Part shown: in pieces, positions 1 through 64,000 of the stretch
How the letters are laid out: every line of letters begins with the position of its first letter
Numbering within the stretch: the stretch's first letter is position 1
Source: Acidimicrobiia bacterium
GTDB taxonomy: Bacteria > Actinomycetota > Acidimicrobiia > IMCC26256 > JACDBD01
Direction: 5' to 3'
Assembly: GCA_035637335.1 (NCBI GenBank)
Contig: DASPXI010000030.1
Coordinates: 634 to 64,633 of the forward strand
DNA length: 64,000 bases
Notes under the pieces: model-generated
The model's input: only the letters and a program-made list of their open reading frames with translations
Told to the model about the DNA's origin: nothing
The model's database searches: none
Made by a program: the position numbers and the translations under genes

Positions 1-4
1 ACGC

Positions 5-571
5 ATGGGCAGGCGTGACTACGAGAACGAGGCCGCGACCGCCGCCGTGGACGGGCATCTCTCGGAGCCGGTGGTACGGGCGCTGATCGTGGGCGCGGCC
101 GGCAGCCAGGAAGGAACGCTCGGCGGCGCGCTCAAGTCGCTATTCGGGCGGTCGCGCCGCAAGTCGGGCCTGCGACACCAGAATGCGCTCGTCCTCACGC
201 CCAGCTCCATCCGCGTGTTCACCTGCACGGGCGGCCGCGCCTGGCCGCCGGAAGTCGATGAAGAAGTCGGCGCGTGGCCCGTGACGGACGTGAAGGTCTC
301 GGCAGAAGCGGCCGAGAAGTGGGCGGCGTTCTCGGCGACCGAGAGCGGCTCGCAGACGAACCGCTTCTACAACATCGCCCTCACGGTGCCCGACGCCGAG
401 GAGCCGGTCGTGGTCCAGGTCACGCGTACGGATTCGGCGCGGGCCACGATCCAGGCGCTCGAAGACGCGACCGGCAGCAAGCCGTCACGGATCACCGCCC
501 GCCGCCGCAAGAAGCAGCAGCGCGAGGCGGCGGAGCACGAGGAGTCGGCCCGCGCAGAGGAAGCTGACTAG
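5..571 (+). CDS. hypothetical protein with a charged Lys/Arg/Glu-rich C-terminal tail; the frame is open to the window edge, so the N-terminus may be incomplete
   Basis: 188-aa ORF with non-repetitive, protein-like composition. Its stop shares a CTAG with the convergent SDR gene. No family recognised. Confidence 0.45.
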   Translation: MGRRDYENEAATAAVDGHLSEPVVRALIVGAAGSQEGTLGGALKSLFGRSRRKSGLRHQNALVLTPSSIRVFTCTGGRAWPPEVDEEVGAWPVTDVKVSAEAAEKWAAFSATESGSQTNRFYNIALTVPDAEEPVVVQVTRTDSARATIQALEDATGSKPSRITARRRKKQQREAAEHEESARAEEAD

Positions 572-1332
572 CTGCTGGCGCGGCGGCTGCGCAGGTACTC
601 GATCGAGCCCCGGAGGAACCCGTCCGGGTCGGCGACTTTGCCGGCGACGATCTCCTGGAACCACGTCGGCACGTAGATCTCGAAGGTGCCCGAGTCGAGC
701 TGGTCGACGACGGGCTGCACGAGGGCGTCGACGGGAAGCGCCATGCTCATGTCGGCGATGGGCTCGTCGTTGTCGGGCAGCCGGAACAGCTCGGTGTCGA
801 TGATGCCCGGGTTCACGACGTGGACCTTCACGCCGGTGTCGGCGAGGTCGACCGCCATCGCCTCGGAGAAGGCTGTCAGCGCCGCCTTGGACGCGGCGTA
901 CGCCGCCTCCGTCCCCGGACCGAGCCGCGCCGCGACCGACGAGATGTTCACGATGCGCCCGCTCCGCTCGACGAGACCGGGAAGGAGGGCGAGCGTCAGT
1001 CGCACGGGCGACAAGTAGTTGAGCGCCATCACGGCCTCGACCACGGCGGGTGCCAGCTTGGTGACGGGACGGCGCTTCGGGATGCCGGCGTTGTTCACGA
1101 GCACGTCGATCCCACCCAGCTCGTCATCGGCGCGGCGCGCGAACGCTTCCACGCCGTCGATCTCCGACAGGTCGACGACCCACGAGCGCGACTCGGGGGA
1201 GTGCTTGTGGACCCGTTCGAGCACGTCGCGCAGGCGGTCCTCACGCCGCGCGCAGATGCCGACAACCGCGCCGCGTTCGGCGAAGCTCTCGGCGAGCGCG
1301 GCGCCGATGCCCGACGACGCGCCCGTGATCAA
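568..1332 (-). CDS. SDR family oxidoreductase
   Basis: TGASSGIG cofactor motif, NNAG, and YAASKAA catalytic Tyr/Lys. The conserved KKVLITG strand lies upstream of the first canonical start (TTG 1332), so the true start may be the near-cognate CTG at 1371. Confidence 0.85.
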   Translation of the reverse strand: MITGASSGIGAALAESFAERGAVVGICARREDRLRDVLERVHKHSPESRSWVVDLSEIDGVEAFARRADDELGGIDVLVNNAGIPKRRPVTKLAPAVVEAVMALNYLSPVRLTLALLPGLVERSGRIVNISSVAARLGPGTEAAYAASKAALTAFSEAMAVDLADTGVKVHVVNPGIIDTELFRLPDNDEPIADMSMALPVDALVQPVVDQLDSGTFEIYVPTWFQEIVAGKVADPDGFLRGSIEYLRSRRASS

Positions 1333-1464
1333 GACCTTCTTGCTTGCAAGTGAGTAGCTCGTGCCGGGCAGCTTACGAGGGCGGTAGCCTGCGCCGCCGC
1401 GGCGACGGCGGCTTTGCCGACCGTCGCCGCAAAGCCGGAGCTTGCGACGGCGACAAGGAGAGAA

Positions 1465-2244
1465 ATGCCGCTCGAACCGTCTGCTGCACTACTGACCGAT
1501 CGCGTTGCAGTGGTCACGGGGGCAGCCGTCGGTATCGGCGAGGCGATCGCGCTCGCCTTCGCCAACTTCGGCGCCCACCTCGCGATCTGTGACCGCGACG
1601 TTCCCAACCTCGATCAGACCGCAGACGCGATCGAAGCCACGGGGCGGCGCGTCGTCGCGGCGGAGCTCGACGTGCGCGAGTCCGAGCAGGTCGACGGCTT
1701 CCTCGGTGTCGTGGGCGAGCAGTTCGGGCGCGTCGACGTCCTCGTGAACAACGCCGGCGGCGGCTTTCAGGCTGCGTACCTCGACGTGAACGCCAAGGGG
1801 CAGGACTCTCTGATACGCGAGAACTTCGTGAGCGTCACGCATTTGATTCGGGGCGTCGTCCCGTTGATGGCCGACTCCGGCGGCTCGATCGTGAACCTCA
1901 CATCGATCGAGGCGCACCGCGCCGCGCCCGGCTACGCGGTGTACGCGGCGATGAAGGCCGCCGTCGCGAACCTCACCAAGACGCTCGCACTCGAGCTGGG
2001 TGATCGCATGATTCGGGTCAATTGCATAGCGCCCGACGTGATTCCCACACCCGGCATCGGTGCGGATCTCCCGATGAACACGCCGCTGCCTCGGCGCGGT
2101 CATGTCGACGACGTCGCTGCCGCGGCCGTCTACCTGGCCAGTGACCTCGGCCGGTTCGTTTCCGGTACCACGATCCACGTCGATGGCGGCAACTACGCCG
2201 CCGGGGGATGGCGCCGCGCCGACGACGGGAGTTTCACGACGTGA
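1465..2244 (+). CDS. SDR family oxidoreductase
   Basis: VTGAAVGIG, NNAGG and YAAMKAA motifs. ATG 1465 is preceded by AAGGAGAG. The track ORF begins at 1414, but the RBS favours 1465. Confidence 0.85.
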   Translation: MPLEPSAALLTDRVAVVTGAAVGIGEAIALAFANFGAHLAICDRDVPNLDQTADAIEATGRRVVAAELDVRESEQVDGFLGVVGEQFGRVDVLVNNAGGGFQAAYLDVNAKGQDSLIRENFVSVTHLIRGVVPLMADSGGSIVNLTSIEAHRAAPGYAVYAAMKAAVANLTKTLALELGDRMIRVNCIAPDVIPTPGIGADLPMNTPLPRRGHVDDVAAAAVYLASDLGRFVSGTTIHVDGGNYAAGGWRRADDGSFTT

Positions 2245-3092
2245 AGTTCGGGATCGCCCTCGGCGCGCTCAATGCCCATTTCCACTTCGACGTCACGGAC
2301 GAGGCGGAGCGGCTCGGCTACGAGTCGGTCTGGCTGCCCGAGCACCTCGTGCTCCCCGTGCGGATGAGCCGGTCGCCGCATCCGGGGGAGGAGCACCCGC
2401 CCGTGCCGCCGACCACGCCGGTCTTCGACGCGTTCACGTACCTCGGCTACCTCGCCGGCCGCACCCGGCATGTGCGGCTGGGCACGCACGTGTACAACAT
2501 CGGGCTCCGCCATCCGTTCATCGCCGCGCGAGCCGTGCAGACTCTCGACGTCGTGTCCGGCGGCCGGATCGAGTTCGGTGTGGGGGCGAGCTGGCTCGGA
2601 GAGGAGTGGCGCGCCGCCGGACTCGACTTCGAGTCCCGGGGGCGCCGTGTCGACGAAGCCCTCGAGGTGTGCAAGCGGCTGTGGAGCGAGCCGGAGGTCG
2701 CGCACGAAGGTGAGTTCTTCCGCTTCGACGCGGTCGCGTTCGAGCCCAAGCCGGTCCAACAGCCGTGGCCGCCGATCCTGATCGGCGGCGAAAGCCCCGC
2801 GGCGCTGCGCCGCGCGGCGCGCCTCGGTGACGGCTGGATCGGCATGGGCCACACACTGGAGACGGCGGCCGCCCCGATCGAGCGCCTGCGTGAGCTACGA
2901 CGCGAGTACGGGCGCGACGACGCGTCGTTCCAGATCTGCTTGGGCGGACCGGTCGAGAAACACGACGACGTGAAGCGCTGGGAAGAGCTGGGTGTGACTC
3001 GACTCCTCGTGTCGCCGTGGCGTCGCTCGCCCGAGGCGATCGACGGATTGCGTCGATTCGCCGAGCTGGTCGGGCTCGGGCCGCTCGGCTAG
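2241..3092 (+). CDS. LLM-class (luciferase-like) F420-dependent oxidoreductase
   Basis: VKFGIAL...LGYESVWLPEHL...GGRIEFGVGASW...PKPVQQPWPPILIGG pattern typical of the family. GTG 2241 overlaps the upstream TGA (GTGA). Confidence 0.8.
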   Translation: MKFGIALGALNAHFHFDVTDEAERLGYESVWLPEHLVLPVRMSRSPHPGEEHPPVPPTTPVFDAFTYLGYLAGRTRHVRLGTHVYNIGLRHPFIAARAVQTLDVVSGGRIEFGVGASWLGEEWRAAGLDFESRGRRVDEALEVCKRLWSEPEVAHEGEFFRFDAVAFEPKPVQQPWPPILIGGESPAALRRAARLGDGWIGMGHTLETAAAPIERLRELRREYGRDDASFQICLGGPVEKHDDVKRWEELGVTRLLVSPWRRSPEAIDGLRRFAELVGLGPLG

Positions 3093-3100
3093 CCGGACAC

Positions 3101-3144
3101 GATGCGGTCTCTCAACTTCGCTATGCGAAGTTGAGAGACGCATC
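3101..3144. terminator. 20-bp stem / 3-nt loop hairpin between convergent genes; probable bidirectional terminator without a U-tract
   Basis: gatgcggtctctcaacttcgc-tat-gcgaagttgagagacgcatc pairs perfectly apart from one bulged G. It overlaps the stop codon of the minus-strand gene. Confidence 0.7.
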
Positions 3145-3916
3145 AGGACTCACGCAACAGCGCGCCGGGGTGGCGGGCGAAGTCGCGGATGCTGCCTCGA
3201 TTGCGAAACGCGACGGGCATCACCGACGGCTGCATCGTGTAGCAGACGCCGCCCATCATCGGGCCGAGCTCAGCGGCCGAGTCGTAGGCCTCCAGGTCCA
3301 TGCCCCGGCCCATGCCGATCTCGCAGGCCCGGCGCAACACGATCGCGGCCTCGGCCGTCTCGGGGTCGAACGTCTCGTCCGCCCACCGGAAGAAGCCGCC
3401 TCGCCACGGCGCCCTGTCGTACGGCGGACAGTCGACGAGCCGGGGCCGGCCGTCCCGCCACGACAGCGTCCACGCCAGCACCAGCTCGCCGTCGCGCCAC
3501 AGGCGCGGCGCTGTCATTCCGTCGACGGCGGGCGGGAGCTCGGCGTCGTATTGGCGCCGCCCGAGCCGCCGAGCAGCGTGGCTGACGCACAGGCCGGCGA
3601 GGTCGAACTGGTGGGTGCAGTTCATGCGCGGGTCGGCCACTGCGGCGATCGCAGTGCACCGAAGGGACAGCGGCATCCCCACGATCGGCGGCAGCTGGGA
3701 GGCCGCGTCGGGGCACGTGGCCCACGGCCAGCGCCGGGAGCGGGCCTCGATGCCGGTCACGCGTTCGCCGTCGTGGCGCAGCGTCACCTCGAAGTGGTGG
3801 AAGTCGTCCTCGAGCCCGCCCTCCACGACGCCGTTCTCCACCGTGGTCGTTCGGATCCGCCGCCGGTAGGACCCGCCAGGATCGCCGACGCGGACGACCG
3901 GCGCGTCGTCGCTCAC
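3143..3916 (-). CDS. DUF2889-like protein
   Basis: GLEDDFHHFEVTLRHDG...CP...CTHQFDL pattern recalled for DUF2889. GTG 3916 forms a GTGA overlap with the upstream synthetase stop. The track ORF 3143-4168 is over-extended. Confidence 0.6.
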   Translation of the reverse strand: MSDDAPVVRVGDPGGSYRRRIRTTTVENGVVEGGLEDDFHHFEVTLRHDGERVTGIEARSRRWPWATCPDAASQLPPIVGMPLSLRCTAIAAVADPRMNCTHQFDLAGLCVSHAARRLGRRQYDAELPPAVDGMTAPRLWRDGELVLAWTLSWRDGRPRLVDCPPYDRAPWRGGFFRWADETFDPETAEAAIVLRRACEIGMGRGMDLEAYDSAAELGPMMGGVCYTMQPSVMPVAFRNRGSIRDFARHPGALLRES

Positions 3917-5484
3917 GCGCTCCGGTTCCTGCCACCCGGGTAGCCGCCCCCGCCGAACTGGGCGTCGAGGGCGTCGTAATCGACCGCGAAGCCCTGGCGG
4001 GGCAGCTTCTCGACGAACTCCACCGTGCGCGGCTTCTTGTACGACGCGATGTGCGTACGCGAGTGCTCGATGATGTCGTCGGCGGTCGCGGTCGTGCCGT
4101 CCTTCAGGACGACGATCGCCTTCACGCACTGCGTCCACCGTTTGTCGGGCACGCCGATGACCGCGCACTCGGCGATGGCGGGATGCTTGGCGATGGCGCC
4201 CTCGACCTCGGCCGGGTAGATGTTCTCCGCCGCCGACTTGATCATGCGCGTCGCCGGCCCGATGAACGTGATCGTCCCGTCGGTCTCACGCCGGCCGAGG
4301 TCGTTCGTGTGATGCCAGCCGTAGCGTTGACGGCGCGCGTTCTCCTCGGGGCGGTTCCAATAGCCGTTCATGACGGTCGGCCCACGCGCCACGATCTCGC
4401 CCGTCTCACCCTGCGGCACCTCCTGGTCGTTCGGGTCGACGATTCGGACCTGGACGACCGGCGACGGGCGGCCGTGCGTACCGACCGCGGCGTCGGCGAG
4501 CGTGTTGAACGTCAACATGCCCATGACCTCGGTCTGGCCGTAGCCGCCCGGATTACGCGCCCACGGGCTCGTGTCGATGGTGATCATCTCGTTCCATGCG
4601 CGCTTGCCGCGGAAGCCGCGCAGTGTCTTGAGGTCGTAACGGTGGTCCTTGTTCACTTCGAGGATCTGCTCGAGGGTCGGCCCCATGAGGAACGCGCCCG
4701 TGCAGCGCTCCGCCTCGATGAGCCGGCACAGCTCCTCGGCGTCGACCCGCCGGCTGAACACGTTGGTGCCGCCGGCGACGAACGTCGCCAGCGTGGTCAT
4801 GAACGTGGCGATGTGAAACAGGGGACCACAGTTCAAGTACACGTAGTCGGCACCGATGTCGGCGAGGTGCCCCATCACGACGCCCTGGGTGATGAGCGCG
4901 GTGTGGCTGAGCATGGCGCCGTTGGGACGGCCGCTGAAGGCAGCCGTGTAGATGAGGAGTAGCGACGCCGCCGGATCGATGAGGTCTCCGCGGTCGACGC
5001 TCGGCGCGTCGGCCATGAACTGCTCGTAGCTCCCGTCGCCGTCGGCGTCGTGCCGGAGCCACAACGCCGAAGATCCCGCGAGCTCGCGAGCGCTACGGAC
5101 GGCGTCGCCGATCTCCTCGTCCTGCCAGATGACGACCTTGGCGTCGACGTCGTCGATGGCGAACGCCATCTCGTCGGCGCTCTGGCGCCAATTGGCGGGG
5201 CAGAACATCGCACCGAGCTTCGCCGCCGCCGCCAGCCCTTCGACGACGCGGAACGAGTTCTGGCCCAGCCACAGCAGCCGGTCACCGGGACCGACCCCGG
5301 CGGTGGCCAAGGCGTGCCCGAGCCGGTTCGCGCGGTCGTCGAGCTCGGTGTAGGTGAGCCGGACGTCGCGGCCGAAGTCGCGATCGACGACGGCGGGCTT
5401 CTGGGGCCAGCTTCGCCGGTGCTCGCGCAGCACGTCGGCGAACGTGAGCCCGTGCAGCACGTCCACCGCGGCATCTTCCCACAT
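3913..5484 (-). CDS. acyl-CoA synthetase (AMP-binding family)
   Basis: The C-terminal 523 aa of track ORF 3913-6657 are real. Evidence is the YTAAFSGRPNGA P-loop variant, GYGQTE and HTNDLGRRETDG...RMIKSAAENIYPAEVE. The ATG at 5484 (MWEDAAV) lies opposite the divergent gene at 5536. Confidence 0.85.
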   Translation of the reverse strand: MWEDAAVDVLHGLTFADVLREHRRSWPQKPAVVDRDFGRDVRLTYTELDDRANRLGHALATAGVGPGDRLLWLGQNSFRVVEGLAAAAKLGAMFCPANWRQSADEMAFAIDDVDAKVVIWQDEEIGDAVRSARELAGSSALWLRHDADGDGSYEQFMADAPSVDRGDLIDPAASLLLIYTAAFSGRPNGAMLSHTALITQGVVMGHLADIGADYVYLNCGPLFHIATFMTTLATFVAGGTNVFSRRVDAEELCRLIEAERCTGAFLMGPTLEQILEVNKDHRYDLKTLRGFRGKRAWNEMITIDTSPWARNPGGYGQTEVMGMLTFNTLADAAVGTHGRPSPVVQVRIVDPNDQEVPQGETGEIVARGPTVMNGYWNRPEENARRQRYGWHHTNDLGRRETDGTITFIGPATRMIKSAAENIYPAEVEGAIAKHPAIAECAVIGVPDKRWTQCVKAIVVLKDGTTATADDIIEHSRTHIASYKKPRTVEFVEKLPRQGFAVDYDALDAQFGGGGYPGGRNRSA

Positions 5485-5488
5485 GCAC

Positions 5489-5504
5489 CTGACACCAGTG
5501 TCAG
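5489..5504. promoter_or_regulatory. palindromic operator candidate CTGAC-N6-GTCAG
   Basis: caCCTGACaccagtGTCAGcc lies in the 51-bp divergent intergenic region, 5 nt from the synthetase ATG. Confidence 0.6.
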
Positions 5505-5535
5505 CCGCGCGTGGTGACGGGTATCCTCCCCGCGC

Positions 5536-6699
5536 ATGAACGCTACGGAAGTCATCGACTGCGACCAGCACCTGTTCGAGTCGCGAACACTGTGGGCCGA
5601 CTACTCCGACCCGAGCGATCGCGACAAGGCGCTCCAGATCGTGGACGACGAGGCCGGCAATGCTTGGCTGCGTTGGCAGGGCCGCCGCATGGTGCTCGCG
5701 GACGTGACCATTCCCGGCGAGACCGACGAGGTCGGTGCCCGGCTCCAGCGCGCGTTGGCGGGAAAGCCGCCCGAGCACCGGTACGACGACATCCTCCCGG
5801 TCGAGTACTGGCAACCGAGCGCTCGCGTCTCCGAGCTCGACCGTCTCGGTCTCGCGGAGGCGTTCCTGTTCCCGAACTATGGGCTCGTGTGGGAGCACAA
5901 CCTGGTCGGTGACCTCGAGGCCTCGAAGACGAACATGGGCGCGTGGAACCGCTGGGCGCTCGAGGTCGCGGCCGAGGGCAAGGGCCGGTTGCACCCTGTC
6001 GCGCACCTGACGCTCCGCGACCTCGACTGGCTCGATCAGCAGCTCACGGCGCTGGCTTCCGGCGGAGTCCGGCTGGCGATGATCGCGCCGGCGCTCGTCG
6101 ACGGTCGCCCGCTCTCGCACCCTGACCTCGACCGCGCCTGGGCTGCGTTCATCGAGCACGACGTCGCGCCTGTATTCCATGTCGCCAATCAGCAACGGCC
6201 GTTCGACGAGGCCTGGTACGCCTCCGACCCCGAGCCGACGAACCCCGTGTTGTCGTCGGTGTTCCTCTGGGTGCCGGCCGCGCTCGCCATCTCGGACCTG
6301 GTCGTGAACGGCGTGCTCGAACGCCGCCCCGAGCTGCGCATCGGCGTCATCGAGCTGTCGGCGGTCTGGATGCCGATGTTCCTCATGTACCTCGACGGCG
6401 GCGTGCGGTTCGTCACCCGACTGCACGGCAAGGCGGTGGCCGAAGTGCCGTTGGCGCCCAGCGAGTACGTGCGCCGCCAGGTGCGTGTCGCGGCGTTTTC
6501 GTATGAGCGTCCCGAGCGGCTGATCCAGCGCGTCGGCGACTTGTTCATGTGCTGCAGCGACTACCCGCACTCCGAAGGGACCGCGCACCCGCTCGACGAC
6601 TACCGGGCTCTCGACGACACGACTTCCGATCCCGCGAGCGCGCGCGGGCTGTACCACGACAACGCGGCGTGGCTGCTCGGGCGGGGCAACGGCGCGTGA
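5536..6699 (+). CDS. amidohydrolase_2 (ACMSD-like TIM-barrel metal hydrolase) family protein
   Basis: N-terminal VIDCDQHLFE metal motif and C-terminal CCSDYPHSEG motif. 387 aa. Confidence 0.8.
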   Translation: MNATEVIDCDQHLFESRTLWADYSDPSDRDKALQIVDDEAGNAWLRWQGRRMVLADVTIPGETDEVGARLQRALAGKPPEHRYDDILPVEYWQPSARVSELDRLGLAEAFLFPNYGLVWEHNLVGDLEASKTNMGAWNRWALEVAAEGKGRLHPVAHLTLRDLDWLDQQLTALASGGVRLAMIAPALVDGRPLSHPDLDRAWAAFIEHDVAPVFHVANQQRPFDEAWYASDPEPTNPVLSSVFLWVPAALAISDLVVNGVLERRPELRIGVIELSAVWMPMFLMYLDGGVRFVTRLHGKAVAEVPLAPSEYVRRQVRVAAFSYERPERLIQRVGDLFMCCSDYPHSEGTAHPLDDYRALDDTTSDPASARGLYHDNAAWLLGRGNGA

Positions 6700-7589
6700 C
6701 GACGGCCAACGCCGAGTTCGAGTTCCTCGCTCCTCGCCACGACGTTCCCACCGGCGGCCGCAGCGGCTTCACGATCGTCGACGAGCGACAGGTCCACTAC
6801 CTCGAGTGGGGCCCCAGCTCGGCGCGCCCGGTCGTCTGCCTGCACGGCGGCGGCCAGACCGCGTACATGTGGGAGGAGCTGGGCGCGACCTTGGCGCCCA
6901 CGCACCACGTGCTCGCGCCCGACCTGCCTGGTCACGGCGATTCGGACCCCATCGACGAGATGGACCGCCATTCGCTCGCGGCCACGATCCCGCCGCTCTT
7001 GCACGAGTTCGGCCTAGAGCGCGCCGCGTTCGTCGGCGCGTCGTTGGGCGGGATCGTGAGCCTCACGCTAGCCGCCCGGAAGCCCGAGGTTGCCGTTGCC
7101 ATCGCGCTCATCGACATCGGCCATCGACTCGAGGACGAGGGCGTCAATCGCATCATCGACTTCATGACGCGCCACGAGTCGTTCGGCTCGCTCGAGGAGG
7201 CGGCGGCCGAGGTGGCGCAGTACCTGCCGCATCGCAGGCAGGTGAAGGTCGACAACCTACGTCGCAACCTTCGTCAACGTCCCGACGGGCGGTGGGAATG
7301 GAAGCACTCGTACGGGCGGCGCCTGCGCTCCGCCGGGCAGCCACCGGGCGGATGGCGCCAGCTGCTCGCCGGTCTCGATTCCGAGGTCACCGGGCTCACG
7401 TGCCCGGTGCTCGTCTTGCGGGGCGCGAAGAGCGATGTGCTCTCGAGCGAGGGCGCCGAGGAGGTCGCTGCGTTGATTCCCGACGCGCGCCTGGCAACGG
7501 TCGGCAGCGCCGGTCATCACGCCGCCGGCGACAACCCCGAGACGACGGTCAGCCTCGTGCGGGCGTTCCTGTCCGAGACCGGTTGGTGA
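6696..7589 (+). CDS. alpha/beta hydrolase
   Basis: VVCLHGGGQTAYMW, PDLPGHGDS and the nucleophile elbow GASLGG. GTG 6696 overlaps the upstream TGA (GTGA). Confidence 0.8.
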   Translation: MTTANAEFEFLAPRHDVPTGGRSGFTIVDERQVHYLEWGPSSARPVVCLHGGGQTAYMWEELGATLAPTHHVLAPDLPGHGDSDPIDEMDRHSLAATIPPLLHEFGLERAAFVGASLGGIVSLTLAARKPEVAVAIALIDIGHRLEDEGVNRIIDFMTRHESFGSLEEAAAEVAQYLPHRRQVKVDNLRRNLRQRPDGRWEWKHSYGRRLRSAGQPPGGWRQLLAGLDSEVTGLTCPVLVLRGAKSDVLSSEGAEEVAALIPDARLATVGSAGHHAAGDNPETTVSLVRAFLSETGW

Positions 7590-8117
7590 CCGCGAAAGCA
7601 GTCGGCTCGACCGGGAACCCGACCGACGCCTGGAGGCGTTCGCTCTCGGCCCACAGCCGATCGGCGATGCCGTCGTCACGGGCTGCCCTGCTCATGCGGC
7701 GAGGGCGGCGGCGCACCCAGAAGCCACCCGTCCTGCCCTCCAGTGAGGGAGCAGGGCCGTCAGGTAGAAGTGGCCGAGGTGGTTGACGCCGAACGTCTGC
7801 TCGAAGCCCTGCACGGTCGTGCGCCGCTCCGTCCAAATCCCGCCGGCGTTGTTGATCATCACATCGAGGCGTGTCCATAACCGCTTGATCTCTTCGGCGC
7901 ACGCGCGGACGGTTGCCAGGTCGGCGAGATCGAGCCTGACGACGTGGACGTCGTCGTTCCCGGACCGTTCCCTCACGTCGGAGGCGGCAGCAGCGGCCTT
8001 GTCCTGGGTGCGGCAGGCCAGGACGACGGGGGCGCCCATCGACGCCAGCGCCACCGCGGTCTCTTTGCCGATACCGATGTTCGACCCGGTGATGGCGACG
8101 ACCTTGCCGTCCATCAT
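7549..8117 (-). pseudogene. SDR remnant (retinol-dehydrogenase-like) with a large internal deletion
   Basis: The N-terminal 120 aa are intact (VAITGSNIGIGKE...INNAGG...GVNHLGHFYLTALL). The frame then changes near 7750 and only the family C-terminal tail remains (EGRTGGFWVRRRP...ARDDGIADRLWAESERL). The catalytic Ser/Tyr/Lys region is absent. Confidence 0.7.
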
Positions 8118-9047
8118 TCCGAAAGCGGGGTTCCGTCCCTGCGCACACCGGCAACGCGCCGCCACGGCCGCGGGATACGCCCCGGCTTGATGACGTCGGC
8201 GTCGATCAGAGCCTTGAGGACGGCGCGCGCGCATTGCCGGCGTAGCTCCAGGCGTCGTGGCAGTCGGCGAACCTTGCGCCAGGTGCGGAACGCAGGCAGC
8301 CCGACGGTTTGGTACACGAACGGCTGCACCATGAAATCGAACATGCCGACGATCCCGAAGGGCACGATTCGGCGCACCGCGAATCGATCGGTCCACGTTG
8401 CCTTCCGATAGTGCTCCCCGACGGTCGTGCGGGCGAAGGCGATGTGGCGGGCTTCCTCCAAGCGGTGGTAGCGGCTGACGTCGCGCACATAGTCGTCGGT
8501 CTCGGGATGCTCGGCTGCGAGCTTCTGGAAGAGGTCGGGGATCTCTTCGCCCGCCAGCACGAAGGCGTCGAGTGTTGCCGGGCGGCGCAGCAGCAACGGC
8601 AGCATGCGCGAGCGGATGCGAGCAGCGAGGGGACTCTCGAACGGGTTGCGCTGCTGAGGCTCGAGCTGGTCGACGAGGCGCACGAACAGGCGGGAGTGAC
8701 GCGTCTCCTCGCCGAGCTCGTGGAGCGCCGTACGTGAACCGGGCGTCGGTGACGTCAGTGCTCAGCGCGAGCTGGTACCCGAAGCCGGAGATGAGGATCG
8801 CCTCGAACAGGATCCCGAAGCGCACGATCGAAGCCATCTCCTCCCGGGCGAGCGTGGCGCGCTGTTCGGGGGTGAGATCGAGGTCGAGCCCGTCGATCGA
8901 GAGGAGCTCGTCCGGGATCACCTGCTGCTTGGTCAGGCTGCCGGTGACCTCTTCGTCGGGCTCGATGATCCGGCGCAGCGATGCCCGGTTCAGCTGCTCG
9001 ATCCGAGCCGTGCTGTCCTTCGGACGGGCGGTCTGTGTCGCTGTCAT
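8114..9047 (-). pseudogene. AurF-like diiron oxygenase, frameshifted near 8726
   Basis: The N-part (MTATQTARP...ILFEAILISGFGYQLA...FTYG) and the C-part (LHELGEETRHSRLF...YHRLEEARHIAF...) are in different frames. The total span is 934 nt, which is 3n+1. There is a good RBS (GGGAAG) before ATG 9047. Confidence 0.7.
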
Positions 9048-9156
9048 GGCTTGTCTTCCCTGGGCTCGAGGACGTCGAGATCGGTTGGTGGCGGCCCGCC
9101 GATAACGCCCAAACCGGGCGGTACCGACCGCACCTAGTCGCCTAATGTAAAGGATC

Positions 9157-9179
9157 TGAGGAATTGATGCAATCCCTCA
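9157..9179. promoter_or_regulatory. imperfect palindrome, candidate TetR operator
   Basis: TGAGGAATT-gatgc-AATCCCTCA (8 of 9 arm positions complementary) sits in the AT-richer divergent region between the oxygenase and the TetR gene. Confidence 0.45.
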
Positions 9180-9201
9180 TTTCAGGAGTTATGCTCTGAT
9201 C

Positions 9202-9810
9202 ATGGCGCAGCGAAACCCGTCGATGACCAAGGGCGAGCGCACCCGCCAGGCGTTGCTGGACGCGGCGATCGCCCGTTTCGGCCGTGACGGCTACCGCGGG
9301 ACCTCGGTCGCCGAGGTCGCCCGCGACGCGCGGCTGAGCGGCACCGCGGCGTACGTCTACTTTCCCAACAAGGAGGCGCTGTTCCTCGCCGCCGTCGATG
9401 AGGACGCCGCCGCCGTCGTCGACGAGGGGTTGGCCAGCCTCACCGACGCCGTGGATCTCGACCACTGGCGGGGGACGTTGATCTTCACGCTCCTGTCCGC
9501 GCTCGACCGCCATCCCCTGGCGCGGCGAGTCCTCACCGGCCTGGAGCCCGAGTTCACCGTGCGCCTGATCACGATCCCGGCGCTCGAGCAGCTGCGCAAG
9601 GAGTGCGGTGAGCGGATACGCGCCCAACAGCTCGCCGGGCAGGTCCGAACCGACATCGACGCCCAGCAGATCGCAAACGGACTGGTGACGATCGTGTTGT
9701 CGTTGCTCATGTCCTTGCTGCAGACGGGCACCGACCCGGCGACGCTGCTCGGCGCCGACGTCGCCGACGTCGCCGCCGTCGTCGAGGCCGCCCTCAGCCC
9801 GCCGCGTTAG
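9202..9810 (+). CDS. TetR family transcriptional regulator
   Basis: N-terminal HTH pattern ALLDAAIARFGRDGYRGTSVAEVARDARLSGTAAYVYFPNKEALF. Confidence 0.9.
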   Translation: MAQRNPSMTKGERTRQALLDAAIARFGRDGYRGTSVAEVARDARLSGTAAYVYFPNKEALFLAAVDEDAAAVVDEGLASLTDAVDLDHWRGTLIFTLLSALDRHPLARRVLTGLEPEFTVRLITIPALEQLRKECGERIRAQQLAGQVRTDIDAQQIANGLVTIVLSLLMSLLQTGTDPATLLGADVADVAAVVEAALSPPR

Positions 9811-9818
9811 CTGTCGCC

Positions 9819-10361
9819 GTGAGCGCGTCACCGGAGCGACGTTCGCTGGTCGGCCCGGTGCTCGTCAGCCTGGGGTTCGTCCTGTTCGTCGGCCCTGGAC
9901 CGCTCATCGTGCTCGTGCCGTGGCTCCTGTCGGGCTGGGAACTGCACGAGCCTTTGCTCGGATGGAGCTGGCTGCGGGGGCTCGGGATCGCCCTCATCGT
10001 CGTCGGGGTCCCGGTGCTCGCCGAGTCGATCGTCCGCTTCGTGTGGAAAGGTCGGGGAACGCTCACGCCGGCGGTTCCGACCCAGCATCTCGTGATCAGC
10101 GGCCTCTACCGGTTCGTCCGGAACCCGATGTATCTCGGAGTGGTCACGATCATCGTCGGCGAGGCGTTACTGCTCGGCAGTGGTGACGTGCTGATTTATG
10201 CCGCCGTTGTCGCCCTCGGCTTCCATCTCTTCGTCGTGCTGTACGAGGAGCCAACGCTGCGCCGGACGCACGGGTCCGAGTACGACGGGTATTGCAAGCA
10301 GGTCCGGCGCTGGATCCCCCGGTTCATACCCGTTCAACCATCCACGGGGACCGACACCTAA
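9819..10361 (+). CDS. isoprenylcysteine carboxyl methyltransferase (ICMT)-like membrane methyltransferase
   Basis: Multi-TM protein with LVISGLYRFVRNPMYLG...EEPTLRRTHGSEYDGY. It starts 9 nt after the TetR stop. Confidence 0.7.
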   Translation: MSASPERRSLVGPVLVSLGFVLFVGPGPLIVLVPWLLSGWELHEPLLGWSWLRGLGIALIVVGVPVLAESIVRFVWKGRGTLTPAVPTQHLVISGLYRFVRNPMYLGVVTIIVGEALLLGSGDVLIYAAVVALGFHLFVVLYEEPTLRRTHGSEYDGYCKQVRRWIPRFIPVQPSTGTDT

Positions 10362-10453
10362 ATGCGCTCGCTTCGGTCGCCTCTCACAGCCCCGTCGATG
10401 AGTTCACTCGGCATGGCACTTCCCGTACTTCAACGACGAAATGGGCGCCGCCC

Positions 10454-10764
10454 GTGGCGCGGTACATGGTCTCTTGGAGAGCGAATCCGTCCGCTTGGCC
10501 CACTAACCCGAAAGAAGTGCTTGGTGTTCTGGAAGCCGCGACTGGTGGTGGCGATCAACTGCTTGCGGGAGGAGCGCTGAAGGAGCTCGGCTGGTTCACG
10601 CCCCAGGAGGGCTTTGGCATCTTTGAGGCGGACTCGAAAGAGAGCGTCCTCGGGATGGTGCAGGGGTTCTTCCCTACTACGGAATGGATGTCCAAGAAAT
10701 CGTGCCGTGGGAGACGGGCAAGAAAGCGATTCTCGACAGCGCCCGTCAGGCTGCCGCTCGCTGA
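10454..10764 (+). pseudogene. small DUF3303-like protein, frameshifted at a C-run (10672-10674)
   Basis: (MAR)YMVSWRANP...GMVQGFF continues sensibly only in the -1 frame (PYYGMDVQEIVPWETGKKAILDSARQAAAR-stop at 10762-10764). Four Cs are needed but three are present. Confidence 0.55.
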
Positions 10765-10769
10765 GAAGT

Positions 10770-11444
10770 TCAGGAGGGTCGGACCAGAAGGGCGCGCTCC
10801 TCGTCGACGATTGCCCGGCAATAGCAACCCTCGAGGTGGTCGTTGACGAGTCCCAAGGCCTGCATGGCCGCGTAGACGGTCGTCGGACCGACGAAACGAA
10901 AGCCGCGGCGGTGCAACTCCTTGGACAACTCCTTTGCTTCTGGTCTGAACGGAGGAAGCTCGGGAAGGGTGCGGAAAGGACCCATCGGCAGCGGTTCGTA
11001 GCGCCAGACGAGTGCGGCGAGCGATCCCTCGCTCGCCTGCACCTCGAGCACGGCGCGCGCGTTCGCGACCGTGGCCTCGATCTTGCCTCGGTGGCGCACG
11101 ATGCCGGCGTCACCCAGGAGGAGATCGACGTCGCTCTCGTCGAAGGCGGCGACCTTGTCTGGCTCGAAACCGTGGAAGGCGCGACGGAAACCCTCCCGTT
11201 TCCGGAGAATGGTCAGCCACGCCAGCCCGCTCTGGAAGCCTTCGAGGCTCAGCTTCTCGAAGATGCGCACGTCGTCGATGACCGGGCGACCCCACTCCTC
11301 GTCGTGGTAACGCCGATATTCCTCGAGTTCGATGCCCCACGGGCACCGCTTCAAGCCATCGCCGGACTCCAGAACCTTGTCTTCCACGAGGTCATTGTGG
11401 TACCACCGCCATCCCGACGTGTGATCCCGCGGTACGGGACGCAA
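10770..11444 (-). CDS. tag: DNA-3-methyladenine glycosylase I
   Basis: RCPWG...YHDEEWGRPV...FEKLSLEGFQSGLAWLTILRKRE...VGPTTVYAAMQALGLVNDH are hallmark Tag motifs. The start is uncertain and the N-terminus may be shorter. Confidence 0.85.
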   Translation of the reverse strand: MRPVPRDHTSGWRWYHNDLVEDKVLESGDGLKRCPWGIELEEYRRYHDEEWGRPVIDDVRIFEKLSLEGFQSGLAWLTILRKREGFRRAFHGFEPDKVAAFDESDVDLLLGDAGIVRHRGKIEATVANARAVLEVQASEGSLAALVWRYEPLPMGPFRTLPELPPFRPEAKELSKELHRRGFRFVGPTTVYAAMQALGLVNDHLEGCYCRAIVDEERALLVRPS

Positions 11445-11542
11445 CGAATCGGTGGTCGTCAGCGTCTCTTCTTCTGAGCCCTGGGGATAGTGGGCGCAGG
11501 CCGAAGCGCCTGCCTGGGCTGCACAGTACAGAGAGCGGTGTC

Positions 11543-11959
11543 ATGACGGACGTGGACGAAGCCCAGACTGAACTGATGCGGCAGACGGTTCCATTCGCGG
11601 CTGCGCTCGGGATCGAGGTCATCACGAGCCGCCCCGAAGAAGTACGGGCGCGCGTGGCCTGGCAGCCGGATCGGTGCACAACCGCCGGAGTCCTGCATGG
11701 GGGCGTGATCATGAGCCTCGCCGACACCACCGGCGCCACCTGCGCCGTTCAGAACCTCCCCGCTGACGCGGCCGGTACGACCACGGTCGAGAGCAAGACC
11801 AACTTCCTGCGCGCCGTGCGCGATGGCTACGCGGAAGCGGTCTCCCGTCCGCTGCACGCTGGCCGCACGGTGGTGGTCATCGAAACCGACGTCACTGACG
11901 CCGATCGGCGGCCGGTCGCGAAGGTGCTGCAGACGCAGGCGGTACTGCGCGCCACATGA
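11543..11959 (+). CDS. PaaI-family hotdog thioesterase
   Basis: 138 aa with GVLHGGVIMSLADTTGA...TTVESKTNFLRAV...GRTVVV pattern. Confidence 0.8.
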   Translation: MTDVDEAQTELMRQTVPFAAALGIEVITSRPEEVRARVAWQPDRCTTAGVLHGGVIMSLADTTGATCAVQNLPADAAGTTTVESKTNFLRAVRDGYAEAVSRPLHAGRTVVVIETDVTDADRRPVAKVLQTQAVLRAT

Positions 11960-11968
11960 CGCGCTGCG

Positions 11969-13396
11969 TCACGCGCCGACGAGACGCTCGATCAGGTCGA
12001 GGTACTGCATGAGGCTGCGCACCGGCAGGAACTCGTCGCGCACGCGCTCTTGAGCTTCCCGGCCGAGACGCCGGGCGCGCTCGGGATCTCGGAGCAGGCC
12101 GAGCACGGCGGCCCCGTAGGCGGCGAGATCGAAGGGGTCGTCGAGCAGAAGGCCGCTCACCCCGTCGACGATCTGGTCCTGGATGCCGCCGATGCGGCTG
12201 GCGACGACCGGTCGCGCCTTCCACATCGCTTCCGCGACCGTGAGCCCGAAGCCCTCGGCGATGCTCTTCTGCACGACGACGTTGGCCCGGCGCTGCAGCG
12301 CGTTCACGATGGCCGCGTTCTCCTCGAGATCGTCCATCGGCAGGCACGCGAGGTGCAAGCGCGGTTGCACCTCGGCCGGCGACCGCTCGTAGAGCTCGTG
12401 AACCTCTTCGAGGACGGCTTTGCCCTCCGGGTCGTCCGCCACTGCAGCGACCGACGGCCCTGCGTACACGAGATGGGCGTCGGAGGCGGGCGCAATGTGG
12501 TCGACGAACCCCTGAATGACACCCACCGGGTCCTTGAGGCGGTCCCAGCGCGAGACCTGCAGGACCATCGGGTCGTCGGCCCGCAGCGGTCCGCCCTCGA
12601 CGATCTCCGCCCGGCGTTCAACCCACCCGGTGCTGCCGTCTTCTCGCGTGAATCGTGGATCGCCGCCGGGGCGGTCTGCGTCGAAGCCGGTGACACCGAG
12701 GATGGCTCGCACCGTCGCCGGGTCGAGTTCCTGATTCTTCGGCGAGAACGCGTCGATCACCGGCGCGATCAGCTCAATCTTCGCGTCGTCGAGTCCCTCC
12801 CACACGAATGCGCGCCGCGAGAACACGTACGCATCGGCCGGCTCGACGTAGGGGATGAGGAATCGCCAGGCGCGCCGGGCCACGTCACTCGGAATGTCAA
12901 TGCCGACGTGGCAACGCCAGATGACCGGCACGCTCAGTTCCTTCTTGAGCTCGGGGATCAGTCCCGCCGGCTGGGGATCGTGGACGATCACGACGTCGTC
13001 CGGGCGGACCCGCTCCACGAGCTCGGCGAGGTTCGGCGCCAACGCCGACTCATACACCTCCCGCTCGGCGTCGCCGAGGGGGCCGCCGTCACCGGGTGCC
13101 GAATGCAGGTTGTTGTGAATACGTTTGGTGATCTCGAAGAAGGCCTCATTGCCACTGATGACTTCCCAACGCGCATCGACGCCGGCGGCGTGGGCGTAGG
13201 CCAGGAGCGAGATCAACATCTCGGCCACTCCGCCGCCGCGGGCCGTCGAGTTGATATTCCACACGGCTCGATTACCGATGACCCGATGCGCGCGTTCCAC
13301 AGCCTCGAGCACCTGGGCGTAGCGGTCGGGCGGGAGGATCGCCTTGAAGCGCTCGAAGGGAAGCGAGCCGATGGGAACGGAGGTGAGGGCGGTCAC
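11969..13396 (-). CDS. treT: GT4 glycosyltransferase closely resembling trehalose glycosyltransferring synthase
   Basis: Blocks match my memory of archaeal TreT: INSTARGGGVAEML, ARWEVISG..FFEITKRIHNNLH, HDPQPAGLI, WRCHVGID, QVSRWD and SIAEGFGLTVAEAMWKARPVV..RIGGIQDQIVDG. Confidence 0.7.
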   Translation of the reverse strand: MTALTSVPIGSLPFERFKAILPPDRYAQVLEAVERAHRVIGNRAVWNINSTARGGGVAEMLISLLAYAHAAGVDARWEVISGNEAFFEITKRIHNNLHSAPGDGGPLGDAEREVYESALAPNLAELVERVRPDDVVIVHDPQPAGLIPELKKELSVPVIWRCHVGIDIPSDVARRAWRFLIPYVEPADAYVFSRRAFVWEGLDDAKIELIAPVIDAFSPKNQELDPATVRAILGVTGFDADRPGGDPRFTREDGSTGWVERRAEIVEGGPLRADDPMVLQVSRWDRLKDPVGVIQGFVDHIAPASDAHLVYAGPSVAAVADDPEGKAVLEEVHELYERSPAEVQPRLHLACLPMDDLEENAAIVNALQRRANVVVQKSIAEGFGLTVAEAMWKARPVVASRIGGIQDQIVDGVSGLLLDDPFDLAAYGAAVLGLLRDPERARRLGREAQERVRDEFLPVRSLMQYLDLIERLVGA

Positions 13397-13422
13397 GTGG
13401 TCGGACCTGTCGGGCGCCGCGC

Positions 13423-13932
13423 TTAGCTCGGCGGTCGGGCGTTGATGACGAGCGTGAAGATCGATGTCACGACCGGCTCACCGGAGTCGGGGTCCTTCCA
13501 GTCGGTCTCGGTCACGTAGAACTCGAGCTTCCCGCCGTTGGACCGTTCCTTCTCGTAGACATCAGTGATCACCGTCGTGCCCTCGAGAACGTCACCGACC
13601 TTCGGCCAGCGGTGGTATTCGAACGCCTGCTCGCCGTGGAGGATGGCGCGACCCGGCCCGCGGAGACGGTCGATGGGCAGGCCGGCGGCGCCGCCGGTGC
13701 CGAGCGAGCCCCAGTACGGCATCACGAACGGGAAGGTCGGCGGCACGGGCGCGCCGTCACGGGTGTATGCCTCGCTGGTGTCTCCGAGCGCCTCCGCAAA
13801 CACGCGCACCGGGCCGCGCTCGATGACGACCTTCTGCGTACCCGTCCGCTGTCCCTTGAGCTCGGTCAATGCCAATGCATCTCCGATCGCCGTCGCAAGC
13901 TCCGGCTGCGTTTTCTCCTGTCGCCCTCGCAA
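13423..13932 (-). CDS. MaoC-like dehydratase, N-terminal-type hotdog subunit
   Basis: Paralog of 42069-42563 (VVIERGPV..FAEALGD..., LHGEQAFEYHRWPKVGDV...). The start is uncertain; TTG 13869 matches the paralog length better than TTG 13932. Confidence 0.75.
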   Translation of the reverse strand: MRGRQEKTQPELATAIGDALALTELKGQRTGTQKVVIERGPVRVFAEALGDTSEAYTRDGAPVPPTFPFVMPYWGSLGTGGAAGLPIDRLRGPGRAILHGEQAFEYHRWPKVGDVLEGTTVITDVYEKERSNGGKLEFYVTETDWKDPDSGEPVVTSIFTLVINARPPS

Positions 13933-13966
13933 GGCTCAGGCTTTGCGGCAACGGCGGCAAACTAGC

Positions 13967-14503
13967 TCAGAGGCCCAGGCGTTCGTTCGCTTCCTCGAAG
14001 ACGCGCCACGGCGGTCCGACCTCGTGCGCCTCCCGGAGCGTGTCCGGCTCCCATTGCGACACGTCGCGGTTGAAGAAGTCGCCACCGTAGACGTGGATGG
14101 ACCCGGTGCACTCACCGAGTGGGTTGTGCACGGCGTGGATCACATCGTCGCCGAGGAGCACGACGTCGGCGGCCGACAGCTCGCGGGTGCGGCGAGGCTC
14201 GATGCTGTCGTCGGCCCGCCGGTAGAACGTGTTGTCCTCCTGCCCGGTATAGATCCCGATCGCCGCCCACATGCTGTGGTCGTGGGGCCAGATGCTCATG
14301 CCCGGCGCCCATACGACCTTCAGCACGGTGAGCTCGGGGGAGTGGTGCAGCGTCGTCAACTCGGCGCGCTCTGCCGGCAGCGCGGTATCGCAGCCCGACG
14401 CCGGGTCGACGGTCCGTTCGAGGAGGTCCGCGATCGCGAGGCGAGGCTCCGCCTCAGCAAGACAGCCCCGACACTCCGCGACGAACGCTTCGACATCCAG
14501 CAT
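13967..14503 (-). CDS. cupin-fold metalloprotein (double-stranded beta-helix, cysteine-dioxygenase-like)
   Basis: 178 aa with WAPGMSIWPHDHSMWA...IHAVHNP His-rich cupin motifs. Confidence 0.6.
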   Translation of the reverse strand: MLDVEAFVAECRGCLAEAEPRLAIADLLERTVDPASGCDTALPAERAELTTLHHSPELTVLKVVWAPGMSIWPHDHSMWAAIGIYTGQEDNTFYRRADDSIEPRRTRELSAADVVLLGDDVIHAVHNPLGECTGSIHVYGGDFFNRDVSQWEPDTLREAHEVGPPWRVFEEANERLGL

Positions 14504-14512
14504 GTGACCAGG

Positions 14513-16063
14513 CTACGCCGGACGCGCCGCGGCCGCCTCTCCCGCGGCGCGCTCGACGAGTCGGTGCTTCATGACCTTGCCAGTCGCGTTTCGCGGCAGT
14601 ATGTCGATGAACGTGACTTGGCGGGGCCGCTTGTAGTCGGCCAGATGCAGAGCACAGAAGTCCTTCAGCTCGTCCTCACTGATGGTGGTGCCGGGCTTGC
14701 GGACCACGAACGCGGCGATGTCCTCGCCGAGGACGTCGTGCGGCACGCCGACGACGGCTGCTTCTTGCACGCGCGGATGCTCGAGGATCACGCTCTCGAT
14801 GTCGGTCGGGTAGACGTTGTGGCCACCCCGGACGATCAGGTCCTTCTTGCGCCCGACGAGGTACAGGAACCCGTCCTCGTCGAGATAGCCGAGGTCACCG
14901 CTGCGCAACCAGCCGTCACTCGTCCACGTGTTCGCCGTGGCTTCCGCGTCCCTGTAGTACTCGCGCCGGTAGCCGCGCAATCGCGTGAGCAGCTCACCGA
15001 CCTCGCCCACCTCGCAATCATTGTCGGCCTCGTCGACGATCTTGATCTCCATCGGCGGGATCGGCTTCCCCACCGAGCCGATGCGCTTCGTCACGTCCTC
15101 CTTCGGCATGACGATGTACGCAGGGCCCGCTTCGGTCATGCCATACGAGTTCGACACGGTCGCGTTCGGGAGCCGCTCTTGCAGCGCAAGCAGCGTGTTC
15201 GGGGCAAGCGGTGCGCTGCCGATCGAAACTGCCTGCAGGCTGTCGAGGTCCGCGGTCGGGAAGTCGGGATGAGCGACGAGTAGCTCGGCCATCGCCGGCA
15301 CGAGGAACGCCATGCTCGGACGTTCACGCGCGACGATCCGCAGCCATTCGCCGGCGTCGAACTTCGGTTGGTACAGACCGCGCATGCCCATCTTCATCGG
15401 GTTGTAGATGAAGGAGATGCCCGCGAACGTGAACAAGGGCGCGCCATGGAGCCAGCCCGCGCCTGTCCACGGCGGCTCGTTGTTGGGGATCATGGCGATG
15501 TTGCCGTGCCGGACGGCGACCCCCTTGGGCAGGCCAGTGGTGCCCGAGGTGTACATGATGTCGGCGAGGTCGTCGGGCCCGACTTCCGTCCGGTATTCGC
15601 CGTCGTCGGCGTCGAAGGCGTCGTCCCAGGCGACGTCGCCTTCTTCGGCGCCGTCGCTCACGAGGAGCTCGATCGATGGCAGCGCTCGTGAAACGTCGCG
15701 CGCATTGCCGAGTAGGGATGCAGACGTCAGCAGCGCGCGAACCTCGGCGTGCCCGAGGATCGCCGTCAGCTCCCGGACCGACAGCCGGGTGTTCGTCGGC
15801 ACCGTCACCGCGCCCGCCTTGTGCACGGCCGCGTAGGCGACGACCCAGCGGATGCACTCCTCGCTCGGCAGGTAGATCGAGACGCGGTCGCCCGACCGCA
15901 CACCTCGCCCGGCGAGACCGCGGGCCAGTGCATTCGAGCGGGCGTCCCAGTCACCGAACGTGATCGCACCGTCCGAACCCAGGTCGCGGTACGCGATCTC
16001 GTCGCCGAAGCGCCGCGCCATGAAGCGCAGCTGATCGACGAGGAGGTCCCCCCAGTCGGGCAT
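14513..16063 (-). CDS. acyl-CoA synthetase (AMP-binding family)
   Basis: IMYTSGTTGLPKGV, YGMTEAG and GWLRSGDLGYLDEDGFLYLVGRKKDLIVRGGHNVYP. ATG 16063 lies 2 nt after the upstream stop. The track ORF is over-extended to 16198. Confidence 0.9.
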   Translation of the reverse strand: MPDWGDLLVDQLRFMARRFGDEIAYRDLGSDGAITFGDWDARSNALARGLAGRGVRSGDRVSIYLPSEECIRWVVAYAAVHKAGAVTVPTNTRLSVRELTAILGHAEVRALLTSASLLGNARDVSRALPSIELLVSDGAEEGDVAWDDAFDADDGEYRTEVGPDDLADIMYTSGTTGLPKGVAVRHGNIAMIPNNEPPWTGAGWLHGAPLFTFAGISFIYNPMKMGMRGLYQPKFDAGEWLRIVARERPSMAFLVPAMAELLVAHPDFPTADLDSLQAVSIGSAPLAPNTLLALQERLPNATVSNSYGMTEAGPAYIVMPKEDVTKRIGSVGKPIPPMEIKIVDEADNDCEVGEVGELLTRLRGYRREYYRDAEATANTWTSDGWLRSGDLGYLDEDGFLYLVGRKKDLIVRGGHNVYPTDIESVILEHPRVQEAAVVGVPHDVLGEDIAAFVVRKPGTTISEDELKDFCALHLADYKRPRQVTFIDILPRNATGKVMKHRLVERAAGEAAAARPA

Positions 16064-16065
16064 GG

Positions 16066-16989
16066 CTACATCGAGAAGGCCATGCCCGGGATGGCGCTGC
16101 CGTTCTCGGCCGGTGCGAACAGCTCGGCCTTGTGAGCGATGAGCTCGTCGACCGTCCAGCGTTTCGCGCCCGCGCCGAGCTCGTTGACGAGCGACCAACC
16201 GCGCATCAGGTAGACGCGATCACCCCACATGACGAAGACCTGTCCGCTCACGTCGCCGGCGGCGTCGCTGGCGAGGAAGCCGATGAGCGGCGCCATGTTG
16301 TCCGGGTCCCAGGCGTCGAACTCGCCTTCCTTTGCCGCCATGAGCTGGTCGGCGCCGGCGACGGTCTCGGTCAGGCGTGTGCGGGCGCGCGGCGCGATTG
16401 CGTTCACGGTCACCCCGTACTTCTGGAGCTCGCGCGCCAACACGATGGTCATCGACGCGATCCCGGCCTTCGCTGCCGCGTAGTTCGACTGGCCCGCGTT
16501 CCCGAACAGGCCCGACTCACTCGACGTATTGATGATCCGTCCAGCGACCGGCTGACCCGCTTTGGCAAGCTCACGCCAGTACTTGGCGGCGAACCGGCTC
16601 GGTGCGAAATGACCCTTGAGGTGCACGCGGATGACGGAGTCCCAGTCCTGCTCGGACAGGTTGAAGCTCATGCCATCGCGCAGGATGCCGGCGTTGTTCA
16701 CGAGGATGTCGAGCTTGCCGAACGTCTCGATCGCCTGTCCGACGAGCGACTCGGCGCCGGACCATGACGCGACGTCGTCGTAGTTGGCGATGGCCTCGCC
16801 GCCTCCGGCGACGATCTCGTCGGCCACCTCCTGCGCGGGCGTCTTGTCGGCACCCTCGCCCTCTCGCGCGCCACCGAGGTCGTTGACGACCACCTTGGTG
16901 CCTTCGCCGGCGAGCAGCAGCGCCTCCCCTCGACCGATCCCGCGGCCGGCGCCGGTGACGATGGCGACCTTGCCATCGACCGTTCCCAT
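16066..16989 (-). CDS. SDR, MFE-2-type 3-hydroxyacyl-CoA dehydrogenase-like
   Basis: GKVAIVTGAGRGIGRGEALLLA..VVVNDLGG...NNAGILRD...SNYAAAKAG. ATG 16989 is preceded by GGAAGGGAG. Paralog of 40997-41932. Confidence 0.85.
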   Translation of the reverse strand: MGTVDGKVAIVTGAGRGIGRGEALLLAGEGTKVVVNDLGGAREGEGADKTPAQEVADEIVAGGGEAIANYDDVASWSGAESLVGQAIETFGKLDILVNNAGILRDGMSFNLSEQDWDSVIRVHLKGHFAPSRFAAKYWRELAKAGQPVAGRIINTSSESGLFGNAGQSNYAAAKAGIASMTIVLARELQKYGVTVNAIAPRARTRLTETVAGADQLMAAKEGEFDAWDPDNMAPLIGFLASDAAGDVSGQVFVMWGDRVYLMRGWSLVNELGAGAKRWTVDELIAHKAELFAPAENGSAIPGMAFSM

Positions 16990-17040
16990 GCACGCTCCCT
17001 TCCTCTCTCGACTGCCCACGATCTCCGGACGGCGACATTA

Positions 17041-17056
17041 CTGACTTGGACGTCAG
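17041..17056. promoter_or_regulatory. palindromic operator candidate CTGAC-N6-GTCAG
   Basis: ttaCTGACttggacGTCAGgta lies in the divergent region between the SDR operon (16989) and the thiolase (17102). Confidence 0.6.
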
Positions 17057-17101
17057 GTACGCTCCTCGCAGATCGCGCACCGAACGCCGGAGGGGATCAC
17101 C

Positions 17102-18292
17102 ATGGGTGACGCCGTCATCGTGTCCGCCGCCCGCACCGCCATCGGGACGGCGCGGAAGGGCTCGCTCGCCGACGTCGACGTGTTCGAGCTCGCCAAGGCG
17201 TCGATCGGCGAGGCCCTGAAGCGCTCGAGCATTCCCGCCGAGGACGTCGACGACATCATCATGGGCGAGTCGCTCCAGGGCGGCGGTTGCGTGGCGCGCT
17301 ACGCCGCGGTCGACCTCGGGCTCACCGATATCCCCGGGCTCGCGCACAACCGGCACTGCGCGTCGGGCATGGCGCCGATCCAGACCGCCGCCGCGAGCAT
17401 TCGCGCCGGCATGGACCGCGTCGTCATCGCCGGTGGCGTCGAGAGCATCACGCAGAGTCCGGTGGTGATGAAGAAGCTGCCCGGGTCGTACTCGGGTGTG
17501 CAGCCGTGGCTGTCACCCAGCCACCCGGCGACCCCTGACGCCCCGACGATGGACATGTCGATCACCGTCGGGTGGAACACCGCGGTCACGGCCGGCGTGA
17601 GCCGCGAGGAGCAGGACGACTGGGCGTACCACTCGCACATGCGTGCGGTCGCCGCCACCGACGAAGGCCGGCTCCGCGACGAGATCTTCGCCATGGAGGT
17701 GCCCGTGCCGGGCGCGCGTGGCGAGACCCGCACCTTCGACGTCGACGAGCACCCGCGGCGTGACACCACACCCGAGAAGCTGGCGAAGCTCCCGCCACTC
17801 CACCCGGAGATCGAAGGCTTCAGCATCACCGCCGGCAACTCTTCCGGGCTGAACGACGCGGGGTGCGCGGTGGTCGTCACCGACGGCGACTACGCGCAGG
17901 AGAACGGGCTCGAGCCGATGGCCGTCGTCCGATCGTGGGCGTCGGTCGGCGTGCCGCCCCGCGACACCGGGCTTGCACCGACGCTCGCGATTCCCAAGGC
18001 GGTCGAGCGCGCCGGGATCTCGCTCTCGGACCTCGACCTCGTCGAGATCAACGAGGCGTTCGCGTCGATGGCGGTGGCCTCGAGCCGCATCCTCGGCTTC
18101 CCGCACGAGATCGTGAACGTGAACGGCAGCGGCTGCAGCCTCGGCCACCCGGTCGCGGCCACGGGCGCCCGCATGGTCACGACGATGATCTACGAGCTGC
18201 GGCGCCGCGGCGGCGGACTTGGCTGCGTGAGCATGTGCGCGGGTGGCGGCATGGGCTCCGCCACGGTGCTCGAAGTACTGCCGCCGTCGTAG
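17102..18292 (+). CDS. acetyl-CoA C-acyltransferase (thiolase)
   Basis: Active-site NRHCASGM, GSGCSLGHPVAATG and MCAGGGMG. GGAGGGG RBS. Confidence 0.9.
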   Translation: MGDAVIVSAARTAIGTARKGSLADVDVFELAKASIGEALKRSSIPAEDVDDIIMGESLQGGGCVARYAAVDLGLTDIPGLAHNRHCASGMAPIQTAAASIRAGMDRVVIAGGVESITQSPVVMKKLPGSYSGVQPWLSPSHPATPDAPTMDMSITVGWNTAVTAGVSREEQDDWAYHSHMRAVAATDEGRLRDEIFAMEVPVPGARGETRTFDVDEHPRRDTTPEKLAKLPPLHPEIEGFSITAGNSSGLNDAGCAVVVTDGDYAQENGLEPMAVVRSWASVGVPPRDTGLAPTLAIPKAVERAGISLSDLDLVEINEAFASMAVASSRILGFPHEIVNVNGSGCSLGHPVAATGARMVTTMIYELRRRGGGLGCVSMCAGGGMGSATVLEVLPPS

Positions 18293-19080
18293 GTTCTCAG
18301 CTCATCGACCCTGACCTCGCGTTCGCACTCGAGCTCGCCGACGCCGCCGACGAGATGACGGTGCCGCGGTTTCGCGCCCGCGATCTCGTCGTCGAGAGCA
18401 AACCCGATCTCACGCCGGTGACCGAGGCCGATCGTGCCGCGGAGAAGGCATTGCGGGCCCGGATCGAAGCCGAGCGTCCCGCCGACGGCGTGATCGGAGA
18501 GGAGTATGGCGATACGACGGGAAGCGGGAACCGTCGCTGGATCCTCGATCCCATCGACGGGACCAAGAGTTTCGTACGCGGCATCCCGGCGTGGGGAACC
18601 CTGATCGCGCTCGAGCGCGACGGCGGGATCGTCGTGGGTGTCGTGTCGGCGCCGGCGCTGCGCCGCCGGTGGTGGGCGGCGCGGGGCGAGGGGGCGTTCG
18701 CGGATGGCGAACGGATACACGTGTCTCGTGCCAACGCCATCGAGGACGCGCTCATGTGTTTCACGTCAGTGACCGCGTTCGATGACTACGGACTAGGAGA
18801 ACAGTTCCGTACGCTCGCCGGCCGGTGCTGGGAGACTCGGGGCTTCAGTGACTACTGGGCTCACGTGCTCGTTGCCGAAGGGAGCGCCGACATCGCCGTC
18901 GAGCCGGCGATGAATCTGTGGGACAACGCCGCGCTCCAGGTGATCGTCGAAGAGGCGGGTGGTCGTTTCACGGACCTCGAAGGCACCCCGCGCGTCGACG
19001 GCGGCGACGCCGTGACCACGAACGGACTCTTGCACGACGAAGTGCTCTTGATCATGCGAGGTAAGGGCCGAGGCCGATGA
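18235..19080 (+). CDS. hisN: histidinol-phosphatase, inositol monophosphatase family
   Basis: Near-colinear with my memory of mycobacterial HisN: KPDLTPVTEADRAAE, WILDPIDGTKSFVRGIPAWGTLIAL, SAPALRRRWWAARGEGAF and TTNGLLHDEVL. The start is uncertain because no canonical start sits next to the conserved N-terminus. GTG 18235 would overlap the thiolase by 58 nt. Confidence 0.8.
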   Translation: MRGWRHGLRHGARSTAAVVGSQLIDPDLAFALELADAADEMTVPRFRARDLVVESKPDLTPVTEADRAAEKALRARIEAERPADGVIGEEYGDTTGSGNRRWILDPIDGTKSFVRGIPAWGTLIALERDGGIVVGVVSAPALRRRWWAARGEGAFADGERIHVSRANAIEDALMCFTSVTAFDDYGLGEQFRTLAGRCWETRGFSDYWAHVLVAEGSADIAVEPAMNLWDNAALQVIVEEAGGRFTDLEGTPRVDGGDAVTTNGLLHDEVLLIMRGKGRGR

Positions 19081-20411
19081 CCGAGGTGACCGTGGGCATT
19101 GACATCGGCACGTCATCGGTGAAGGCCGTCGCCGCCGACGGCGACGGCAACGTCGTCGCGTCGGCGCGCGTCCCGCATCGCTTCCGCGTGCCGACACCGC
19201 TGCGTTTCGAGCACGACGCCGACGAAGCGTGGCGGCACGGCCCGCAAGCGGCGCTCGACGCGCTCGGCGACACGGTCCCCGCGGGCGTGTGCGTGGCTGC
19301 GATGGTCCCCTCGCTGACTGCCGTCAACGCGGCGGGCGTGCCGATCTCGCCGGGTCTGCTCTACGGCGACGAACGCGGTCACCACGGCGCGCGCGCCGGC
19401 CATCCGGCCGAGAGCGGCGAGCTACTCGCATTCCTGCGTTGGACGGTAGGGGAGGCGCCCGACGCCGCCGGCTACTGGCCCGCGCAGGCGGTCGCGAACC
19501 ACGCTCTCGCCGGCGAGCCCGTGCTCGACACCACCACCGCTGCGACCGCGTACCCGCTGTTCGACTGGACAGGCTGGGATCCGAAGCTCGCCGCCGATGT
19601 CGGTGTAACGCCCGAGCAGCTGCCCAAGCTCGCACCGACGGGGCAGGCGTGCGGGCGCGTCGGCGGTGCGGATGGTCCGGCGTTGGCGTCGGGATGTATC
19701 GACGCGTTCGCAGAGCAGCTCGTGGCCGGGGCCGACGATGACGGCGACGTGCTGATCATCTTGGGCACGACGCTGATCGTGTGGGCGGTCACGTCACGCG
19801 ACGAGCCCGTACCGGACCATTACCTGATCCCGCATACGGCGCCGGGCAAGATGCTCGTCGGCGGGCCGAGTAACGCGGGCGGGCTGTTCCTGAACTGGGT
19901 GACGGGTCTGGTCGCGGAAGGGGAGCCGCCCACAGACCCCGGTCGCGTTCCCGTGTGGGCGCCGTTCCCGCGCGGCGAACGCGTGCCACTCAACGACCCC
20001 GAGCGCCGCGCCGTCCTCGCCGGCCTCGACCTCACGAACACATCTGGGGCGGTGCGACGCGCCGCGTTCGAGGCGTCGGGGTTCGTCGCTCGCCGCATGC
20101 TCGAGGCGACCAAAGTGGAAGCGCGCCGCATCGTCGCGACCGGCGGTGGAACTCGTGTGGACGATTGGGTGCAGGCGCTCGCTGACGCGACGGCTATGCC
20201 TGTCGACTGCGTCGCCGTCCCCGAAGGAGGCGCCCTCGGATCGGCCTGGCTGGCGCGGATCGCGGCCGGGCTCGAGGAGTCCACGGCGATGCCCGAGGGT
20301 CGGCGCTGGGCCCGCACCGGCCGCCGAGTCGAGCCCGACGCGCGCTGGGCGCCGGTGGTGGCGGAACGCTACGAGCAGTTCCTCGGCCTCACCGGGTTGG
20401 GCCGGCCCTGA
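19077..20411 (+). CDS. FGGY-family carbohydrate kinase (xylulokinase-like)
   Basis: VGIDIGTSSVKAV N-terminal motif, 444 aa. ATGA overlap with hisN. Confidence 0.75.
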   Translation: MTEVTVGIDIGTSSVKAVAADGDGNVVASARVPHRFRVPTPLRFEHDADEAWRHGPQAALDALGDTVPAGVCVAAMVPSLTAVNAAGVPISPGLLYGDERGHHGARAGHPAESGELLAFLRWTVGEAPDAAGYWPAQAVANHALAGEPVLDTTTAATAYPLFDWTGWDPKLAADVGVTPEQLPKLAPTGQACGRVGGADGPALASGCIDAFAEQLVAGADDDGDVLIILGTTLIVWAVTSRDEPVPDHYLIPHTAPGKMLVGGPSNAGGLFLNWVTGLVAEGEPPTDPGRVPVWAPFPRGERVPLNDPERRAVLAGLDLTNTSGAVRRAAFEASGFVARRMLEATKVEARRIVATGGGTRVDDWVQALADATAMPVDCVAVPEGGALGSAWLARIAAGLEESTAMPEGRRWARTGRRVEPDARWAPVVAERYEQFLGLTGLGRP

Positions 20412-21803
20412 TCACGGGTGGGGGTCGATCGGGGTCAATGTGCCGAGGGCGCGCTCGACCTCCCAGGCCGCGGTGAGGCAGACGTCTTCGCGGTAGCGAG
20501 GGCCGATGAGCTGGACGGCGATCGGGAGCCGGTTGTCGATGCCGGCCGGCACCGCCACCGCGGGCAGGCCGACGCAGTTGCACAAGAGCGTGAGGTCCAA
20601 CGACCGGCGAATGCGGTCGACCGCTTCGGGTCCGTCGAGGTCGGTTCCCACCAAGAACGGCAGGTCGGTGGCGACCGGTCCCAACACGAGCGGGTGGTCG
20701 CTCTGGAACTGCGACCAGGTACGGGCGATTCCCTGCCTGGCTACGAAGGCGGCGGCGTAGGCGGCTTGGTCGAGCGGTGGTGACAGTGTGAGCGCGTCCT
20801 CGAGGAAGCGCCGGGCGTCGGCTCCGATGATGGTCTCGAACAGGGGCCACAACGTCCGGATCTCGGCGAGGACAAGCTTCAGCCAGACCTCGGAGGCGTC
20901 GGTGACCGCCGGGAGCGTGGCGTCCTCCACCGCGTAACCGGCGTCCGCGAGCGCGTCGGCGACACGTCGCACGCCGGCGGCGACGGCCGGGTCGCAAGAT
21001 TGCGTCGAGGTCGCGACGCGGATCGGGTTGGGGACCGCCCGACCGGCGACGGGAACCGGGGCGTACCACGGGTCGCGGTCGCTGGGACGGCTCATGATCT
21101 CGAGCGCGACGCGCAGGTCGAGCGCGCCGCGCGCCATCGGGCCGTGGACCGTCATCAGCTGCATCGTGATTGGCGCGTCGGCGGGCTCGAGCGACGTCGC
21201 GGCGGGAATGCGGCCGAGCGTGGGACGCACCGCCGTCGTGCCGCAGCACGCCGACGGCCAACGCACTGATCCGCCGAGGTCGGAACCGACACCCAGCGGC
21301 GTCATCCCAGTAGCAAGCGCGGCTGCCTCGCCGCCGCTCGAGCCGCCGGGCGTGCGTGCCGGATCCCAAGGGTTGCGAGTCGGCCCTCGCAGCTCGTTGT
21401 CGGTGTGCCAGCGGAGCCCGATGTCCGGCAAGTTCGTACGCGCGAACGGAATCGCGCCGGCGGCGCGCAGGTGCGCGATCGCGGGCGCGTCGAGCGGCGG
21501 AACCATGCCCGCGAGCGCAGTGACGCCCTGGGTCGTCGGCGATCCGGCGAGGTCGATGTTCTCCTTGACCGTGAACGGCACTCCGTGGAGCGGACCGATC
21601 ACTTCACCGCGTGCGGTCGCGGCGTCGGCGGCGTCGGCGGCTGCCCGCGCCTCGTCGCCGAGTGTCACGGTTACCGCGTTGATCGCGGGATTGACGGCTT
21701 CGATGCGCGCAAGATGCGCCTCGACGACCTCGCGACTCGAGACCGTGCCATTGCGGATGGATGCGCCCAGCTCGAGCGCGCCCAGCTCCCAGAGGTCGCT
21801 CAT
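20412..21803 (-). CDS. amidase (amidase-signature family)
   Basis: GGSSGGEAAALATGMTPLGVGSDLGGSVRWPSACCG signature. Confidence 0.9.
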   Translation of the reverse strand: MSDLWELGALELGASIRNGTVSSREVVEAHLARIEAVNPAINAVTVTLGDEARAAADAADAATARGEVIGPLHGVPFTVKENIDLAGSPTTQGVTALAGMVPPLDAPAIAHLRAAGAIPFARTNLPDIGLRWHTDNELRGPTRNPWDPARTPGGSSGGEAAALATGMTPLGVGSDLGGSVRWPSACCGTTAVRPTLGRIPAATSLEPADAPITMQLMTVHGPMARGALDLRVALEIMSRPSDRDPWYAPVPVAGRAVPNPIRVATSTQSCDPAVAAGVRRVADALADAGYAVEDATLPAVTDASEVWLKLVLAEIRTLWPLFETIIGADARRFLEDALTLSPPLDQAAYAAAFVARQGIARTWSQFQSDHPLVLGPVATDLPFLVGTDLDGPEAVDRIRRSLDLTLLCNCVGLPAVAVPAGIDNRLPIAVQLIGPRYREDVCLTAAWEVERALGTLTPIDPHP

Positions 21804-21819
21804 CGCCCCAGGATGGGCG

Positions 21820-23061
21820 TCAGCGGCGGAGTCCAGCCGCGTGCGGGCTGCCGGGCGGCGGCAGCGGGTGGCGGAAGAGCGTCGCTGCGTTCTCGTGGCT
21901 GATCATCGCGATCTCTTCAGGCGGCAGGCCGCCGTAGAACTTCTCGAACACGGCCTGCGAGTCGGGCCACGTGCCGTCCCCGTGTGGGTAGTCGGTCTCG
22001 AACATGATGTGGTCGACCCCGACCGTGCCCCGGGTGCAGATCGTCGACGGGTCGTCGATCGTGCAGAACCAGAAGTTGCGGTGCAGCACTTCGGCCGGAC
22101 GCATGTCGCCGGGGAAGTAGTCGCCGTATCCCGATCGGTCGATGATGTTCTCGAGCCGGTCGTGCAGCATCGCGACCCATCCGATGCCGCCCTCCGACAT
22201 CGCGATCGAAAGGCTCGGGTGCTTCACCGCGTAGCCTGACCACAGCCATTCAGCGCACGCGGCCAGCGACAGCTGGCCGAAGAGCGTTGCCCCCAGCGGC
22301 ACCATCGGCGAGCCCGGCGGCATGTCGGCCACGCCGGTGGAGCCGACGTGCAGACAGATGACGGTGCCGGTCTCGGCGCAGGCGGCGATGATCGGGTCCC
22401 ACCAGCCCGAGAAGAGGTTGGGCATGTCGACGCGGTGCGGTTGCTCGGGCAGCGTCACGGCCACGAACCCGCGATCGGCGTTGCGGCGGATCTCATCGGC
22501 ACCCTGCTCGGGGTCGCCGAGATACGTGATGCCCATCGGCACGATCCGTTCGGGGTACGGGCCGTACCACTGCTCCGCGAACCAGTCGTTCCACGCCCGT
22601 GTGACCGCGAGGCCCAGCTCCGGGTCAGAGCACTGCGAGAACACGCGACCACAGAATCCGGTGATCTGCGACGGGAAGTTCACCGACGCCCACACGCCGT
22701 TGATGTCCATGTCCTTGACGCGGGCATCGATCTCGTAACAGCCGGCGCGCATCTCCTCGAAGCGGGTGGGCTCGACCTTCCAGTCCTCTCGTTTGCGACC
22801 GACGACCGCGTTGAGGCCGACCTGGAAGTACAGCTGCCCGTCGAACTCCCACACCTCGTGACCCTCGGCGGTCTCCACGATCTTCGGCGCGAGATCTTGG
22901 AAGTGACGTGGCAAGCGACCCTCGAACATGCCCGGCGGCTCGACGAGGTGGTCGTCGACCGAGATGATCGTGTACTTGATCTCGCGCGGCTCGGGATCGG
23001 GCAGGAGGCCGTGCGTCTCGCTCTTCTTCCAGTGGAGCTTCGGCTTCTCCGTCGCAGTCAC
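21820..23061 (-). CDS. amidohydrolase_2 family protein
   Basis: ISVDDHLVEP...FETDYPHGDGTWP motifs. GTG 23061 (VTATEKPK). The track ORF is over-extended to 23268. Confidence 0.8.
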   Translation of the reverse strand: MTATEKPKLHWKKSETHGLLPDPEPREIKYTIISVDDHLVEPPGMFEGRLPRHFQDLAPKIVETAEGHEVWEFDGQLYFQVGLNAVVGRKREDWKVEPTRFEEMRAGCYEIDARVKDMDINGVWASVNFPSQITGFCGRVFSQCSDPELGLAVTRAWNDWFAEQWYGPYPERIVPMGITYLGDPEQGADEIRRNADRGFVAVTLPEQPHRVDMPNLFSGWWDPIIAACAETGTVICLHVGSTGVADMPPGSPMVPLGATLFGQLSLAACAEWLWSGYAVKHPSLSIAMSEGGIGWVAMLHDRLENIIDRSGYGDYFPGDMRPAEVLHRNFWFCTIDDPSTICTRGTVGVDHIMFETDYPHGDGTWPDSQAVFEKFYGGLPPEEIAMISHENAATLFRHPLPPPGSPHAAGLRR

Positions 23062-23080
23062 GCCCGTTACCCTACGAGCC

Positions 23081-23290
23081 GTGGCGCTGGAGATCGAGAT
23101 CAACCGCGAGCAGTGCATGGGCTCGGGCAACTGCTCGTTCTGGGCGCCGGGCGTTTTCGACCTCGACGACGAGGGCATCTCCGTCGTGCTCGACCCGACC
23201 GCGCAGCCAGAAGACAAGATCATCCTCGCCGCCCAGGGCTGCCCGACGCAGGCGATCTCGGTCGTCAAGGACGGCGAGAAGATCGCCTAG
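23081..23290 (+). CDS. small ferredoxin (single-cluster, P450-partner type)
   Basis: 69 aa with CMGSGNCSFWAPGVFDLDDEG...CPTQAI. GTG 23081 is only 19 nt from the divergent amidohydrolase start. Confidence 0.75.
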   Translation: MALEIEINREQCMGSGNCSFWAPGVFDLDDEGISVVLDPTAQPEDKIILAAQGCPTQAISVVKDGEKIA

Positions 23291-24028
23291 CTAGTTCGGT
23301 AGCGGGAGCGCGGTTCCCTGCGGTGCGGTCCGTTCCGTGTTGGTGATCTGCAACGCGCGGCCCTGGTCGTCGAGCGCCGACGTCGTTTTGGCGCACCCGC
23401 CGTCAGCATGCGCCTGGTAGTTCACGACGAGCGCGGTCGGTGTGATCCGCTCGCCACGCTCGGTCACGACCTCGAAGTCCGACCATCGCACGGTCACGGA
23501 CGGGTCGTCGCACCGCGCGAACACCTCCGACCAGACCGTCGGCTCGGCGAGATACGGAGAGGCGGCGATCAGGTCGCGCACGGTCGTTGCTTCCCCGGCT
23601 GCGACGTCGGCCACCTCGCCCCGCCACACGCCGTCATAGACGCTATGCACGCGCAGCCGACAGGCGCGTTCCGGTTGCCAGGGGTAGTCGCGAGTATTCG
23701 GATCGCCCGGCGTGCTCCGCAGTGGTGACTCCGTCCCAGGCAGCAGTGAGCCATCTACCGCGTAACCGCCCCAGTTGGCGGCGCCGTAGCCGGGGAAGGC
23801 GCGGTTCCATTGGAGCCCGAGGTGTGCGCCGCCGGCGCCGGGGAACCCCACCTGGAGGGCCCAGAAGTAGAGGTGCTCGACGACCGGCGCGTGCGTCACC
23901 TCGAGCGTGACCGCGGCCTCGACGAGGTGACCGGCATCTACCGGTAGTCGCCAACCGAGATGAAACGATGACGCGCCGTTTCCCGACGGCGGAACGCCAC
24001 GCGTACGCGCCCGTCGCCGAATCGACAC
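23291..24028 (-). CDS. hypothetical protein (possible beta-sandwich; YFWALQVGF..GGAHLGLQW region)
   Basis: 245-aa ORF with protein-like composition. No family confidently recognised. The start is uncertain. Confidence 0.5.
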   Translation of the reverse strand: MSIRRRARTRGVPPSGNGASSFHLGWRLPVDAGHLVEAAVTLEVTHAPVVEHLYFWALQVGFPGAGGAHLGLQWNRAFPGYGAANWGGYAVDGSLLPGTESPLRSTPGDPNTRDYPWQPERACRLRVHSVYDGVWRGEVADVAAGEATTVRDLIAASPYLAEPTVWSEVFARCDDPSVTVRWSDFEVVTERGERITPTALVVNYQAHADGGCAKTTSALDDQGRALQITNTERTAPQGTALPLPN

Positions 24029-24052
24029 GGCTGCGAGCCTATGCAGGGAAAC

Positions 24053-24068
24053 CTGACGCTCGTGTCAC
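24053..24068. promoter_or_regulatory. palindromic operator candidate CTGAC-N6-GTCAC
   Basis: aaCCTGACgctcgtGTCACta lies 20 nt upstream of the fused ACAD ATG. The core and spacer are identical to the 60649 site. Confidence 0.6.
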
Positions 24069-24087
24069 TACGCGTAGGATCCACGGC

Positions 24088-26253
24088 ATGCCGATCGGAA
24101 TCACGGAGGAGCACGAAGCGCTGCGGCAAGCGGCGCGCGGGTGGGCGGAACGCCACTGCGCGCCGGCCGTCCCGCGCGCGCTGCTGGACGCCCAGGCCGA
24201 GAAGCTGCCGCCGTTCTGGGGAGAACTGACGGCGCAGGGCTGGCTGGGGCTGCACCTCGACGAGGCCCTCGGAGGAGAGGGGTACGGGCTTCCCGAGCTC
24301 GCGGTCGTCCTCGAGGAGCTGGGACGGGTGTGCGCGCCGGGCCCGTTCGTCCCCACCGTGCTCGCCGCCGCCGTCATCCAGGCGGCGGGCAAGGAGATCG
24401 CGTCGGGCATCGTGCCCGCATTGGCGTCCGGCGAGGCCGCCGGCGCGGTGGCCCTGAACGGCGCGCTCGACGCCGAAACAGACGGCGATGCACTGCAGGT
24501 GCGCGGCACGCTGCGACCAGTGCTCTCGGCGCACCTGGCCGGGGTGCTCGTTGCCCGGGCGGGTGATGGATGGTGCGTGCTCCACGCCGACGAGTTCACG
24601 GCTACGGAGCTGTCGAGCCTCGACGCCACACGCCGCGTCGCCGAAGTGCACGTCGACGGCGCGGTCGTCCCGCTGGCGCGCCGGCTCGGAGATGTCGATA
24701 CATCACGCGTACGCGACCTGGCTGCCGTGGTGTTCGCGGCCGAGTGTGTTGGTGTCGCCCAATGGTGTGTCGACACCGCGGCCGCGTACGCGAAGGTGCG
24801 CGAGCAGTTCGGCCGTCCCATCGGCCAGTTCCAGGGCGTGAAGCACAAGTGCGCCGACATGCTCGCCGAGACCGAGCTTGCCCGCGCCGCGGCATGGGAC
24901 GCGGCTCGTGCGGCCGACGAGCCCGCGGTGGCGCCGCTCACCGCCGCTGCGGCCGCGAGCCTCGCGATCGATGCCTCGTACCGCGCCGCCAAGGATTGCA
25001 TCCAGGTGCACGGCGGCATCGGCTTCACGTGGGAGCACGACGCGCACTTGTACCTGAAGCGCGCGACCACGACTCATCAGCTCCTCGGCCCGACCTCGAC
25101 TTGGCGTATGCGAGCCGCCGAAGCAGCGCGGGGCGGCGCGCGCCGGCGTCTCGCCGTCGACCTGCCGCCCGAATCGGAGGCGTTGCGCGGGGAGGTCGGA
25201 GCGTTCGTTCGGGAGGTGAAAGACCTCGACGCCGTAGAGCAACGACGCCGGATCGCCGACGCCGGATATCTCGCTCCGCAGTGGCCGAAGCCTTGGGGGC
25301 ACGACGCCGGCGCCTTGGAACAGCTCGTCATCGACGACGAGTTCCGCAAGGCGAAGCTGCGTCGCCCGAACCTCAGCGTCGGGGCGTGGGCGTTGCCGCC
25401 GTTGATGGTCTACGGGACGGAGGAGCAGCAACAGCGGTGGATCCCGGCGACGCTCCGGAGCGAGATCACCTGGTGCCAGCTGTTCAGCGAGCCGGGCGCC
25501 GGATCCGATCTCGCGGCGCTCACGACGCGCGCCGACCGCGACCAAGGCGGCTGGATCGTCAACGGCCAGAAGGTCTGGACCTCGATGGCGCAGGACGCAG
25601 ACTGGGGGATCCTGCTCGCCCGCAGCGATCCCGACGCGCCGAAGCACGAGGGCATCAGCTTCTTCATGCTCGACATGAAGACGCCCGGCATCGACATTCG
25701 CCCGCTCCGAGAGCTCACCGGCGAGGCATGGTTCAACGAGGTCTTCTTCAACGACGTGTTCATTCCCGACGACTGCCTCGTCGGCGCCGAGCACGACGGG
25801 TGGCGGGCAGCCCGTACGACGCTCGCCAACGAGCGCGTGTACATGGGAAGCGGGTCGTCGATCGGCTACGGGGTCCAGGGCGTGCTCCGCCTCCTCGACG
25901 CGACCGGCCTCGCATCCGATCCGGTCGCGCTCGACGAGGCCGGCGGTCTGGTGGCCGAAGAGCACGCGCTGAGCGTCGTCGGATTCCGACTTACGTTGCA
26001 GGCGCTCGGCGGCGCCGACCCCAGCGGATCGGAGGCGGCGGTGCGCAAGCTGCTCGGCGTCGAGCACGACCAGCGTGTGCAAGAGGTCGGTCTCGCGTTG
26101 CTCGGCGGCGAGGGCACGGTTGCGGACGGGGAGGCCGCGATGTGGGTGCGCGGGTTCCTGTTCAACCGCTGCCTCACGATCGCCGGTGGCACGAGCGAAG
26201 TGCAGCGCAACGTGATCGCCGAGCGCCTGCTCGGCCTGCCGCGCGATCCGTAG
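24088..26253 (+). CDS. fused two-module acyl-CoA dehydrogenase (small-subunit-like N-half + catalytic large-subunit-like C-half)
   Basis: The N-half ends ...VHGGIGFTWEHDAHLYLKRA. The C-half carries FSEPGAGSDLAAL and TIAGGTSEVQRNVIAERLLGLP. ATG 24088 (MPIGITEEHEAL). Confidence 0.85.
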   Translation: MPIGITEEHEALRQAARGWAERHCAPAVPRALLDAQAEKLPPFWGELTAQGWLGLHLDEALGGEGYGLPELAVVLEELGRVCAPGPFVPTVLAAAVIQAAGKEIASGIVPALASGEAAGAVALNGALDAETDGDALQVRGTLRPVLSAHLAGVLVARAGDGWCVLHADEFTATELSSLDATRRVAEVHVDGAVVPLARRLGDVDTSRVRDLAAVVFAAECVGVAQWCVDTAAAYAKVREQFGRPIGQFQGVKHKCADMLAETELARAAAWDAARAADEPAVAPLTAAAAASLAIDASYRAAKDCIQVHGGIGFTWEHDAHLYLKRATTTHQLLGPTSTWRMRAAEAARGGARRRLAVDLPPESEALRGEVGAFVREVKDLDAVEQRRRIADAGYLAPQWPKPWGHDAGALEQLVIDDEFRKAKLRRPNLSVGAWALPPLMVYGTEEQQQRWIPATLRSEITWCQLFSEPGAGSDLAALTTRADRDQGGWIVNGQKVWTSMAQDADWGILLARSDPDAPKHEGISFFMLDMKTPGIDIRPLRELTGEAWFNEVFFNDVFIPDDCLVGAEHDGWRAARTTLANERVYMGSGSSIGYGVQGVLRLLDATGLASDPVALDEAGGLVAEEHALSVVGFRLTLQALGGADPSGSEAAVRKLLGVEHDQRVQEVGLALLGGEGTVADGEAAMWVRGFLFNRCLTIAGGTSEVQRNVIAERLLGLPRDP

Positions 26254-26261
26254 ACGGCTCC

Positions 26262-27080
26262 TTACACCGGCGGGAGCTCGATCACCTCGCCCGGGTACAC
26301 GAGGTCAGGGTCCCCGGAGCGCAGTCCTGGCCGGTTGTGCTCGACGACGCGCCGCCAGTACGGCGCGATGTCAGCGGGCGTCAGGTCGGCGCTCGAGCGG
26401 CCCCTACCGGCGGCGAGATGCCGCGCCGCGATCGACCACAGGTGCTCACCAGGCGCGATGACGTGGCGCGCGCCGGCGAATGACGTCGGCGGGGGAGTGT
26501 CGGGCGCGGGCGGGGGCGTGACGGGCGCGGACGGCGGAGGCGCGGGCACGGTTGGGGACGGCGCGCTGCCATTGCGTCCGGTGCGGACGCTCGGCGCCGG
26601 GGCGTACGGGATGCTCGGCCGGTCGCGGTGATCGAGATCGATGACTACCGGCGGCGGTGCTGCGCTCGTCGGGGGCGACGGATCGGCGGCCGCGGAACGA
26701 GTGAGCGCGAGCGCGCTCGCGGCCACGATCGAAACCGCGGCAGCCCGGTCGGCCCAGCACCGTACCACCGGGAGCATCGCCCAGCCGATCGCGCTTGCCG
26801 CGCCGTGCAGATCGGCCAGTCGGGCGGCCAGGTAGAGGAGCGTCGTGATGAGCAACCACCACGCGGCGATCAGCGCCGCAAGGCGGATGCCGGCGAGGAG
26901 CACGTCCTCGCTCGGCGTCTCGCGCAGCCACCGACCGAAGTCCTGCCGGGGGATCGCGAAGCCGTCGATGCTGCCCAGACGGTGCAACGCTGCGACGGCC
27001 AGAGCCTCGCCCCCCACGAGCAGCGTGAGACCTCGACGCGCTCGGCGGCCCCCGTCCACGCCGGAGCACGGTATGGGCAC
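26262..27080 (-). CDS. membrane-anchored Pro-rich protein with a C-terminal LysM-like domain
   Basis: TM segments (LLAGIRLAALIAAWWLLITTLLYLAA), a Pro-rich linker, then HVIAPGEHLWSIAARHL...LVYPGEVIELP. The start is uncertain. Confidence 0.6.
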   Translation of the reverse strand: MPIPCSGVDGGRRARRGLTLLVGGEALAVAALHRLGSIDGFAIPRQDFGRWLRETPSEDVLLAGIRLAALIAAWWLLITTLLYLAARLADLHGAASAIGWAMLPVVRCWADRAAAVSIVAASALALTRSAAADPSPPTSAAPPPVVIDLDHRDRPSIPYAPAPSVRTGRNGSAPSPTVPAPPPSAPVTPPPAPDTPPPTSFAGARHVIAPGEHLWSIAARHLAAGRGRSSADLTPADIAPYWRRVVEHNRPGLRSGDPDLVYPGEVIELPPV

Positions 27081-27099
27081 ACCATGAGACGTGTCAAGG

Positions 27100-27116
27100 T
27101 CTAAGAACGTCTTAGA
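27100..27116. repeat. perfect AT-rich palindrome TCTAAGA-acg-TCTTAGA
   Basis: 7-bp arms with a 3-nt spacer in the 45-bp gap between the putative selenoprotein stop and the LysM gene start. A TTGACA hexamer lies adjacent on the minus strand. Confidence 0.5.
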
Positions 27117-27125
27117 TTGTGTAAC

Positions 27126-28202
27126 TCAGAAATCGAGCGGAGCGTAGTAGCGCTCGGCGCCGGCGGCCTTGATGTCGGTGAGCCAGTCACCGTCGTAGTG
27201 CTCGCTCGGGCCCTGGAGTCCCGGGGAGACGAGCTCCCAGGCGTTGCGCTTGTAGGTCCAGTTCTCGGGTTGGAGGCGGTGCGCGGCGCGGAAGTGCGGT
27301 CGGGCGTCGTCGACGTGACCGGCGTGATGGAGATGCTGGCCGAGCTCGAACTCAGCCTCGGCCTCGGCCACTGAAGACGGGCGCGATGCCGATCGCCGCA
27401 CGACTTCATCGGGTGTGAGCGCGAACTCGCTCGCAGCCCCCTTCTCGACCCAATCGCGCAGGGCTGCGACGTAATGATCGGCGTCGAAGCGCGGGATGCG
27501 CTTGACCTGCTCGAGCATGTCGCGTACGTGCCGGTCGATGTCCTCCGGCAACCCCTCCGGCGCCTTGAGCTTGCTCCAGTCGTACCGCTCGACCGAAGCG
27601 GCGTGCGGAGGGCGGACGATCATGCCGTCCTCGTCGACCCACACCGCAGTGGGGACGTTCACGATGCCGAGCAGCTCGTCGAGCTTGTGCGCGGTGTCGA
27701 CGAGCTGCGGGTGCTCAGCTCCCGACCGCTCGATCCAGGACCGGGCTGCGTCGACCTCGAGGTCGAGCGCGACGGTGACGATCTCGAGGCCCTCCGGGTG
27801 AAGCTCCGACCGCAGTTGCCGCCACACGGGCAGCGACATTCGGCATCCTCACCATGACGCCCACGCTGCGATCAGCACTTTCTCGCCGCGCAGCGACGAA
27901 AGATCGAATGGCCGGCCGTCGACGTCGGCGAGCCTGATCGGGGGCAGCTCGGCCGACTCCAGCACCCGATCAGTGGATTCCGGGCCCAGCGCCCAGAGGT
28001 CGTAGCGGTCGTCGTGCACCAGCGGCATACCGAGTCGCTCGGCGACGGCTCGCACGTCGACGCGGCCGTCGGTAGTTGCTGCCGCCGGCAGCGGAACGCA
28101 GCGCGCCTCTTTACAGAGCCCTTCGGGCTTCAGCTCCCACCCCGTCTGCCGCTCGAGCTCTTCGGGCGTGACGTCGAGCCGGTCGAGGATCACGGGTAGC
28201 AC
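27126..28202 (-). CDS. thioredoxin-fold (ResA/TlpA-like) protein with an in-frame TGA at the redox site; candidate selenoprotein, alternatively a nonsense pseudogene
   Basis: Track ORFs 27849-28319 and 27126-27839 are in the same frame, separated only by TGA 27851-27849. The read-through gives ...KVLIAAWASW-U-GCRMSLPVWRQL..., which is the position of WCxxC in TlpA/ResA proteins. GTG 28202 is the likely start. Confidence 0.6.
27815..27837 (-). other. candidate bacterial SECIS hairpin
   Basis: The mRNA GUCGCUGCC-CGUGU-GGCGGCAAC starts 11 nt after the UGA. It forms a 9-bp stem with one C.A mismatch and one G.U pair. The apical loop lies 20 nt from the UGA with G at loop position 2. A possible 4-bp lower stem is GCCG/CGGU. 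Confidence 0.45.
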
Positions 28203-28247
28203 CCTACCCCGCCGTGCTACGTTCCCCGGCGTTCTCGAGGAGGGGGT

Positions 28248-28997
28248 GTGTGCATGCTGGCCTCGGCGCTCGACATCTTCACGCGTGATGGGTACGCGTA
28301 CTTGTCCCGCTGGTCGCACGTCTTCGTCGGTATCGCCTGGATCGGGTTGCTCTATTTCTTCAACTTCGTCCAGGTTCCGGCCTACGCCGAGATGGAGGCG
28401 AGCGCTCGCAACAACGCTATCGACAAGCTCACGTCACGGGCCTTGTGGTGGTTCCGGTGGGCTGCGGCGGCGACACTCGTCAGCGGCATCCTGATCATCA
28501 TCTTCCAGAAGCAGTACGAGAACGACTTCATCAAGACCGCCCAGGGCGTGAGCCTGTACGCCGCCGTGCTCCTCGCCGTGACCATGTTCCTCAACGTGTG
28601 GCTCGTCATCTGGCCGCTGCAGAAGAAGGTCATCGCCAACGCCCGGAATGTCCAGGCGGGTGGTCAGCCCGACCCCGACGCGCCGGCGGCGGCGCGCCGG
28701 GCGTTGATGGCATCGCGCATGAACATGATCTATTCGCTGCCCATGCTCGTCTTCATGGTCGGCACGTCACACTTTCCGTACAAGATCATCTCGACGACGG
28801 GAAGTTCGCGGGCGGTGTTCTGGGTCATCTGGATCGTGATCTGGGGCGTGCTCGAATTGAACGCGCTCGGTCTGATCGGTGGGACGGCGCCGGGCGGCCC
28901 GCGCATCATCTACGACAACCACCGCAACGCGATCATCACGTCGTTCCTCTACTCGTTGGTCGCGCTAATCCTGTTCTCGCTCATCTTGATGGACTGA
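28248..28997 (+). CDS. integral membrane protein (resembles the membrane domain of the PuuD-type urate hydroxylase family)
   Basis: Multiple TM helices with WSHVFVGIAWIGLLYFFNFVQ motif. Visibly lower GC than the flanks. The start is 28248 (GTG) or 28254 (ATG). Confidence 0.5.
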   Translation: MCMLASALDIFTRDGYAYLSRWSHVFVGIAWIGLLYFFNFVQVPAYAEMEASARNNAIDKLTSRALWWFRWAAAATLVSGILIIIFQKQYENDFIKTAQGVSLYAAVLLAVTMFLNVWLVIWPLQKKVIANARNVQAGGQPDPDAPAAARRALMASRMNMIYSLPMLVFMVGTSHFPYKIISTTGSSRAVFWVIWIVIWGVLELNALGLIGGTAPGGPRIIYDNHRNAIITSFLYSLVALILFSLILMD

Positions 28998-29009
28998 GAA
29001 TCTGCGCGA

Positions 29010-30140
29010 CTAGAGCCCGATCAGGTCGGCAACCCGGGCGCGGTGCTGAGCCGCGTTCCCGAACAAAGTCGCGTTCGACTTCACGCGGCGCACGTAGAGG
29101 TGCATGTCGTGCTCCCACGTGTAGCCGATGCCGCCGTGGATCTGGATGCCCTCCTTGGCGAGCAGCGCCGCGCAGTCGCCCGCGGCCGCCTTCGCCATCG
29201 ACGCCGCCAGTGATCGGCGTTCGTCGTCCTCGGCGATCGTGAGCGCGGCGAAGTAGCTCGTGGCCCGGGCGCGCTCGAGGGCGACGAGCATGTCGGCGAA
29301 CTTGTGCTTGATGGCCTGGAAGGACCCGATCGGGACGCCGAACTGCTCGCGTTGCTTCGCGTACTCGAGCGTCACGTCGAAGATCGCCTCGGCAGCGCCG
29401 ACGATCTCCACGGCGAGCGCGGTCACCGCGACCTCCACGGCTCGACGGATCGCTGCCGCGGATCCCGGCCCCGGTTCGCCGAGCACGCGGTCGCTGTCGA
29501 CGCGCACGCCGTCCAGCGTCAAGTGGGCCAAAGGCCGGCTGGCGTCGAGAGCCTCCACAGGTTCCACGCCGACCTCGACCCGAGGCACCACGAACGCGCC
29601 GACACCGTCGTCTCCGTCCGTGCCGCGAACTCGGGCGACGACCGCGATCTGGTCGGCCGCTGTCGCCTCGACAACCATCGATTTCGCACCGTGGAGCACG
29701 AAGCCGGTGCCATCCGGGTCAGCAGTGGCGGTGACGTGCGCGGGCTCGAGGTCGCCACTCGACTCGACCAGCGCGAGGGTTCCGGTCAGCTCGCCGGCGG
29801 CGACCGCGCCAAGCAACGCGTGCTGCTGTTCGGGTGTTCCCGCTTCGGCGACGACCGGCGCGAACTGGGTGACGGTCGGGACGAACGGTCCGGGCGCGAC
29901 TGCACGACCGAGCTCCTCGACAACGACGGCCAGCTCGACGGCGCCCATGCCGAGGCCGCCCGCGGACTCGGGCACGGTGAGTGCCGGCCAACCGAGCGCG
30001 ACCATCCGGCTCCAGAGCGCGTCGGCGGTGGTGCCCTTCTCGACGACCTCGCGTACCAAGCTCATCGGGCACTCGCCGATGAGCACCGTTCGGACGCCGT
30101 CGCGCAGCTCGTCCTGCTCGGGGGTGAACTCCAGGTGCAC
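29010..30140 (-). CDS. acyl-CoA dehydrogenase, small/non-catalytic-subunit-like
   Basis: 376 aa, similar to the N-half of the fused ACAD (ELAVVVEELGRAVAPGPFVPTV..., IHGGIGYTWEHDMHLYVRR). It lacks the SEPxAGSD and GGxxE C-terminal motifs. Confidence 0.8.
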   Translation of the reverse strand: MHLEFTPEQDELRDGVRTVLIGECPMSLVREVVEKGTTADALWSRMVALGWPALTVPESAGGLGMGAVELAVVVEELGRAVAPGPFVPTVTQFAPVVAEAGTPEQQHALLGAVAAGELTGTLALVESSGDLEPAHVTATADPDGTGFVLHGAKSMVVEATAADQIAVVARVRGTDGDDGVGAFVVPRVEVGVEPVEALDASRPLAHLTLDGVRVDSDRVLGEPGPGSAAAIRRAVEVAVTALAVEIVGAAEAIFDVTLEYAKQREQFGVPIGSFQAIKHKFADMLVALERARATSYFAALTIAEDDERRSLAASMAKAAAGDCAALLAKEGIQIHGGIGYTWEHDMHLYVRRVKSNATLFGNAAQHRARVADLIGL

Positions 30141-30161
30141 GGCCGCGCTTTCCTGCGAAAC

Positions 30162-30177
30162 CTGACGGGTGTGTCAC
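30162..30177. promoter_or_regulatory. palindromic operator candidate CTGAC-N6-GTCAC
   Basis: gaaaCCTGACgggtgtGTCACggtatcg lies 22 nt upstream of the ACAD start and overlaps the synthetase stop. It shares the flanks GAAA and GGTATCG with the 41961 site. Confidence 0.6.
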
Positions 30178-31676
30178 GGTATCGGCTGGCTCGATTCGCT
30201 CACAACCTCGCGCAGCATGTTGCGGTCGACCTTCTCCATCGCGGTGAGTGGGAGGGCGTCGACAAGCCGGATCGCCTCCGCAAGCTTGTGCGCCGCGAGA
30301 TGCGGGGCGGCGAACTCGCGCAGCTGCGCGAGCGACGGAGGCGCACCAGCATCGTGCGGGACGACGACCGCCATTCCGATCTCGCCCATGACCGGGTCGG
30401 GCGCGGGCGCGATCGCGATCGCGGCCACGGCCGGATGAGTCGACAGCACCGCCTCCACCTCGACGGGGAACACGTTGTAGCCACCGCGCACGTACATCTC
30501 CCTGGTGCGCCCCACGAGGCGCAGCCGCCCCCGGTCGTCGATCCAGCCGAGGTCGCCCGTGCGCACGAACCCGTCGGCCGTGAATGCGGCCCGGGTGGCG
30601 TCGGCGTCGCGCCAGTACCCGCTCATGATCGCGGGGGAGCGCAGACACACCTGGCCGACGTCGCCGGGCTTCACGGGCCGGTCTTCATCGTCGAGCACCG
30701 CGACGTCGACCGACGGATGCGGATGGCCGACGCTCACGACGGCGTCCTCGTCGGGGTCGTCGAACGCGGTGCCGAGCCCGATGCCGGCCTCGGTGCACGA
30801 GTAGCGGGTGGCGAGCGCAGCCCGAAAGCGGGCGCGGGCCTCTGCCGCGAGACCGGGTGTGATCGGGCCGCCTCCGATGACGAGGAAGCGGACGCTGTCG
30901 AGGTCGTAGGCATCAAAGTCGGGTTCGCGCAGCATCAGCGCGAGCTGTGTCGGGACGCCGGCGACGGTTGTCATGCGTTGCTCGGAGGCGAGACGGAGGG
31001 CGTCGGCGGCTCGCCATCGCCGCATGATGAAGCTCGTGCCGCCGCGCCGCAGGTTGCCAGGCAGCTTGGTCATGAACCCGAGATGCGCCATGGACGTGCC
31101 GACCAGTCCGCGGCCACCGCCACCCCAGGCATCGCCGACGTCGGTGGCGGTGACGAACTCGAGCTGTCGGTTGCAGTAGAGCGCTCCCTTGGGCAAGCCG
31201 GTCGTACCGGACGTGAAGACAATGGCGACCGGCCTTTCGGGCTCGGGTGCAAGCGGCGGTGGTGCCTGGGCCCGTACGCGCAGCTCGCGCAGCAGCGCGC
31301 CGGCGTCGGGTGCCTGCTCGACGAGCTCGACGTCCCAGTCGCCTTCGATCGCGAGCGCTGGATCGGCGAGCACGAGTCGCGGGCCGGCCGTACGGAGCAC
31401 ACCGGCGCGTTCGTCCGCAGTGAGCCGGTCGTTCACACCTGCGGTGATCGCACCGAGCTTCGCCGCCGCGAGATATGCCAGGAGATACTCGGGACCCTGC
31501 GGAAGCGCGAGCGCGAGCACCTCGCCGGCGGCGAGGCCGCGGCGGCTCAATCCGACGGCAAGCTCGTCGGAGACGCGATCAAGATCGCGATAGCTCAGCG
31601 CCCAGCCGTCCGGCGCGACGTAGGCGATAGCATCCGCAAAGCGTCGGCCGGCCTCACGCGCGGTCGCGGGGAGCAT
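30174..31676 (-). CDS. acyl-CoA synthetase (AMP-binding family)
   Basis: IVFTSGTTGLPKGA, YSCTEAG and GFVRTGDLGWIDDRGRLRLVGRTREMYVRGGYNVFP. ATG 31676 (MLPATAREAG). The track ORF is over-extended to 31799. Confidence 0.9.
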   Translation of the reverse strand: MLPATAREAGRRFADAIAYVAPDGWALSYRDLDRVSDELAVGLSRRGLAAGEVLALALPQGPEYLLAYLAAAKLGAITAGVNDRLTADERAGVLRTAGPRLVLADPALAIEGDWDVELVEQAPDAGALLRELRVRAQAPPPLAPEPERPVAIVFTSGTTGLPKGALYCNRQLEFVTATDVGDAWGGGGRGLVGTSMAHLGFMTKLPGNLRRGGTSFIMRRWRAADALRLASEQRMTTVAGVPTQLALMLREPDFDAYDLDSVRFLVIGGGPITPGLAAEARARFRAALATRYSCTEAGIGLGTAFDDPDEDAVVSVGHPHPSVDVAVLDDEDRPVKPGDVGQVCLRSPAIMSGYWRDADATRAAFTADGFVRTGDLGWIDDRGRLRLVGRTREMYVRGGYNVFPVEVEAVLSTHPAVAAIAIAPAPDPVMGEIGMAVVVPHDAGAPPSLAQLREFAAPHLAAHKLAEAIRLVDALPLTAMEKVDRNMLREVVSESSQPIP

Positions 31677-31677
31677 C

Positions 31678-32358
31678 GTGGCGAGATCGTACAAGTTGAC
31701 GACGAGAAACCGATCGGGCGACGGGGCGTCGAACAGCGGGCAAGGCACGCCGGCGCAGCAACGCGAGTTGCGCGCGCAGGGCCGTCGCACGATGCGCAAG
31801 CTCTTGGATGCCGGGATGCGCGTGTTCGCCGAACGCGGCTATCACGCGGCCCGCGTCGACGACATCGTCCGTGCTGCCCGCACCTCGCACGGCACCTTTT
31901 ATCTGTACTTCGCCAACAAAGAGGACCTGTTGCGGGCGTTGGCGGTGGATTGCGCGGAAGCCCTCGAGAGGCTCGCCGACGACATCGGACCGATCACACC
32001 GGATGAGCAAGGCTTTCGCGAGCTGCGGTCGTTCCTTGCCGATTTCGTCACTACGTACCGGCGCTACGGCCCGGTCATCCGGGCATGGATGGAGGACCAG
32101 GTTGCCGACCGCGAGATCGACCGCCTTGGCGTGAAGGCGTTCACCGACATCGGCACCCGCCTCGGCCAGCGCATGCGCGAGGTCGGCGCCGACGTCGCCG
32201 AGAACGAGACGGCGGCCGTCGGCGCGCTCATGGCGATGCTCGAGCGCTTCAACTACGCGCTCGCGTCACGCCGCCTCGTCCTGGACGAGGACGCGATGCT
32301 CGACACCCTCGCCCACATCATCCATCGGGGCTTCTTCGGCGCCCCAGCGAGCCGCTGA
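31678..32358 (+). CDS. TetR family transcriptional regulator
   Basis: MRKLLDAGMRVFAERGYHAARVDDIVRAARTSHGTFYLYFANKEDLL HTH region. The start is uncertain: GTG 31678 or in-frame TTG 31768. Confidence 0.85.
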   Translation: MARSYKLTTRNRSGDGASNSGQGTPAQQRELRAQGRRTMRKLLDAGMRVFAERGYHAARVDDIVRAARTSHGTFYLYFANKEDLLRALAVDCAEALERLADDIGPITPDEQGFRELRSFLADFVTTYRRYGPVIRAWMEDQVADREIDRLGVKAFTDIGTRLGQRMREVGADVAENETAAVGALMAMLERFNYALASRRLVLDEDAMLDTLAHIIHRGFFGAPASR

Positions 32359-32994
32359 TCACGGACTGGGCGTCGGCTTCATGCTCCCGCCGGTAGGCGC
32401 CTCGTACCGAACTCTGCGCACGATGATGTCGTTGGCTGGGTCGACCACCTGGTAGTCGCGAGAGCCTCGGTTGTAGTCGTCGTCGTCCTTCTCCTTGACC
32501 TTTACGACCCAGATCGGCTCCTCCTCCGGCAGTGGCTCCCTCGAGTGCTCCCGGTTGGCCCCCTCGCCTGGCGGAGGGGGCGTGAAAACGATCACCGTGA
32601 CTTGCTGAGGGCTCTCGGAGAAATACACCTGGAACTCGCCTTCGTTGGCGCAGACCCAGAGTGATTCGATCGGCTTCTCCACACGTTCGGCATGTTCGAT
32701 CGCGGCCTTGTAGCCGGCACGCAATACCTCCTCCGCGTGCTTGCCGGGCCACCAGGCATCGGCCCCGCCATCGAGCCAGTGGTCCCGAAAGTGGCGGGCG
32801 TCCCCAGAGGTGAGCCCGGCGCGGCCTGGGCCCGGCTGGCCGGCTGCGTGCTGATCGGCCAGGTCGGCGAGCGGGTCGTCGATCTCCTGCAGTACGGCAC
32901 GGTATGCCGTCAGGTAGTTCGGGACGCCGAACTGTTGGTCGAGCAGGCCGAACTGGCGACCCTTTCCCACGAAGTAAATGGGCATCGACGGCAT
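32359..32994 (-). CDS. hypothetical protein, co-transcribed with the ATPase-TPR-cyclase gene
   Basis: 211-aa ORF. ATG 32994 is preceded by GAGAGGAG, 15 nt after the cyclase stop. Acidic Lys/Asp-rich C-terminal region. No family recognised. Confidence 0.6.
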   Translation of the reverse strand: MPSMPIYFVGKGRQFGLLDQQFGVPNYLTAYRAVLQEIDDPLADLADQHAAGQPGPGRAGLTSGDARHFRDHWLDGGADAWWPGKHAEEVLRAGYKAAIEHAERVEKPIESLWVCANEGEFQVYFSESPQQVTVIVFTPPPPGEGANREHSREPLPEEEPIWVVKVKEKDDDDYNRGSRDYQVVDPANDIIVRRVRYEAPTGGSMKPTPSP

Positions 32995-33009
32995 GCGCCG
33001 CTCCTCTCG

Positions 33010-36000
33010 TTAGGTGCTTGCTGTCTCAGTGGACACTGCGTACAGACGGTGGGGGTCGGTGATGCCTTTGAGCTGGTGCAAGCCGCGATCGTCGAACACG
33101 GTGCCGGCCGAGGTGCGGGCGAGGCTCCGGACGGTCTCGGAGACAAGCGTCTGGCCCGCCGCGGCCTGGCTGCACACCCTGGCGGCGATGTTGACGGCGC
33201 CGCCGTACACGTTGTTTGCAGATCGAATCACGTCTCCGGCGTGGATGCCGACGTGAAGACGGAAACCCACCCCACGGGCACTTTCGTGCATACGGCTCGC
33301 GCAGTCAATGGCGCGTCGAGCCGACGGGAACACGGCCAGGTTGCCATCACCCAGCGTGATGCCCTCGACCACATCACCGCCGCAGTCGTGTACCAGGGAA
33401 CGCACCGACGCGTCGAGTTGGTCGGCTTGTGCTCGGTAGGCGAAATCACCGAGTCGTTCGGTTAACGACGTGGAGTCGGCGATGTCGGTGAACAGGATCA
33501 CGAACATGTCCATCCCAGTCCGGGCGGGCGCAGCTGCGGCGCGCGCGGGCTCCTTGCCGCGCAGCCGGTCGGCCAGTTCCGACGCCTGCTGCTCGAAGGC
33601 CGGCATGTCGAGCTCGTCGAACACCCCTCTCGCCTCCTGCGCGAGCTGGCCGGCCTGGGCGCGGTCGCCGTCCGTTGCCAGCATCTGCGCCAGTTCGAGC
33701 GACGCTCGACCGAGCTCCGGTCGCAGGCCGCGCGCTCTGGCCACTTCGACGGCCTCCCGAAGGAGCGAGTCGGCCTCTTCGAGCCGGCCCTGTCGTCGCG
33801 CCAGCGCGCCGCGGACGCGGGGCACGAGCACGACCGGCCCGTCGGTGATCACCATGCCGTGTTCGGCAACACGGGCGAGTCCGCGCTCGATCCGGTCGAG
33901 CGGGAGGTCGACGTCCACGAGCAGTGCCAGCTCGGCGAGGTACGCGAACCACCCCGTTGCACCGATGAAGGGTGGCCACCGGCCCGAAACGCGTTCCGGA
34001 TGCGCGGCGACAGCGGCGCGGACCTCGTCGTGCTGCCCGGCATGGGCACGCGCGATCTGCCGCGCGAGCCACACGGTCTCCTCTTCGACGACCATGTCGT
34101 CTTGGGACTCGCTGAGCTTGTCGAGTGCGAGCTCCGACGGGCCGAAAGCCCCGCGTAGCAGCCGTGCGGAAGCTACCGCGGGAAGAAAGAAGGAGCAGCT
34201 CCACAGGTAACGCGACAACCGGGACGCGTTCCACGCCTCCTCGCCGTACCGCTCGGCCTCCCGGAAACGGCCACGGGCCAATGCGACGGCGGTGAGCGCG
34301 GTCAGCGCCAGGCTGCGTTCGGCGGCGTCGCCGGTGAACTCCGTTTCCTCACGCGCCTCGGCCGCCACCTTCTCGGCGCGGTCGGGGTCGCCGAGCCACA
34401 GCTGTGTCAGCGCCAGGCGAGGTGACGGAAGGCCGAGCAACCAAGGATCGTCTTGGGCCTTTGCATGGGTGAGCGCATCCTCGAATCGTTCCTCGGCCCC
34501 GCGCAGGTCGAGCCGCATCCAATCGATGACCCCCAGCGCGTTGAGGGCCCGCGTGCAGGCACGGTGATCATCGACTTGACGCCCGATCTCGAGGCCCCGG
34601 GTCGACAACTCGGTGCCGCGCTCGAGATCGCCCTGCGCCCAGGCAACCTCGCCGAGCTGGGCGAGCAGGCGCGCCTCGAGGACGGGATCCGTGTCGTGAA
34701 GCGCTTCGAGCGCCTCGTCGAGGCCTGACGTATCGATGGCAGTCCCGAACCGCGCCTCGTGCAACCGGGCGTGAGCCTGCTCGACGAGCGCGACGGCAAC
34801 ACGCCGAACATCGCCGGCAGCGCGGTAGCGGTCGATGGCAATGGCAATGTGCTTCTGGCCCAGCCTCACGTCCATGTGTCGATAGTGCGAGTCGCCGGCT
34901 CGGAAGTGGAGATCGGCGATCAAGCCGTCCGGTTCCCCTAGCTCCTCGGCCGCGGCGGCGGCCGCCTCGTAGCACCGGGCGGCGTCGGCCCAGGCGAGCA
35001 CGTCCCAGGCCCGGTTGCCCGCCGCGGCCGTGTATTCGAGGCGCTCGCGCGCGGTGGCGGCGGGCCCAGCCTCGATGAGGTGATGGGCGACTTCGAGAAT
35101 CGGTCGGTCACCGCTCTCGTCAAGAGCCCGTGCGATGGCCGCGTGGAGCTCTCTCCGGCGCGCCGGTCCCGGAGCGGCATACGCCACGCGCGCGTAGAGC
35201 GGATGTTCGAACCACCAACGGGTCCCATCAGCGGTGATGAGCCCGTGCGCAGCCGCCTCCTCGAGCGCGGCCAACAGCTCGTGCTCGGGTTGCTTGGTGA
35301 CCGCACCGACGGCCTCGGCCGAGAATGAGCGCCCGAGAAACGCCGCCGCCGTGAGAACCGTTCGGGCGGCCTCGCTCACCTCGTCCAGCCGTGCCCCGAT
35401 GGCGTTCGTGAGCTCAGGTGGCCCGGACAGGTCGATATCGGCAGCTGCCGCGGTCGAGAGATCCTCCGCCCCCTCCGCCCGGCGCGCGATCTGGCGCACG
35501 AGATTCTCCAGGAACAACGGGTTGCCGCTCGAGGCTTCGTGCAGGAAATGGCCGAGCTGTCGGGACGATCGATGAAGGCCGAGGGAGTCAACGAGAACGG
35601 CCGACTCCTCGGTGTTGAGGCCCTCGAGATCGATGCGCCGGCACAATCCTTCGCGAGCAATCCGCGCGAGCTCGCCCGCCACGTGCTCGTCGACGTCGGG
35701 ACGGTGCGTAGCGATGATCATGAACGAAACCGGTTCGAGCACGCTGGCGTCGGCGATCCCGAGCGCGAGGTACGTGAAGAGGTCCAGGGAAGCGCGGTCG
35801 ACCCAGTGGAGGTCGTCGAGCACGAGCAGGAGTGGCCTGGTCCGGGTCAAGGCGACGGTCGCGCCTGTCACCGCCAGGAACAGCCACGTCTTCTCCTGCT
35901 CCGGCATCGCATCGTCTGCGAGCGGGGGCCGCGACGCCGAGTCCGGGCTCGGCGCCCGCCCGAGCAGCCGGCTGATGACCGATGCCGACCCTCCCTGTGC

Positions 36001-36291
36001 AGGGTCGGTCCCCGTGAGGGACTCCAGCCGGGGCAGCAGCGAGCTCGCGAACGGCAGGTAGGGGAGACCGAGATGCTCACGGCATCGGCCCGTGCACACC
36101 TCGACGCCGCGCTCGGCGACCGCCCACTGCTGCAACTCGTGGACGAGCCGAGACTTGCCGACACCCGCGTCGCCCGAGACGAAGACGACCCGGGGTTGGC
36201 CTGACACCGCCTCGTCGAGCCACCGCTCGAGGAGCTCCAACTCCTGCCTGCGTCCGACGAAACGAGGCGTGCTCGACTCCTGATTCACCAC
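33010..36291 (-). CDS. AAA-ATPase (AAA_16/STAND-like) + TPR-like repeat protein with a C-terminal class III adenylate/guanylate cyclase domain
   Basis: Walker A GDAGVGKSRL, Walker B LLLVLDDLHWVD, a long helical-repeat middle region, and a C-terminal cyclase core FVILFTDIADST...LGDGNLAVF...GIHAGDV...GGAVNIAARV. Confidence 0.8.
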   Translation of the reverse strand: MVNQESSTPRFVGRRQELELLERWLDEAVSGQPRVVFVSGDAGVGKSRLVHELQQWAVAERGVEVCTGRCREHLGLPYLPFASSLLPRLESLTGTDPAQGGSASVISRLLGRAPSPDSASRPPLADDAMPEQEKTWLFLAVTGATVALTRTRPLLLVLDDLHWVDRASLDLFTYLALGIADASVLEPVSFMIIATHRPDVDEHVAGELARIAREGLCRRIDLEGLNTEESAVLVDSLGLHRSSRQLGHFLHEASSGNPLFLENLVRQIARRAEGAEDLSTAAAADIDLSGPPELTNAIGARLDEVSEAARTVLTAAAFLGRSFSAEAVGAVTKQPEHELLAALEEAAAHGLITADGTRWWFEHPLYARVAYAAPGPARRRELHAAIARALDESGDRPILEVAHHLIEAGPAATARERLEYTAAAGNRAWDVLAWADAARCYEAAAAAAEELGEPDGLIADLHFRAGDSHYRHMDVRLGQKHIAIAIDRYRAAGDVRRVAVALVEQAHARLHEARFGTAIDTSGLDEALEALHDTDPVLEARLLAQLGEVAWAQGDLERGTELSTRGLEIGRQVDDHRACTRALNALGVIDWMRLDLRGAEERFEDALTHAKAQDDPWLLGLPSPRLALTQLWLGDPDRAEKVAAEAREETEFTGDAAERSLALTALTAVALARGRFREAERYGEEAWNASRLSRYLWSCSFFLPAVASARLLRGAFGPSELALDKLSESQDDMVVEEETVWLARQIARAHAGQHDEVRAAVAAHPERVSGRWPPFIGATGWFAYLAELALLVDVDLPLDRIERGLARVAEHGMVITDGPVVLVPRVRGALARRQGRLEEADSLLREAVEVARARGLRPELGRASLELAQMLATDGDRAQAGQLAQEARGVFDELDMPAFEQQASELADRLRGKEPARAAAAPARTGMDMFVILFTDIADSTSLTERLGDFAYRAQADQLDASVRSLVHDCGGDVVEGITLGDGNLAVFPSARRAIDCASRMHESARGVGFRLHVGIHAGDVIRSANNVYGGAVNIAARVCSQAAAGQTLVSETVRSLARTSAGTVFDDRGLHQLKGITDPHRLYAVSTETAST

Positions 36292-36375
36292 GCCTGCCCC
36301 CGCACTCTCGTTCCTGGAGAAGGCTAGGGCATCAACGCCCGTACGGCGACGGTTCAGACTCCTCCCACCGTGGGG

Positions 36376-36669
36376 TCAACGGAGAGCGGCTCCGGAGGGT
36401 CGGGGCTCGACGGGCCGGCTCCAGGTGCCCAGAAGCTCGAACACGAGCCGATCGGGCAATGCCGCCAGCCGGAGCGCGACGTCGCCACAGTTCGGGCAGC
36501 GCATGACGATGCCGGCGCCTTGATAGCTGCGGTGTGACCCAGCCGGGTTGCGATCGCCGCACGACTGGCACGTGCGCTCGAGCGTCGTGAACTCGGCGAC
36601 GAAGATCTCCTGGAGCAGCCCGGCAATCGCGTTCCCGTCAGTGTGCAGCTCGTCTGCTTCCATGGTCAT
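36376..36669 (-). CDS. DUF6510-like small Cys-cluster protein
   Basis: MTMEADELHTDGNAIAGLLQEIF...CQSCG...RCPNCG. ATGA overlap with the upstream reductase. Confidence 0.65.
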   Translation of the reverse strand: MTMEADELHTDGNAIAGLLQEIFVAEFTTLERTCQSCGDRNPAGSHRSYQGAGIVMRCPNCGDVALRLAALPDRLVFELLGTWSRPVEPRPSGAALR

Positions 36670-37451
36670 CCTCCCGTCGGTCCAAAGCGCTCGGTCTTGA
36701 TCGCGTGCGGGTCGTGACCGAGCTGCACGAGCAGGTCGGCGACGTGCTCGACGAAGCCGGTCGGTCCGCAGACGTAGACGCGGGCGTGCCGGTTGGGCTC
36801 GGCGCCGAGCTCGCTCAGCATCTCCGCGTTCACTCGCCCCGCCCAGCCGGTCCAGCCGGGTGGCTGCTCGCGAGTGAGCGTGTAGCGAACCATGACGCCG
36901 TTCTCCGCGAGCGTGGTCAGCTCCTCGCGGTAGAGCACGTCGTCCAATGACCGCGCCGACACGAGCAGCGTTGCGTCCACGCTGCTCGTCGAGTCGACGC
37001 GGTGGCGCAGCATGGCCATGAGCGGGACGAGACCGGAGCCGCCGCCCAGGAGCAGGAGAGGGCCACCGTCGCCGATCTGCCACGTGAAGTAGCCACCGAT
37101 CGGGCCTCGCAGCTCGAGCGGGTCGCCCGGACGCAGCTCACTCGTGAGATAGGGCGAGACCTCACCGTCTTCGATGCGCTCGACTGTGAGCGCGAGCTGC
37201 GAATCTTGGGGCGACGACGCGATCGAGTACGAACGCTCGGCCTGATACCCGTCCTCGGCGGTCAAGCGCACGTCGACGTGCTGACCGGCGAGGTGCCCGG
37301 GCCAGTCGGGAACGTCGAGTACGAGCGTCGTCGCTGATGGCGTTTCAGGTTGCAGCCGGGCGAGGGTTGCGATGCGCCACGTGAGCGGAACGCGGCGCGG
37401 GCTCAAATAGTCGCCCTCGCAAGCTCGGGCTCCTGCTCCGGCGGTCGGCAA
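36666..37451 (-). CDS. ferredoxin-NAD(P) reductase-type FAD/NAD-binding oxidoreductase
   Basis: RSYSIASSP (RxYS FAD motif) and LLLLGGGSGLVPLMAML NAD motif. The start is uncertain: TTG 37451 or TTG 37406. Confidence 0.75.
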   Translation of the reverse strand: MPTAGAGARACEGDYLSPRRVPLTWRIATLARLQPETPSATTLVLDVPDWPGHLAGQHVDVRLTAEDGYQAERSYSIASSPQDSQLALTVERIEDGEVSPYLTSELRPGDPLELRGPIGGYFTWQIGDGGPLLLLGGGSGLVPLMAMLRHRVDSTSSVDATLLVSARSLDDVLYREELTTLAENGVMVRYTLTREQPPGWTGWAGRVNAEMLSELGAEPNRHARVYVCGPTGFVEHVADLLVQLGHDPHAIKTERFGPTGG

Positions 37452-37470
37452 AGCCGCCGCCGTCGCGGCG

Positions 37471-38076
37471 TCAATCGCTCCAATAGCGCGCTTCCTTCCA
37501 GGGATCACCGTGGTTGTTGTACCCGTTGCTCTCCCAGAAGCCGGGCTCGTCGTGGTCCCGCAGGTCGAGGCCGCGAACCCACTTGGCGCTCTTCCAGAAA
37601 TAGAGGTGAGGCACGAGCAGCCGCGCCGGCCCGCCATGGATGGGTTCGAGCGGCTCGCCGTTGTACTCGTACGCGACCCACGCCTGCCCGTCGGTCATCT
37701 CGGCGAGGGGCAAGTTGGTCGTGTAGCCACCGTCGCAGAAGGCGAGCGCGAAGTCGGCTGATGTGTCGACGTTGTCGAGCAGGACGTCGACTGAGACGCC
37801 CTTCCACTCGGTGTCCAGCTTGGACCACTTGGTCACGCAGTGAATGTCCTTGCGGACCAGCTCGCTGGGCAGCGCGAGGAATTGTTCCCACGACCAGGTC
37901 ACGGGTTCGTCGACGAGGCCGGTGATCGAGAATGTCCACTCATCGAGCTGTGTGTACGGGGTCGGGCCGGCCGACAGCACCGGGAAGTCGTCGACGAGGT
38001 ACTGACCGGGCGGGATCCGACTCGGGTCGACATCGGTGCGACGCCGGCCGAAGAAACCGCGCGAGATCGGGGGCAC
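37471..38076 (-). CDS. sulfite-oxidase-like molybdopterin-binding oxidoreductase (short form)
   Basis: IHCVTKWSKLDTEWKGV...YNGEPLEPIHGGPARLLVPHLYFWKSAKWV. GTG 38076 is the likely start. The upstream part of track ORF 37471-38499 is antisense to a better gene. Confidence 0.75.
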   Translation of the reverse strand: MPPISRGFFGRRRTDVDPSRIPPGQYLVDDFPVLSAGPTPYTQLDEWTFSITGLVDEPVTWSWEQFLALPSELVRKDIHCVTKWSKLDTEWKGVSVDVLLDNVDTSADFALAFCDGGYTTNLPLAEMTDGQAWVAYEYNGEPLEPIHGGPARLLVPHLYFWKSAKWVRGLDLRDHDEPGFWESNGYNNHGDPWKEARYWSD

Positions 38077-38211
38077 GTCGCAACGATACGTCTTGTTATT
38101 GAGCGAGGATCTGGGCGGGATCCCTGAGACGACCGGCCGCGACCGGGTTTCGGTCTCCGTCAATGCTGGGTACGCGTTCACGGCCCCGTCTTTCGACCTC
38201 GAGGTTCTCTC

Positions 38212-38493
38212 ATGTTGGCCGTGACCGAAAACGCTGTGTCCGTGATCTGTCAGCTCACCGATCGTCCCGAATTGCCGGACGGCGCTGGCCTGCGGATCGC
38301 CAGCTCCGGTGAGGCGCCGAACCTGACCGTCTCGCCCGCCGGCAGTCCCGAGGCAGGCGACCAGGTGGTCGAGAGCGAAGGCGCGCGCGTGTTCCTCGAG
38401 CCGGAAGCAGCGGCGATGCTCGACGACAAGGTCCTTGACGCACGCGTCAACGACTCGGGCGGTGTCGAGTTCCTCGTAGCGAGCCAGGCATAG
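38212..38493 (+). CDS. HesB/IscA-family protein (no C-terminal Cys pair visible)
   Basis: 93 aa with MLAVTENAVSVI...GLRIASS...VFLEPEAAAMLDDKVLDA... pattern. GAGG RBS. Confidence 0.65.
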   Translation: MLAVTENAVSVICQLTDRPELPDGAGLRIASSGEAPNLTVSPAGSPEAGDQVVESEGARVFLEPEAAAMLDDKVLDARVNDSGGVEFLVASQA

Positions 38494-38523
38494 CGCCACA
38501 TCCCGCCCACGGCGGGAGTCAGG

Positions 38524-38910
38524 TCAAACGTCGCCCACCACGTGGGAGCTGTTGATCGTCACGCGGTAGCCGTTCGGGTCCCGGACGGTGAACGAGGCGT
38601 GGATTCGGCCGTGTTCGATCGGTGACGGGTCCAACCCACGGGCCTTCCACTTGGCGTGCGTCGCGTCCAGGTCCTCCACCATGAGGTCGAAGGGCGCGTC
38701 AGTGGTATCGGATGGTGTGCCGGGCACGAGCACGAGATGCGTGCCTCCCCGGAGCTCGAGCACCGCGACGTGAGGATTCCGCTCGACCTCGCGCATGCCG
38801 ATCCCGCGCCAGAAGTCTGCCGAGCGGTCCACATCGCTGACGGTCAGCACGGCGTGCCCGATCCAGACCGGCGGACGTGCGTCCATCTCCGCAGTGTGAC
38901 ACGAAGGCAT
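38524..38910 (-). CDS. VOC/glyoxalase-family protein
   Basis: IGHAVLTVSDVDRSADFW...FTVRDPNGYRV pattern, 128 aa. The start may instead be at M9. Confidence 0.7.
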   Translation of the reverse strand: MPSCHTAEMDARPPVWIGHAVLTVSDVDRSADFWRGIGMREVERNPHVAVLELRGGTHLVLVPGTPSDTTDAPFDLMVEDLDATHAKWKARGLDPSPIEHGRIHASFTVRDPNGYRVTINSSHVVGDV

Positions 38911-39002
38911 TGGTCGTTTTGCGGGGTTTGCTACGTTTCCCGCCGTGATTCGGCGGTCCCGGACCCTTCACAGGCTGAGGTCTGCGGGCGTCGGAGGGCG
39001 CG

Positions 39003-40148
39003 CTACTCGACGCCAAGGATGGCCGTGCTGGCCGACGAAAACCAGCCGCCCGTCCCGTTCACGCACGCGAGCTCGGCACCGGGCACCTGACGATCACCGC
39101 ACTCGCCGCGTAGCTGACGAACGGCCTCGACGAGCAGGAAGATGCCCCGCATCCCGGGATGGCACGCCGACAGCCCGCCGCCGTCGGTGTTGGTGGGGAG
39201 TGCGCCGTCGACGCGCATCGTCCCGCCCTCGACGAACGGTCCGCCCTCGCCCTTCTTGCAGAACCCGAGCGCCTCGAAGCTGAGCAGCACCATGGGCGTG
39301 AACGCGTCGTAGATCTCGCAGACGTCGATGTCGTCGGGGGTAACGCCCGCGCGCTCGAACGCGAGCGCCCTGGAACGGACGGCAGGCGACTCGGTGAAGT
39401 CATCCCACTCGCTCATCGTTGTGTGGGACACGGCCTCGCCGGTTCCGAGCACCCACACCGGTCGCGCTGCAAGGTCACGAGCCCGTTCCTCCGAGGTCAG
39501 CACGATGGCGCCGCCGCCGTCGGAACGGATGCAGCAGTGCAACTGCGTCAAAGGATCGGCGATCATCGGCGAGCGCGCCACGTCCTCGATCGTGATCGGC
39601 TCGCGGTAATACGCGTCGGGATTCAACGACGCGTTGTAACGCGTCGACACGGCGATCTCCGCCAGCTGGTCGATCGCCGTGCCGAACTCGTTCATGTGGC
39701 GCCGCGCCGCCATCGCGTATTTGGCGATCAGCGTGTGCCCGTACGGCGCGTCGAACTGGACCGGGCCGCGACTGCCGAACGAAAGATTTGCGCGGCGCTC
39801 GCGCCGCTTGAGGTCGGCACGCGCCGTCGACCCGTACGCCAGGACGACGACCTCGGCGTTGCCCTCGGCGATCGCCGCCGTCGCGTGCTCGACCATGAAT
39901 TCCCACGTGCTGCCGCCGACGCCGGTGCCGTCCACCCACGTCGGCCGGAGACCGAGGTACTCGGCGACCTCGATCGGTGCGAGCAAGCCGGTGCCGCTCG
40001 ACGCGAACCCGTCGACATCGCCTTTGTCGAGTCCCGCATCGGCGAGAGCCCGGCTCGCGGCCTGGAAGTGCAGCTCGAATGGCGAGACGTTGTCGAGCCG
40101 CCCTGTGTCGGAGAGCGCAGCCCCGACGATCGCGACGCGCCGGCCCAC
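39003..40148 (-). CDS. thiolase-like lipid-transfer (SCP-x/Ltp-type) protein
   Basis: MGRRVAIVGAALS...VVVLAYG...LPTNTDGGGLSACHPGMRG pattern. No adjacent DUF35 gene. Confidence 0.8.
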   Translation of the reverse strand: MGRRVAIVGAALSDTGRLDNVSPFELHFQAASRALADAGLDKGDVDGFASSGTGLLAPIEVAEYLGLRPTWVDGTGVGGSTWEFMVEHATAAIAEGNAEVVVLAYGSTARADLKRRERRANLSFGSRGPVQFDAPYGHTLIAKYAMAARRHMNEFGTAIDQLAEIAVSTRYNASLNPDAYYREPITIEDVARSPMIADPLTQLHCCIRSDGGGAIVLTSEERARDLAARPVWVLGTGEAVSHTTMSEWDDFTESPAVRSRALAFERAGVTPDDIDVCEIYDAFTPMVLLSFEALGFCKKGEGGPFVEGGTMRVDGALPTNTDGGGLSACHPGMRGIFLLVEAVRQLRGECGDRQVPGAELACVNGTGGWFSSASTAILGVE

Positions 40149-40158
40149 TCCCGGCTCG

Positions 40159-40986
40159 CTACCTCAGGCGCCAGTCGATGCGCGTGCCCGACTCGAACAG
40201 CTTCTGGCCCTCGGCGATCGAGTTCTGATCCGTCCCGAGCCCGACATACGCGTAGCCCAGCCGCAGGGCCTGCCGCTGCCCGAGCTCGCGCGCCGCCCAG
40301 ATGGCGCGCACGGTGCCCTCGATCGCGAGGGCCGGTTGCGACGCGATCGCGTTGGCGGCCCAGGCCGTCCGCTCGTGCAGCTCCTCTTTCGGCGCGACCT
40401 CGGACACGAGGCCGATCTCATATGCCCGTTGCGCGGACAGGCGCTCGTAATTGCCGAGCAGCGAGAGTCGCATGATCTCGCCGAACGGCATGATTCCCGA
40501 CATGTGGATGGGCTCGAACGCGGCCGTCATTCCGTACGTGACGTGCGGGTCGAAGAAGGTGGCGTGGTCGGCGGCGATGATGAACTCGACCTCACCCAGC
40601 ATGTAGAACGCGCCGCCGCAGGCCATGCCGTTCACGGCCGCGATCACCGGCTTCCAGAGATCCGAGCTCTTGGGACCGAGGTTGTCGCCGGGATCGTTGA
40701 ACATGAACGGCGTCGATCCCGACCCGACGACATCCGGGTCGGTCGTGTCGTCGGCGGCGTCGCCCATCTGCTCCATGCGGTCGATGCCGGTGCAGAACGC
40801 CTTGTCACCCGCGCCCGTGAGCACGATGCAGCGCACGTCGTCGTGACGACGCAGACCTCGCCAGAGGTTGTGCAGCTCGCGCTGCATCAGGGAGTTGAAC
40901 GCGTTCAGCCGGTCCGGGCGGTTGAGCGTGACCCACGCGACACCGTCCCGCTCCTCGTACAGGAGCGTGTCGAAGTCGGTGTTCAC
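40159..40986 (-). CDS. enoyl-CoA hydratase/isomerase (crotonase) family
   Basis: VAWVTLNRPDRLNAF...VLTGAGDKAFCTGID...IAAVNGMACGGAF. Confidence 0.85.
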   Translation of the reverse strand: MNTDFDTLLYEERDGVAWVTLNRPDRLNAFNSLMQRELHNLWRGLRRHDDVRCIVLTGAGDKAFCTGIDRMEQMGDAADDTTDPDVVGSGSTPFMFNDPGDNLGPKSSDLWKPVIAAVNGMACGGAFYMLGEVEFIIAADHATFFDPHVTYGMTAAFEPIHMSGIMPFGEIMRLSLLGNYERLSAQRAYEIGLVSEVAPKEELHERTAWAANAIASQPALAIEGTVRAIWAARELGQRQALRLGYAYVGLGTDQNSIAEGQKLFESGTRIDWRLR

Positions 40987-40996
40987 GTCGTTGAGG

Positions 40997-41932
40997 TTAC
41001 CTGCGCTGTTGCGCCGCGATACCCGGGTTGACCGAACCGAAGGCGTACTTGTTGAGGATGTCGCCGACGTCGGCGGCGTCCCAGCGGGCGGGCTTTCCCT
41101 CGGCGTCGGTGGCGAAGAACTCCTCGCCCATCTGCCACGGCTGGTACACGCAGAGCGAGTTGCCGACCATGCGCAGCACCTGACCCGTGGTCGGCTTCGA
41201 GTCGTCCGAGGCGAGCCAGGCGACGGCGGGCGCCGAGTTGGCCGGGTTCATGGCGTCGAACTCCGTGTACTCCTCGGGATTCTTGATCGTGATGTCCTGC
41301 CGGGCTTGGCCGACCATCCGCGTGAAGCCGCCGGGGCCGATGCAGTTGGCGCGGACGCCGTAGCGCGTGAGCTCGAGGCTGGCGATGATCGTCATCGCGG
41401 CGATGCCGGCCTTGGCGGCGCCGTAGTTCGACTGGCTGGCCTGGCCCTGCAGCCCGGCGCTCGAGACCGTGTTGATGATCGACGCGCTCGGCTGCCGGCC
41501 CTCCTTGGACTCGGCGCGCCAGTACACCGAAGCGTGGTGCATGGTGTTCCAAGTGCCTTTGAGGTGCACCCGGATGACCGAGTCGAAGTCCTCCTCGGCC
41601 ATCGTGAACAGCATCTTGTCGCGCAGGATCCCGGCGTTGTTCACGAGCACGTCGAGCTTCCCGAACGACTCGAGCGCGGTGTCGATGATGCTCTTGGCGC
41701 CGTTGAAGTCGGCGACGTCGTCGTAGTTCGGGACCGCCTCACCGCCGCGACCCTTGATGACATTGACGACCTCGTCGGCATTGCGCTTGTCGGCGCCCTC
41801 GCCGGTGACTGAGACGCCGAGGTCGTTGACGACGACCTTCGCTCCTTGGTCGGCCAGCTCGATGGCCTCACCACGTCCGACTCCGTTGCCGGCTCCGGTG
41901 ACGATCGCGACCTTGCCGTCGAGAAGCCCCAT
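40997..41932 (-). CDS. SDR, MFE-2-type 3-hydroxyacyl-CoA dehydrogenase-like
   Basis: GKVAIVTGAGNGVGRGEAIELA..VVVNDLG...NNAGILRD...SNYGAAKAG. Paralog of 16066-16989. Confidence 0.85.
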   Translation of the reverse strand: MGLLDGKVAIVTGAGNGVGRGEAIELADQGAKVVVNDLGVSVTGEGADKRNADEVVNVIKGRGGEAVPNYDDVADFNGAKSIIDTALESFGKLDVLVNNAGILRDKMLFTMAEEDFDSVIRVHLKGTWNTMHHASVYWRAESKEGRQPSASIINTVSSAGLQGQASQSNYGAAKAGIAAMTIIASLELTRYGVRANCIGPGGFTRMVGQARQDITIKNPEEYTEFDAMNPANSAPAVAWLASDDSKPTTGQVLRMVGNSLCVYQPWQMGEEFFATDAEGKPARWDAADVGDILNKYAFGSVNPGIAAQQRR

Positions 41933-41960
41933 TTGCGCGTCCTTCTCCCCGCGTTGAAAA

Positions 41961-41976
41961 CTGACGTCGGCGTCAC
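41961..41976. promoter_or_regulatory. palindromic operator candidate CTGAC-N6-GTCAC
   Basis: gaaaaCTGACgtcggcGTCACggtatcg lies 29 nt upstream of the SDR start in the divergent region shared with the MaoC gene. Confidence 0.6.
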
Positions 41977-42068
41977 GGTATCGCGGTCGTTCACGCGCCC
42001 GTCAACCCGAACACGCCGAGTTGCGCGCGACCGACCACACGAGCCCATGAAGACGGAGGCAGCAACGG

Positions 42069-42563
42069 ATGGCCCTCGACACCAGCGTCATCGGGAAGCC
42101 GACCGGCGCGCACCGCGTCGTCGTCGAGCGCGGCCCTGTCTCCAACTTCGCCCGCGCGCTCAAGGACGAGAACCCCGTCTACCACGACCCGAATGCGGCC
42201 AAGGCGGCCGGATTCGCCGATATCCCCGCCCCGCCGACGTGGTCGTTCGCCATGCCCTTCTGGGGCCGGTTCGCCGAGGAGCAGCCGGAGGACCCGACCG
42301 GTGGCGAGAACCCCATGCACGAGGTGATGGGGGAGCTGTTCGCCAAGGGCGGTCTGGTGCTGCACGGTGAGCAAGAGTTCGAGTACCACAGGCCGATCGT
42401 CGTCGGCGACGTGGTGGTCGGCGAAGGGCGCATCGTCGACCTGTACGAGAAGGAGAGCAAGGGTCGCACGATGACCTTCGTCGTGACCGAGACCGTGTGG
42501 CGGGACGAGAAGAGCGGCGAGCCGGCCGTGACCGAGCGGTTCAACCTCATTCATCGTTCGTAA
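42069..42563 (+). CDS. MaoC-like dehydratase, N-terminal-type hotdog subunit
   Basis: 164 aa, paralog of 13423-13932. GGAGG RBS. Confidence 0.75.
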   Translation: MALDTSVIGKPTGAHRVVVERGPVSNFARALKDENPVYHDPNAAKAAGFADIPAPPTWSFAMPFWGRFAEEQPEDPTGGENPMHEVMGELFAKGGLVLHGEQEFEYHRPIVVGDVVVGEGRIVDLYEKESKGRTMTFVVTETVWRDEKSGEPAVTERFNLIHRS

Positions 42564-42589
42564 CGGGTCAGGACAGGGGGGACTCCAGC

Positions 42590-43366
42590 ATGGGTCGACT
42601 CGACAACAGGGTCGCGATCATCACCGGCGCCGGTCAGGGCATCGGGCTCGCCTACGCAAAGCGCTTCCTCGACGAGGGCGCCAAAGTCATCGTGGCCGAG
42701 ATCAACGAGGACCGCGCCAACTCGGCGATGGAGCAGCTCGAGAAGCTCGGCGACGCCGCCTTCGTGCAGACGGACATCTCCGACGAGCAGTCCGCGCTCG
42801 CGTGCGCGGCGAAGACCAAGGATCAGTTCGGCGGGATCGACATCCTCGTCAACAACGCCGCGCTCTACTACGACATCGACAACGAGAACAACGACTACGA
42901 CTACCTGCAGAAGGTTTTCAGCGTGAACCTCCACGGCGCCTGGCTCATGGCCCGAGCGTGCGCGCCGACGATGGTGGAGCAGGGCTGGGGGCGCATCATC
43001 AACCAGTCGTCGGACGCCGCGTACCTGTACAACATCGTGCCGCCCGGTGAGTTCCAAGAAGTCAGCGCGTTCACGTACAGCCAGACGAAGTGGGGCGTGC
43101 TCGGGCTCACGAAGTTTCTCGCTGCCCAGCTCGGTCAGTACAACATCACGGTCAATTGCATCGCACCGGGTGTGACGATGACCGAGGCGACGCGGAAGAT
43201 CGTCCCCGAGAGCATCATCGACCTGCTCCCGGCAATGAGCGCGATGAAGCGCAAGCTCGAGCCCGAGGACCTCGCCGGCACGGCGGTGTTCTTCGCCAGC
43301 GACGACGCCGCCCTGGTGACCGGTCAAGTGCTGTGCGTCGACGGCGGCTCGATCATGCCCGCGTAG
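42590..43366 (+). CDS. SDR family oxidoreductase
   Basis: RVAIITGAGQGIG, NNAAL and YSQTKWG. ATG 42590 is preceded by a GGGGGG run. The track ORF start at 42497 is over-extended. Confidence 0.85.
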   Translation: MGRLDNRVAIITGAGQGIGLAYAKRFLDEGAKVIVAEINEDRANSAMEQLEKLGDAAFVQTDISDEQSALACAAKTKDQFGGIDILVNNAALYYDIDNENNDYDYLQKVFSVNLHGAWLMARACAPTMVEQGWGRIINQSSDAAYLYNIVPPGEFQEVSAFTYSQTKWGVLGLTKFLAAQLGQYNITVNCIAPGVTMTEATRKIVPESIIDLLPAMSAMKRKLEPEDLAGTAVFFASDDAALVTGQVLCVDGGSIMPA

Positions 43367-43373
43367 CCGTGAG

Positions 43374-44594
43374 CTAGCGCGTGACGAGAGCGGCGCTGTC
43401 GAGCCGGCGCGTCTTGACCGAATAGGCGTGGCCGCCTGAGTCGACGGCGTCGACTCGACCAGTGGCTGTCGCGACGAAGAGCCACCGTCCGTCGCGGCTC
43501 CAGGCCAGCGCGGGACGGGTGCTCGCGACCGGCTCGGCCACGAACGGCGTCAACGACTCGGTGGTGGTGTCGATGAGCGTCCCCTGGGAGCGGTCGCCGT
43601 CGCTCTCGACGACGGCGAGGCGGCGACCGTCGTCGCTGAACGCAGCAGCGGCGACACCACCCCGTCCCAGCGCATTGCCAATGACGCGCTGGCGACCCGT
43701 GGAAAGGTCGTCGAGGTAGAGGTCGCAACGCCGGTCGGCACAGGCTGCGTCCCGACTGGCGACGACGTCCCGTCCGGCGGCGACGAAGAGCGCCCCCATG
43801 CGGAACGTCACCGGCGCGTCTGCCGGCCGCTCTGGGTCCCAGGTGGCGAGCGCACGCGTGCCGTCGGCGATGAGTCGCTCGATCACCAGGCCACCTGCCG
43901 CCGCAGTGCGCACGGTCGCGCTTCCGCCTAATACCGCCGGTGGTGTCGTCTCGACACCGGCGAGGTCGACCTCCCGCGCCGCCACGGAGCCGTCGGGAGG
44001 ATAGGTGAGCAGCCATACACGCCCGTCGCGCTGCGACGGGAACACCTCGACCGCCGAGCCGATCCCGGCGGCCGGGCCGTCGAGCGACAACGGGACGACA
44101 TAGGCCCGGTGGTCGACGACGAGGACGGCGTGGTCGCCGCTCGTAGCCGCGGCCGTGACCGCGCCGACCGGGAGCTCGGCGATCGCGCCGCTGCGGGCCT
44201 GGCGGCGGTCGACGTCGAGCGTGTTGACGCCGTCGGGCGAAAGCACGAGCAGCGACGTGCGCGTCGCCTTGCTCAGCGTGGGCAGCGCACCGGCGGTGAC
44301 GTCTCGCGATGGCGTGGCGCGGTCGCGAGGAGACTGCTGAAGCCACGCGCCGACGAGAAAGAGCAGGAGGAGCCCGGCCAGGATGGCGATCGGGATGCGC
44401 GCCGAGTCGCGGTGCACCCGGCGCGGGATCCACTTCGGCCCGGGTGGGACGTACGCGTACCGGTCCTCGGTGCGGATGCCGAGCTCGTCGTCCTCGAGCT
44501 CGACGACCGGCAGCGCCTCGCCCGCATCGGCGTCGCACGCCGGGCAGCCCCGCACGTCGTCGGCGAGCTCGCTCCCGCACCCACGGCACCGCAT
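43374..44594 (-). CDS. zinc-ribbon / single-TM / extracytoplasmic beta-propeller-like protein
   Basis: MRCRGCGSEL..CPAC, then the TM helix IPIAILAGLLLLFLVGAWL, then about 300 aa of repetitive beta-strand-like sequence (TolB/WD40-like: SPDG, SDDGRRLAV, SRDGRWLFV). Confidence 0.6.
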   Translation of the reverse strand: MRCRGCGSELADDVRGCPACDADAGEALPVVELEDDELGIRTEDRYAYVPPGPKWIPRRVHRDSARIPIAILAGLLLLFLVGAWLQQSPRDRATPSRDVTAGALPTLSKATRTSLLVLSPDGVNTLDVDRRQARSGAIAELPVGAVTAAATSGDHAVLVVDHRAYVVPLSLDGPAAGIGSAVEVFPSQRDGRVWLLTYPPDGSVAAREVDLAGVETTPPAVLGGSATVRTAAAGGLVIERLIADGTRALATWDPERPADAPVTFRMGALFVAAGRDVVASRDAACADRRCDLYLDDLSTGRQRVIGNALGRGGVAAAAFSDDGRRLAVVESDGDRSQGTLIDTTTESLTPFVAEPVASTRPALAWSRDGRWLFVATATGRVDAVDSGGHAYSVKTRRLDSAALVTR

Positions 44595-44666
44595 ACGCCC
44601 AGTATCGCCGCGTCGGGCCTGATGCGTGCACGGACGACCGCGGTCATGGTCGACGCACGCATCGGT

Positions 44667-44681
44667 CTGACGAAGCGTCAG
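44667..44681. promoter_or_regulatory. 15-bp variant palindrome CTGACG-aag-CGTCAG
   Basis: gtCTGACgaagcGTCAGtt lies 16 nt upstream of ATG 44697. It has the same half-sites as the 16-bp motif, with a spacer 1 nt shorter. Confidence 0.45.
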
Positions 44682-44696
44682 TTACGGTTGCCCCTC

Positions 44697-45536
44697 ATGC
44701 AGCTCGGCGTGACGATGTTCGGGACCGACCTGTCGATGCGGCCGGACGAGCTCGCGCGTGAAGCCGAGAACCGCGGCTTCGCGTCGTTATACCTGGCCGA
44801 GCACACGCACATCCCGGTGAGCCGGCGAACGCCGCCGCCGACCGGGGACGACGTCTTACCGGAGTACTACTCGCGCTCCTTCGACCCGTTCGTCGCGCTC
44901 GCGATGGCCGCGGCCGCGACGGACCGGCTCCGGGTGGGGACCGGCATCTGCCTCGTTGCCCAGCGCGACCCAATCGTGACGGCCAAGGCCGTGTCGAGCC
45001 TCGATCACTTGTCGGGGGGCCGGTTCGTCTTCGGGGTGGGCTTCGGTTGGAACGAGGACGAGATCGAAAACCATTGCGTACCGATGGCGCGCCGCCGCGA
45101 CGTCGCCCGTGAGCACATGCTCGCGATGCAACGTCTGTGGGCCGACGAGCAAGCCAGCTTCGACGGGGAGTTCGTGCAGCTACCGCCGAGCTGGTCGTGG
45201 CCCAAGCCCGTGCAGCGGCCGTGGCCGCCCGTGCTGATCGGCGGCGCGGCCGGACCGACGGTCTTCGAGCACGTGGCCGAGTACGCAGACGGCTGGATGC
45301 CCATCGGCGGCGCCGGCGTCCGCGCCGCCTTGCCGGAGCTGCAACGAGCGGCGGAGGCACGCGGGCGGGACCCGTCGACGGTTCGCATTGTCCCGTTCGG
45401 GACGATCCCCGATCCGGGCAAGCTCGACTACTACGCCGGGCTCGGCATCGACGAGGTCGTCCTGCGCGTGCCAGTCGGCGGACGCGAGGTCGCCCTCCCG
45501 GTGCTTGACGAGTACAGCCGACAGGTCAACGCGTGA
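44697..45536 (+). CDS. LLM-class F420-dependent oxidoreductase
   Basis: GFASLYLAEHTHIP...GGRFVFGVGFGWN...PKPVQRPWPPVLIGG. ATG 44697. The track ORF 44109-45536 is over-extended. Confidence 0.8.
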   Translation: MQLGVTMFGTDLSMRPDELAREAENRGFASLYLAEHTHIPVSRRTPPPTGDDVLPEYYSRSFDPFVALAMAAAATDRLRVGTGICLVAQRDPIVTAKAVSSLDHLSGGRFVFGVGFGWNEDEIENHCVPMARRRDVAREHMLAMQRLWADEQASFDGEFVQLPPSWSWPKPVQRPWPPVLIGGAAGPTVFEHVAEYADGWMPIGGAGVRAALPELQRAAEARGRDPSTVRIVPFGTIPDPGKLDYYAGLGIDEVVLRVPVGGREVALPVLDEYSRQVNA

Positions 45537-46549
45537 CCGACGCTGACCGGGTGCGCTTCGGGACGCTGGGAGCGGCGCGTATCACGCCCAACGCGTTGAT
45601 CCGACCGGCTCGACAGGTACCGGATGCCGAAGTCGTCGCCATCGCGGCGCGCGACCCGAGTCGCGCGGAGAGATTCGCGCGGAAGCACGACATCGCGAAT
45701 GTGCACGCGACGTACGACGACGTCATCGCCGATCCCGACGTCGACGCCATCTACAACCCTCTTCCGAACAGCCTGCACGCGGAGTGGACGCTCAAGGCGA
45801 TCGCGGCCGGGAAGCACGTGCTGTGCGAGAAGCCGTTCACCTCGAACGCCGCCGAAGCCGAGATGGTGCGGGATGCGGCCGATGGCAGCGGGCTGGTCGT
45901 GATGGAGGCGTTCCACTACCGCTACCACCCGCTGGCCCAGCGCATGCACGACGTCGTCGCCGGCGGCGAGCTCGGCGCGCTGCAGCACATCGAGACGTGG
46001 ATGTGCATCCCGCTGCCGATGTTCAAGGACATCCGGTACCAGTACCCGCTCGCAGGCGGCGCCGCGATGGACGTCGGCTCATACACGGTCCACCAGCTAC
46101 GCCTGCTCGGCGGGGACGAGCCCGAGGTTGTCGACGCGCGAGCGCGGCTTCAGTCACCGAACGTCGACCGGTGGATGCAGGCCGACGTGCGCTGGCCGGT
46201 AGGTCACACGGGTCGCATGACGTGTGCGCTGTGGTCGAGTACGCCCCTGAAGCTCGCGATCCGCGCTACGGGCGAACGGGGCGAGCTGCGCGTGTTCAAC
46301 CAGACGGGCCCGCAGTTCTACAGCCGCTTCTCCGTGTTGAGCGACGGCAGGAGGCGCCGCGAGAAGTTTCCGCGCAAGGCCACCTACACGTATCAGCTCG
46401 AGGCGTTCATCAGCGCGGTATTGCGCCGCACGCCGGTGCTGACACCGCCTTCCGACTCGGTGCAGAACATGCGCGTCATCGACGCCGTCTACCGCGCCGC
46501 CGGCCTCCCGCGACGCGGGGAGAACGTCACAGGCGTTCGAGGATCGTGA
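45533..46549 (+). CDS. Gfo/Idh/MocA family oxidoreductase
   Basis: VRFGTLGAARI...EKPF pattern. GTGA overlap with the upstream gene. Confidence 0.75.
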   Translation: MTDADRVRFGTLGAARITPNALIRPARQVPDAEVVAIAARDPSRAERFARKHDIANVHATYDDVIADPDVDAIYNPLPNSLHAEWTLKAIAAGKHVLCEKPFTSNAAEAEMVRDAADGSGLVVMEAFHYRYHPLAQRMHDVVAGGELGALQHIETWMCIPLPMFKDIRYQYPLAGGAAMDVGSYTVHQLRLLGGDEPEVVDARARLQSPNVDRWMQADVRWPVGHTGRMTCALWSSTPLKLAIRATGERGELRVFNQTGPQFYSRFSVLSDGRRRREKFPRKATYTYQLEAFISAVLRRTPVLTPPSDSVQNMRVIDAVYRAAGLPRRGENVTGVRGS

Positions 46550-47678
46550 CGTTGGCCTGACCGCCGCCTTCGCACATCGTCTGGAGGCCGAAGCGGCCGC
46601 CGGTGCGCTCGAGCTCGTACAGCAGCGTGGTCATCAAGCGGGCGCCGGTGGCGCCGAGCGGGTGGCCGAGGGCGATGGCACCTCCGTTCACGTTCACCTT
46701 GCCGAGATCAGCGCCGGTCTCCTTCTGCCACGCCAGCACGACTGATGCGAACGCCTCGTTGATCTCGACGACGTCGATGTCGTCGAGCGACATGCCGGTG
46801 CGCTCGAGCGCGTACGCGGTGGCGGGGATCGGCGCGGTCAGCATGAAGATCGGGTCCGCGCCCCGGACGCTCAGGTGGTGGATGCGCGCCCGCGGCGTCA
46901 GGCCGTGCTCCTCGAGGGCACGCTCCGACACGACGAGCATGGCCGCGGCCGCATCCGAGATCTGGCTCGACACGGCCGCGGTGAGCCGGCCGCCTTCGAC
47001 CAGCGGTGGGAGGGAGGCCATCCGCTCGAGCGACGTATCGCGCCGCGGGCCCTCGTCGGCGGTGACGTCGCGGTAGGGGAGGATCTCGCGCTCGAAGCGT
47101 CCCTCGTCGATCGCGGTGACGGCGCGCCGGTGGCTCTCGAGCGCGAACGCCTCCATGTCGTCGCGCGAGATGCCCCACTTCTCGGCGATTATCTCCGCGC
47201 CCCGGAACTGCGACACCTCCTGGGTGCCGTAGCGGGCGCGCCATCCCTCGGAGCCCGTGAACGGGTCGTCGAAGCCCATGGGCTGCGCGACCGTCATGGC
47301 CGACGAGATCGGGATCATGCTCATGTTCTGCACACCACCGGCGACGATCACGTCGTTCGTGCCGCTCAGGACGGCCTGGGCGGCGAAATGCACTGCCTGC
47401 TGCGATGAACCGCACTGCCGGTCGACAGTCGTGCCCGGCACGTCGTCGGGCAGGCCGGCGGCGAGCCAGCACGTGCGCGCGATGTCGCCTGCCTGCGGGC
47501 CAATGGTGTCGACACAGCCGAACACGACGTCCTCGACCGCGGCCGGATCGATCCCGGTGCGGTCCAGGAGACCGGTGATGACGTGGGCGCCAAGGTCCGC
47601 TGGGTGCACGGCGGCCAGCCCGCCGCCCTTCTTGCCCACTGGCGTTCGCACGGTGTCGACGATGTAGGCCTCGGCCAT
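46527..47678 (-). CDS. acetyl-CoA C-acyltransferase (thiolase)
   Basis: DRQCGSSQQAV, NGGAIALGHPLGATG and CEGGGQA. ATG 47678 shares its A with the upstream TGA. The 3' end overlaps the convergent Gfo gene by 23 nt. Confidence 0.9.
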   Translation of the reverse strand: MAEAYIVDTVRTPVGKKGGGLAAVHPADLGAHVITGLLDRTGIDPAAVEDVVFGCVDTIGPQAGDIARTCWLAAGLPDDVPGTTVDRQCGSSQQAVHFAAQAVLSGTNDVIVAGGVQNMSMIPISSAMTVAQPMGFDDPFTGSEGWRARYGTQEVSQFRGAEIIAEKWGISRDDMEAFALESHRRAVTAIDEGRFEREILPYRDVTADEGPRRDTSLERMASLPPLVEGGRLTAAVSSQISDAAAAMLVVSERALEEHGLTPRARIHHLSVRGADPIFMLTAPIPATAYALERTGMSLDDIDVVEINEAFASVVLAWQKETGADLGKVNVNGGAIALGHPLGATGARLMTTLLYELERTGGRFGLQTMCEGGGQANVTILERL

Positions 47679-48667
47679 CACTGCTCCTCTGCAGCTGTCT
47701 CGCCGTCCAGGATCGCGCGTCCCACCCGCTCGCGGTGCCAGGCGGCGTCGCCCCATGATGCCGCGAGCGCCCAGGCCCGCTTCATCCAGAGGTGGAGGTC
47801 GTACTCGGTCGTGTACCCGATGGCGCCGTGTACTTGAAGGGCGACTCGCGCCGCGAGGAGCGCAGCCTCCGAGGCCCGTGCCTTTGCCGTCGAGACGTGG
47901 ACCGATCGCTGGGAATCACGGCGCGCGAGCGAATGCGCTGCCCGGTAAATGAGCGGACGGGCGAACTCGAGTGCGAGCGCGACATTGGCGAGGTGGTGCT
48001 TCACGGCCTGGAACGAGCCGATCGGCACGCCGAACTGGTGGCGTTCCTTCGCGTAGTCGACGGTCGTGTCGAGCATGTGCTGTGCCAGCCCGATCAGCTG
48101 CGCAGCAACGCCGAGTGCGCCGCGGTCGAACGCGAGCGCGGCATCGCGCACATCGCCGACCTTCGTCGCACGACTTGGGTCCCACTGCACGCTGCTGAGC
48201 CGCCGTGACCGGTCGACGGAAGCACGCGGTGTGAGCGTCGCGGCGGCCGGGTCCACGAGATAGAGGTGCTTGTCGCGTTCGAGCAGCAGCGCGGTGGCCG
48301 ACGTTGCGTACGGCACAAGCGGACCGCCGGCGACGAAGAGGCTGGATTCCGTCACGGCGTCGGGGACGTGCTGGGCGACCGCCGGCAGCGCGACGGCGGT
48401 GTGCTCGACGATCGGCTCGGGGAGGGCGAACCGTCCCGTCTCCTCGAGGATCAGCGTGACCGCGATCTCGTCGACGCCGAGGTTTCCGGCAACGTCGGGA
48501 TGACTGAGGCCGGTGACGCCCATCTCGGACAGCGCGTCCCAGGCGCCACTCCGGCCGTCGGAATTCGTCCACGCTTCACGCACGCGGTCAGGCGGACACT
48601 CCTTCTCGAGGAGATCGTGCACGGCGTCGCGAAACGCGAGCTGCTCGTCGGTGAACGCGAACCTCAC
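47678..48667 (-). CDS. acyl-CoA dehydrogenase, small/non-catalytic-subunit-like
   Basis: 329 aa with VHGAIGYTTEYDLHLWMKRA. It lacks the SEPxAGSD and GGxxE motifs. It sits immediately downstream of the catalytic-type ACAD, a heteromeric alpha/beta arrangement like the mycobacterial FadE pairs. Confidence 0.8.
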   Translation of the reverse strand: MRFAFTDEQLAFRDAVHDLLEKECPPDRVREAWTNSDGRSGAWDALSEMGVTGLSHPDVAGNLGVDEIAVTLILEETGRFALPEPIVEHTAVALPAVAQHVPDAVTESSLFVAGGPLVPYATSATALLLERDKHLYLVDPAAATLTPRASVDRSRRLSSVQWDPSRATKVGDVRDAALAFDRGALGVAAQLIGLAQHMLDTTVDYAKERHQFGVPIGSFQAVKHHLANVALALEFARPLIYRAAHSLARRDSQRSVHVSTAKARASEAALLAARVALQVHGAIGYTTEYDLHLWMKRAWALAASWGDAAWHRERVGRAILDGETAAEEQ

Positions 48668-48671
48668 GCGG

Positions 48672-49823
48672 TTATCTCCTGGGCAGCCCGAGCACCCGCT
48701 CGGCCACGACGTTGCGCTGGATCTCGTTCGTGCCCGCGTAGATCGGGCCCGACAACGCGAACTGCCAACCCTTCATCCACGCCGCGTCATCACCGTCGAC
48801 CAGCTCGGCGTCGGCGCCGAGCAGGTCGAGCGCGGTGGCGTGGAGCCGGACGTCGAGCTCCGACCAGAAGATCTTCACCAGGCTCGCCTCCGGCCCGGTG
48901 CGTCCGCCCTCCATGAGCCGGGTGACGGTCCAGAACGTCTGCCAGCGGTACGCGTCGGCGTCGATCCACGCGCGTATGACGGCGTCGCGCACCGTCGGGT
49001 CGGCGTCACCCGCATGCGCGCGGTAGAGCTCGATCAGTCGCGCCGCGGTGGCCATGAACCGCCCCGGGCTCCTGAGCGTGAGCCCGCGCTCGGAGCCGGT
49101 GGTCGCCATCGCGACGCGCCAACCTTCGTGCACACCGCCGAGCACGTCGCGGTCGGGCACGAACACGTCTTCGAGGAACACCTCGGCGAAGCCCTCGTCA
49201 CCGTCGAGGCGCTCAACGGGTCGCACGGTGACGCCGTCGGCGTGGAGGTCGACGAGAAAATAGGTGAGCCCGTGGTGCCGCTCCGCCTCGGGATCGGTGC
49301 GAAACACGCCGAACATCCGGTCGCAGAACGCGCCCCGTGTCGTCCACGTCTTCTGCCCCGACAGGCGCCACCCGCCGTTCGCCTCATCACGCACGGCCCG
49401 CGACTTGATGCCGGCCAGGTCGCTGCCCGCGTTCGGTTCCGACCAGCCCTGGCACCACGTCTCCTCGGCCGACGCCATCTTCGGCAGGTTGCGGTCCTGT
49501 TGCTCCTTCGTGCCCAGCTCGAACAGCGTGGGCGCGAGAAGGAAAATGCCGTTCTGGGTCACGCGCTGCGGACCGCCGGCGCGGTAGTACTCCTCCTCGA
49601 AGATCAGCCACTCCATGAGGCTGGCTTCGCGTCCGCCGTACTCCCGCGGCCATGACACGACCGCCCACCGGGCGTCGAACAGGGCGCGCTCCCATTCCTT
49701 GTGGAGCGCGAATCCTTCACGCGTATCGCCGGACGGCAACGCGGGCCGGGGCACGTTCGCCTCCAGCCACGCGCGCGCCTCGGCGCGGAACGCCTGCTCT
49801 TCTTCGGTGAAGGTGAGGTCCAC
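48672..49823 (-). CDS. acyl-CoA dehydrogenase, catalytic large-subunit-like
   Basis: WSEPNAGSDLAGI and IYAGTNEIQRNVVAERVLGLP. GTG 49823. Confidence 0.85.
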   Translation of the reverse strand: MDLTFTEEEQAFRAEARAWLEANVPRPALPSGDTREGFALHKEWERALFDARWAVVSWPREYGGREASLMEWLIFEEEYYRAGGPQRVTQNGIFLLAPTLFELGTKEQQDRNLPKMASAEETWCQGWSEPNAGSDLAGIKSRAVRDEANGGWRLSGQKTWTTRGAFCDRMFGVFRTDPEAERHHGLTYFLVDLHADGVTVRPVERLDGDEGFAEVFLEDVFVPDRDVLGGVHEGWRVAMATTGSERGLTLRSPGRFMATAARLIELYRAHAGDADPTVRDAVIRAWIDADAYRWQTFWTVTRLMEGGRTGPEASLVKIFWSELDVRLHATALDLLGADAELVDGDDAAWMKGWQFALSGPIYAGTNEIQRNVVAERVLGLPRR

Positions 49824-49829
49824 GCCCGT

Positions 49830-51023
49830 TCAGCGGGTGAGGATCACCGACGAGCCGTGCCCGAAGAGGCCCTGGTTGACCGTGAGCCCGACCTTCGCGC
49901 CTTCGACTTGCCGGTCGCCGGCGTCGCCCCGCAGCTGCCACGCGATCTCGCACACCTGCGCCAGCGCCTGCGCCGGGACGGCCTCGCCGAAGCACGCCAG
50001 GCCGCCGCTCGGGTTCACCGGGATACGGCCGCCGACCGTCGTCGCGCCGTCGTGCACGAGCTTCTCGGCCTCACCGGGACCGCAGAGCCCGATGTTCTCG
50101 TACCAGTCGAGCTCGAGCGCGGTCGACAGGTCGTACACCTCGGCCACGTCCAGGTCGTCGGGCCCGAGGCCGGCTTCGGCGTAGGCCTGGTGTGCGATCG
50201 CGTCGCGGAAGGTGACCGGCCCGGCGGGCACCGCGGTGGCCGAGTCGGTGGCGAAGTCGGGCATCTCGATCACGGTGTTCGGATACGACGGGGTCACCGT
50301 CGAGATCGCGGCGACGCGCACCGGGGCTGTGACCCCCTTGCGCTTCGCATAATCCATGCTCGACACCACGACGGCCGCGGCGCCGTCGCTCGTCGCGCAG
50401 ATGTCGAGCAGTCGGAGGGGCTCGGCGACGACCGGCGACGCCATCACCTCTTCTTCGGTGACGGCCTTGCGGTACCGCGCGTTGGGGTTCGACAGCCCGT
50501 GGGCCGCGTTCTTCACCTTGACCTTGGCGAAGTCGGCGGGCGTGGCGCCGAAGAGCTCCATGCGACGACGGGCATAGAGCGCGAAGTACGTGGGGTTCGT
50601 CGCGCCGAGCAGCCGGAACCGCAGCCAGTCGGGATCGTCACCACGCTCGCCCGCGGTGGGGGCGAGGAAGCCCTTCGGCGTCGTGTCGGCGCCGACGACG
50701 AGCGCGACGTCGCAGAGGCCGGACAGGATCTGCGCCCGCGCCGCGTTCAACGCCGTGGCCCCCGACGCGCACGCCGCGTAGCTGCTCGCCACGGGCGCGC
50801 CCTGCCAGCCGAGCGCCTGCGCAAACGTCGCTCCCGACACGTAACCGGGATAGCCGTTGCGGATCGTGTCGGCGCCGGACACGAACTGGATGTCACTCCA
50901 GTCGAGGCCGGCGTCGGCGAGTGCGGCGCGACTGGCTTCGATGCCGTACTCGACGAAGTTGCGGCCCCACTTGCCCCACGGGTGCATTCCGACCCCGAGG
51001 ACGGCGACGTCGTGATCAGCCAT
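49830..51023 (-). CDS. thiolase-like lipid-transfer (Ltp/SCP-x-type) protein
   Basis: MADHDVAVLGVGMHPWGKW...YAACASGATAL...IPVNPSGGLACFGEA. It overlaps the DUF35 stop by 8 nt. Confidence 0.8.
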   Translation of the reverse strand: MADHDVAVLGVGMHPWGKWGRNFVEYGIEASRAALADAGLDWSDIQFVSGADTIRNGYPGYVSGATFAQALGWQGAPVASSYAACASGATALNAARAQILSGLCDVALVVGADTTPKGFLAPTAGERGDDPDWLRFRLLGATNPTYFALYARRRMELFGATPADFAKVKVKNAAHGLSNPNARYRKAVTEEEVMASPVVAEPLRLLDICATSDGAAAVVVSSMDYAKRKGVTAPVRVAAISTVTPSYPNTVIEMPDFATDSATAVPAGPVTFRDAIAHQAYAEAGLGPDDLDVAEVYDLSTALELDWYENIGLCGPGEAEKLVHDGATTVGGRIPVNPSGGLACFGEAVPAQALAQVCEIAWQLRGDAGDRQVEGAKVGLTVNQGLFGHGSSVILTR

Positions 51024-51468
51024 CGGCCCGCGCTCCCTCGATCGGCTTCCACTTCCAGACGACGTACTCGTGCTCGTCGTCCTCGACCAGCGTGCCCAGC
51101 GTGAGCTGGACCTCGTCGCCCACACGAAGGGCGGCGGGGTCGACGCCGTCGGCGATCTGTCCGAGCACGACCATCTTCTCCTCGGGCAGCTCGACCGCCG
51201 CCACCGAGAACGGCTCGAACGGATCAGCGGCGACGTACGGCGCCGGCGGCGCGTAGTGGTTGGTCGTGAACGACCAGATCGTCCCCCGGTTGGACAGCGG
51301 CACCTCGTCGAACTCGGTGCCGTCGCAGCCCGGGTTCCGGCAGAAGCCCGACGCCTTGGGGAAGAAGTAGCTGCCGCATCTCGTGCAGCGGTTGCCGAGC
51401 AGACGCGGGTCGGCGTCGTCGAGCGTGAACCAGCCGTCGACTGCCGGGACGCGGTCCTTCGTGGTCAT
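51016..51468 (-). CDS. DUF35 OB-fold/zinc-ribbon protein (Ltp partner)
   Basis: LLGNRCTRCGSYFFPKASGFCRNPGC zinc ribbon followed by an OB-fold region. ATGA overlap with ipdC. Confidence 0.8.
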   Translation of the reverse strand: MTTKDRVPAVDGWFTLDDADPRLLGNRCTRCGSYFFPKASGFCRNPGCDGTEFDEVPLSNRGTIWSFTTNHYAPPAPYVAADPFEPFSVAAVELPEEKMVVLGQIADGVDPAALRVGDEVQLTLGTLVEDDEHEYVVWKWKPIEGARADG

Positions 51469-52532
51469 GCCTCGCCCTTCTCGAGCCGGTTCAACGTCTG
51501 CTCCGCTTCGTCGACGATCCTCGCGACGAGCTCGGCCACCGTGGGCAGCTCGTCGATCACGCCGACGCCCTGGCCCGTGGGCAGTATGCCGGTCTCGAGC
51601 CGTCCATCGACCATGGTGGCCTTGGTGAGCATGGGCGCGTTGGCGGCCATCGCCACCTGCGACCACGTCAGCCCTTCCTTGCGCTTCATGGCCAGACCCT
51701 CGCGCGCGAGCGCCCGCAACGACGTGCCCGTCAGCTTGCGGAAGGCGAGCGCGTTGCGCAGGGCGCGGGGGAGGGCGGTGAGCCTTCCCGCGTGCTCGAG
51801 ATGGTCGACGACGTCGGTGCGGATCACGCGCTGCGGATAGCCGTCGATGCGCTGCGTGACGACGGTGCCGGTGACCGCAGTGTCGAGGTACACGTCCTTG
51901 ACCGTGTCGGGCACGGTGCTCTCCTTGGTGAGCAGGAACCGCGTGCCCATGGCCACGCCCGCCGCGCCCCACGCGAGGGCGGCGACGAGGCCGCGGCCGT
52001 CGGTGAACCCGCCGGCGGCAAGCACCGGGATGTCGACGGCGTCGACGACGGCGGGGAGCAACAGCGAGGTCGGAATGGTGCCGGTGTGGCCGCCGCCCTC
52101 GGCGCCCTGGGCGATGAGCGCGTCGACGCCCCACGCCGCCACCTTCTCGGCGTGACGTGGCGCGCCGACGGTCGGCATGGTGACGACGCCCGCGTCGCGC
52201 AATCGCTTCACGAGACGCTCGCCGGGCGCCTGGGCGAAGCTGGCGACGCGGACGCGCTCGCGGACGAGCATGTCGATGCGCTGGTCGACGTCGTCCCGGT
52301 CGGCGCGCAGGTTCACGCCGAACGGCTGGTCGGTGCGTCCCTGCACCTCGTGGATGGCGTCCTCGAGCTGGTCGTACGTCATCGTCGCCGACGCGAGGAT
52401 GCCGAGGGCGCCAGCCGCGCTCGTCGCTGACGTCAGGCGCGCACCGGCCACCCAGCCCATGCCCGTCTGCACGATCGGGTACCGGACGCCGAACAGATCG
52501 CATGCACTGGTGTGGAGCGCGGGGTGGGTCAT
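51465..52532 (-). CDS. ipdC: nitronate monooxygenase-family flavoprotein, syntenic with mycobacterial IpdC
   Basis: YPIVQTGMGWVAGARL and AQGAEGGGHTG motifs. It sits directly downstream of ipdAB as in the mycobacterial locus. ATGA overlap with ipdB. Confidence 0.7.
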   Translation of the reverse strand: MTHPALHTSACDLFGVRYPIVQTGMGWVAGARLTSATSAAGALGILASATMTYDQLEDAIHEVQGRTDQPFGVNLRADRDDVDQRIDMLVRERVRVASFAQAPGERLVKRLRDAGVVTMPTVGAPRHAEKVAAWGVDALIAQGAEGGGHTGTIPTSLLLPAVVDAVDIPVLAAGGFTDGRGLVAALAWGAAGVAMGTRFLLTKESTVPDTVKDVYLDTAVTGTVVTQRIDGYPQRVIRTDVVDHLEHAGRLTALPRALRNALAFRKLTGTSLRALAREGLAMKRKEGLTWSQVAMAANAPMLTKATMVDGRLETGILPTGQGVGVIDELPTVAELVARIVDEAEQTLNRLEKGEA

Positions 52533-53290
52533 CCCGGGAATTCCTTGGTGCGCATATCGTTCGGGTCCAGCACGTCGCGGATGAGTAACAGCTCCTCGGC
52601 GTTGGGAGCACGCGATTCCGGAACACCATCGGGTATTTGCAATTCGAACCCGGTGGCGGCGACGACCTCATCCACGGTGACACCGGGATGCACGGACCGC
52701 AGACGCATCGTGTGTGCCGGCGTCTCGAAGTCGAAGGTGCCGAGGTTGCTCACGACACGAGGGATGCGGTGGAAGCGCGCCGCTTGCGAACCGAGCTTGC
52801 CGGCGCGGTCGTACCCGATGCCGGTGACGACGTCGACGTGCTCGACGAAGACCTTCGGCGAGTGGTTCGGCACCCAGTAGCTCGTGGGGTCGTTGATGGT
52901 GTTGCCCGGCGCGCCCCGGAAGCCGAGCATCTGCACCTTCGGCGCGTCGAGCGGCCCGATCGACGCGATGTTCTGGTTGCCGAAGCGGTCGATCTGGGTC
53001 GCCCCCATCATCACGTGGCGGCATCCCGACCACGTGATCTCCAGCATCATCCGGTACGGGTTCCACGCCTCGATCACCTTCGGAGCGTCGGGCACGCCTA
53101 TCGGCAGATCGTTACTGATGAACAGCGCCTCGCCGTCGGTGAGGAGCAGGTCGGGCTCGAACGTCGCCCGCGCCAGCCGGCCGCCAAGCATCGGGATCGT
53201 GCCAATCGGGTTGGCCACGATCTCGCCGTCGCCGCGGAACGCGTCGGCGCAGGCGACGACGCACACCTCGGCCCGGCTGAAGTCGCTCAC
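52529..53290 (-). CDS. ipdB: CoA-transferase-fold ring hydrolase, subunit B
   Basis: 253 aa. GTG 53290 forms a GTGA overlap with ipdA. Glutaconate-CoA-transferase-like beta-subunit pattern (MGATQIDRFGNQN). Confidence 0.75.
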   Translation of the reverse strand: MSDFSRAEVCVVACADAFRGDGEIVANPIGTIPMLGGRLARATFEPDLLLTDGEALFISNDLPIGVPDAPKVIEAWNPYRMMLEITWSGCRHVMMGATQIDRFGNQNIASIGPLDAPKVQMLGFRGAPGNTINDPTSYWVPNHSPKVFVEHVDVVTGIGYDRAGKLGSQAARFHRIPRVVSNLGTFDFETPAHTMRLRSVHPGVTVDEVVAATGFELQIPDGVPESRAPNAEELLLIRDVLDPNDMRTKEFPG

Positions 53291-54138
53291 GACAACCCGA
53301 CCTGGGCGAGGTAGGCGGCGTGGTTCGGGAGGTCGACGTACTTCGCCCGGAACGCGTCCCAAGCTTCCGGCGACTTGGCGCTGGCGGCGTACTGGCGCTG
53401 GAACGCCTCGTCGCGCTCGTAATCGGGCGCACAGGACGTGAAGTGCGCGCCGTACGGGGCTTCGACGACGGCGTCGGTCAGGTGGCGCGGCAGACGCAGG
53501 CTTTCGACCGGTCCTTCGGCGAGGAAGTCCTCCGTGCCGACGATCTGCTCCACCGACATGAAGCGCTTCGTCGCCGCCCGGAGCATGAGGTCGTCCATGT
53601 AGGGGTCGACACTGAGGAACTGTCCGTTGCCGCGCTGGTCGCCCCGGTTGACGTGCACGATGGCGGCGTCGAGCACGATCGCCGGCGCGGCCACGAGCTC
53701 CTCGCCGTCGTCGTACGGCGAGCGGATGGTCCGCAATCCGGGATGGGCGCGGAACAGGTCTGACCCCAGCCCGATCCGGGTCGGCAGGAAGGGGACGCGC
53801 CAGGCTGCGGCCTGGAGCCCGAGATAGAACGTGCCCTCGTCGTGCTGCACGGTCGCGATCCGCCGTGACTCGACCGCGGCCCGGAAATGCGGCTCCAGTG
53901 GGATGGAGTCGAGCGAGACGAACGCGAACACGACCTTGGCGACCTTTCCGGCCGCACACAGGAGTCCGACATCGGGTCCGCCGCACGAGACGACCGTGAG
54001 GTCGGAGAGGTCGGACCGCGCGATGGCGCGCACCACGCTCATGGGCTTGCGGCGCGAGCCCCACCCGCCGATTCCCAGCGTCATGCCGTCGTGCAGCTCG
54101 GCGACGACATCGTCTTCTGTCGCGCGCTTGTCCGTCAT
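53287..54138 (-). CDS. ipdA: CoA-transferase-fold ring hydrolase, subunit A
   Basis: GMTLGIGGWGSRRKPM, DLTVVSCGGPDVGLLCAAGKV, FVSLDS and EAPYGAHFTSCAPDYERDEAFQRQYA match my memory of mycobacterial IpdA block for block. Confidence 0.8.
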   Translation of the reverse strand: MTDKRATEDDVVAELHDGMTLGIGGWGSRRKPMSVVRAIARSDLSDLTVVSCGGPDVGLLCAAGKVAKVVFAFVSLDSIPLEPHFRAAVESRRIATVQHDEGTFYLGLQAAAWRVPFLPTRIGLGSDLFRAHPGLRTIRSPYDDGEELVAAPAIVLDAAIVHVNRGDQRGNGQFLSVDPYMDDLMLRAATKRFMSVEQIVGTEDFLAEGPVESLRLPRHLTDAVVEAPYGAHFTSCAPDYERDEAFQRQYAASAKSPEAWDAFRAKYVDLPNHAAYLAQVGLS

Positions 54139-54882
54139 CTACTTCTTGTCGACGAACGCGTCGCGTGCCTCGTCGGCGACGCCGGTGAGATTGAGCTCGA
54201 ACGTGTATCCCTGCTCGTACCGATACGACTTCTTGACGTCGACAGGGTCGATGCCGTTCAGCGATTCCTTGGCCGCCCGGATCACCATGGGGTCCTTTTC
54301 GGCGATGCGGCGGGCGAGGGCGTAGGCGGCGTCTCGCAGCCGGTCGTGCTCGACCACGGCGAGCACGGAGCCGTAGTGGTGGAGCTCCTGCGCCGTCACG
54401 GTGGTCGCCGTGTACACCATCTCCCGCATCTTGTGCTGGGGAACGAGACGGGCCAGATGCGTGGCCGCGCCGAGCGCCCCCCGGTCGACCTCGGGGAGCC
54501 CGAAGGTGGCGTCGGTCGTGGCGAGGATGATGTCGGCGTTGCCGGCAAGACCGACGCCGCCACCGAGGCAGTAGCCGTGGACGGCGGCGATCACCGGCAC
54601 CGCGCATTCGTACACGGCCGCGAAGGCGGCGAAGCAACCGCGATTGGCGCCGACGAGGGCATGAAAGCCTTCGGTGCGCTGCATCTCCTTGATGTCGACG
54701 CCGGCGTTGAAGCCCTTGCCCTCGGCGCGCAGGATCACGACGCGGACGCGCGGGTCGTCGCCGAGCCCGCGTATCGTGTCGGCGAGCTCGAACCATCCGG
54801 CGACGGTCAACGCGTTGACCGGCGGGTTGTCCATCACGACCTCGGCGATGCCGTCGCCGTCGACCGCGTGCGAGATGCCCAT
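54139..54882 (-). CDS. echA20: enoyl-CoA hydratase-family protein, syntenic with EchA20
   Basis: Crotonase motifs (VVILRAEGKGFNAGVD, IAAVHGYCLGGG). It is the first gene of the echA20-ipdA-ipdB-ipdC order. Confidence 0.7.
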   Translation of the reverse strand: MGISHAVDGDGIAEVVMDNPPVNALTVAGWFELADTIRGLGDDPRVRVVILRAEGKGFNAGVDIKEMQRTEGFHALVGANRGCFAAFAAVYECAVPVIAAVHGYCLGGGVGLAGNADIILATTDATFGLPEVDRGALGAATHLARLVPQHKMREMVYTATTVTAQELHHYGSVLAVVEHDRLRDAAYALARRIAEKDPMVIRAAKESLNGIDPVDVKKSYRYEQGYTFELNLTGVADEARDAFVDKK

Positions 54883-54894
54883 GCGTTCCTGAAT

Positions 54895-54909
54895 CTGATG
54901 GCCCGTCAG
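54895..54909. promoter_or_regulatory. 15-bp variant palindrome (aATCTGA-tggcccg-TCAGATg)
   Basis: Lies in the 49-bp divergent region between echA20 and the SDR at 54932. Read as CTGAt-ggccc-GTCAG, it resembles the 44667 variant. Confidence 0.45.
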
Positions 54910-54931
54910 ATGTGAGGGCTACCTTATCCGC

Positions 54932-55711
54932 ATGGCGGATCCGCTGGACATGGCGGACAAAGCGGTGATCGTCACCGGCGGGTGTCGCGGCGTGGGGCGC
55001 GGGATCGCGGAGCGGTTCCTCACAGCCGGCGCGCACGTCGTCGTCTGCTGCCGGCACGAGCCCGAGACGTTGCCGCGCGGCGGTGATCGCGACGCGGCGT
55101 TCGTCGCCGCCGACGTGCGGGAGCCGGCGGAGATCGACAAGGTCATCGGGTTCGCGACTGTGCGATTCGGGCGGGTCGACGTGCTCGTGAACAACGCCGG
55201 GGGGTCGCCGCCCGCCGACTCGGCCACTGCGTCACCGAAGTTCTCGACTGCGATCATCTCGCTCAACCTCATCGCGCCGCTCGTGTTCGCGCAGAAGGCG
55301 AACGCGGTCATGCAGGAGCAGGCGGACGGCGGGGTCATCATCAACATCGCCAGCGTCAGCGGGCTCCGCCCATCGCCGGGGACCGCCGCCTATGGCGCGG
55401 CCAAGGCGGGGTTGCTGAACCTGACCGAGACGCTCGCGGTGGACTACGCGCCAAAGGTGCGGGTCAACGCGGTCACCGCAGGGCTCGTGAAGACCGAGCA
55501 GTCACACCTCTTCTACGGCGACGAGGAGGGCCTGAAGGCCGTGGGCGCGACTGTGCCGCTGGGCCGGATGGCCGAGCCGTCCGACATCGGCGACGTGTGC
55601 CTGTTCCTCGCATCGCCCCTCGCCAGCTACGTGAGCGGCGAGAGCATCGTGGTGCATGGCGGCGGCGAGCGCCCTGCCTACCTCGACGCCGCGAAGAACC
55701 TGTCTTCTTGA
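54932..55711 (+). CDS. SDR family oxidoreductase
   Basis: AVIVTGGCRGVGRGIA, NNAGG and YGAAKAG. Divergent from echA20, as SDR genes are in the mycobacterial locus. Confidence 0.85.
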   Translation: MADPLDMADKAVIVTGGCRGVGRGIAERFLTAGAHVVVCCRHEPETLPRGGDRDAAFVAADVREPAEIDKVIGFATVRFGRVDVLVNNAGGSPPADSATASPKFSTAIISLNLIAPLVFAQKANAVMQEQADGGVIINIASVSGLRPSPGTAAYGAAKAGLLNLTETLAVDYAPKVRVNAVTAGLVKTEQSHLFYGDEEGLKAVGATVPLGRMAEPSDIGDVCLFLASPLASYVSGESIVVHGGGERPAYLDAAKNLSS

Positions 55712-55752
55712 TGCGTCCCAAAGGGCCCAAATAGTCCCCTGTGGGACGCATC
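55710..55752. terminator. hairpin between convergent SDR genes; probable bidirectional terminator
   Basis: GATGCGTCCCA...TGGGACGCATC forms a perfect 11-bp stem, extendable by aGGG/CCCt inside the loop. Confidence 0.65.
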
Positions 55753-55754
55753 CC

Positions 55755-56537
55755 TTACGGGTGCTGGCTGCTGACGGAGACGACCTCGCCGGTCATGTAG
55801 CCGGAGTAGTTGCTGGCGAGGAAGACGATCACGTTGGCGACCTCCCACGGCTCCGCCGAGCGACCGAAGGCCTCGCGCGTCACGAGCTCGTCGATGGTCT
55901 CCTGGGGCATGACCTTCGCCAGGTGCTCGTGGACGGCCAGGCTCGGAGCGACGGCGTTGACGCGCACGTTGGCGGGCGCGGCCTCGATCGCCGCGCACCT
56001 GGTGAGCGCCATCACCCCGGCCTTGGCTGCCGCGTAGTGCGCCTGTCCTTCCTGCGCCCGCCAGCCGAGCACCGACGCGTTGTTGACGATGACGCCATGG
56101 CGGCGCGGCAGCATGTACTGCAACGCGGCCCGGGTGCAGCGAAACGTCCCGTTGAGGGTCACGTCCAGGACGCGCGACCACTGCTCGTCGGTCATCTCGA
56201 CGAGAGGAGCGGTCCCTCCGAGCCCGGCGTTGTTGATCACCACGTCGAGGGCGCCTGTCGTCCCGATCGCGGTGTCGAACAGCGCGTCGACCTGCCGCTG
56301 GTCGGTCACGTCGCACACCGCCGTCGCCGGGCGCACACCCGTGACGTTCTCGAGCTGCTCCGCGGCTTCGCCGAGGCGGCGCTCGTGCTGGTCGCTCAGC
56401 ACCACGACCGCGCCTTCCTCGGCGCAGCGCTTCGCGGTCGCGAACCCGATGCCGGTGCCCGCGGCCGCCGTCACCAACACGCTCTTGCCATCCAGGAGCG
56501 CGTGGGAAGCCGGGTACGGCGGTACCGAGGAAGTCAC
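55755..56537 (-). CDS. SDR family oxidoreductase
   Basis: VLVTAAAGTGIGFATA, NNAGLGG and YAAAKAG. GTGA overlap with the upstream ACAD. Confidence 0.85.
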   Translation of the reverse strand: MTSSVPPYPASHALLDGKSVLVTAAAGTGIGFATAKRCAEEGAVVVLSDQHERRLGEAAEQLENVTGVRPATAVCDVTDQRQVDALFDTAIGTTGALDVVINNAGLGGTAPLVEMTDEQWSRVLDVTLNGTFRCTRAALQYMLPRRHGVIVNNASVLGWRAQEGQAHYAAAKAGVMALTRCAAIEAAPANVRVNAVAPSLAVHEHLAKVMPQETIDELVTREAFGRSAEPWEVANVIVFLASNYSGYMTGEVVSVSSQHP

Positions 56538-57721
56538 GCCGTCACCTTGGGCTCCGGCGGCAAACCAAGCGCGCGCTCGCCGATTACATTGCGCTGAATC
56601 TCGTTCGAACCGCCATAGATCGTGTCGGCCCGCGTGAACAGGAACAATCGCTGCGCCGGGCTCAACTCGTACCGCGCCGCCGGAACGACAGCCGCCTCGG
56701 GGCCGAGCACGTCGACCGCGAGCTCACCGAGTCGCTGGTGAAAGCCCGCCCAGTACAGCTTGTGGATCGCGGTCTGGGGAGTGAGATCGCCGCGAGCCAT
56801 CGACGTCAGGCTCCGCAGGGCGTTGTACCGCATGATGCGCAAACCGATCCATGCCTCCGCCAGCCGCTGCCGGATGACCGTGTCGGACGAGCGCCCGTTC
56901 TTCTTTGCGGTCTCGGTGATCTCCGTCAACTCGTTCTCGAACGACAGCTGCTGCCCGAGCGTCGACGCGCCACGCTCGAACGCAAGCGTGCCCATCGCGA
57001 CCTTCCAGCCCCCGTTTACCTCGCCGACGACGTTGCCGGCGGCGGTGCGTGCGCCGTCGAAGAACACCTCGTTGAACTCCGATGTCCCCGTGAGCTGCAC
57101 GATGGGACGGAGCTCGATCCCCGGCTGACGCATCGGGACGAGCAGGTACGAGATGCCGCGATGGCGCGGCGCGTCCCGATCGGTGCGGCACAGCACGAAG
57201 CACCAGTCAGCCCAGTGCGCCAGCGACGTCCAGATCTTCTGGCCCGTGATCACCCACTCGTCGCCGTCGCGCTCGGCTCGTGTCTGGACGTTGGCCAGGT
57301 CGGAACCGGCGTCGGGTTCCGAGTACCCCTGGCACCACACCTCCTCGCCCGACGCGATCGGCGGGAGAAAGCGGCGCTTCTGCTCATCGGAGCCGAAGTG
57401 CAGGATCGTCGGGCCGATGAGTCCTTCGCCGACGATTCCGACCCGGCCCGAGCCGCCGGCGCGGGCGTACTCCTCGTAGAAGATCACCTGCTGCAGCAGC
57501 GACGCGTCGCGCCCGCCGTACTGCTCGGGGAAGGACAGGCACGCCCAGCGCCCCGCACCGAGCGCGCGCTCCCACGCCAGGCGCTCCTCGAACAACGCAT
57601 GCTCGTCGCCCGGGCCGCCCCGTCCGCGCACGCTCGCGAACCGGCCCGTGAGCTGGTCGGTCAGCCACTCGCGCGCCTCGGCGCGAAACGCCTCGTCCTC
57701 GGGCGCGTACCGGAGGTTCAC
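56534..57721 (-). CDS. acyl-CoA dehydrogenase, catalytic large-subunit-like
   Basis: YSEPDAGSDLANV and IYGGSNEIQRNVIGERALGLP. GTG 57721 (VNLRYAPEDEAF). The track ORF is over-extended to 57907. Confidence 0.85.
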   Translation of the reverse strand: MNLRYAPEDEAFRAEAREWLTDQLTGRFASVRGRGGPGDEHALFEERLAWERALGAGRWACLSFPEQYGGRDASLLQQVIFYEEYARAGGSGRVGIVGEGLIGPTILHFGSDEQKRRFLPPIASGEEVWCQGYSEPDAGSDLANVQTRAERDGDEWVITGQKIWTSLAHWADWCFVLCRTDRDAPRHRGISYLLVPMRQPGIELRPIVQLTGTSEFNEVFFDGARTAAGNVVGEVNGGWKVAMGTLAFERGASTLGQQLSFENELTEITETAKKNGRSSDTVIRQRLAEAWIGLRIMRYNALRSLTSMARGDLTPQTAIHKLYWAGFHQRLGELAVDVLGPEAAVVPAARYELSPAQRLFLFTRADTIYGGSNEIQRNVIGERALGLPPEPKVTA

Positions 57722-57762
57722 GCGGCAAAAGCTACTCGGGGGTCTGCTAGAAGCTGCTGCCG

Positions 57763-58299
57763 ATGCGTTCTCTTCGTCGCTATTTCGTGTTCGGACCCCT
57801 GATCGCCGCAGCCGTTGCATTCGCCGATGCGGCGCCGGCGGCAGCGAAGGACACCGGCGTCTGCACCCTGTTGACGCGCTCGGAGGCCGGGAAGCTCCTC
57901 GGGGCAAAGGTCGTGAAGACCGAGAAGAAGACGAGCAAGATCAACGACGCCCAGGAGTGCACCTACAAGACGAACAAGGCCCAAAAACAGTTCAAGGATC
58001 GCGGTGCGAAGATGCAGCTCGAGGTGACCGTACAGCCCGTCACGGACAAGCTGCGGGCCGAGCTGCAGCGCATCCCGACCAACGAGGGGGAGCGGGTCGA
58101 AGGTCTCGGCGACGAGGCGTACGCGACGAAGTTCGACTATGTCATAGCCGTCTCCGGCAACACCGCCGTGCAGGCGAAGCTGCAGAACTACCAGGGCTCG
58201 CCGACGAAGTTCCGCAGCGTGTCGGAAGGCGCAGTACGCATGGCGTTGCCGCGCCTCGACCGGGTATCGGTGAAGCCGCCAAGCAGCGCGCCGAGCTAG
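57763..58299 (+). CDS. secreted protein (DUF3558-like, two conserved Cys)
   Basis: Signal peptide MRSLRRYFVFGPLIAAAVAFADA. The mature part is Lys-rich, with GVCTLLTRSEAGKLLG and ECTY. Lower GC than the flanks. Confidence 0.65.
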   Translation: MRSLRRYFVFGPLIAAAVAFADAAPAAAKDTGVCTLLTRSEAGKLLGAKVVKTEKKTSKINDAQECTYKTNKAQKQFKDRGAKMQLEVTVQPVTDKLRAELQRIPTNEGERVEGLGDEAYATKFDYVIAVSGNTAVQAKLQNYQGSPTKFRSVSEGAVRMALPRLDRVSVKPPSSAPS

Positions 58300-60632
58300 T
58301 CGAGCGCGCCGTCGCGCTCGAGCTCTTTGCGTTCGGCCGGCGAGAGCCCGAGTACTTCGCCCAGCGCCCAGTCGTTGTCCTGGCCGAGCGTCGGACCCGA
58401 GCGGCTGTAGCCGTGCGGCGCGTCGCTCAGCCTGATGCCGTTGCGCTCGTACAGCCCTTCGCCCATGAACGGGTGCGTGAGCCGAACGAAGTGCGCACGC
58501 GACGCGACTTGGGGGTCGTCGTGCACGTCGCCGAAGTCCCACACGGGGACGGCTTCGATGCCGGCGGACTGGAGCAGGTCCGCGACCTCCTCGCGCGTGC
58601 GCGTCGACGTCCAAGCTCCGACGGCGGCCTCGACGTCGTCGACGCGCTCGAGCCGCGCCGTCAGCGTGGCCAGGGACGGATCGTCGAATCCGATGATGCC
58701 CGACAGGCGTGTCCATTCGTTGTCGGTCCAGCACGCGATGGCGACCCAACGATCGTCACCGCGGCACGCGAAGACTCCGTGCGGGACGGCGCGTGTCGAC
58801 CGGTTGCCCATGCGCGTGCCGATCACGCCGTCGAGCTCGTACTCGAGGAGCCACGGGCTCAGTGAGTAGCTCCCCGCCTCGACCTGGGCGAGGTCGAAGT
58901 AGACACCCCGCCCGGTCCGCCGCCGGTACAGCAGCCCGGCGGCCAACGCCGAGGCGACGAAGCGAGGCCCGAGCGAATCGGTGATCGTGCCGTACGGCCC
59001 GACCGGCTCCCGGTCGGGCCAACCGGTGAGCCAGTTGAACCCCGACAGCGCCGCGCCCTGCCCCCCGAACCCCGGGTAGTCGCGATGCGGGCCGGTCTGC
59101 CCCTGCAGGCACGAGCTCACCATCACGAGATCGGGTTTGACCGACGCGAGCGTGTCGTAGCCGAGTCCGAACCCGCGCATCGCCCGCGGCGCGAAGTTCT
59201 CGACGACGGCATCCGCCCATTCGCCGACGAGCCGCTTCACCACGTCGATCGCCTTGGGATGCTTGAGGTTCAGCGTGAGGCTGCGCTTGCCGACGTTGAG
59301 GCCGTCGAACATCGGCGCCCCCTCGAGCCCGTGCGGGTTGTCAGGGCCGAGCGCGTACACGCGCAGGAAGTCCGGGCGGCTGCGCGATTCGACCCGCAGC
59401 ACCGTCGCGCCGTGCTCCACGAAGTAGCGCGTCGCGATCGGCCCTGCTGCCCCCGACCCGAACTCGATGATGTTCGTGCCGTCCCACGCCGGCCCCCCGG
59501 CGCGTTGGGACACGATGTGGGTGCCGGGAGCCGCATCGTGTCCCAGCGTGGGGGTGCCCGAGCCCAACTCGGGCGCAGGACCCGACGGGCGTGCGGGCGC
59601 CGCCTCGCCGTCGCGGCTGGAGACGATCACGAACGACCGCGGGAACCGGGCGACGTCCCCGAGCGGACCGAAGAACTCGCGCGCCGCAAGCTGGGCGCTG
59701 GCGTAGATCTCACGGGGTGAGTTGCACGGGGCGAGCATGAGGTTGGTCTCGCACGCGATCTCGTACAGCTCCTGCATCGTGTGACGGGCGAAGTACTCGG
59801 CGACCGGCTCCTCGATTGCTTTCAGCTCCTCGTCGGAGGCGGTCGTGTGCGAGAAGTCGTGCCAGTCGCGTTCGGTCAAAGCGCGCGCGTCGATGCCGTC
59901 GTCGACCGCCAGGCGCGTGAGTGTCTGGAGGCTGGGCATCCGTGCCTTGCCGCCGCGCAGGCCGAAGGAGACCCACCCGTCCTTGCACGGCCAGATCTCG
60001 CGCGTGCGGCCGATGTTGGCGCCGCGCCGCGCGCCCCGGTGCCCGGTCTTCGGGAACGACGCGAGCCCGACCATGTTGGAGACGAACACGACCTCCTGCA
60101 TCGAGACGTCGACGCGCTGTGGAGCACCCGACGCCAGCGCGGTCAGCACCGCGAACGCGGTCTCGGCGCCGACGTGCGAGTAGCCGGACGGCTCGCTGCA
60201 GCGCACGGGCGGGCGATCGGGGTCGCCGGTGGCGAACATGTTCCCGCTCGATGCCATGACCCCGAGGTCAGAGGCACTCCAGCCGGCGCGCGGCCCGGTC
60301 CGACCGAACGGCGTGACGCTCACCCAGACCGCGTCGGGCGCGCGCGCCGGGTCGAGCTCGGTCGCGCCCGGAAAGCCGGGCGTTTCGATCACGGCGTCGG
60401 CCATTGCGAGCAGCTCGTCGAGACGTGGGTCGTCGGGCCCGTCGACCGCGACGCTCGACTTGCCCGCGCCCCAGGCGAGGAAGCGGCGGGGGAGCGCGCG
60501 CAGCGGGTGACCGTCCGGCGGTTCGACGAGGATCACGGCGGCACCGAGGTCGGCCAGGATGCGCCCCGCCATCGCGGCCGGCTCGCCGGCGAGATCGACG
60601 ACGCGGGTGCCGGCCAAGAGTGCTTCGGTCAT
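58296..60632 (-). CDS. tandem (two-module) family III CaiB/BaiF CoA-transferase
   Basis: Two consecutive modules each start with the family N-terminal pattern (GTRVVDLAGEPAAMAGRILADLGA... and GTNIIEFGSGAAGPIATRYFVEHGA...). 778 aa. Confidence 0.8.
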   Translation of the reverse strand: MTEALLAGTRVVDLAGEPAAMAGRILADLGAAVILVEPPDGHPLRALPRRFLAWGAGKSSVAVDGPDDPRLDELLAMADAVIETPGFPGATELDPARAPDAVWVSVTPFGRTGPRAGWSASDLGVMASSGNMFATGDPDRPPVRCSEPSGYSHVGAETAFAVLTALASGAPQRVDVSMQEVVFVSNMVGLASFPKTGHRGARRGANIGRTREIWPCKDGWVSFGLRGGKARMPSLQTLTRLAVDDGIDARALTERDWHDFSHTTASDEELKAIEEPVAEYFARHTMQELYEIACETNLMLAPCNSPREIYASAQLAAREFFGPLGDVARFPRSFVIVSSRDGEAAPARPSGPAPELGSGTPTLGHDAAPGTHIVSQRAGGPAWDGTNIIEFGSGAAGPIATRYFVEHGATVLRVESRSRPDFLRVYALGPDNPHGLEGAPMFDGLNVGKRSLTLNLKHPKAIDVVKRLVGEWADAVVENFAPRAMRGFGLGYDTLASVKPDLVMVSSCLQGQTGPHRDYPGFGGQGAALSGFNWLTGWPDREPVGPYGTITDSLGPRFVASALAAGLLYRRRTGRGVYFDLAQVEAGSYSLSPWLLEYELDGVIGTRMGNRSTRAVPHGVFACRGDDRWVAIACWTDNEWTRLSGIIGFDDPSLATLTARLERVDDVEAAVGAWTSTRTREEVADLLQSAGIEAVPVWDFGDVHDDPQVASRAHFVRLTHPFMGEGLYERNGIRLSDAPHGYSRSGPTLGQDNDWALGEVLGLSPAERKELERDGALD

Positions 60633-60648
60633 CGTCCCTCTCGTCGAC

Positions 60649-60664
60649 CTGACGCTCGTGTCAG
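60649..60664. promoter_or_regulatory. palindromic operator candidate CTGAC-N6-GTCAG
   Basis: gaCCTGACgctcgtGTCAGac lies 17 nt from the CoA-transferase ATG and 54 nt from the amidohydrolase ATG. Confidence 0.6.
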
Positions 60665-60717
60665 ACTACTGTGACGCACGTCGTCCCGAGCCGAGCCTCG
60701 CACGGGAGGAGTCCGGC

Positions 60718-61884
60718 ATGCCCAAGTACCGCATCGTCGACGCCGACTGCCACATCCTCGAGCCGCCCGACATCTGGCAGAACTGGCTGCCCGAGGGCTA
60801 CCAGGACAAGGCGCCGAAGCTCGTCAAGGACGCCGAAGGCGGCGACGCGTGGCTGACCGCGGTGGGCGGCGATCCCGACCCGATCGGCCTGGTGTCGACG
60901 CCGGGGATGCCGTTCGACCAGTTCCGGTGGATGGGTGTCGCGTACGACGAGGCGCGACGCGGTTGCTACAACGGCGCGGCGCGCGTCGAGGACATGGACA
61001 TCGACGGTGTCGACGCCGAGGTGCTGTTCCCGCCCCAGCGCACGATGAGCCACTTCCTCGGCGACGAGGACCCCGACTTCGTGCTCGTAGGCGTCGAGGC
61101 GTACAACAACTTCCTGTTCGAAGAGTTCTGCGCGCCTGATCCGACTCGACTCATCGGTATGGCGCAGATCCCCTCGCTCGGCATCGACTCGGCGATCGAC
61201 GGGCTGCGCAAGGCCAAGGCGCGCGGCGCCAAGGGCGTAGTGATCTCGAACTGGCCGTCCGGTGGAGAGAGCGTCTCGACGGCCGACGACCCGTTCTGGG
61301 CTGGCGCCGTCGACGAAGGCATGCCTGTCACGGTGCACATCAACATCATCAGCCGCGACCAGCGGATGCGGCAGCGTCAGGCGGCGGCGAAGGCCGGCAA
61401 CAAGATGTACGGCGGCAAGGGCGAGGGAGCGAAGGCCAAGGCCGTCGGCAGTCTGAGCCACGTCTTCTCCATGTCGGCCGGCAACATCTCACAGATGATC
61501 TTCACCGGCGTGTTCGACCGGTTCCCGGAGCTGCACGTGGCGTGGATCGAGATCGGCGTGGGGTGGCTCCCGCACTTCATCGAGATGCTCGACGACAAGT
61601 ACTGGCGCAACCGCTCGTGGGGCGAGCTTCCGATCGGCGAGCCGCCGTCGTTCTATTGGCGGCGCAACAACAGCGCCACGTTCATCACCGACCGGTCCGG
61701 TATCGAGCTGCGCGAGCGCGTCGGAGTCGACACCATCATGTGGTCCAGTGACTATCCGCACCACGGCAACGACTGGCCGTACTCGCGGAAGGTCATCGAG
61801 GACACGATGGGCAACATCCCGGCCGACGAGCGCGACCGCATGATCGGCGGGAACGCAGTGCGCATTTTCGGACTCGACGACTAG
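60718..61884 (+). CDS. amidohydrolase_2 family protein
   Basis: IVDADCHILEP...MWSSDYPHHGNDWP. GGGAGGAG RBS. The track ORF start at 60559 is over-extended. Confidence 0.85.
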   Translation: MPKYRIVDADCHILEPPDIWQNWLPEGYQDKAPKLVKDAEGGDAWLTAVGGDPDPIGLVSTPGMPFDQFRWMGVAYDEARRGCYNGAARVEDMDIDGVDAEVLFPPQRTMSHFLGDEDPDFVLVGVEAYNNFLFEEFCAPDPTRLIGMAQIPSLGIDSAIDGLRKAKARGAKGVVISNWPSGGESVSTADDPFWAGAVDEGMPVTVHINIISRDQRMRQRQAAAKAGNKMYGGKGEGAKAKAVGSLSHVFSMSAGNISQMIFTGVFDRFPELHVAWIEIGVGWLPHFIEMLDDKYWRNRSWGELPIGEPPSFYWRRNNSATFITDRSGIELRERVGVDTIMWSSDYPHHGNDWPYSRKVIEDTMGNIPADERDRMIGGNAVRIFGLDD

Positions 61885-62330
61885 CGCAGCCAGTCGGCGA
61901 CGCGCATCCAGCGGGGGAGGACGACGTCCTCCACCCGCTGGAAGACCACGCGCACCGGGTCGCCGATCCGGATGGTGGCCGGGTCGACCTCGTTGATCGG
62001 CCCGTCGGGGTGGGCGACGAGGTTGCCGACCATGCGCAGTCTCGGGTCTTCGTCGAGGGCGACGACGATCACGTTGTACGGCGCGAGCTGCTGGTAGGCG
62101 GGCAGCAGCGGCGGGTGCGGCACGATGAACGACCAGATCGTGCCCCGCCCCGACATCTCGTCCCATCGGAACTTCAGCGACCGGCATCGTGGGCACATCG
62201 GCCGCGGCGGCATGCGGCGCAGACCGCAATCTGCGCACGTCTGCATGAGCAGGTCGCGGCGGCCGCACCCGGCCCAGAACTCGGCCGCGTCCGAATCCTC
62301 GACGTCGGGCAGTAGGAACTGGGCTTCCAG
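61881..62330 (-). CDS. DUF35 OB-fold/zinc-ribbon protein (Ltp partner); start codon unresolved
   Basis: CADCGLRRMPPRPMCPRCRS zinc ribbon plus OB-fold. The conserved N-terminal segment (DSDAAEFWAGCGRRDLL) lies upstream of the first canonical start (ATG 62246). The only candidate there is CTG 62330. Confidence 0.65.
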   Translation of the reverse strand: MEAQFLLPDVEDSDAAEFWAGCGRRDLLMQTCADCGLRRMPPRPMCPRCRSLKFRWDEMSGRGTIWSFIVPHPPLLPAYQQLAPYNVIVVALDEDPRLRMVGNLVAHPDGPINEVDPATIRIGDPVRVVFQRVEDVVLPRWMRVADWLR

Positions 62331-62335
62331 TGGGC

Positions 62336-63493
62336 CTACCTCCGCAACAGGAGCGCGCTCGTCGGCACGCCCTCACCGCTCGTGACCAGGCACGTCTCGG
62401 TCCGTTCGACCTGGCTGGTCGACGTGCCGCGCATCTGGCGGACGCCCTCGAGCACGAGATTGAACCCGTGCACGTACGCCTCCGACATGCCGCCGCCCGA
62501 CGTGTTCGTCGGCAGCCGGCCGTCGGGCCACTCGAGCGCACCGTCATCCGTGAACGCCGCGCCCTCACCCCGCGCGCAGAACCCGTAACCCTCGAGCGAC
62601 AACGGGATCAGCGGGCTGAACGCGTCGTAGATCTGGGCGACCGTCACGTCATCGGGCCTGACGTCGGCCTGCGCCCACAGGCGTTCCGCGCACGCGTACG
62701 ACGGGCCGAGCAGGGGGTCGTCGTTGAAGTAGTTGGTCATGACCTGGTGCTGCCGAGGGATGCTCTGCGCGAATGAGTGCACGTACGCAGGCGGGTGCGG
62801 CAGGTCCTTCGCGCGGTCCGCCCCGACGATCACCGCCGCCAGCGCGCCGTCCGTCTCCAGGCAGTTGTCGTAGAGGCACAGCGGCTCGGAGATCCAGCGC
62901 GCATCCATGTACTGCTCGCGGGTGAGCGGCTTCTCGTACATCGTCGCGGCCGGATTGCGGTTGGCGTGCTTGCGGAACGCGACCGCGACGTTGGCCAGGT
63001 GTTCGCGCGTGGCGCCGAAGTCGTGCATATAGCGCCGCGTGAGGAGCGCGATCTCGTCGACCGGGCGCAGCACTCCGAAAGGACGGCTCCACTGCCAATG
63101 GCTCGTGACGCGCCGGCTCACCTGGGACCAGGGACGGCTCGTCTTGGCGGCGCGCTTGCGGGCGCGCCACGCCACCGCCACGTTGCACTGTCCCGTCGCG
63201 ACCGCCATCGCCGCGTGTCCGATCGTCCCGCAGCCCGCGCCGCCGCCGTACCCGATCTCCGAGAAGAACGTGATGTCGCCGAGGCCCACGCTGCGCGCCA
63301 CCTCGACCTCGCGGCCTTCCTCCATCGAGAACATCGCGAGGCCGTCGACCTCGCTCGGCGCGATGGCGGCGTCGTCGAGTGCGGCCGAGATCGCCTGACA
63401 CGCGAGCGACAGCTCCGAGTCGGGCAGGCCCTTGGCGAACCCGGTCTGCCCGATGCCCACGATCGCAGTGCGGTCTGCCAACGGTCCCGCCAT
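62336..63493 (-). CDS. thiolase-like lipid-transfer (Ltp/SCP-x-type) protein
   Basis: MAGPLADRTAIVGIGQTGF...LPTNTSGGGMSEAYVHGF. ATG 63493. The track ORF is over-extended to 63703. Confidence 0.8.
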   Translation of the reverse strand: MAGPLADRTAIVGIGQTGFAKGLPDSELSLACQAISAALDDAAIAPSEVDGLAMFSMEEGREVEVARSVGLGDITFFSEIGYGGGAGCGTIGHAAMAVATGQCNVAVAWRARKRAAKTSRPWSQVSRRVTSHWQWSRPFGVLRPVDEIALLTRRYMHDFGATREHLANVAVAFRKHANRNPAATMYEKPLTREQYMDARWISEPLCLYDNCLETDGALAAVIVGADRAKDLPHPPAYVHSFAQSIPRQHQVMTNYFNDDPLLGPSYACAERLWAQADVRPDDVTVAQIYDAFSPLIPLSLEGYGFCARGEGAAFTDDGALEWPDGRLPTNTSGGGMSEAYVHGFNLVLEGVRQMRGTSTSQVERTETCLVTSGEGVPTSALLLRR

Positions 63494-63501
63494 CTGCCCG
63501 G

Positions 63502-64000
63502 CTACCAACCCTTGAACTCGGGCGACCGGCGCTCCATGAAGCTCTCCATTCCCTCTTTCGCGTCCTCGGTGCGCGAGAGGAGCTCCTGGGCGTACGCCTC
63601 GTCCCAGAACGAGCCCGCCCGGTCCGTCTCCAGCGAACGGTTCGTGAGCCACTTCGTGAACGCGATCGCACGCGTTGGCGCCTTGGCGAGCCGCCCCGCC
63701 CACTCGTTGAGCGTCTTGTCGAGCTCGGCCCGGGGCACGACCTTGTTCGCGATTCCGATGCGCTCGGCCTCCGCCGCCGGCACATCGTCGCCGTAGAAGA
63801 ACAGCTCCTTCGCCTTCTGCGGGCCGACGAGACGTGTGAGCAGATAAGCGCCACCGGCGTCGGGCGCGATGCCGCGCCGGATGAACACCTCGATGAAACG
63901 CGCTTCCTCGGCCATGATCACGAGGTCGCAGGCGAGCGCGAGATGCATGCCACCGCCGGCGGCGGTGGCGTTCACGCCCGCGATCACGGGCTTTTCGCAG
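63502..64000 (-). CDS. enoyl-CoA hydratase/isomerase family protein, 5'-truncated by the window edge
   Basis: IAGVNATAAGGGMHLALACD...C-terminal FMERRSPEFKGW. The frame is open to position 64000. Confidence 0.8.
   Translation of the reverse strand, partial: CEKPVIAGVNATAAGGGMHLALACDLVIMAEEARFIEVFIRRGIAPDAGGAYLLTRLVGPQKAKELFFYGDDVPAAEAERIGIANKVVPRAELDKTLNEWAGRLAKAPTRAIAFTKWLTNRSLETDRAGSFWDEAYAQELLSRTEDAKEGMESFMERRSPEFKGW

What the first reader, a model, noticed from the sequence alone, without database searches (positions are those of the whole stretch)
5489..60664. Recurrent 16-bp palindrome CTGAC-N6-GTCA(G/C) in promoter regions of the catabolic operons: a candidate regulon with an unidentified regulator
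Six copies sit in short intergenic regions next to gene starts:
- 5489-5504: caCCTGACaccagtGTCAGcc
- 17041-17056: ttaCTGACttggacGTCAGgt
- 24053-24068: aaCCTGACgctcgtGTCACta
- 30162-30177: aaCCTGACgggtgtGTCACgg
- 41961-41976: aaaCTGACgtcggcGTCACgg
- 60649-60664: gaCCTGACgctcgtGTCAGac
Two sites share an identical core plus spacer (24053 and 60649). Two others share extended flanks GAAA...GGTATCG (30162 and 41961). The sites lie 5-52 nt from starts of acyl-CoA synthetase, SDR, ACAD, CoA-transferase and amidohydrolase genes. That position fits repressor operators overlapping the -10/TSS region. In a by-eye, non-exhaustive scan, other CTGAC pentamers inside genes were never followed by GTCA at N6. 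The motif does not look like the KstR (TnnAACnnGTTnnA) or KstR2 (AnCAAGnnCTTGnT) boxes known for actinobacterial steroid regulons. Neither TetR gene in the window has the motif in its own promoter, so the regulator is probably encoded elsewhere.
Basis: seen in the sequence. Interest (0 to 1): 0.8.

Follow-up and report, generated by a model that had tools for sequence, protein, structure and literature searches.

The report
Conserved TetR operator of lipid-catabolic regulon
The repeated palindrome is a real, evolutionarily conserved repressor-binding site that sits on the promoters of fatty-acid/steroid-side-chain-like breakdown genes in uncultured soil Acidimicrobiia, and its most likely regulator is a TetR-family protein encoded inside the window itself.

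Summary
CTGAC-N6-GTCA(G/C) occurs at exactly the six stated places, all intergenic: 9 strand matches against 0.38 expected. The window comes from an uncultured soil Acidimicrobiia genome.

In window + 78 related genome loci (1.35 Mb) a slightly relaxed pattern gives 132 sites. Of these, 109 fall in the 11% of sequence that is non-coding. Only the N6 spacing is enriched: 71 intergenic and 7 coding, against at most 1 intergenic for any other spacing.

The site is kept at orthologous promoters down to about 60% protein identity. The extended consensus is ACCTGAC-N6-GTCAGGT. It abuts or overlaps -10/-35 elements, often of leaderless genes and of back-to-back divergent promoters.

At the FadE34-like double acyl-CoA dehydrogenase, Frankiales and Mycobacteriales orthologues carry a KstR box at the same position.

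The TetR gene at 31678-32358 is the only regulator conserved in synteny, one gene from site 4. Its N-terminal arm and helix-turn-helix are almost identical to a paralogous Acidimicrobiia TetR that carries a perfect copy of the motif in its own divergent promoter.

This is an ordinary kind of system (TetR repressor and operator), but an undescribed member. No binding or expression data exist.

The parts
5487..5506 (.). Operator site 1, ACCTGACACCAGTGTCAGCC. It lies between the acyl-CoA synthetase gene (3913-5484, -) and the Amidohydro_2 gene (5536-6699, +).
   Evidence: The same gene pair carries a site in L028. A TATCCT box at 5522-5527 lies 8 nt before the ATG at 5536, which suggests a leaderless start.
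17039..17058 (.). Operator site 2, TACTGACTTGGACGTCAGGT. It lies between the SDR gene (16066-16989, -) and the thiolase gene (17102-18292, +), flanked by two back-to-back -10-like boxes.
   Evidence: TACGCT at 17058-17063 (+) and TAATGT on the minus strand at 17035-17040 start at the last base of, or directly next to, the 20-bp site. The arrangement is kept in L013, L014, L034, L037, L061, L074, L082 and L085.
24051..24070 (.). Operator site 3, ACCTGACGCTCGTGTCACTA. It covers about -37 to -18 of the leaderless promoter of the double acyl-CoA dehydrogenase gene (24088-26253, +).
   Evidence: TAGGAT at 24075-24080 lies 7 nt before the ATG. The same layout occurs in orthologues from 92% down to 60% identity. 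A KstR box occupies this place in L071, L073 and L080.
30160..30179 (.). Operator site 4, ACCTGACGGGTGTGTCACGG. It lies upstream of the ACAD gene (29010-30140, -) and overlaps the stop codon of the acyl-CoA synthetase gene (30174-31676, -).
   Evidence: It is conserved in about 20 loci. A TACCGT -10-like box on the minus strand overlaps the arm.
41959..41978 (.). Operator site 5, AACTGACGTCGGCGTCACGG. It lies between the SDR gene (40997-41932, -) and the MaoC-type hydratase gene (42069-42563, +).
   Evidence: The same gene pair carries a site in L065. It has the same TACCGT box as site 4.
60647..60666 (.). Operator site 6, ACCTGACGCTCGTGTCAGAC. It lies between the double type-III CoA-transferase gene (58296-60632, -) and the Amidohydro_2 gene (60718-61884, +).
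   Evidence: A TACTGT box lies at 60667-60672 (+).
31678..32358 (+). Candidate regulator: a TetR-family protein. The long form starts at GTG 31678; alternative starts are TTG 31768 and ATG 31792.
   Evidence: - Pfam TetR_N scores 65 bits.
- The AlphaFold2 model has pLDDT 84 and a TetR fold.
- It is the only transcription factor conserved in synteny.
- Its arm and helix-turn-helix are invariant with an autoregulated paralogue.
30174..31676 (-). Acyl-CoA synthetase gene, divergent from and back to back with the TetR gene. It has no operator on its own promoter. I infer that it makes the CoA-thioester inducer.
   Evidence: Pfam AMP-binding. The ATG at 31676 and the TetR GTG at 31678 are adjacent. 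The conserved DNA ATCGTACAAGTC matches a TACGAT -10 box 9 nt before the ATG.
13423..16989 (-). Putative target operon of site 2: SDR, acyl-CoA synthetase, an unknown 178-aa protein and a MaoC-like hydratase.
   Evidence: Gene map and Pfam. Operon membership is inferred from short gaps between genes.
17102..20411 (+). Putative target operon of site 2: thiolase, an inositol-phosphatase-like gene and an FGGY kinase.
   Evidence: Synteny is conserved.
24088..26253 (+). Target of site 3: a 721-aa fused double acyl-CoA dehydrogenase with FadE34/ChsE3-like architecture.
   Evidence: Pfam shows two ACAD units. Orthologues in Frankiales and Mycobacteriales sit next to a KstR-like TetR and a KstR box.
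29010..30140 (-). Target of site 4: an acyl-CoA dehydrogenase.
39003..41932 (-). Putative target operon of site 5: SDR, enoyl-CoA hydratase and an Ltp/SCP-x-type thiolase.
42069..43366 (+). Putative target operon of site 5: MaoC-type hydratase and SDR.
58296..60632 (-). Target of site 6: a double type-III CoA transferase.
60718..61884 (+). Target of site 6: an Amidohydro_2 protein.
3143..5484 (-). Putative target operon of site 1: acyl-CoA synthetase and a DUF2889-like protein.
5536..7589 (+). Putative target operon of site 1: Amidohydro_2 and an alpha/beta hydrolase.

Best explanation
The 16-bp core CTGAC-N6-GTCA(G/C), full consensus ACCTGAC-N6-GTCAGGT, is the operator of a dimeric TetR-family repressor. 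That repressor controls a regulon of beta-oxidation and steroid-side-chain-like catabolic operons in Acidimicrobiia.

The operator lies on the -35/spacer region, or directly against the -10 box, of the target promoters. Often it lies between two back-to-back divergent promoters, so a bound dimer would exclude RNA polymerase from one or both.

The most likely repressor is the TetR encoded at 31678-32358. A paralogue with the same DNA-binding domain, encoded elsewhere in Acidimicrobiia genomes and autoregulated through the same motif, may share the sites.

By analogy with KstR, KstR2 and Bacillus FadR, I infer that release is triggered by an acyl-CoA pathway intermediate. The neighbouring acyl-CoA synthetase (30174-31676) has no operator on its promoter and is a plausible maker of that inducer.

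Shown: that the sites exist, their enrichment, their spacing specificity, their conservation, their position on promoters, and their association with TetR genes of one DNA-binding-domain type. Inferred: binding itself, repression, and the identity of the ligand.
For: 1. Six exact sites against 0.38 expected, all intergenic.
2. In 1.35 Mb of window plus relatives there are 132 sites, 109 of them in the 11% that is non-coding.
3. With exact 5+5 arms, N6 gives 71 intergenic and 7 coding. Every other spacing from N2 to N10 gives at most 1 intergenic.
4. The site is kept at orthologous promoters of the double ACAD, ACAD_31, SDR_19/thiolase_20, FadD_18/thiolase_20, ACAD_31/ACAD_60 and SDR_43/MaoC_44, down to about 60% protein identity. 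The spacer varies while the arms stay fixed.
5. The position relative to TANNNT boxes and leaderless ATGs is fixed.
6. KstR boxes and KstR-like genes occupy the equivalent place in Frankiales and Mycobacteriales.
7. TetR_33 is the only regulator conserved in synteny.
8. An unbiased metagenome scan with the perfect 20-mer found 59 intergenic sites in high-GC contigs. All 7 TetR-like genes among the 334 genes called there directly flank the site.
9. Four of those TetRs, plus two more on Mb-scale Acidimicrobiia contigs, have the site in their own divergent promoter. They share an invariant N-arm and helix-turn-helix with TetR_33 (...SHGTFYLYF.NKEDLLRAL), giving 71-75% identity in the DNA-binding domain against 36-37% overall.
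10. TetR_33 has a confident TetR fold.
Against: - There is no experimental binding or expression evidence.
- TetR_33 has no copy of the motif in its own promoter in any of about 22 loci, which is unusual for TetR repressors.
- Clades that lack TetR_33 in the fetched locus still carry the sites (L017, L023, L024, L058, L062, L070), so another protein must read them there, or TetR_33 lies elsewhere in those genomes.
- A second, different TetR type (L106, L124, L187) also sits next to perfect sites, so adjacency alone does not identify the binder.
- My gene calls and my TetR detector are home-made, and the detector is biased towards TetR_33-like sequences.
- The -10 assignments are pattern matches, not mapped transcription start sites.
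Confidence: 0.62

Rival explanations
1. The sites are real TetR operators, but they are read by the paralogous, autoregulated TetR (L137/L209 type) encoded outside the window. The in-window TetR_33 binds a different sequence or has a purely local role.
For: Only the L137-type TetR has the motif in its own promoter. TetR_33 does not. The sites persist in clades where TetR_33 is not in the fetched locus.
Against: The arm and helix-turn-helix residues are invariant between the two types, so different DNA specificity would be surprising. TetR_33 is tightly syntenic with a site and with the regulon genes. Whether the window's genome encodes the paralogue could not be checked.
Confidence: 0.22
2. 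The palindrome is the site of a regulator from another family. One option is a LuxR-type protein, because the 20-mer fits the CTG-N10-CAG skeleton of lux-type boxes (recalled from memory). Others are a CRP/FNR, MarR, IclR or GntR protein encoded elsewhere.
For: A 20-bp palindrome is compatible with many dimeric helix-turn-helix families. A cyclase-containing STAND ATPase (33010-36291) lies near the cluster.
Against: No gene of those families flanks any of the roughly 170 intergenic sites examined. The STAND/cyclase protein has no helix-turn-helix. The TGA-N8-TCA spacing differs from the TGA-N6-TCA of CRP/FNR sites. The association with TetR genes of one DNA-binding-domain type is specific.
Confidence: 0.08
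3. The element acts as RNA or as a structural repeat rather than as a protein-binding DNA site: a 5'-UTR hairpin, a terminator, or a REP-like intergenic repeat.
For: The arms can form a 5-7 bp stem. Site 4 folds better than its shuffles (z = -3.3).
Against: - At leaderless genes the element lies upstream of the -10 box, so it is not transcribed from that promoter.
- Five of the six hairpins are no more stable than shuffles, at about -6 kcal/mol, and none is followed by a T run.
- The arm sequence is conserved rather than the pairing. GTCAC and GTCGG variants are not compensated.
- There is no Rfam match.
- The spacing is strictly N6.
Confidence: 0.03
4. The recurrence is chance, or a by-product of shared promoter sequence, with no dedicated regulator.
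For: The outer bases (the A before CC and the T after GG) partly coincide with adjacent TANNNT boxes.
Against: None of 100 shuffles reaches the observed count. Density in intergenic DNA is about 38-fold higher than in coding DNA. The spacing is exclusive. The core CTGAC/GTCAG is not a sigma-factor element, and it is palindromic.
Confidence: 0.02

Closest known systems
KstR regulon of Mycobacterium and Rhodococcus (a TetR repressor of cholesterol-catabolic genes; box TnnAACnnGTTnnA)
   Same: Both have one TetR-type palindromic operator repeated on many promoters of a large lipid/steroid-type catabolic cluster, often in divergent intergenic regions. The FadE34-like double ACAD is a target in both. 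In Frankiales and Mycobacteriales orthologues a KstR box sits exactly where the CTGAC motif sits here.
   Different: The operator sequence and length differ. TetR_33 scores 20 bits on the NCBIfam KstR model, whose cut-off is 280. KstR is autoregulated from the fadE34-kstR intergenic region; TetR_33 has no site of its own. The window contains none of the ring-opening genes (kshA, kstD, hsaA-D), so the substrate need not be a steroid.
KstR2 regulon
   Same: Both involve a TetR repressor answering to a CoA thioester. The window holds an ipdAB/echA20/ipdC-like block at 51465-54882.
   Different: That block carries no canonical CTGAC-N6-GTCAG site and no KstR2 box. It has only a variant that is 1 bp shorter, at 54893-54911.
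Bacillus FadR (YsiA), an acyl-CoA-responsive TetR
   Same: It is the best sequence match to the TetR_33 helix-turn-helix in PDB and NCBIfam (GTIYLYFKNKEDIL against GTFYLYFANKEDLL). Both control beta-oxidation genes.
   Different: The match is 45-50 bits and covers the N-terminal domain only, against a cut-off of 200. The ligand domain is unrelated at sequence level. From memory, the Bacillus FadR box is a different, longer sequence bound by two dimers.
BkaR/Fad35R (Rv2506) of mycobacteria
   Same: It is an autoregulated TetR lying divergent to scoA/fadD-type genes, like the L137/L209-type paralogue.
   Different: The published operator is GTTA-N-T-N4-A-N-TAAC (PMC3920632), which is not this motif.
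FdmR, the mycobacterial TetR repressor of fatty-acid catabolism (Dong et al. 2021, PNAS)
   Same: Same logic: a global TetR repressor of fadE, fadA and ech genes.
   Different: Its operator and sequence could not be compared, because the paper is not in the held library. Identity with this system is therefore untested.
RutR box of E. coli (TTGACCAnnTGGTCAA, from memory)
   Same: It has the same TGAC-N6-GTCA skeleton and is bound by a TetR-family dimer. This shows that the geometry suits the family.
   Different: The outer and inner bases differ, the pathway is unrelated (pyrimidine degradation), and TetR_33 scores only 23 bits on the RutR model.

Membership tests
TetR-family repressor/operator system | The regulator has an N-terminal TetR-type helix-turn-helix (Pfam PF00440) and an all-helical ligand domain. 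| tested here: met
   TetR_N scores 65 bits, E 4.6e-18. The AlphaFold2 model has pLDDT 84 with helices H25-H220, and its Foldseek top hits are all TetR-family structures.
TetR-family repressor/operator system | A palindromic operator of about 15-20 bp overlaps the core promoter elements of the target genes. | tested here: met
   The consensus is the 20-bp palindrome ACCTGAC-N6-GTCAGGT. It abuts TANNNT boxes or covers the -35 region of leaderless promoters. The promoters themselves are predicted, not mapped.
TetR-family repressor/operator system | The regulator physically binds the operator and is released by a ligand. | not testable with these tools
   This needs EMSA, footprinting or DAP-seq, plus ligand titration.
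TetR-family repressor/operator system | The regulator gene is linked to, or autoregulated through, the operator. | tested here: inconclusive
   TetR_33 is syntenic but has no site of its own. A paralogue with the same DNA-binding domain has the site in its own promoter.
KstR regulon | The regulator matches the KstR equivalog model (NCBIfam NF033703, cut-off 280 bits). | tested here: not met
   TetR_33 scores 20 bits and TetR at 9202-9810 scores 18.8 bits. For comparison, Frankiales neighbours of the orthologous ACAD score 230-234 bits.
KstR regulon | The operator is TnnAACnnGTTnnA. | tested here: not met
   None of the six sites fits it. True KstR-type boxes (AGGAACGTGTTCTAGT) are seen only in L071, L073 and L080.
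BkaR regulon | The operator is GTTA-N-T-N4-A-N-TAAC (PMC3920632). | tested here: not met
   The sequences differ.
Bacillus-type FadR (NCBIfam NF053878) | A full-length match above 200 bits. | tested here: not met
   The score is 50.4 bits, over residues 3-50 only.
CRP/FNR-type site | A TGTGA-N6-TCACA or TTGAT-N4-ATCAA core, that is TGA-N6-TCA. | tested here: not met
   The motif is TGA-N8-TCA. CTGA-N6-TCAG shows 0 intergenic and 17 coding occurrences in the relatives.
Known RNA families (Rfam 15) | A match at gathering score. | tested here: not met
   No matches in the whole window.

The most novel reading that the evidence does not exclude
Acidimicrobiia may use one shared operator 'word' (ACCTGAC-N6-GTCAGGT) that is read by two or more paralogous TetR repressors. 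These would have an identical DNA-binding head but divergent ligand domains, so several acyl-CoA signals would converge on one large lipid/steroid-side-chain-like regulon. In this reading the FadD_32-TetR_33 pair is an operator-free, constitutive 'sensor module' that makes and senses the inducer. The system would have replaced KstR at the FadE34-type promoter, a non-orthologous displacement of regulator and operator within the Actinomycetota.
Probability: 0.3. Interest if true: 0.6.

Novelty: new member of a known kind. Interest (0 to 1): 0.45.

Why it matters
Acidimicrobiia are abundant in soil and freshwater but almost entirely uncultured, and nothing is known about how they regulate carbon catabolism.

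A well-defined operator gives three things:
- a way to delimit a whole regulon in any MAG by pattern search;
- a concrete protein-DNA pair that can be synthesised and tested without cultivating the organism;
- an example of the same catabolic promoter (FadE34-type ACAD) being controlled by KstR in one order and by a different TetR and operator in another class.

It also flags which of the many paralogous acyl-CoA genes in these genomes belong to one pathway. The biology itself, a TetR repressor on lipid-catabolic promoters, is conventional.

Tried and rejected
- **Regulators hidden in ORFs next to the sites.** The protein at 23291-24028 has no Pfam or NCBIfam hit and no HTH-like sequence. The roughly 245-aa proteins upstream of the ACAD in relatives are alpha/beta hydrolases.
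- **STAND/cyclase protein at 33010-36291.** It has AAA_16, TPR and a C-terminal cyclase but no DNA-binding domain.
- **TetR at 9202-9810.** Its promoter holds a different palindrome (TGAGGAATTG-ATG-CAATCCCTCA), it has an unrelated helix-turn-helix, and it is not syntenic in relatives.
- **TetR beyond the left end of the window (L008 19936-20601).** No site lies nearby.
- **TTGACGCACGCGTCAA at 38435.** It is a perfect palindrome but is absent from relatives. ATGACCCCGAGGTCAG at 60256 lies inside a gene. I dropped both.
- **BkaR as the identity of the autoregulated paralogue.** The published operator differs.
- **FdmR.** The paper is not available, and secondary papers give no motif or locus tag. 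My recollection that FdmR was Rv3208 was wrong; Rv3208 is FasR.
- **Literal searches for the motif string in the paper library.** No hits. 'Acidimicrobiia' plus 'KstR' also gave none.
- **PDB sequence and fold searches.** These returned only generic TetR neighbours and no clue to the ligand.
- **Co-occurrence of the two TetR types in one genome.** This could not be established with the look-ups allowed.
- **Relaxed search with 3 mismatches in the window.** It is not enriched (35 found against 43 expected), so there is no evidence for further degenerate sites.

Full report
**1. The observation**

The pattern CTGACNNNNNNGTCAS matches at 5489, 17041, 24053, 30162, 41961 and 60649. Three of these sites are perfect palindromes and match on both strands, which gives 9 strand matches. 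One hundred dinucleotide-preserving shuffles give a mean of 0.38 and a maximum of 3. The quoted sequences, the identical core of sites 3 and 6, and the shared flanks of sites 4 and 5 are all correct.

The looser TGAC-N6-GTCA adds two more matches, at 38436 and 60257. The first is not conserved in any relative and the second lies inside a gene. I do not count either. Allowing three mismatches gives no enrichment, 35 found against 43 expected, so the six sites form a sharply defined class.

**2. Context**

The window has 66-71% G+C. The same DNA is present in soil metagenome assemblies (JGI 3300012350, ENA ERZ27253196). Those public gene calls and Pfam hits, together with my codon-usage gene map, give the annotation.

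All six sites lie between genes. Five lie in divergent promoter regions:
- acyl-CoA synthetase | Amidohydro_2
- SDR | thiolase
- unknown | double ACAD
- SDR | MaoC hydratase
- double CoA-transferase | Amidohydro_2

The sixth lies between two co-directional genes, overlaps the stop codon of an acyl-CoA synthetase gene, and precedes an ACAD gene.

The closest genomes are uncultured Acidimicrobiia MAGs.

**3. More than chance, and conserved**

I fetched 78 loci around orthologues of the double ACAD. Upstream of that gene the motif is kept at the same distance from a TAGGAT/TATCCT/GACTAT box and a leaderless ATG, in orthologues from 92% down to 60% protein identity.

In window + loci (1.35 Mb, 89% coding by my caller) a slightly relaxed pattern finds 132 sites. 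Of these, 109 lie in the 11% that is non-coding.

The same promoters carry the site again and again: SDR_19|thiolase_20, FadD_18|thiolase_20, ACAD_31 (with the FadD_32 stop codon inside the site), ACAD_31|ACAD_60, SDR_43|MaoC_44 and FadD_6|Amidohydro_2. In relatives it also precedes a cytochrome P450, a ferredoxin-reductase-like gene and MaoC/DUF35/Ltp genes.

A spacing control is decisive. With exact CTGAC/GTCAG arms, N6 gives 71 intergenic and 7 coding occurrences. Every other spacing from N2 to N10 gives at most 1 intergenic occurrence.

Outside the pattern, the flanks extend the palindrome to ACCTGAC(G/A)-N4-(C/T)GTCAGGT.

**4. Position on promoters**

- At the double ACAD the core occupies -35 to -20 relative to the ATG. 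TAGGAT lies at 24075-24080, 7 nt before the ATG.
- At site 2 the core sits exactly between two opposed -10-like boxes. TACGCT (17058-17063, +) serves the thiolase gene and TAATGT (17035-17040, -) serves the SDR gene. The same boxes flank the site in relatives.
- At sites 4 and 5 the shared flank GGTATCG is the complement of a TACCGT box that overlaps the arm and faces the minus-strand genes.
- In more distant relatives ACAD_31, ACAD_60 and FadD_18 have operator, -10 box and leaderless start in a row.

These promoter elements are pattern matches, not mapped 5' ends. Their regularity across lineages nonetheless fits an operator that blocks RNA polymerase.

**5. Not RNA, not another known element**

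Five of the six sites fold no better than shuffled sequence, at about -6 kcal/mol, and none is followed by a T run. Arm variants (GTCAC, GTCGG) are not compensated. At leaderless genes the site lies upstream of the -10 box. Rfam and tRNA scans of the window are empty.

**6. The regulator**

No flanking ORF of unknown function looks like a DNA-binding protein. The nearby STAND/cyclase protein has no helix-turn-helix.

The only transcription factor conserved in synteny is the TetR at 31678-32358. The arrangement is always ACAD_31 - site - FadD_32 - TetR, in about 22 loci. It has no site of its own. Its GTG lies back to back with the ATG of FadD_32, and the conserved DNA there (ATCGTACAAGTC) looks like the -10 box of a leaderless FadD_32.

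An unbiased scan of metagenome contigs with the perfect 20-mer returned 120 stretches. In the high-G+C stretches, 59 of 67 sites are intergenic, 18 sit next to homologues of the window's enzymes, and all 7 TetR-like genes among the 334 called genes directly flank the site.

Four of these TetRs (L137, L164, L175, L182) are divergent from a ScoA-like CoA-transferase operon. So are their relatives on two Mb-scale Acidimicrobiia contigs (L209, L210), where AAACCTGACCACCGTGTCAGGTTAG lies in the shared promoter.

These proteins are only 36-37% identical to TetR_33 overall. Their N-terminal arm and helix-turn-helix, however, are invariant with it: PA..R.LR.QG(R)RTM..L..A...RG(Y)H(A).RV.D.V..A.(T)SHGTFYLYF.NKED(L)LR(AL), where residues in parentheses are at least 90% conserved rather than invariant. 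Identity across the DNA-binding domain is 71-75%.

Paralogues with the same DNA-reading head are expected to read the same DNA. TetR_33 is therefore the best candidate for the six sites, possibly together with its autoregulated paralogue. It has a confident TetR fold with a disordered, arginine-rich N-terminal arm.

A second TetR type (L106, L124, L187) also neighbours perfect sites. Whether it binds the motif or is a target of it is unknown.

**7. Mechanism proposed**

- A TetR dimer binds ACCTGAC-N6-GTCAGGT and occludes the -35/-10 region of one or two promoters (position shown, binding inferred).
- An acyl-CoA intermediate releases it. This is inferred from KstR, KstR2 and Bacillus FadR, and from the fact that TetR_33's helix-turn-helix is most similar to Bacillus FadR.
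- FadD_32 carries no operator, so it could supply the first CoA thioester before induction (inference).

**8. Comparison with known systems**

The system works like KstR. At the FadE34-like ACAD, Frankiales and Mycobacteriales orthologues carry a KstR-type box and a KstR-like gene in the same place.

It is not a member of the KstR, BkaR or Bacillus FadR families. The FdmR operator could not be obtained, so identity with FdmR is untested. The paper library holds no report of this motif, or of KstR-type regulation in Acidimicrobiia.

The window lacks ring-opening steroid genes. The substrate is best described as a steroid-side-chain-like, branched or alicyclic acyl-CoA, and it remains unidentified.

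**9. Verdict**

The regulon signal is real and strongly supported, and it comes with a concrete candidate regulator. It is of a familiar kind: a new member of the TetR repressor/operator systems that control lipid catabolism. Interest is moderate. It offers a practical handle on regulation in an uncultured class and an example of regulator displacement, but no new principle.

Noticed in passing
window 27126-28193 (minus strand); TGA at 27849-27851: The two ORFs here are one gene interrupted by an in-frame TGA within the sequence IAAWASW*GCRMS. NCBIfam NF041054, 'ResA-like WAxxUGC motif-containing protein', matches at E 3.5e-98. This is a candidate selenocysteine-containing thiol-disulfide oxidoreductase. 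A hairpin follows the TGA but is not better than shuffles. The split gene pair is conserved in the closest relatives.
   Followed up: partly
window 54893-54911: ATCTGATGGCCCGTCAGAT is a 6+6 palindrome with the same CTGA...TCAG core but 1 bp shorter. It lies in the 49-nt gap between the ipdAB/echA20/ipdC-like operon (46527-54882, -) and an SDR gene (54932, +). Only one similar element was seen in relatives (L049 1857, GATCTGACGGATCGTCAGATA). It could be a weak or variant site, or the site of another regulator.
   Followed up: partly
window 9140-9200: TGAGGAATTG-ATG-CAATCCCTCA is a 10+10 palindrome with one mismatch, in an unusually AT-rich stretch just upstream of the other TetR gene (9202-9810). 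It is probably that regulator's own operator and is unrelated to the CTGAC motif.
   Followed up: no
window 31670-31700: The acyl-CoA synthetase ATG (31676, -) and the long-form TetR GTG (31678, +) are back to back. The DNA ATCGTACAAGTC just inside the TetR reading frame is conserved even at third-codon positions across distant relatives. This fits a TACGAT -10 box for a leaderless synthetase mRNA embedded in the TetR 5' region. The true TetR start (31678, 31768 or 31792) is unresolved.
   Followed up: partly
window 33010-36291 (minus strand): This 1093-aa STAND-type protein has an N-terminal AAA_16 ATPase, MalT-like TPRs and a C-terminal adenylate/guanylate cyclase domain, and no DNA-binding domain. 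It is conserved next to the TetR in the closest relatives. It may provide a cyclic-nucleotide signalling input to the cluster.
   Followed up: no
L106 6699, L124 376, L187 3153 (metagenome contigs): A second TetR type, with helix-turn-helix ...G(T/A)FYQYFRDR... and a C-terminal WEEVTHVD motif, also sits directly next to perfect ACCTGAC-N6-GTCAGGT sites. A similar helix-turn-helix occurs in the TetR just beyond the left end of the window (L008 19936-20601), which has no site nearby.
   Followed up: partly
L011, L012, L018, L046, L064, L082 upstream of the double ACAD: In several close relatives a segment of about 65 bp (ggcggctttgccgaccgtcgccgcaggagcccgagc.tgcgagggcgacc...) is inserted between the operator/-10 box and the ACAD start codon. 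Similar GC-rich sequences occur in window intergenic regions (for example 1390-1450, 13900-13960 and 37420-37470). This may be a small mobile intergenic repeat.
   Followed up: no
L063 (Frankiaceae-labelled MAG contig): This contig carries three canonical CTGAC-N6-GTCAG sites, one with the same GCTCGT spacer as window sites 3 and 6. Other Frankiales and Mycobacteriales loci instead use KstR boxes. Either the motif extends beyond Acidimicrobiia or the contig is mis-binned.
   Followed up: no

Follow-up and report, generated by a model that had tools for sequence, protein, structure and literature searches.

The 64,000-nt stretch of DNA analysed here (the window) carries, on its minus strand, a gene encoding a 1093-aa STAND-TPR-cyclase and, directly downstream, a gene encoding a 211-aa protein, hereafter called the partner (Table 1). 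The open reading frame behind the original prediction is real and lies on the minus strand, and all the motifs then quoted could be located in it and given coordinates. Its product is, with the exception of the start-codon residue, the same protein as GenBank HYU38783.1. The gene has a normal coding signal (GC3 of 0.82), and its dN/dS of 0.12-0.16, equal to that of the neighbouring housekeeping genes, indicates purifying selection; within the gene, the TPR region has the lowest dN/dS (0.12) and the cyclase domain is at 0.17. It comes from an uncultured soil actinobacterium and joins in one protein an ATP-driven switch, a repeat-type sensor and a tail-end cyclase.

Table 1. Features of the STAND-TPR-cyclase gene and of its downstream partner (positions are those of the window).
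Feature	Position	Strand	Remarks
STAND-TPR-cyclase, complete ORF	33010..36291	-	1093 aa; GTG start at 36291, TAA stop at 33012-33010
AAA_16 NTPase core of the nucleotide-binding oligomerisation domain (NOD; residues 10-176)	35764..36264	-	Pfam, E 2.5e-27
Walker A, GDAGVGKS	36151..36174	-	G40, G43, G45 and K46 invariant in 31 homologues
Walker B, LVLDD	35812..35826	-	D160 invariant, D159 = D or E in 31 homologues
Helical, presumed winged-helix "arm" from NTPase core to TPR sensor (residues ~177-430)	35002..35763	-	boundaries approximate; putative domain identity
TPR sensor region (residues ~431-905)	33577..35001	-	Pfam TPR_12, TPR_MalT; PDB profile matches to LGN/Pins TPRs
Class III cyclase homology domain, LipJ/Rv1900c-like subtype (residues 926-1086)	33034..33516	-	Pfam, PDB profile, AlphaFold, Foldseek
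FTDI, first metal-binding Asp D936	33481..33492	-	D936 in 31/31 sequences
EGITLGDG, second metal Asp D982 and Ile978 in the specificity-Lys slot	33343..33366	-	D982 in 31/31
NVYGGAVNIAAR, N1027 in the specificity-Asp slot, transition-state N1034 and R1038	33178..33213	-	motif mapping, family alignment
Shine-Dalgarno, GAGGAG	33001..33006	-	6 nt before the partner ATG, 4 nt after the cyclase-gene stop
Partner gene, 211 aa	32359..32994	-	identical to HYU38782.1; same strand, directly downstream of the cyclase gene

Pfam domain assignment gives the order that had been read by eye, i.e., ATPase, helical repeats and C-terminal cyclase, and a Pfam scan with E-values up to 0.1 finds no HTH family, GerE included, in the 1093-aa protein, GerE being detected by the same scan in the relatives P0036 and P0042. 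The NTPase core combines the Walker A (GxxxxGK[ST]) and Walker B (hhhhDD) patterns of STAND proteins, and the invariance of the corresponding residues among the homologues (Table 1) supports it being a competent NTPase. The arm is the fastest-diverging part of the protein (38% identity within the family); family members show conservation over residues 177-430, for which the sole external match is a weak one to NCBIfam MalT at residues 302-419 (E 1.2e-5, far under the cut-off). C-terminal to the NOD lies, as in STAND NTPases of the MalT/AAA_16 type, a repeat-type sensor. It is matched at residues 526-757 by TPR_12 (E 1e-16) and TPR_MalT, the latter with 38.9 bits, under its cut-off of 45, and by its PDB profile matches it resembles peptide-binding TPRs such as those of LGN/Pins. 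A PDB profile search found no close solved relative of the NOD, the similarity to MalT and PH0952 being under detection. The assignment of the scaffold as putatively MalT-type is based on AAA_16, on the sub-threshold TPR_MalT and MalT matches and on the domain order.

The cyclase domain is the best conserved part of the protein, with 59.5% identity in the family of 31, versus 38-49% for the other domains. It is matched by Pfam Guanylate_cyc (PF00211) at residues 928-1084, with 34 bits for a cut-off of 21.9. The AlphaFold model of the isolated domain is confident (pLDDT 91) and superposes on Rv1900c (LipJ) and Ma1120 with an rmsd of 1.2-1.6 Å, the TM-score reaching 0.96 when normalised on the target and 0.86-0.88 when normalised on the query (Foldseek). 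Rv1900c is also a PDB profile match of the domain (E 1e-36), and these two enzymes, among the nearest to it by both sequence and fold, are far closer than Rv1625c, which had first been taken as the reference. The sequence features of a class III cyclase are found, i.e., the homology domain, the two metal Asp residues, D936 and D982, and the transition-state Asn and Arg, N1034 and R1038, as had been proposed; R1038 is present in 31/31 and N1034 in 30/31 family members. In cyclase domains that have become inactive, it is normally the metal Asp residues that go first. The conservation of the catalytic residues, within the best conserved of all the domains, supports the idea, already put forward in the original prediction, of a catalytically competent cyclase.

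The specificity slots were set by the positional rule of Rv1625c, in which the Lys is found at the metal Asp minus 4 (K296 for D300) and the Asp at the Asn minus 7 (D365 for N372) (PMC4174876). By this rule they are occupied by I978 and N1027, in line with the initial assignment, and no Lys or Asp is found at a shifted position in the query cyclase domain. Both the Lys and the Asp of the canonical adenylyl cyclase pair are therefore missing in the query. Nor is the signature Glu of guanylyl cyclases found at the Lys slot, which is occupied in the family by Ile (22/31) or Val (9/31). The Asp slot is much more variable in these 31 members (G13, N6, A5, S2, K2 and others including R). In HMMER pairwise alignments, E976 is placed opposite the specificity Lys, but this is an artefact of gap placement, as the sister domains read VEGK-x-LGDG, in which the Lys precedes the metal Asp by exactly 4 residues; E976, 2 residues upstream of the Lys slot, co-occurs with this Lys and is not a specificity Glu.

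The closest cyclase domains are those of LipJ-like hydrolase-cyclases, whose representatives share 57.8% identity with the query in this domain and have the confirmed Abhydrolase_1 + Guanylate_cyc architecture. With other STAND-cyclases, the identity is about 35% in the cyclase domain, and it is 35% in the NOD-TPR part as well. These uncharacterised sisters share with the query the VEG-x-x-LGDG and NVYGGAVNIAAR motifs and, like Rv1900c, a C-terminal position of the cyclase; they carry, however, an N-terminal alpha/beta-hydrolase instead of the STAND NTPase and TPRs. Rv1900c, with Asn in the Lys slot, is devoid of the substrate Lys like the query, whereas Ma1120 has the canonical Lys101/Asp157 pair (PMC4215837). 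Most sister motifs retain Lys in the first slot (114/141) and have Asn in the second one (126/141), so that only half of the non-canonical pair is special: the change of Lys to Ile/Val is family-specific, but the Asn is shared with the sisters and is the ancestral, majority state of the LipJ-like clade and no peculiarity of the query. The protein is thus an evolutionary chimera, made of a putatively MalT-type scaffold and of a cyclase recruited from the LipJ-like hydrolase-cyclase lineage.

The original prediction had contrasted the domain order with that of the large mycobacterial cyclases. This order is not rare. It is found in about 35 orthologue clusters of Acidimicrobiia MAGs, and the same scaffold with a C-terminal cyclase also exists in a much larger number of proteins, among them metagenomic relatives of the types AAA_16-TPR-cyclase (P0037), AAA_16-TPR-LuxR-cyclase (P0036, P0042), kinase-AAA_16-TPR-cyclase (P0079) and SARP-AAA_16-TPR-cyclase (P0017); no characterised member was found among these clusters and fused versions. 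The NOD-TPR scaffold of these metagenomic relatives is about 35% identical to that of the query over 83-99% of its length. Their cyclase is nevertheless of another subtype (about 35% identity, motif xHTGDG), the canonical Lys and Asp persist in several of them, HTH or kinase modules are added, and a partner-like gene is detected among them only weakly, in L024. Rv0386, Rv1358 and Rv2488c of Mycobacterium tuberculosis, which is also an actinobacterium, share with the query a class III cyclase domain, an AAA_16/NB-ARC-type STAND NTPase and TPRs, but in the order class IIIc cyclase - ATPase - TPR - LuxR HTH, with an N-terminal cyclase and the HTH that the query lacks. Their cyclase domains are about 35% identical to that of the query and their specificity residues are also non-canonical, with, in the Lys slot, Gln rather than a hydrophobic residue; the Gln-Asn pair of such a mycobacterial STAND cyclase is reported to go with adenylyl activity and a guanylyl side-activity (bioRxiv 10.1101/2024.03.06.583649). 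The query, unlike them, has a conserved downstream partner gene.

The pairing with this orphan partner gene is new here. The two genes are separated by 15 nt, in which no terminator is found. The partner has no match in Pfam, PDB or PADLOC and its fold none by structure comparison, and it thus constitutes an orphan family. It is directly downstream of the cyclase gene in at least 17 loci, including four (L009, L011, L025 and L036) without any other shared synteny, and is weakly detected in the most divergent members (L017, L018 and L024). Divergent homologues of the partner have instead a standalone cNMP_binding gene 50-60 nt upstream, which suggests a link of this family to cyclic nucleotides. 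The partner is, however, absent from the 96%-identical relatives L001 and L002, where a 7-kb insertion carrying another STAND-cyclase takes its place, and it is fragmented in the 87% relative L003, which shows that it is not indispensable. No cNMP receptor or cNMP-binding gene is encoded in the window. The partner is probably co-transcribed with the cyclase gene and could act in the cyclic-nucleotide pathway of that gene, modulating it or serving as its output. Its N-terminal peptide, MPSMPxYFVGKGxQF, is invariant and disordered.

In at least 12 species-level MAGs the cyclase gene is found at one and the same site, between DUF6510 and TetR; fatty-acid and redox housekeeping genes surround it, and these flanks contain no defence island or mobile element. 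The best explanation of all these results, to which we would give a probability of roughly 0.6 when it is taken as a whole, is that of a signalling unit that resides on the chromosome of uncultured Acidimicrobiia and is inherited vertically, in which a single polypeptide would convert a signal into a second messenger by means of a MalT-type STAND scaffold, a cyclase output and a co-transcribed partner. The layout of the protein, with a NOD, a putative arm, a TPR or SUPR sensor and a C-terminal output, is that of MalT/LAL activators and PH0952, with the difference that a class III cyclase domain, i.e., a predicted enzyme, sits where MalT and LAL regulators have their LuxR DNA-binding domain. 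STAND proteins with TPR sensors are autoinhibited, ADP-bound monomers which multimerise upon inducer binding, and, by analogy with MalT/LAL activators, an inducer would be expected here to make ADP give way to ATP and the protein then multimerise (PMC6468293). At rest, the protein could thus be a closed, ADP-bound monomer, kept shut by sensor-NTPase contacts. An inducer, possibly a peptide or a protein bound by the TPRs, would release this autoinhibition, ADP would be exchanged for ATP and the protein would multimerise, so that its C-terminal cyclase domains could pair productively, head to tail, and start the synthesis of a 3',5'-cyclic nucleotide. Multimerisation would activate the cyclase because the active sites of class III enzymes, which are homodimers in bacteria, form only at the dimer interface (PMC4174876).

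An alternative would be a conflict or immune system, in which the TPRs would sense an invader protein and trigger a cyclic-nucleotide alarm, the 211-aa protein being either an effector, toxic or acting by abortive infection, or a factor for immunity or regulation. Fusions of STAND NTPases and cyclases are indeed described in a predicted immune clade (immune clade 1), where, as in Pycsar/Pucsar systems and as proposed for the query, a class III-fold cyclase is the signal generator (bioRxiv 10.64898/2026.08.12.744502), and cNMP cyclases are listed among the signal generators of NTP-dependent conflict systems (Kaur et al., 2020; PMC7159879). The orphan fold of the partner, its replacement in L001 and L002 and its decay in L003 would fit with such a role, as would the fast divergence of the pair at long range, about 2.5-fold that of its neighbours (45-52% and 43-58% identity versus 77-92%). 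On the other hand, PADLOC gives, for the two proteins, only generic TPR matches and a marginal PycC match (E 1.3e-3, 16 bits), with no hit for the partner; there is neither a recognisable effector domain (TIR, nuclease, pore or TM) nor, as in Pycsar, an adjoining cNMP-binding TIR/TM effector; and the NTPase is AAA_16/MalT-like, whereas NTPases of the NACHT or AP-ATPase type are those given for the immune clade. The chromosomal position is constant and the dN/dS is no higher than that of the neighbours, the putative sensor having the lowest value. Purifying selection and a fixed chromosomal site favour signalling over mobile defence, and we thus consider an immune function unlikely.

The product of the proposed signalling unit would most probably be cAMP. 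Rv1900c, its closest solved relative, is reportedly (Sinha et al., 2005) still an adenylyl cyclase in spite of its Asn, with a minor guanylyl side-activity, and the residue at its Lys slot is said to be dispensable. The guanylyl activity of the mycobacterial Gln-Asn enzyme is likewise only a side-activity. A relaxed purine selectivity is possible, because the adenine-specifying Lys is replaced by Ile/Val, and the catalytic efficiency or the substrate could also differ, because this Lys is missing and the second slot is not conserved; the unusual or relaxed specificity that had been predicted is, however, better regarded as a hypothesis. It could go as far as cGMP, a cyclic pyrimidine or a mixture being made rather than cAMP, since Ile/Val at the first slot in 31/31 members is opposed to Lys in most sisters, the second slot drifts from the Asn of the sisters to G/A/S/K/R, the PADLOC match, albeit weak, is to PycC, and defence-type cyclases have diversified to UTP, CTP, GTP and ATP via a few base-contacting residues (bioRxiv 10.64898/2026.08.12.744502). 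Such an altered product seems rather improbable to us: besides the precedents of the two Lys-less adenylyl cyclases above, no guanylyl-signature Glu is in the slot, E976 being equally present in Lys-bearing sisters, the PycC match is no better than general class III homology would give, and the variable second slot suggests that base-specific contacts have been lost rather than a new one acquired.

A wider interpretation, in which we place little confidence, is that the two genes form an unrecognised, lineage-restricted module, combining a STAND switch, a Lys-less cyclase making a messenger other than plain cAMP and the partner as a novel component of the pathway. If this were true: (i) the messenger could be cGMP, a cyclic pyrimidine or a promiscuous mixture, (ii) the partner could be the effector, or a ligand of the TPR sensor via its invariant N-terminal peptide, (iii) the fact that sister lineages pair it with a standalone cNMP-binding protein would mark a modular system of the type "signal source or receiver plus X", and (iv) the module could possibly serve resident immunity.

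Finally, it is very improbable that the cyclase domain is a pseudo-enzyme, i.e., a dimerisation or nucleotide-binding module whose output would be a protein-protein interaction, for example with the partner: the substrate Lys is lost, the second slot unconstrained and the Pfam cyclase score low, and inactive cyclase domains are noted in some multidomain systems (Kaur et al., 2020; PMC7159879), but the four catalytic residues, metal Asp included, are kept in essentially all 31 members, across 35-96% identity.

The STAND-cyclase gene is a single ORF whose codon statistics fit a genuine gene (GC3 0.82, for a genome of 69% GC), and its product matches GenBank HYU38783.1, a record from an Acidimicrobiia MAG labelled just 'AAA family ATPase', at every position except the start-codon residue. 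The ORF and all the motifs quoted in the original prediction are confirmed, each motif having been placed on the window coordinates, and the absence of an HTH that it had claimed is borne out by a Pfam scan, in which no helix-turn-helix family matches the protein. The observation itself is thus correct, and its interpretation is partly supported.

Coordinates of the STAND-cyclase, its partner and related features in the window and in homologous loci
Feature	Sequence	Position	Strand	Details
STAND-cyclase gene	window	33010-36291	minus	GTG start at 36291, TAA stop 33012-33010; 1093 aa
AAA_16	STAND-cyclase	residues 10-176		Pfam, E 2.5e-27
TPR_12 + TPR_MalT	STAND-cyclase	residues 526-757		Pfam
Guanylate_cyc	STAND-cyclase	residues 928-1084		Pfam, 34 bits (curated cut-off 21.9)
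AAA_16 opening, RFVGRRQELELL	window	36264-36240	minus	FVGRxxEL
Partner gene (HYU38782.1)	window	32359-32994	minus	211 aa; start 15 nt past STAND-cyclase stop; GAGGAG ribosome-binding site
Partner N-terminus, YFVGKGRQFGLL	window	32979-32947	minus	
Upstream trio	window	36376-38160	minus	Oxidored_molyb molybdopterin oxidoreductase, FAD/NAD reductase, DUF6510
93-aa ORF	window	38212-38493	plus	putative HesB/IscA-like, by eye
~7-kb segment in partner's place	L001	8795-15588		96% relative
~7-kb segment in partner's place	L002	from 11347		96% relative
Split partner	L003	9224-9878		87% relative
Partner homologue + cNMP_binding gene	L033	5524-6594		
Partner homologue + cNMP_binding gene	L037	4530-5594		
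Partner homologue + cNMP_binding gene	L038	736-1800		

In the characterised mycobacterial enzymes Rv0386, Rv1358 and Rv2488c, the cyclase sits N-terminally. These enzymes carry cyclase, ATPase, TPR and LuxR HTH (bioRxiv 10.1101/2024.03.06.583649), and compared with them the query, with its C-terminal cyclase and no LuxR HTH, is unusual, as originally predicted. This domain order is nevertheless not rare, since roughly 70 of the top 120 homologues have their cyclase at the C-terminus, the N-terminal order being found in the homologous proteins P0091-P0120 and in an 887-aa neighbour gene of locus L001. Pfam recognises AAA_16-TPR-LuxR-cyclase in P0036 and P0042, AAA_16-TPR-cyclase in P0037 and kinase-AAA_16-TPR-cyclase in P0079, while P0017 reads SARP-AAA_16-TPR-cyclase, its cyclase being detected by phmmer only. 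The layout is shared with MalT/LAL regulators, namely a NOD, a TPR sensor and a C-terminal output, in which the HTH is replaced by, or followed by, a cyclase. The architecture is not rare, but no characterised ATPase-TPR-C-terminal-cyclase protein was found in the literature searched, where the 2004 survey of actinobacterial cyclases is represented by its references alone. Searches with phmmer and with a profile give no solved STAND homologue of the NOD-TPR part, the matches being just generic TPRs and one marginal Apaf-1 P-loop.

By sequence search, the solved structures closest to the cyclase domain are Ma1120 and Rv1900c/LipJ (E 2.8e-24 and 1.1e-20 with the single sequence, and 1e-36 for the family profile against Rv1900c), and not Rv1625c, which had served as the initial reference. 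Residues 916-1093 were modelled with AlphaFold on the basis of 20 homologues; the model is confident (pLDDT 91, pTM 0.86) and superposes on Rv1900c and Ma1120 with a query-normalised TM of 0.86-0.88, a target-normalised TM of up to 0.96 and an rmsd of 1.2-1.6 A. The specificity positions were located from the numbering of Rv1625c, whose metal Asp256/Asp300, substrate Lys296/Asp365 and transition-state Asn372/Arg376 (PMC4174876) place the Lys slot four residues before the second metal Asp and the Asp slot seven residues before the transition-state Asn. By this rule, the query has D936 and D982 as metal Asp, I978 in the Lys slot, N1027 in the Asp slot, and N1034 and R1038 as transition-state residues, in agreement with the first assignment of Ile and Asn to the specificity slots and of the four catalytic positions.

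HMMER pairwise and profile alignments set E976 opposite the Ma1120 Lys and the Rv1900c Asn, the pairwise ones opening a two-residue gap after the Ma1120 Lys. The family's Asp slot is also frequently Gly, Ala or Ser, which brings to mind the Glu-Gly pair of Cya2 (PMC4215837). A guanylyl-cyclase-like pair of Glu and a small residue is rejected all the same, and E976 at the Lys slot is a gap-placement artefact: the sister domains of LipJ-like hydrolase-cyclase proteins read VEGK-x-LGDG, where 'EG' precedes the Lys slot and occurs together with a Lys. I978 thus truly occupies this slot, and E976 is no guanylyl-cyclase-type Glu. L980, the putative query counterpart (by counting two back from the metal Asp) of the hydrophobic beta2-beta3 loop residue that touches the base and the dimer partner (PMC4174876), is invariant in the family alignment.

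In the 31-sequence alignment, the Lys slot is Ile in 22 members, Val in 9 and Lys in none, and the Asp slot is unconstrained (G13, N6, A5, S2, K2, also I, M and R); a more divergent subgroup combines Ile with Arg. When the cyclase-domain profile was searched against 1.84 billion representative proteins (1346 matches at E <=1e-30), the best matches were non-STAND proteins, mostly of ~440-450 aa with an alpha/beta-hydrolase followed by a C-terminal cyclase, as in LipJ, and some with tandem cyclases. VEG-x-x-LGDG and NVYGGAVNIAAR recur in these sister domains as in the query; of their 141 motifs, 114 show Lys at the Lys slot and 126 show Asn at the Asp slot. The Asn, first taken as a special feature, is thus the ancestral state of a large clade and no peculiarity of the query, and the change from Lys to Ile/Val, followed by drift at the Asn, is alone specific to the STAND family. 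The query cyclase domain is 57.8% identical to hydrolase-cyclase representatives, little less than the 61.5% to its own orthologues, against ~35% to the cyclase domains of other STAND-cyclases; the NOD-TPR part has relatives solely among other STAND-cyclase proteins, at ~35% identity. These comparisons show the protein to be a chimera, in which a MalT-type scaffold is joined to a LipJ-type cyclase domain.

As for the product, cAMP is the most likely, possibly with relaxed selectivity. Rv1900c, the nearest solved relative, likewise has no Lys at the Lys slot, and was reportedly described by Sinha and colleagues in 2005 as mainly an adenylyl cyclase. The missing Lys, which is the one argument for an altered product, makes cGMP or pyrimidine nucleotides possible; the unusual specificity of the original prediction is a hypothesis, for which known precedents suggest modest effects. 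The family amounts to a natural specificity experiment, in which a LipJ-type domain with Lys and Asn moved to a STAND scaffold, Lys became Ile or Val and Asn drifted, and comparing sister with derived domains would reveal the contribution of the Lys in the LipJ-type subtype.

The STAND-cyclase gene forms an operon-like pair with the partner gene, no terminator-like site being found between them; scans of the locus for consensus promoters and terminators give no matches. The partner has no sequence match in Pfam, PADLOC or the PDB. Its AlphaFold model (pLDDT 76) is helical in the N-terminal half and rich in beta structure in the C-terminal half, and Foldseek matches it to nothing in the PDB. 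The family contains 142 clusters of ~197 aa, every one annotated 'hypothetical', in which the N-terminal peptide MPSMPxYFVGKGxQF is invariant, this peptide being disordered in the model. The partner N-terminus in the window also resembles the opening of the STAND AAA_16 domain, a likeness that may be due to chance or to mimicry.

The partner is found directly downstream of the STAND-cyclase in at least 17 loci, as judged by tblastn and a family HMM over at least 30 loci (besides the window, L004-L013, L015, L020-L022, L025 and L036). This overturns the view that the partner is unlinked, which had been drawn from 96% relatives devoid of it. The pairing is kept in L009, L011 and L025, where the other flanking genes are unmatched, and in L036, where the gene context is wholly different; the most divergent members, L017, L018 and L024, give weak partner matches. 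In L020, L021 and L022, which are MFD long-read MAGs, genes including the L021 STAND-cyclase appear in several tblastn pieces in different frames, probably reflecting long-read assembly indel errors, so that apparent pseudogenes there are unreliable. The partner is not indispensable, as it is absent from L001 and L002 and fragmented in L003, where it is split over three reading frames, either as a decaying pseudogene or through an assembly error (dN/dS 0.46 over a 45-codon fragment).

P0228 and P0240 represent a divergent branch of the partner family. Their upstream neighbour is instead a gene for a 139-aa standalone cNMP_binding protein (PF00027), which lies 50-60 nt away in the same orientation. 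The partner thus has two links to cyclic-nucleotide biology, to a producer in one case and to a receiver in the other, which points to a so far unrecognised component of cyclic-nucleotide signalling in bacteria of an uncultured soil lineage. Besides the LipJ-type origin of the cyclase and the single family-specific change from Lys to Ile/Val, this conserved orphan partner, along with the cNMP-binding gene beside its divergent homologues, is what our results newly add.

The pair is flanked by a cluster of DUF6510, FAD/NAD-reductase and molybdopterin-oxidoreductase genes and by genes for a TetR regulator and an acyl-CoA synthetase and dehydrogenase, and occupies the same slot in at least 12 species-level MAGs; no further cyclase, NOD or cNMP-binding gene is present in the window. 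The upstream trio is syntenic in 13-14 MAG loci, and the 93-aa ORF beyond it is present in just 4; in this region, a mechanical ORF list places starts too far out (e.g. 342 aa listed versus 230 aa called in relatives). We reject both horizontal transfer and a defence island, as GC (0.68-0.70) and GC3 (0.82) are unremarkable and the position is syntenic in many MAGs. Across the syntenic MAGs, identity is 77-92% for the flanking enzymes, against 45-52% for the STAND-cyclase and 43-58% for the partner; the pair thus evolves about 2.5 times faster than its flanks, yet under purifying selection. The dN/dS of the STAND-cyclase gene is 0.12 against the 96% relative and 0.16 against the 87% relative, compared with 0.08-0.26 for housekeeping neighbours, and positive selection is rejected, as every domain lies at 0.12-0.17.

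An immune role of the pair is suggested by the STAND-cyclase theme, by the fast long-range divergence and by the turnover of the partner, and a 2026 preprint describes a cyclase clade fused to NACHT/AP-ATPase STAND NTPases and predicted to be immune-related (bioRxiv 10.64898/2026.08.12.744502). Against such a role stand the fixed chromosomal position, the ordinary dN/dS and the absence of PADLOC matches and of a recognisable effector.

Searching 5.8 billion proteins yields ~35 clusters of full-length homologues, each of ~1050-1100 aa and 40-96% identical, and a scan of one genome per species confines them to uncultured Acidimicrobiia and other Actinomycetota MAGs. The 31-sequence alignment shows no variation at Walker A G40, G43, G45 and K46, at Walker B D160 or at the catalytic D936, D982 and R1038, while all members but one keep N1034 (30 of 31). 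Among members ~50% identical overall, the cyclase is the best conserved part (59.5%), followed by the NTPase (49%), the TPRs (47%) and the arm (38%). Together with the low dN/dS, this conservation indicates that NTPase and cyclase are both likely to be working and that the domain is not decaying. It makes the active cyclase under a STAND switch, as originally predicted, plausible, and a pseudo-enzyme with a non-catalytic cyclase domain is unlikely, given that the catalytic tetrad is fully retained.

In the resting state, a STAND with a TPR sensor is an autoinhibited monomer with bound ADP, which multimerises upon inducer binding and nucleotide exchange (PMC6468293). Class III cyclases of bacteria, for their part, work solely as homodimers, whose active sites lie at the interface (PMC4174876). 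From these two properties we infer that NOD multimerisation would bring the C-terminal cyclase domains together and switch on cNMP synthesis. As the query TPRs resemble peptide-binding TPRs, the inducer could be a protein or peptide that may bind them; the invariant, disordered N-terminus of the partner is, speculatively, a candidate ligand. STAND-coupled cyclases are numerous in Actinomycetota, yet the literature searched contains no report on how the mycobacterial ones behave as ATPases. The present family, with a C-terminal output as in MalT and no DNA-binding domain, offers a clean test case for switch control of an enzyme, and as the enzyme has to dimerise, activation by oligomerisation is an obvious mechanism to test. 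Current understanding is not overturned; the value of the family is that of a well-defined, tractable variant and not of a new principle.

Two further arrangements of cyclases were observed. In L001 and L002, the segment replacing the partner encodes the convergent 887-aa protein (canonical order cyclase, NB-ARC/AAA_16, TPR), an M36 peptidase and a solute-binding protein, so that two STAND-cyclases of opposite domain order lie tail to tail. The representative proteins P0241, P0242, P0244, P0246 and P0247 (~345-370 aa) contain two LipJ-like cyclase copies per chain; in P0244, VEGK/NVYG is found in one copy, whereas the second has diverged (STGDG / NYFGAPVN), an arrangement reminiscent of the mammalian cyclase pseudo-heterodimer.
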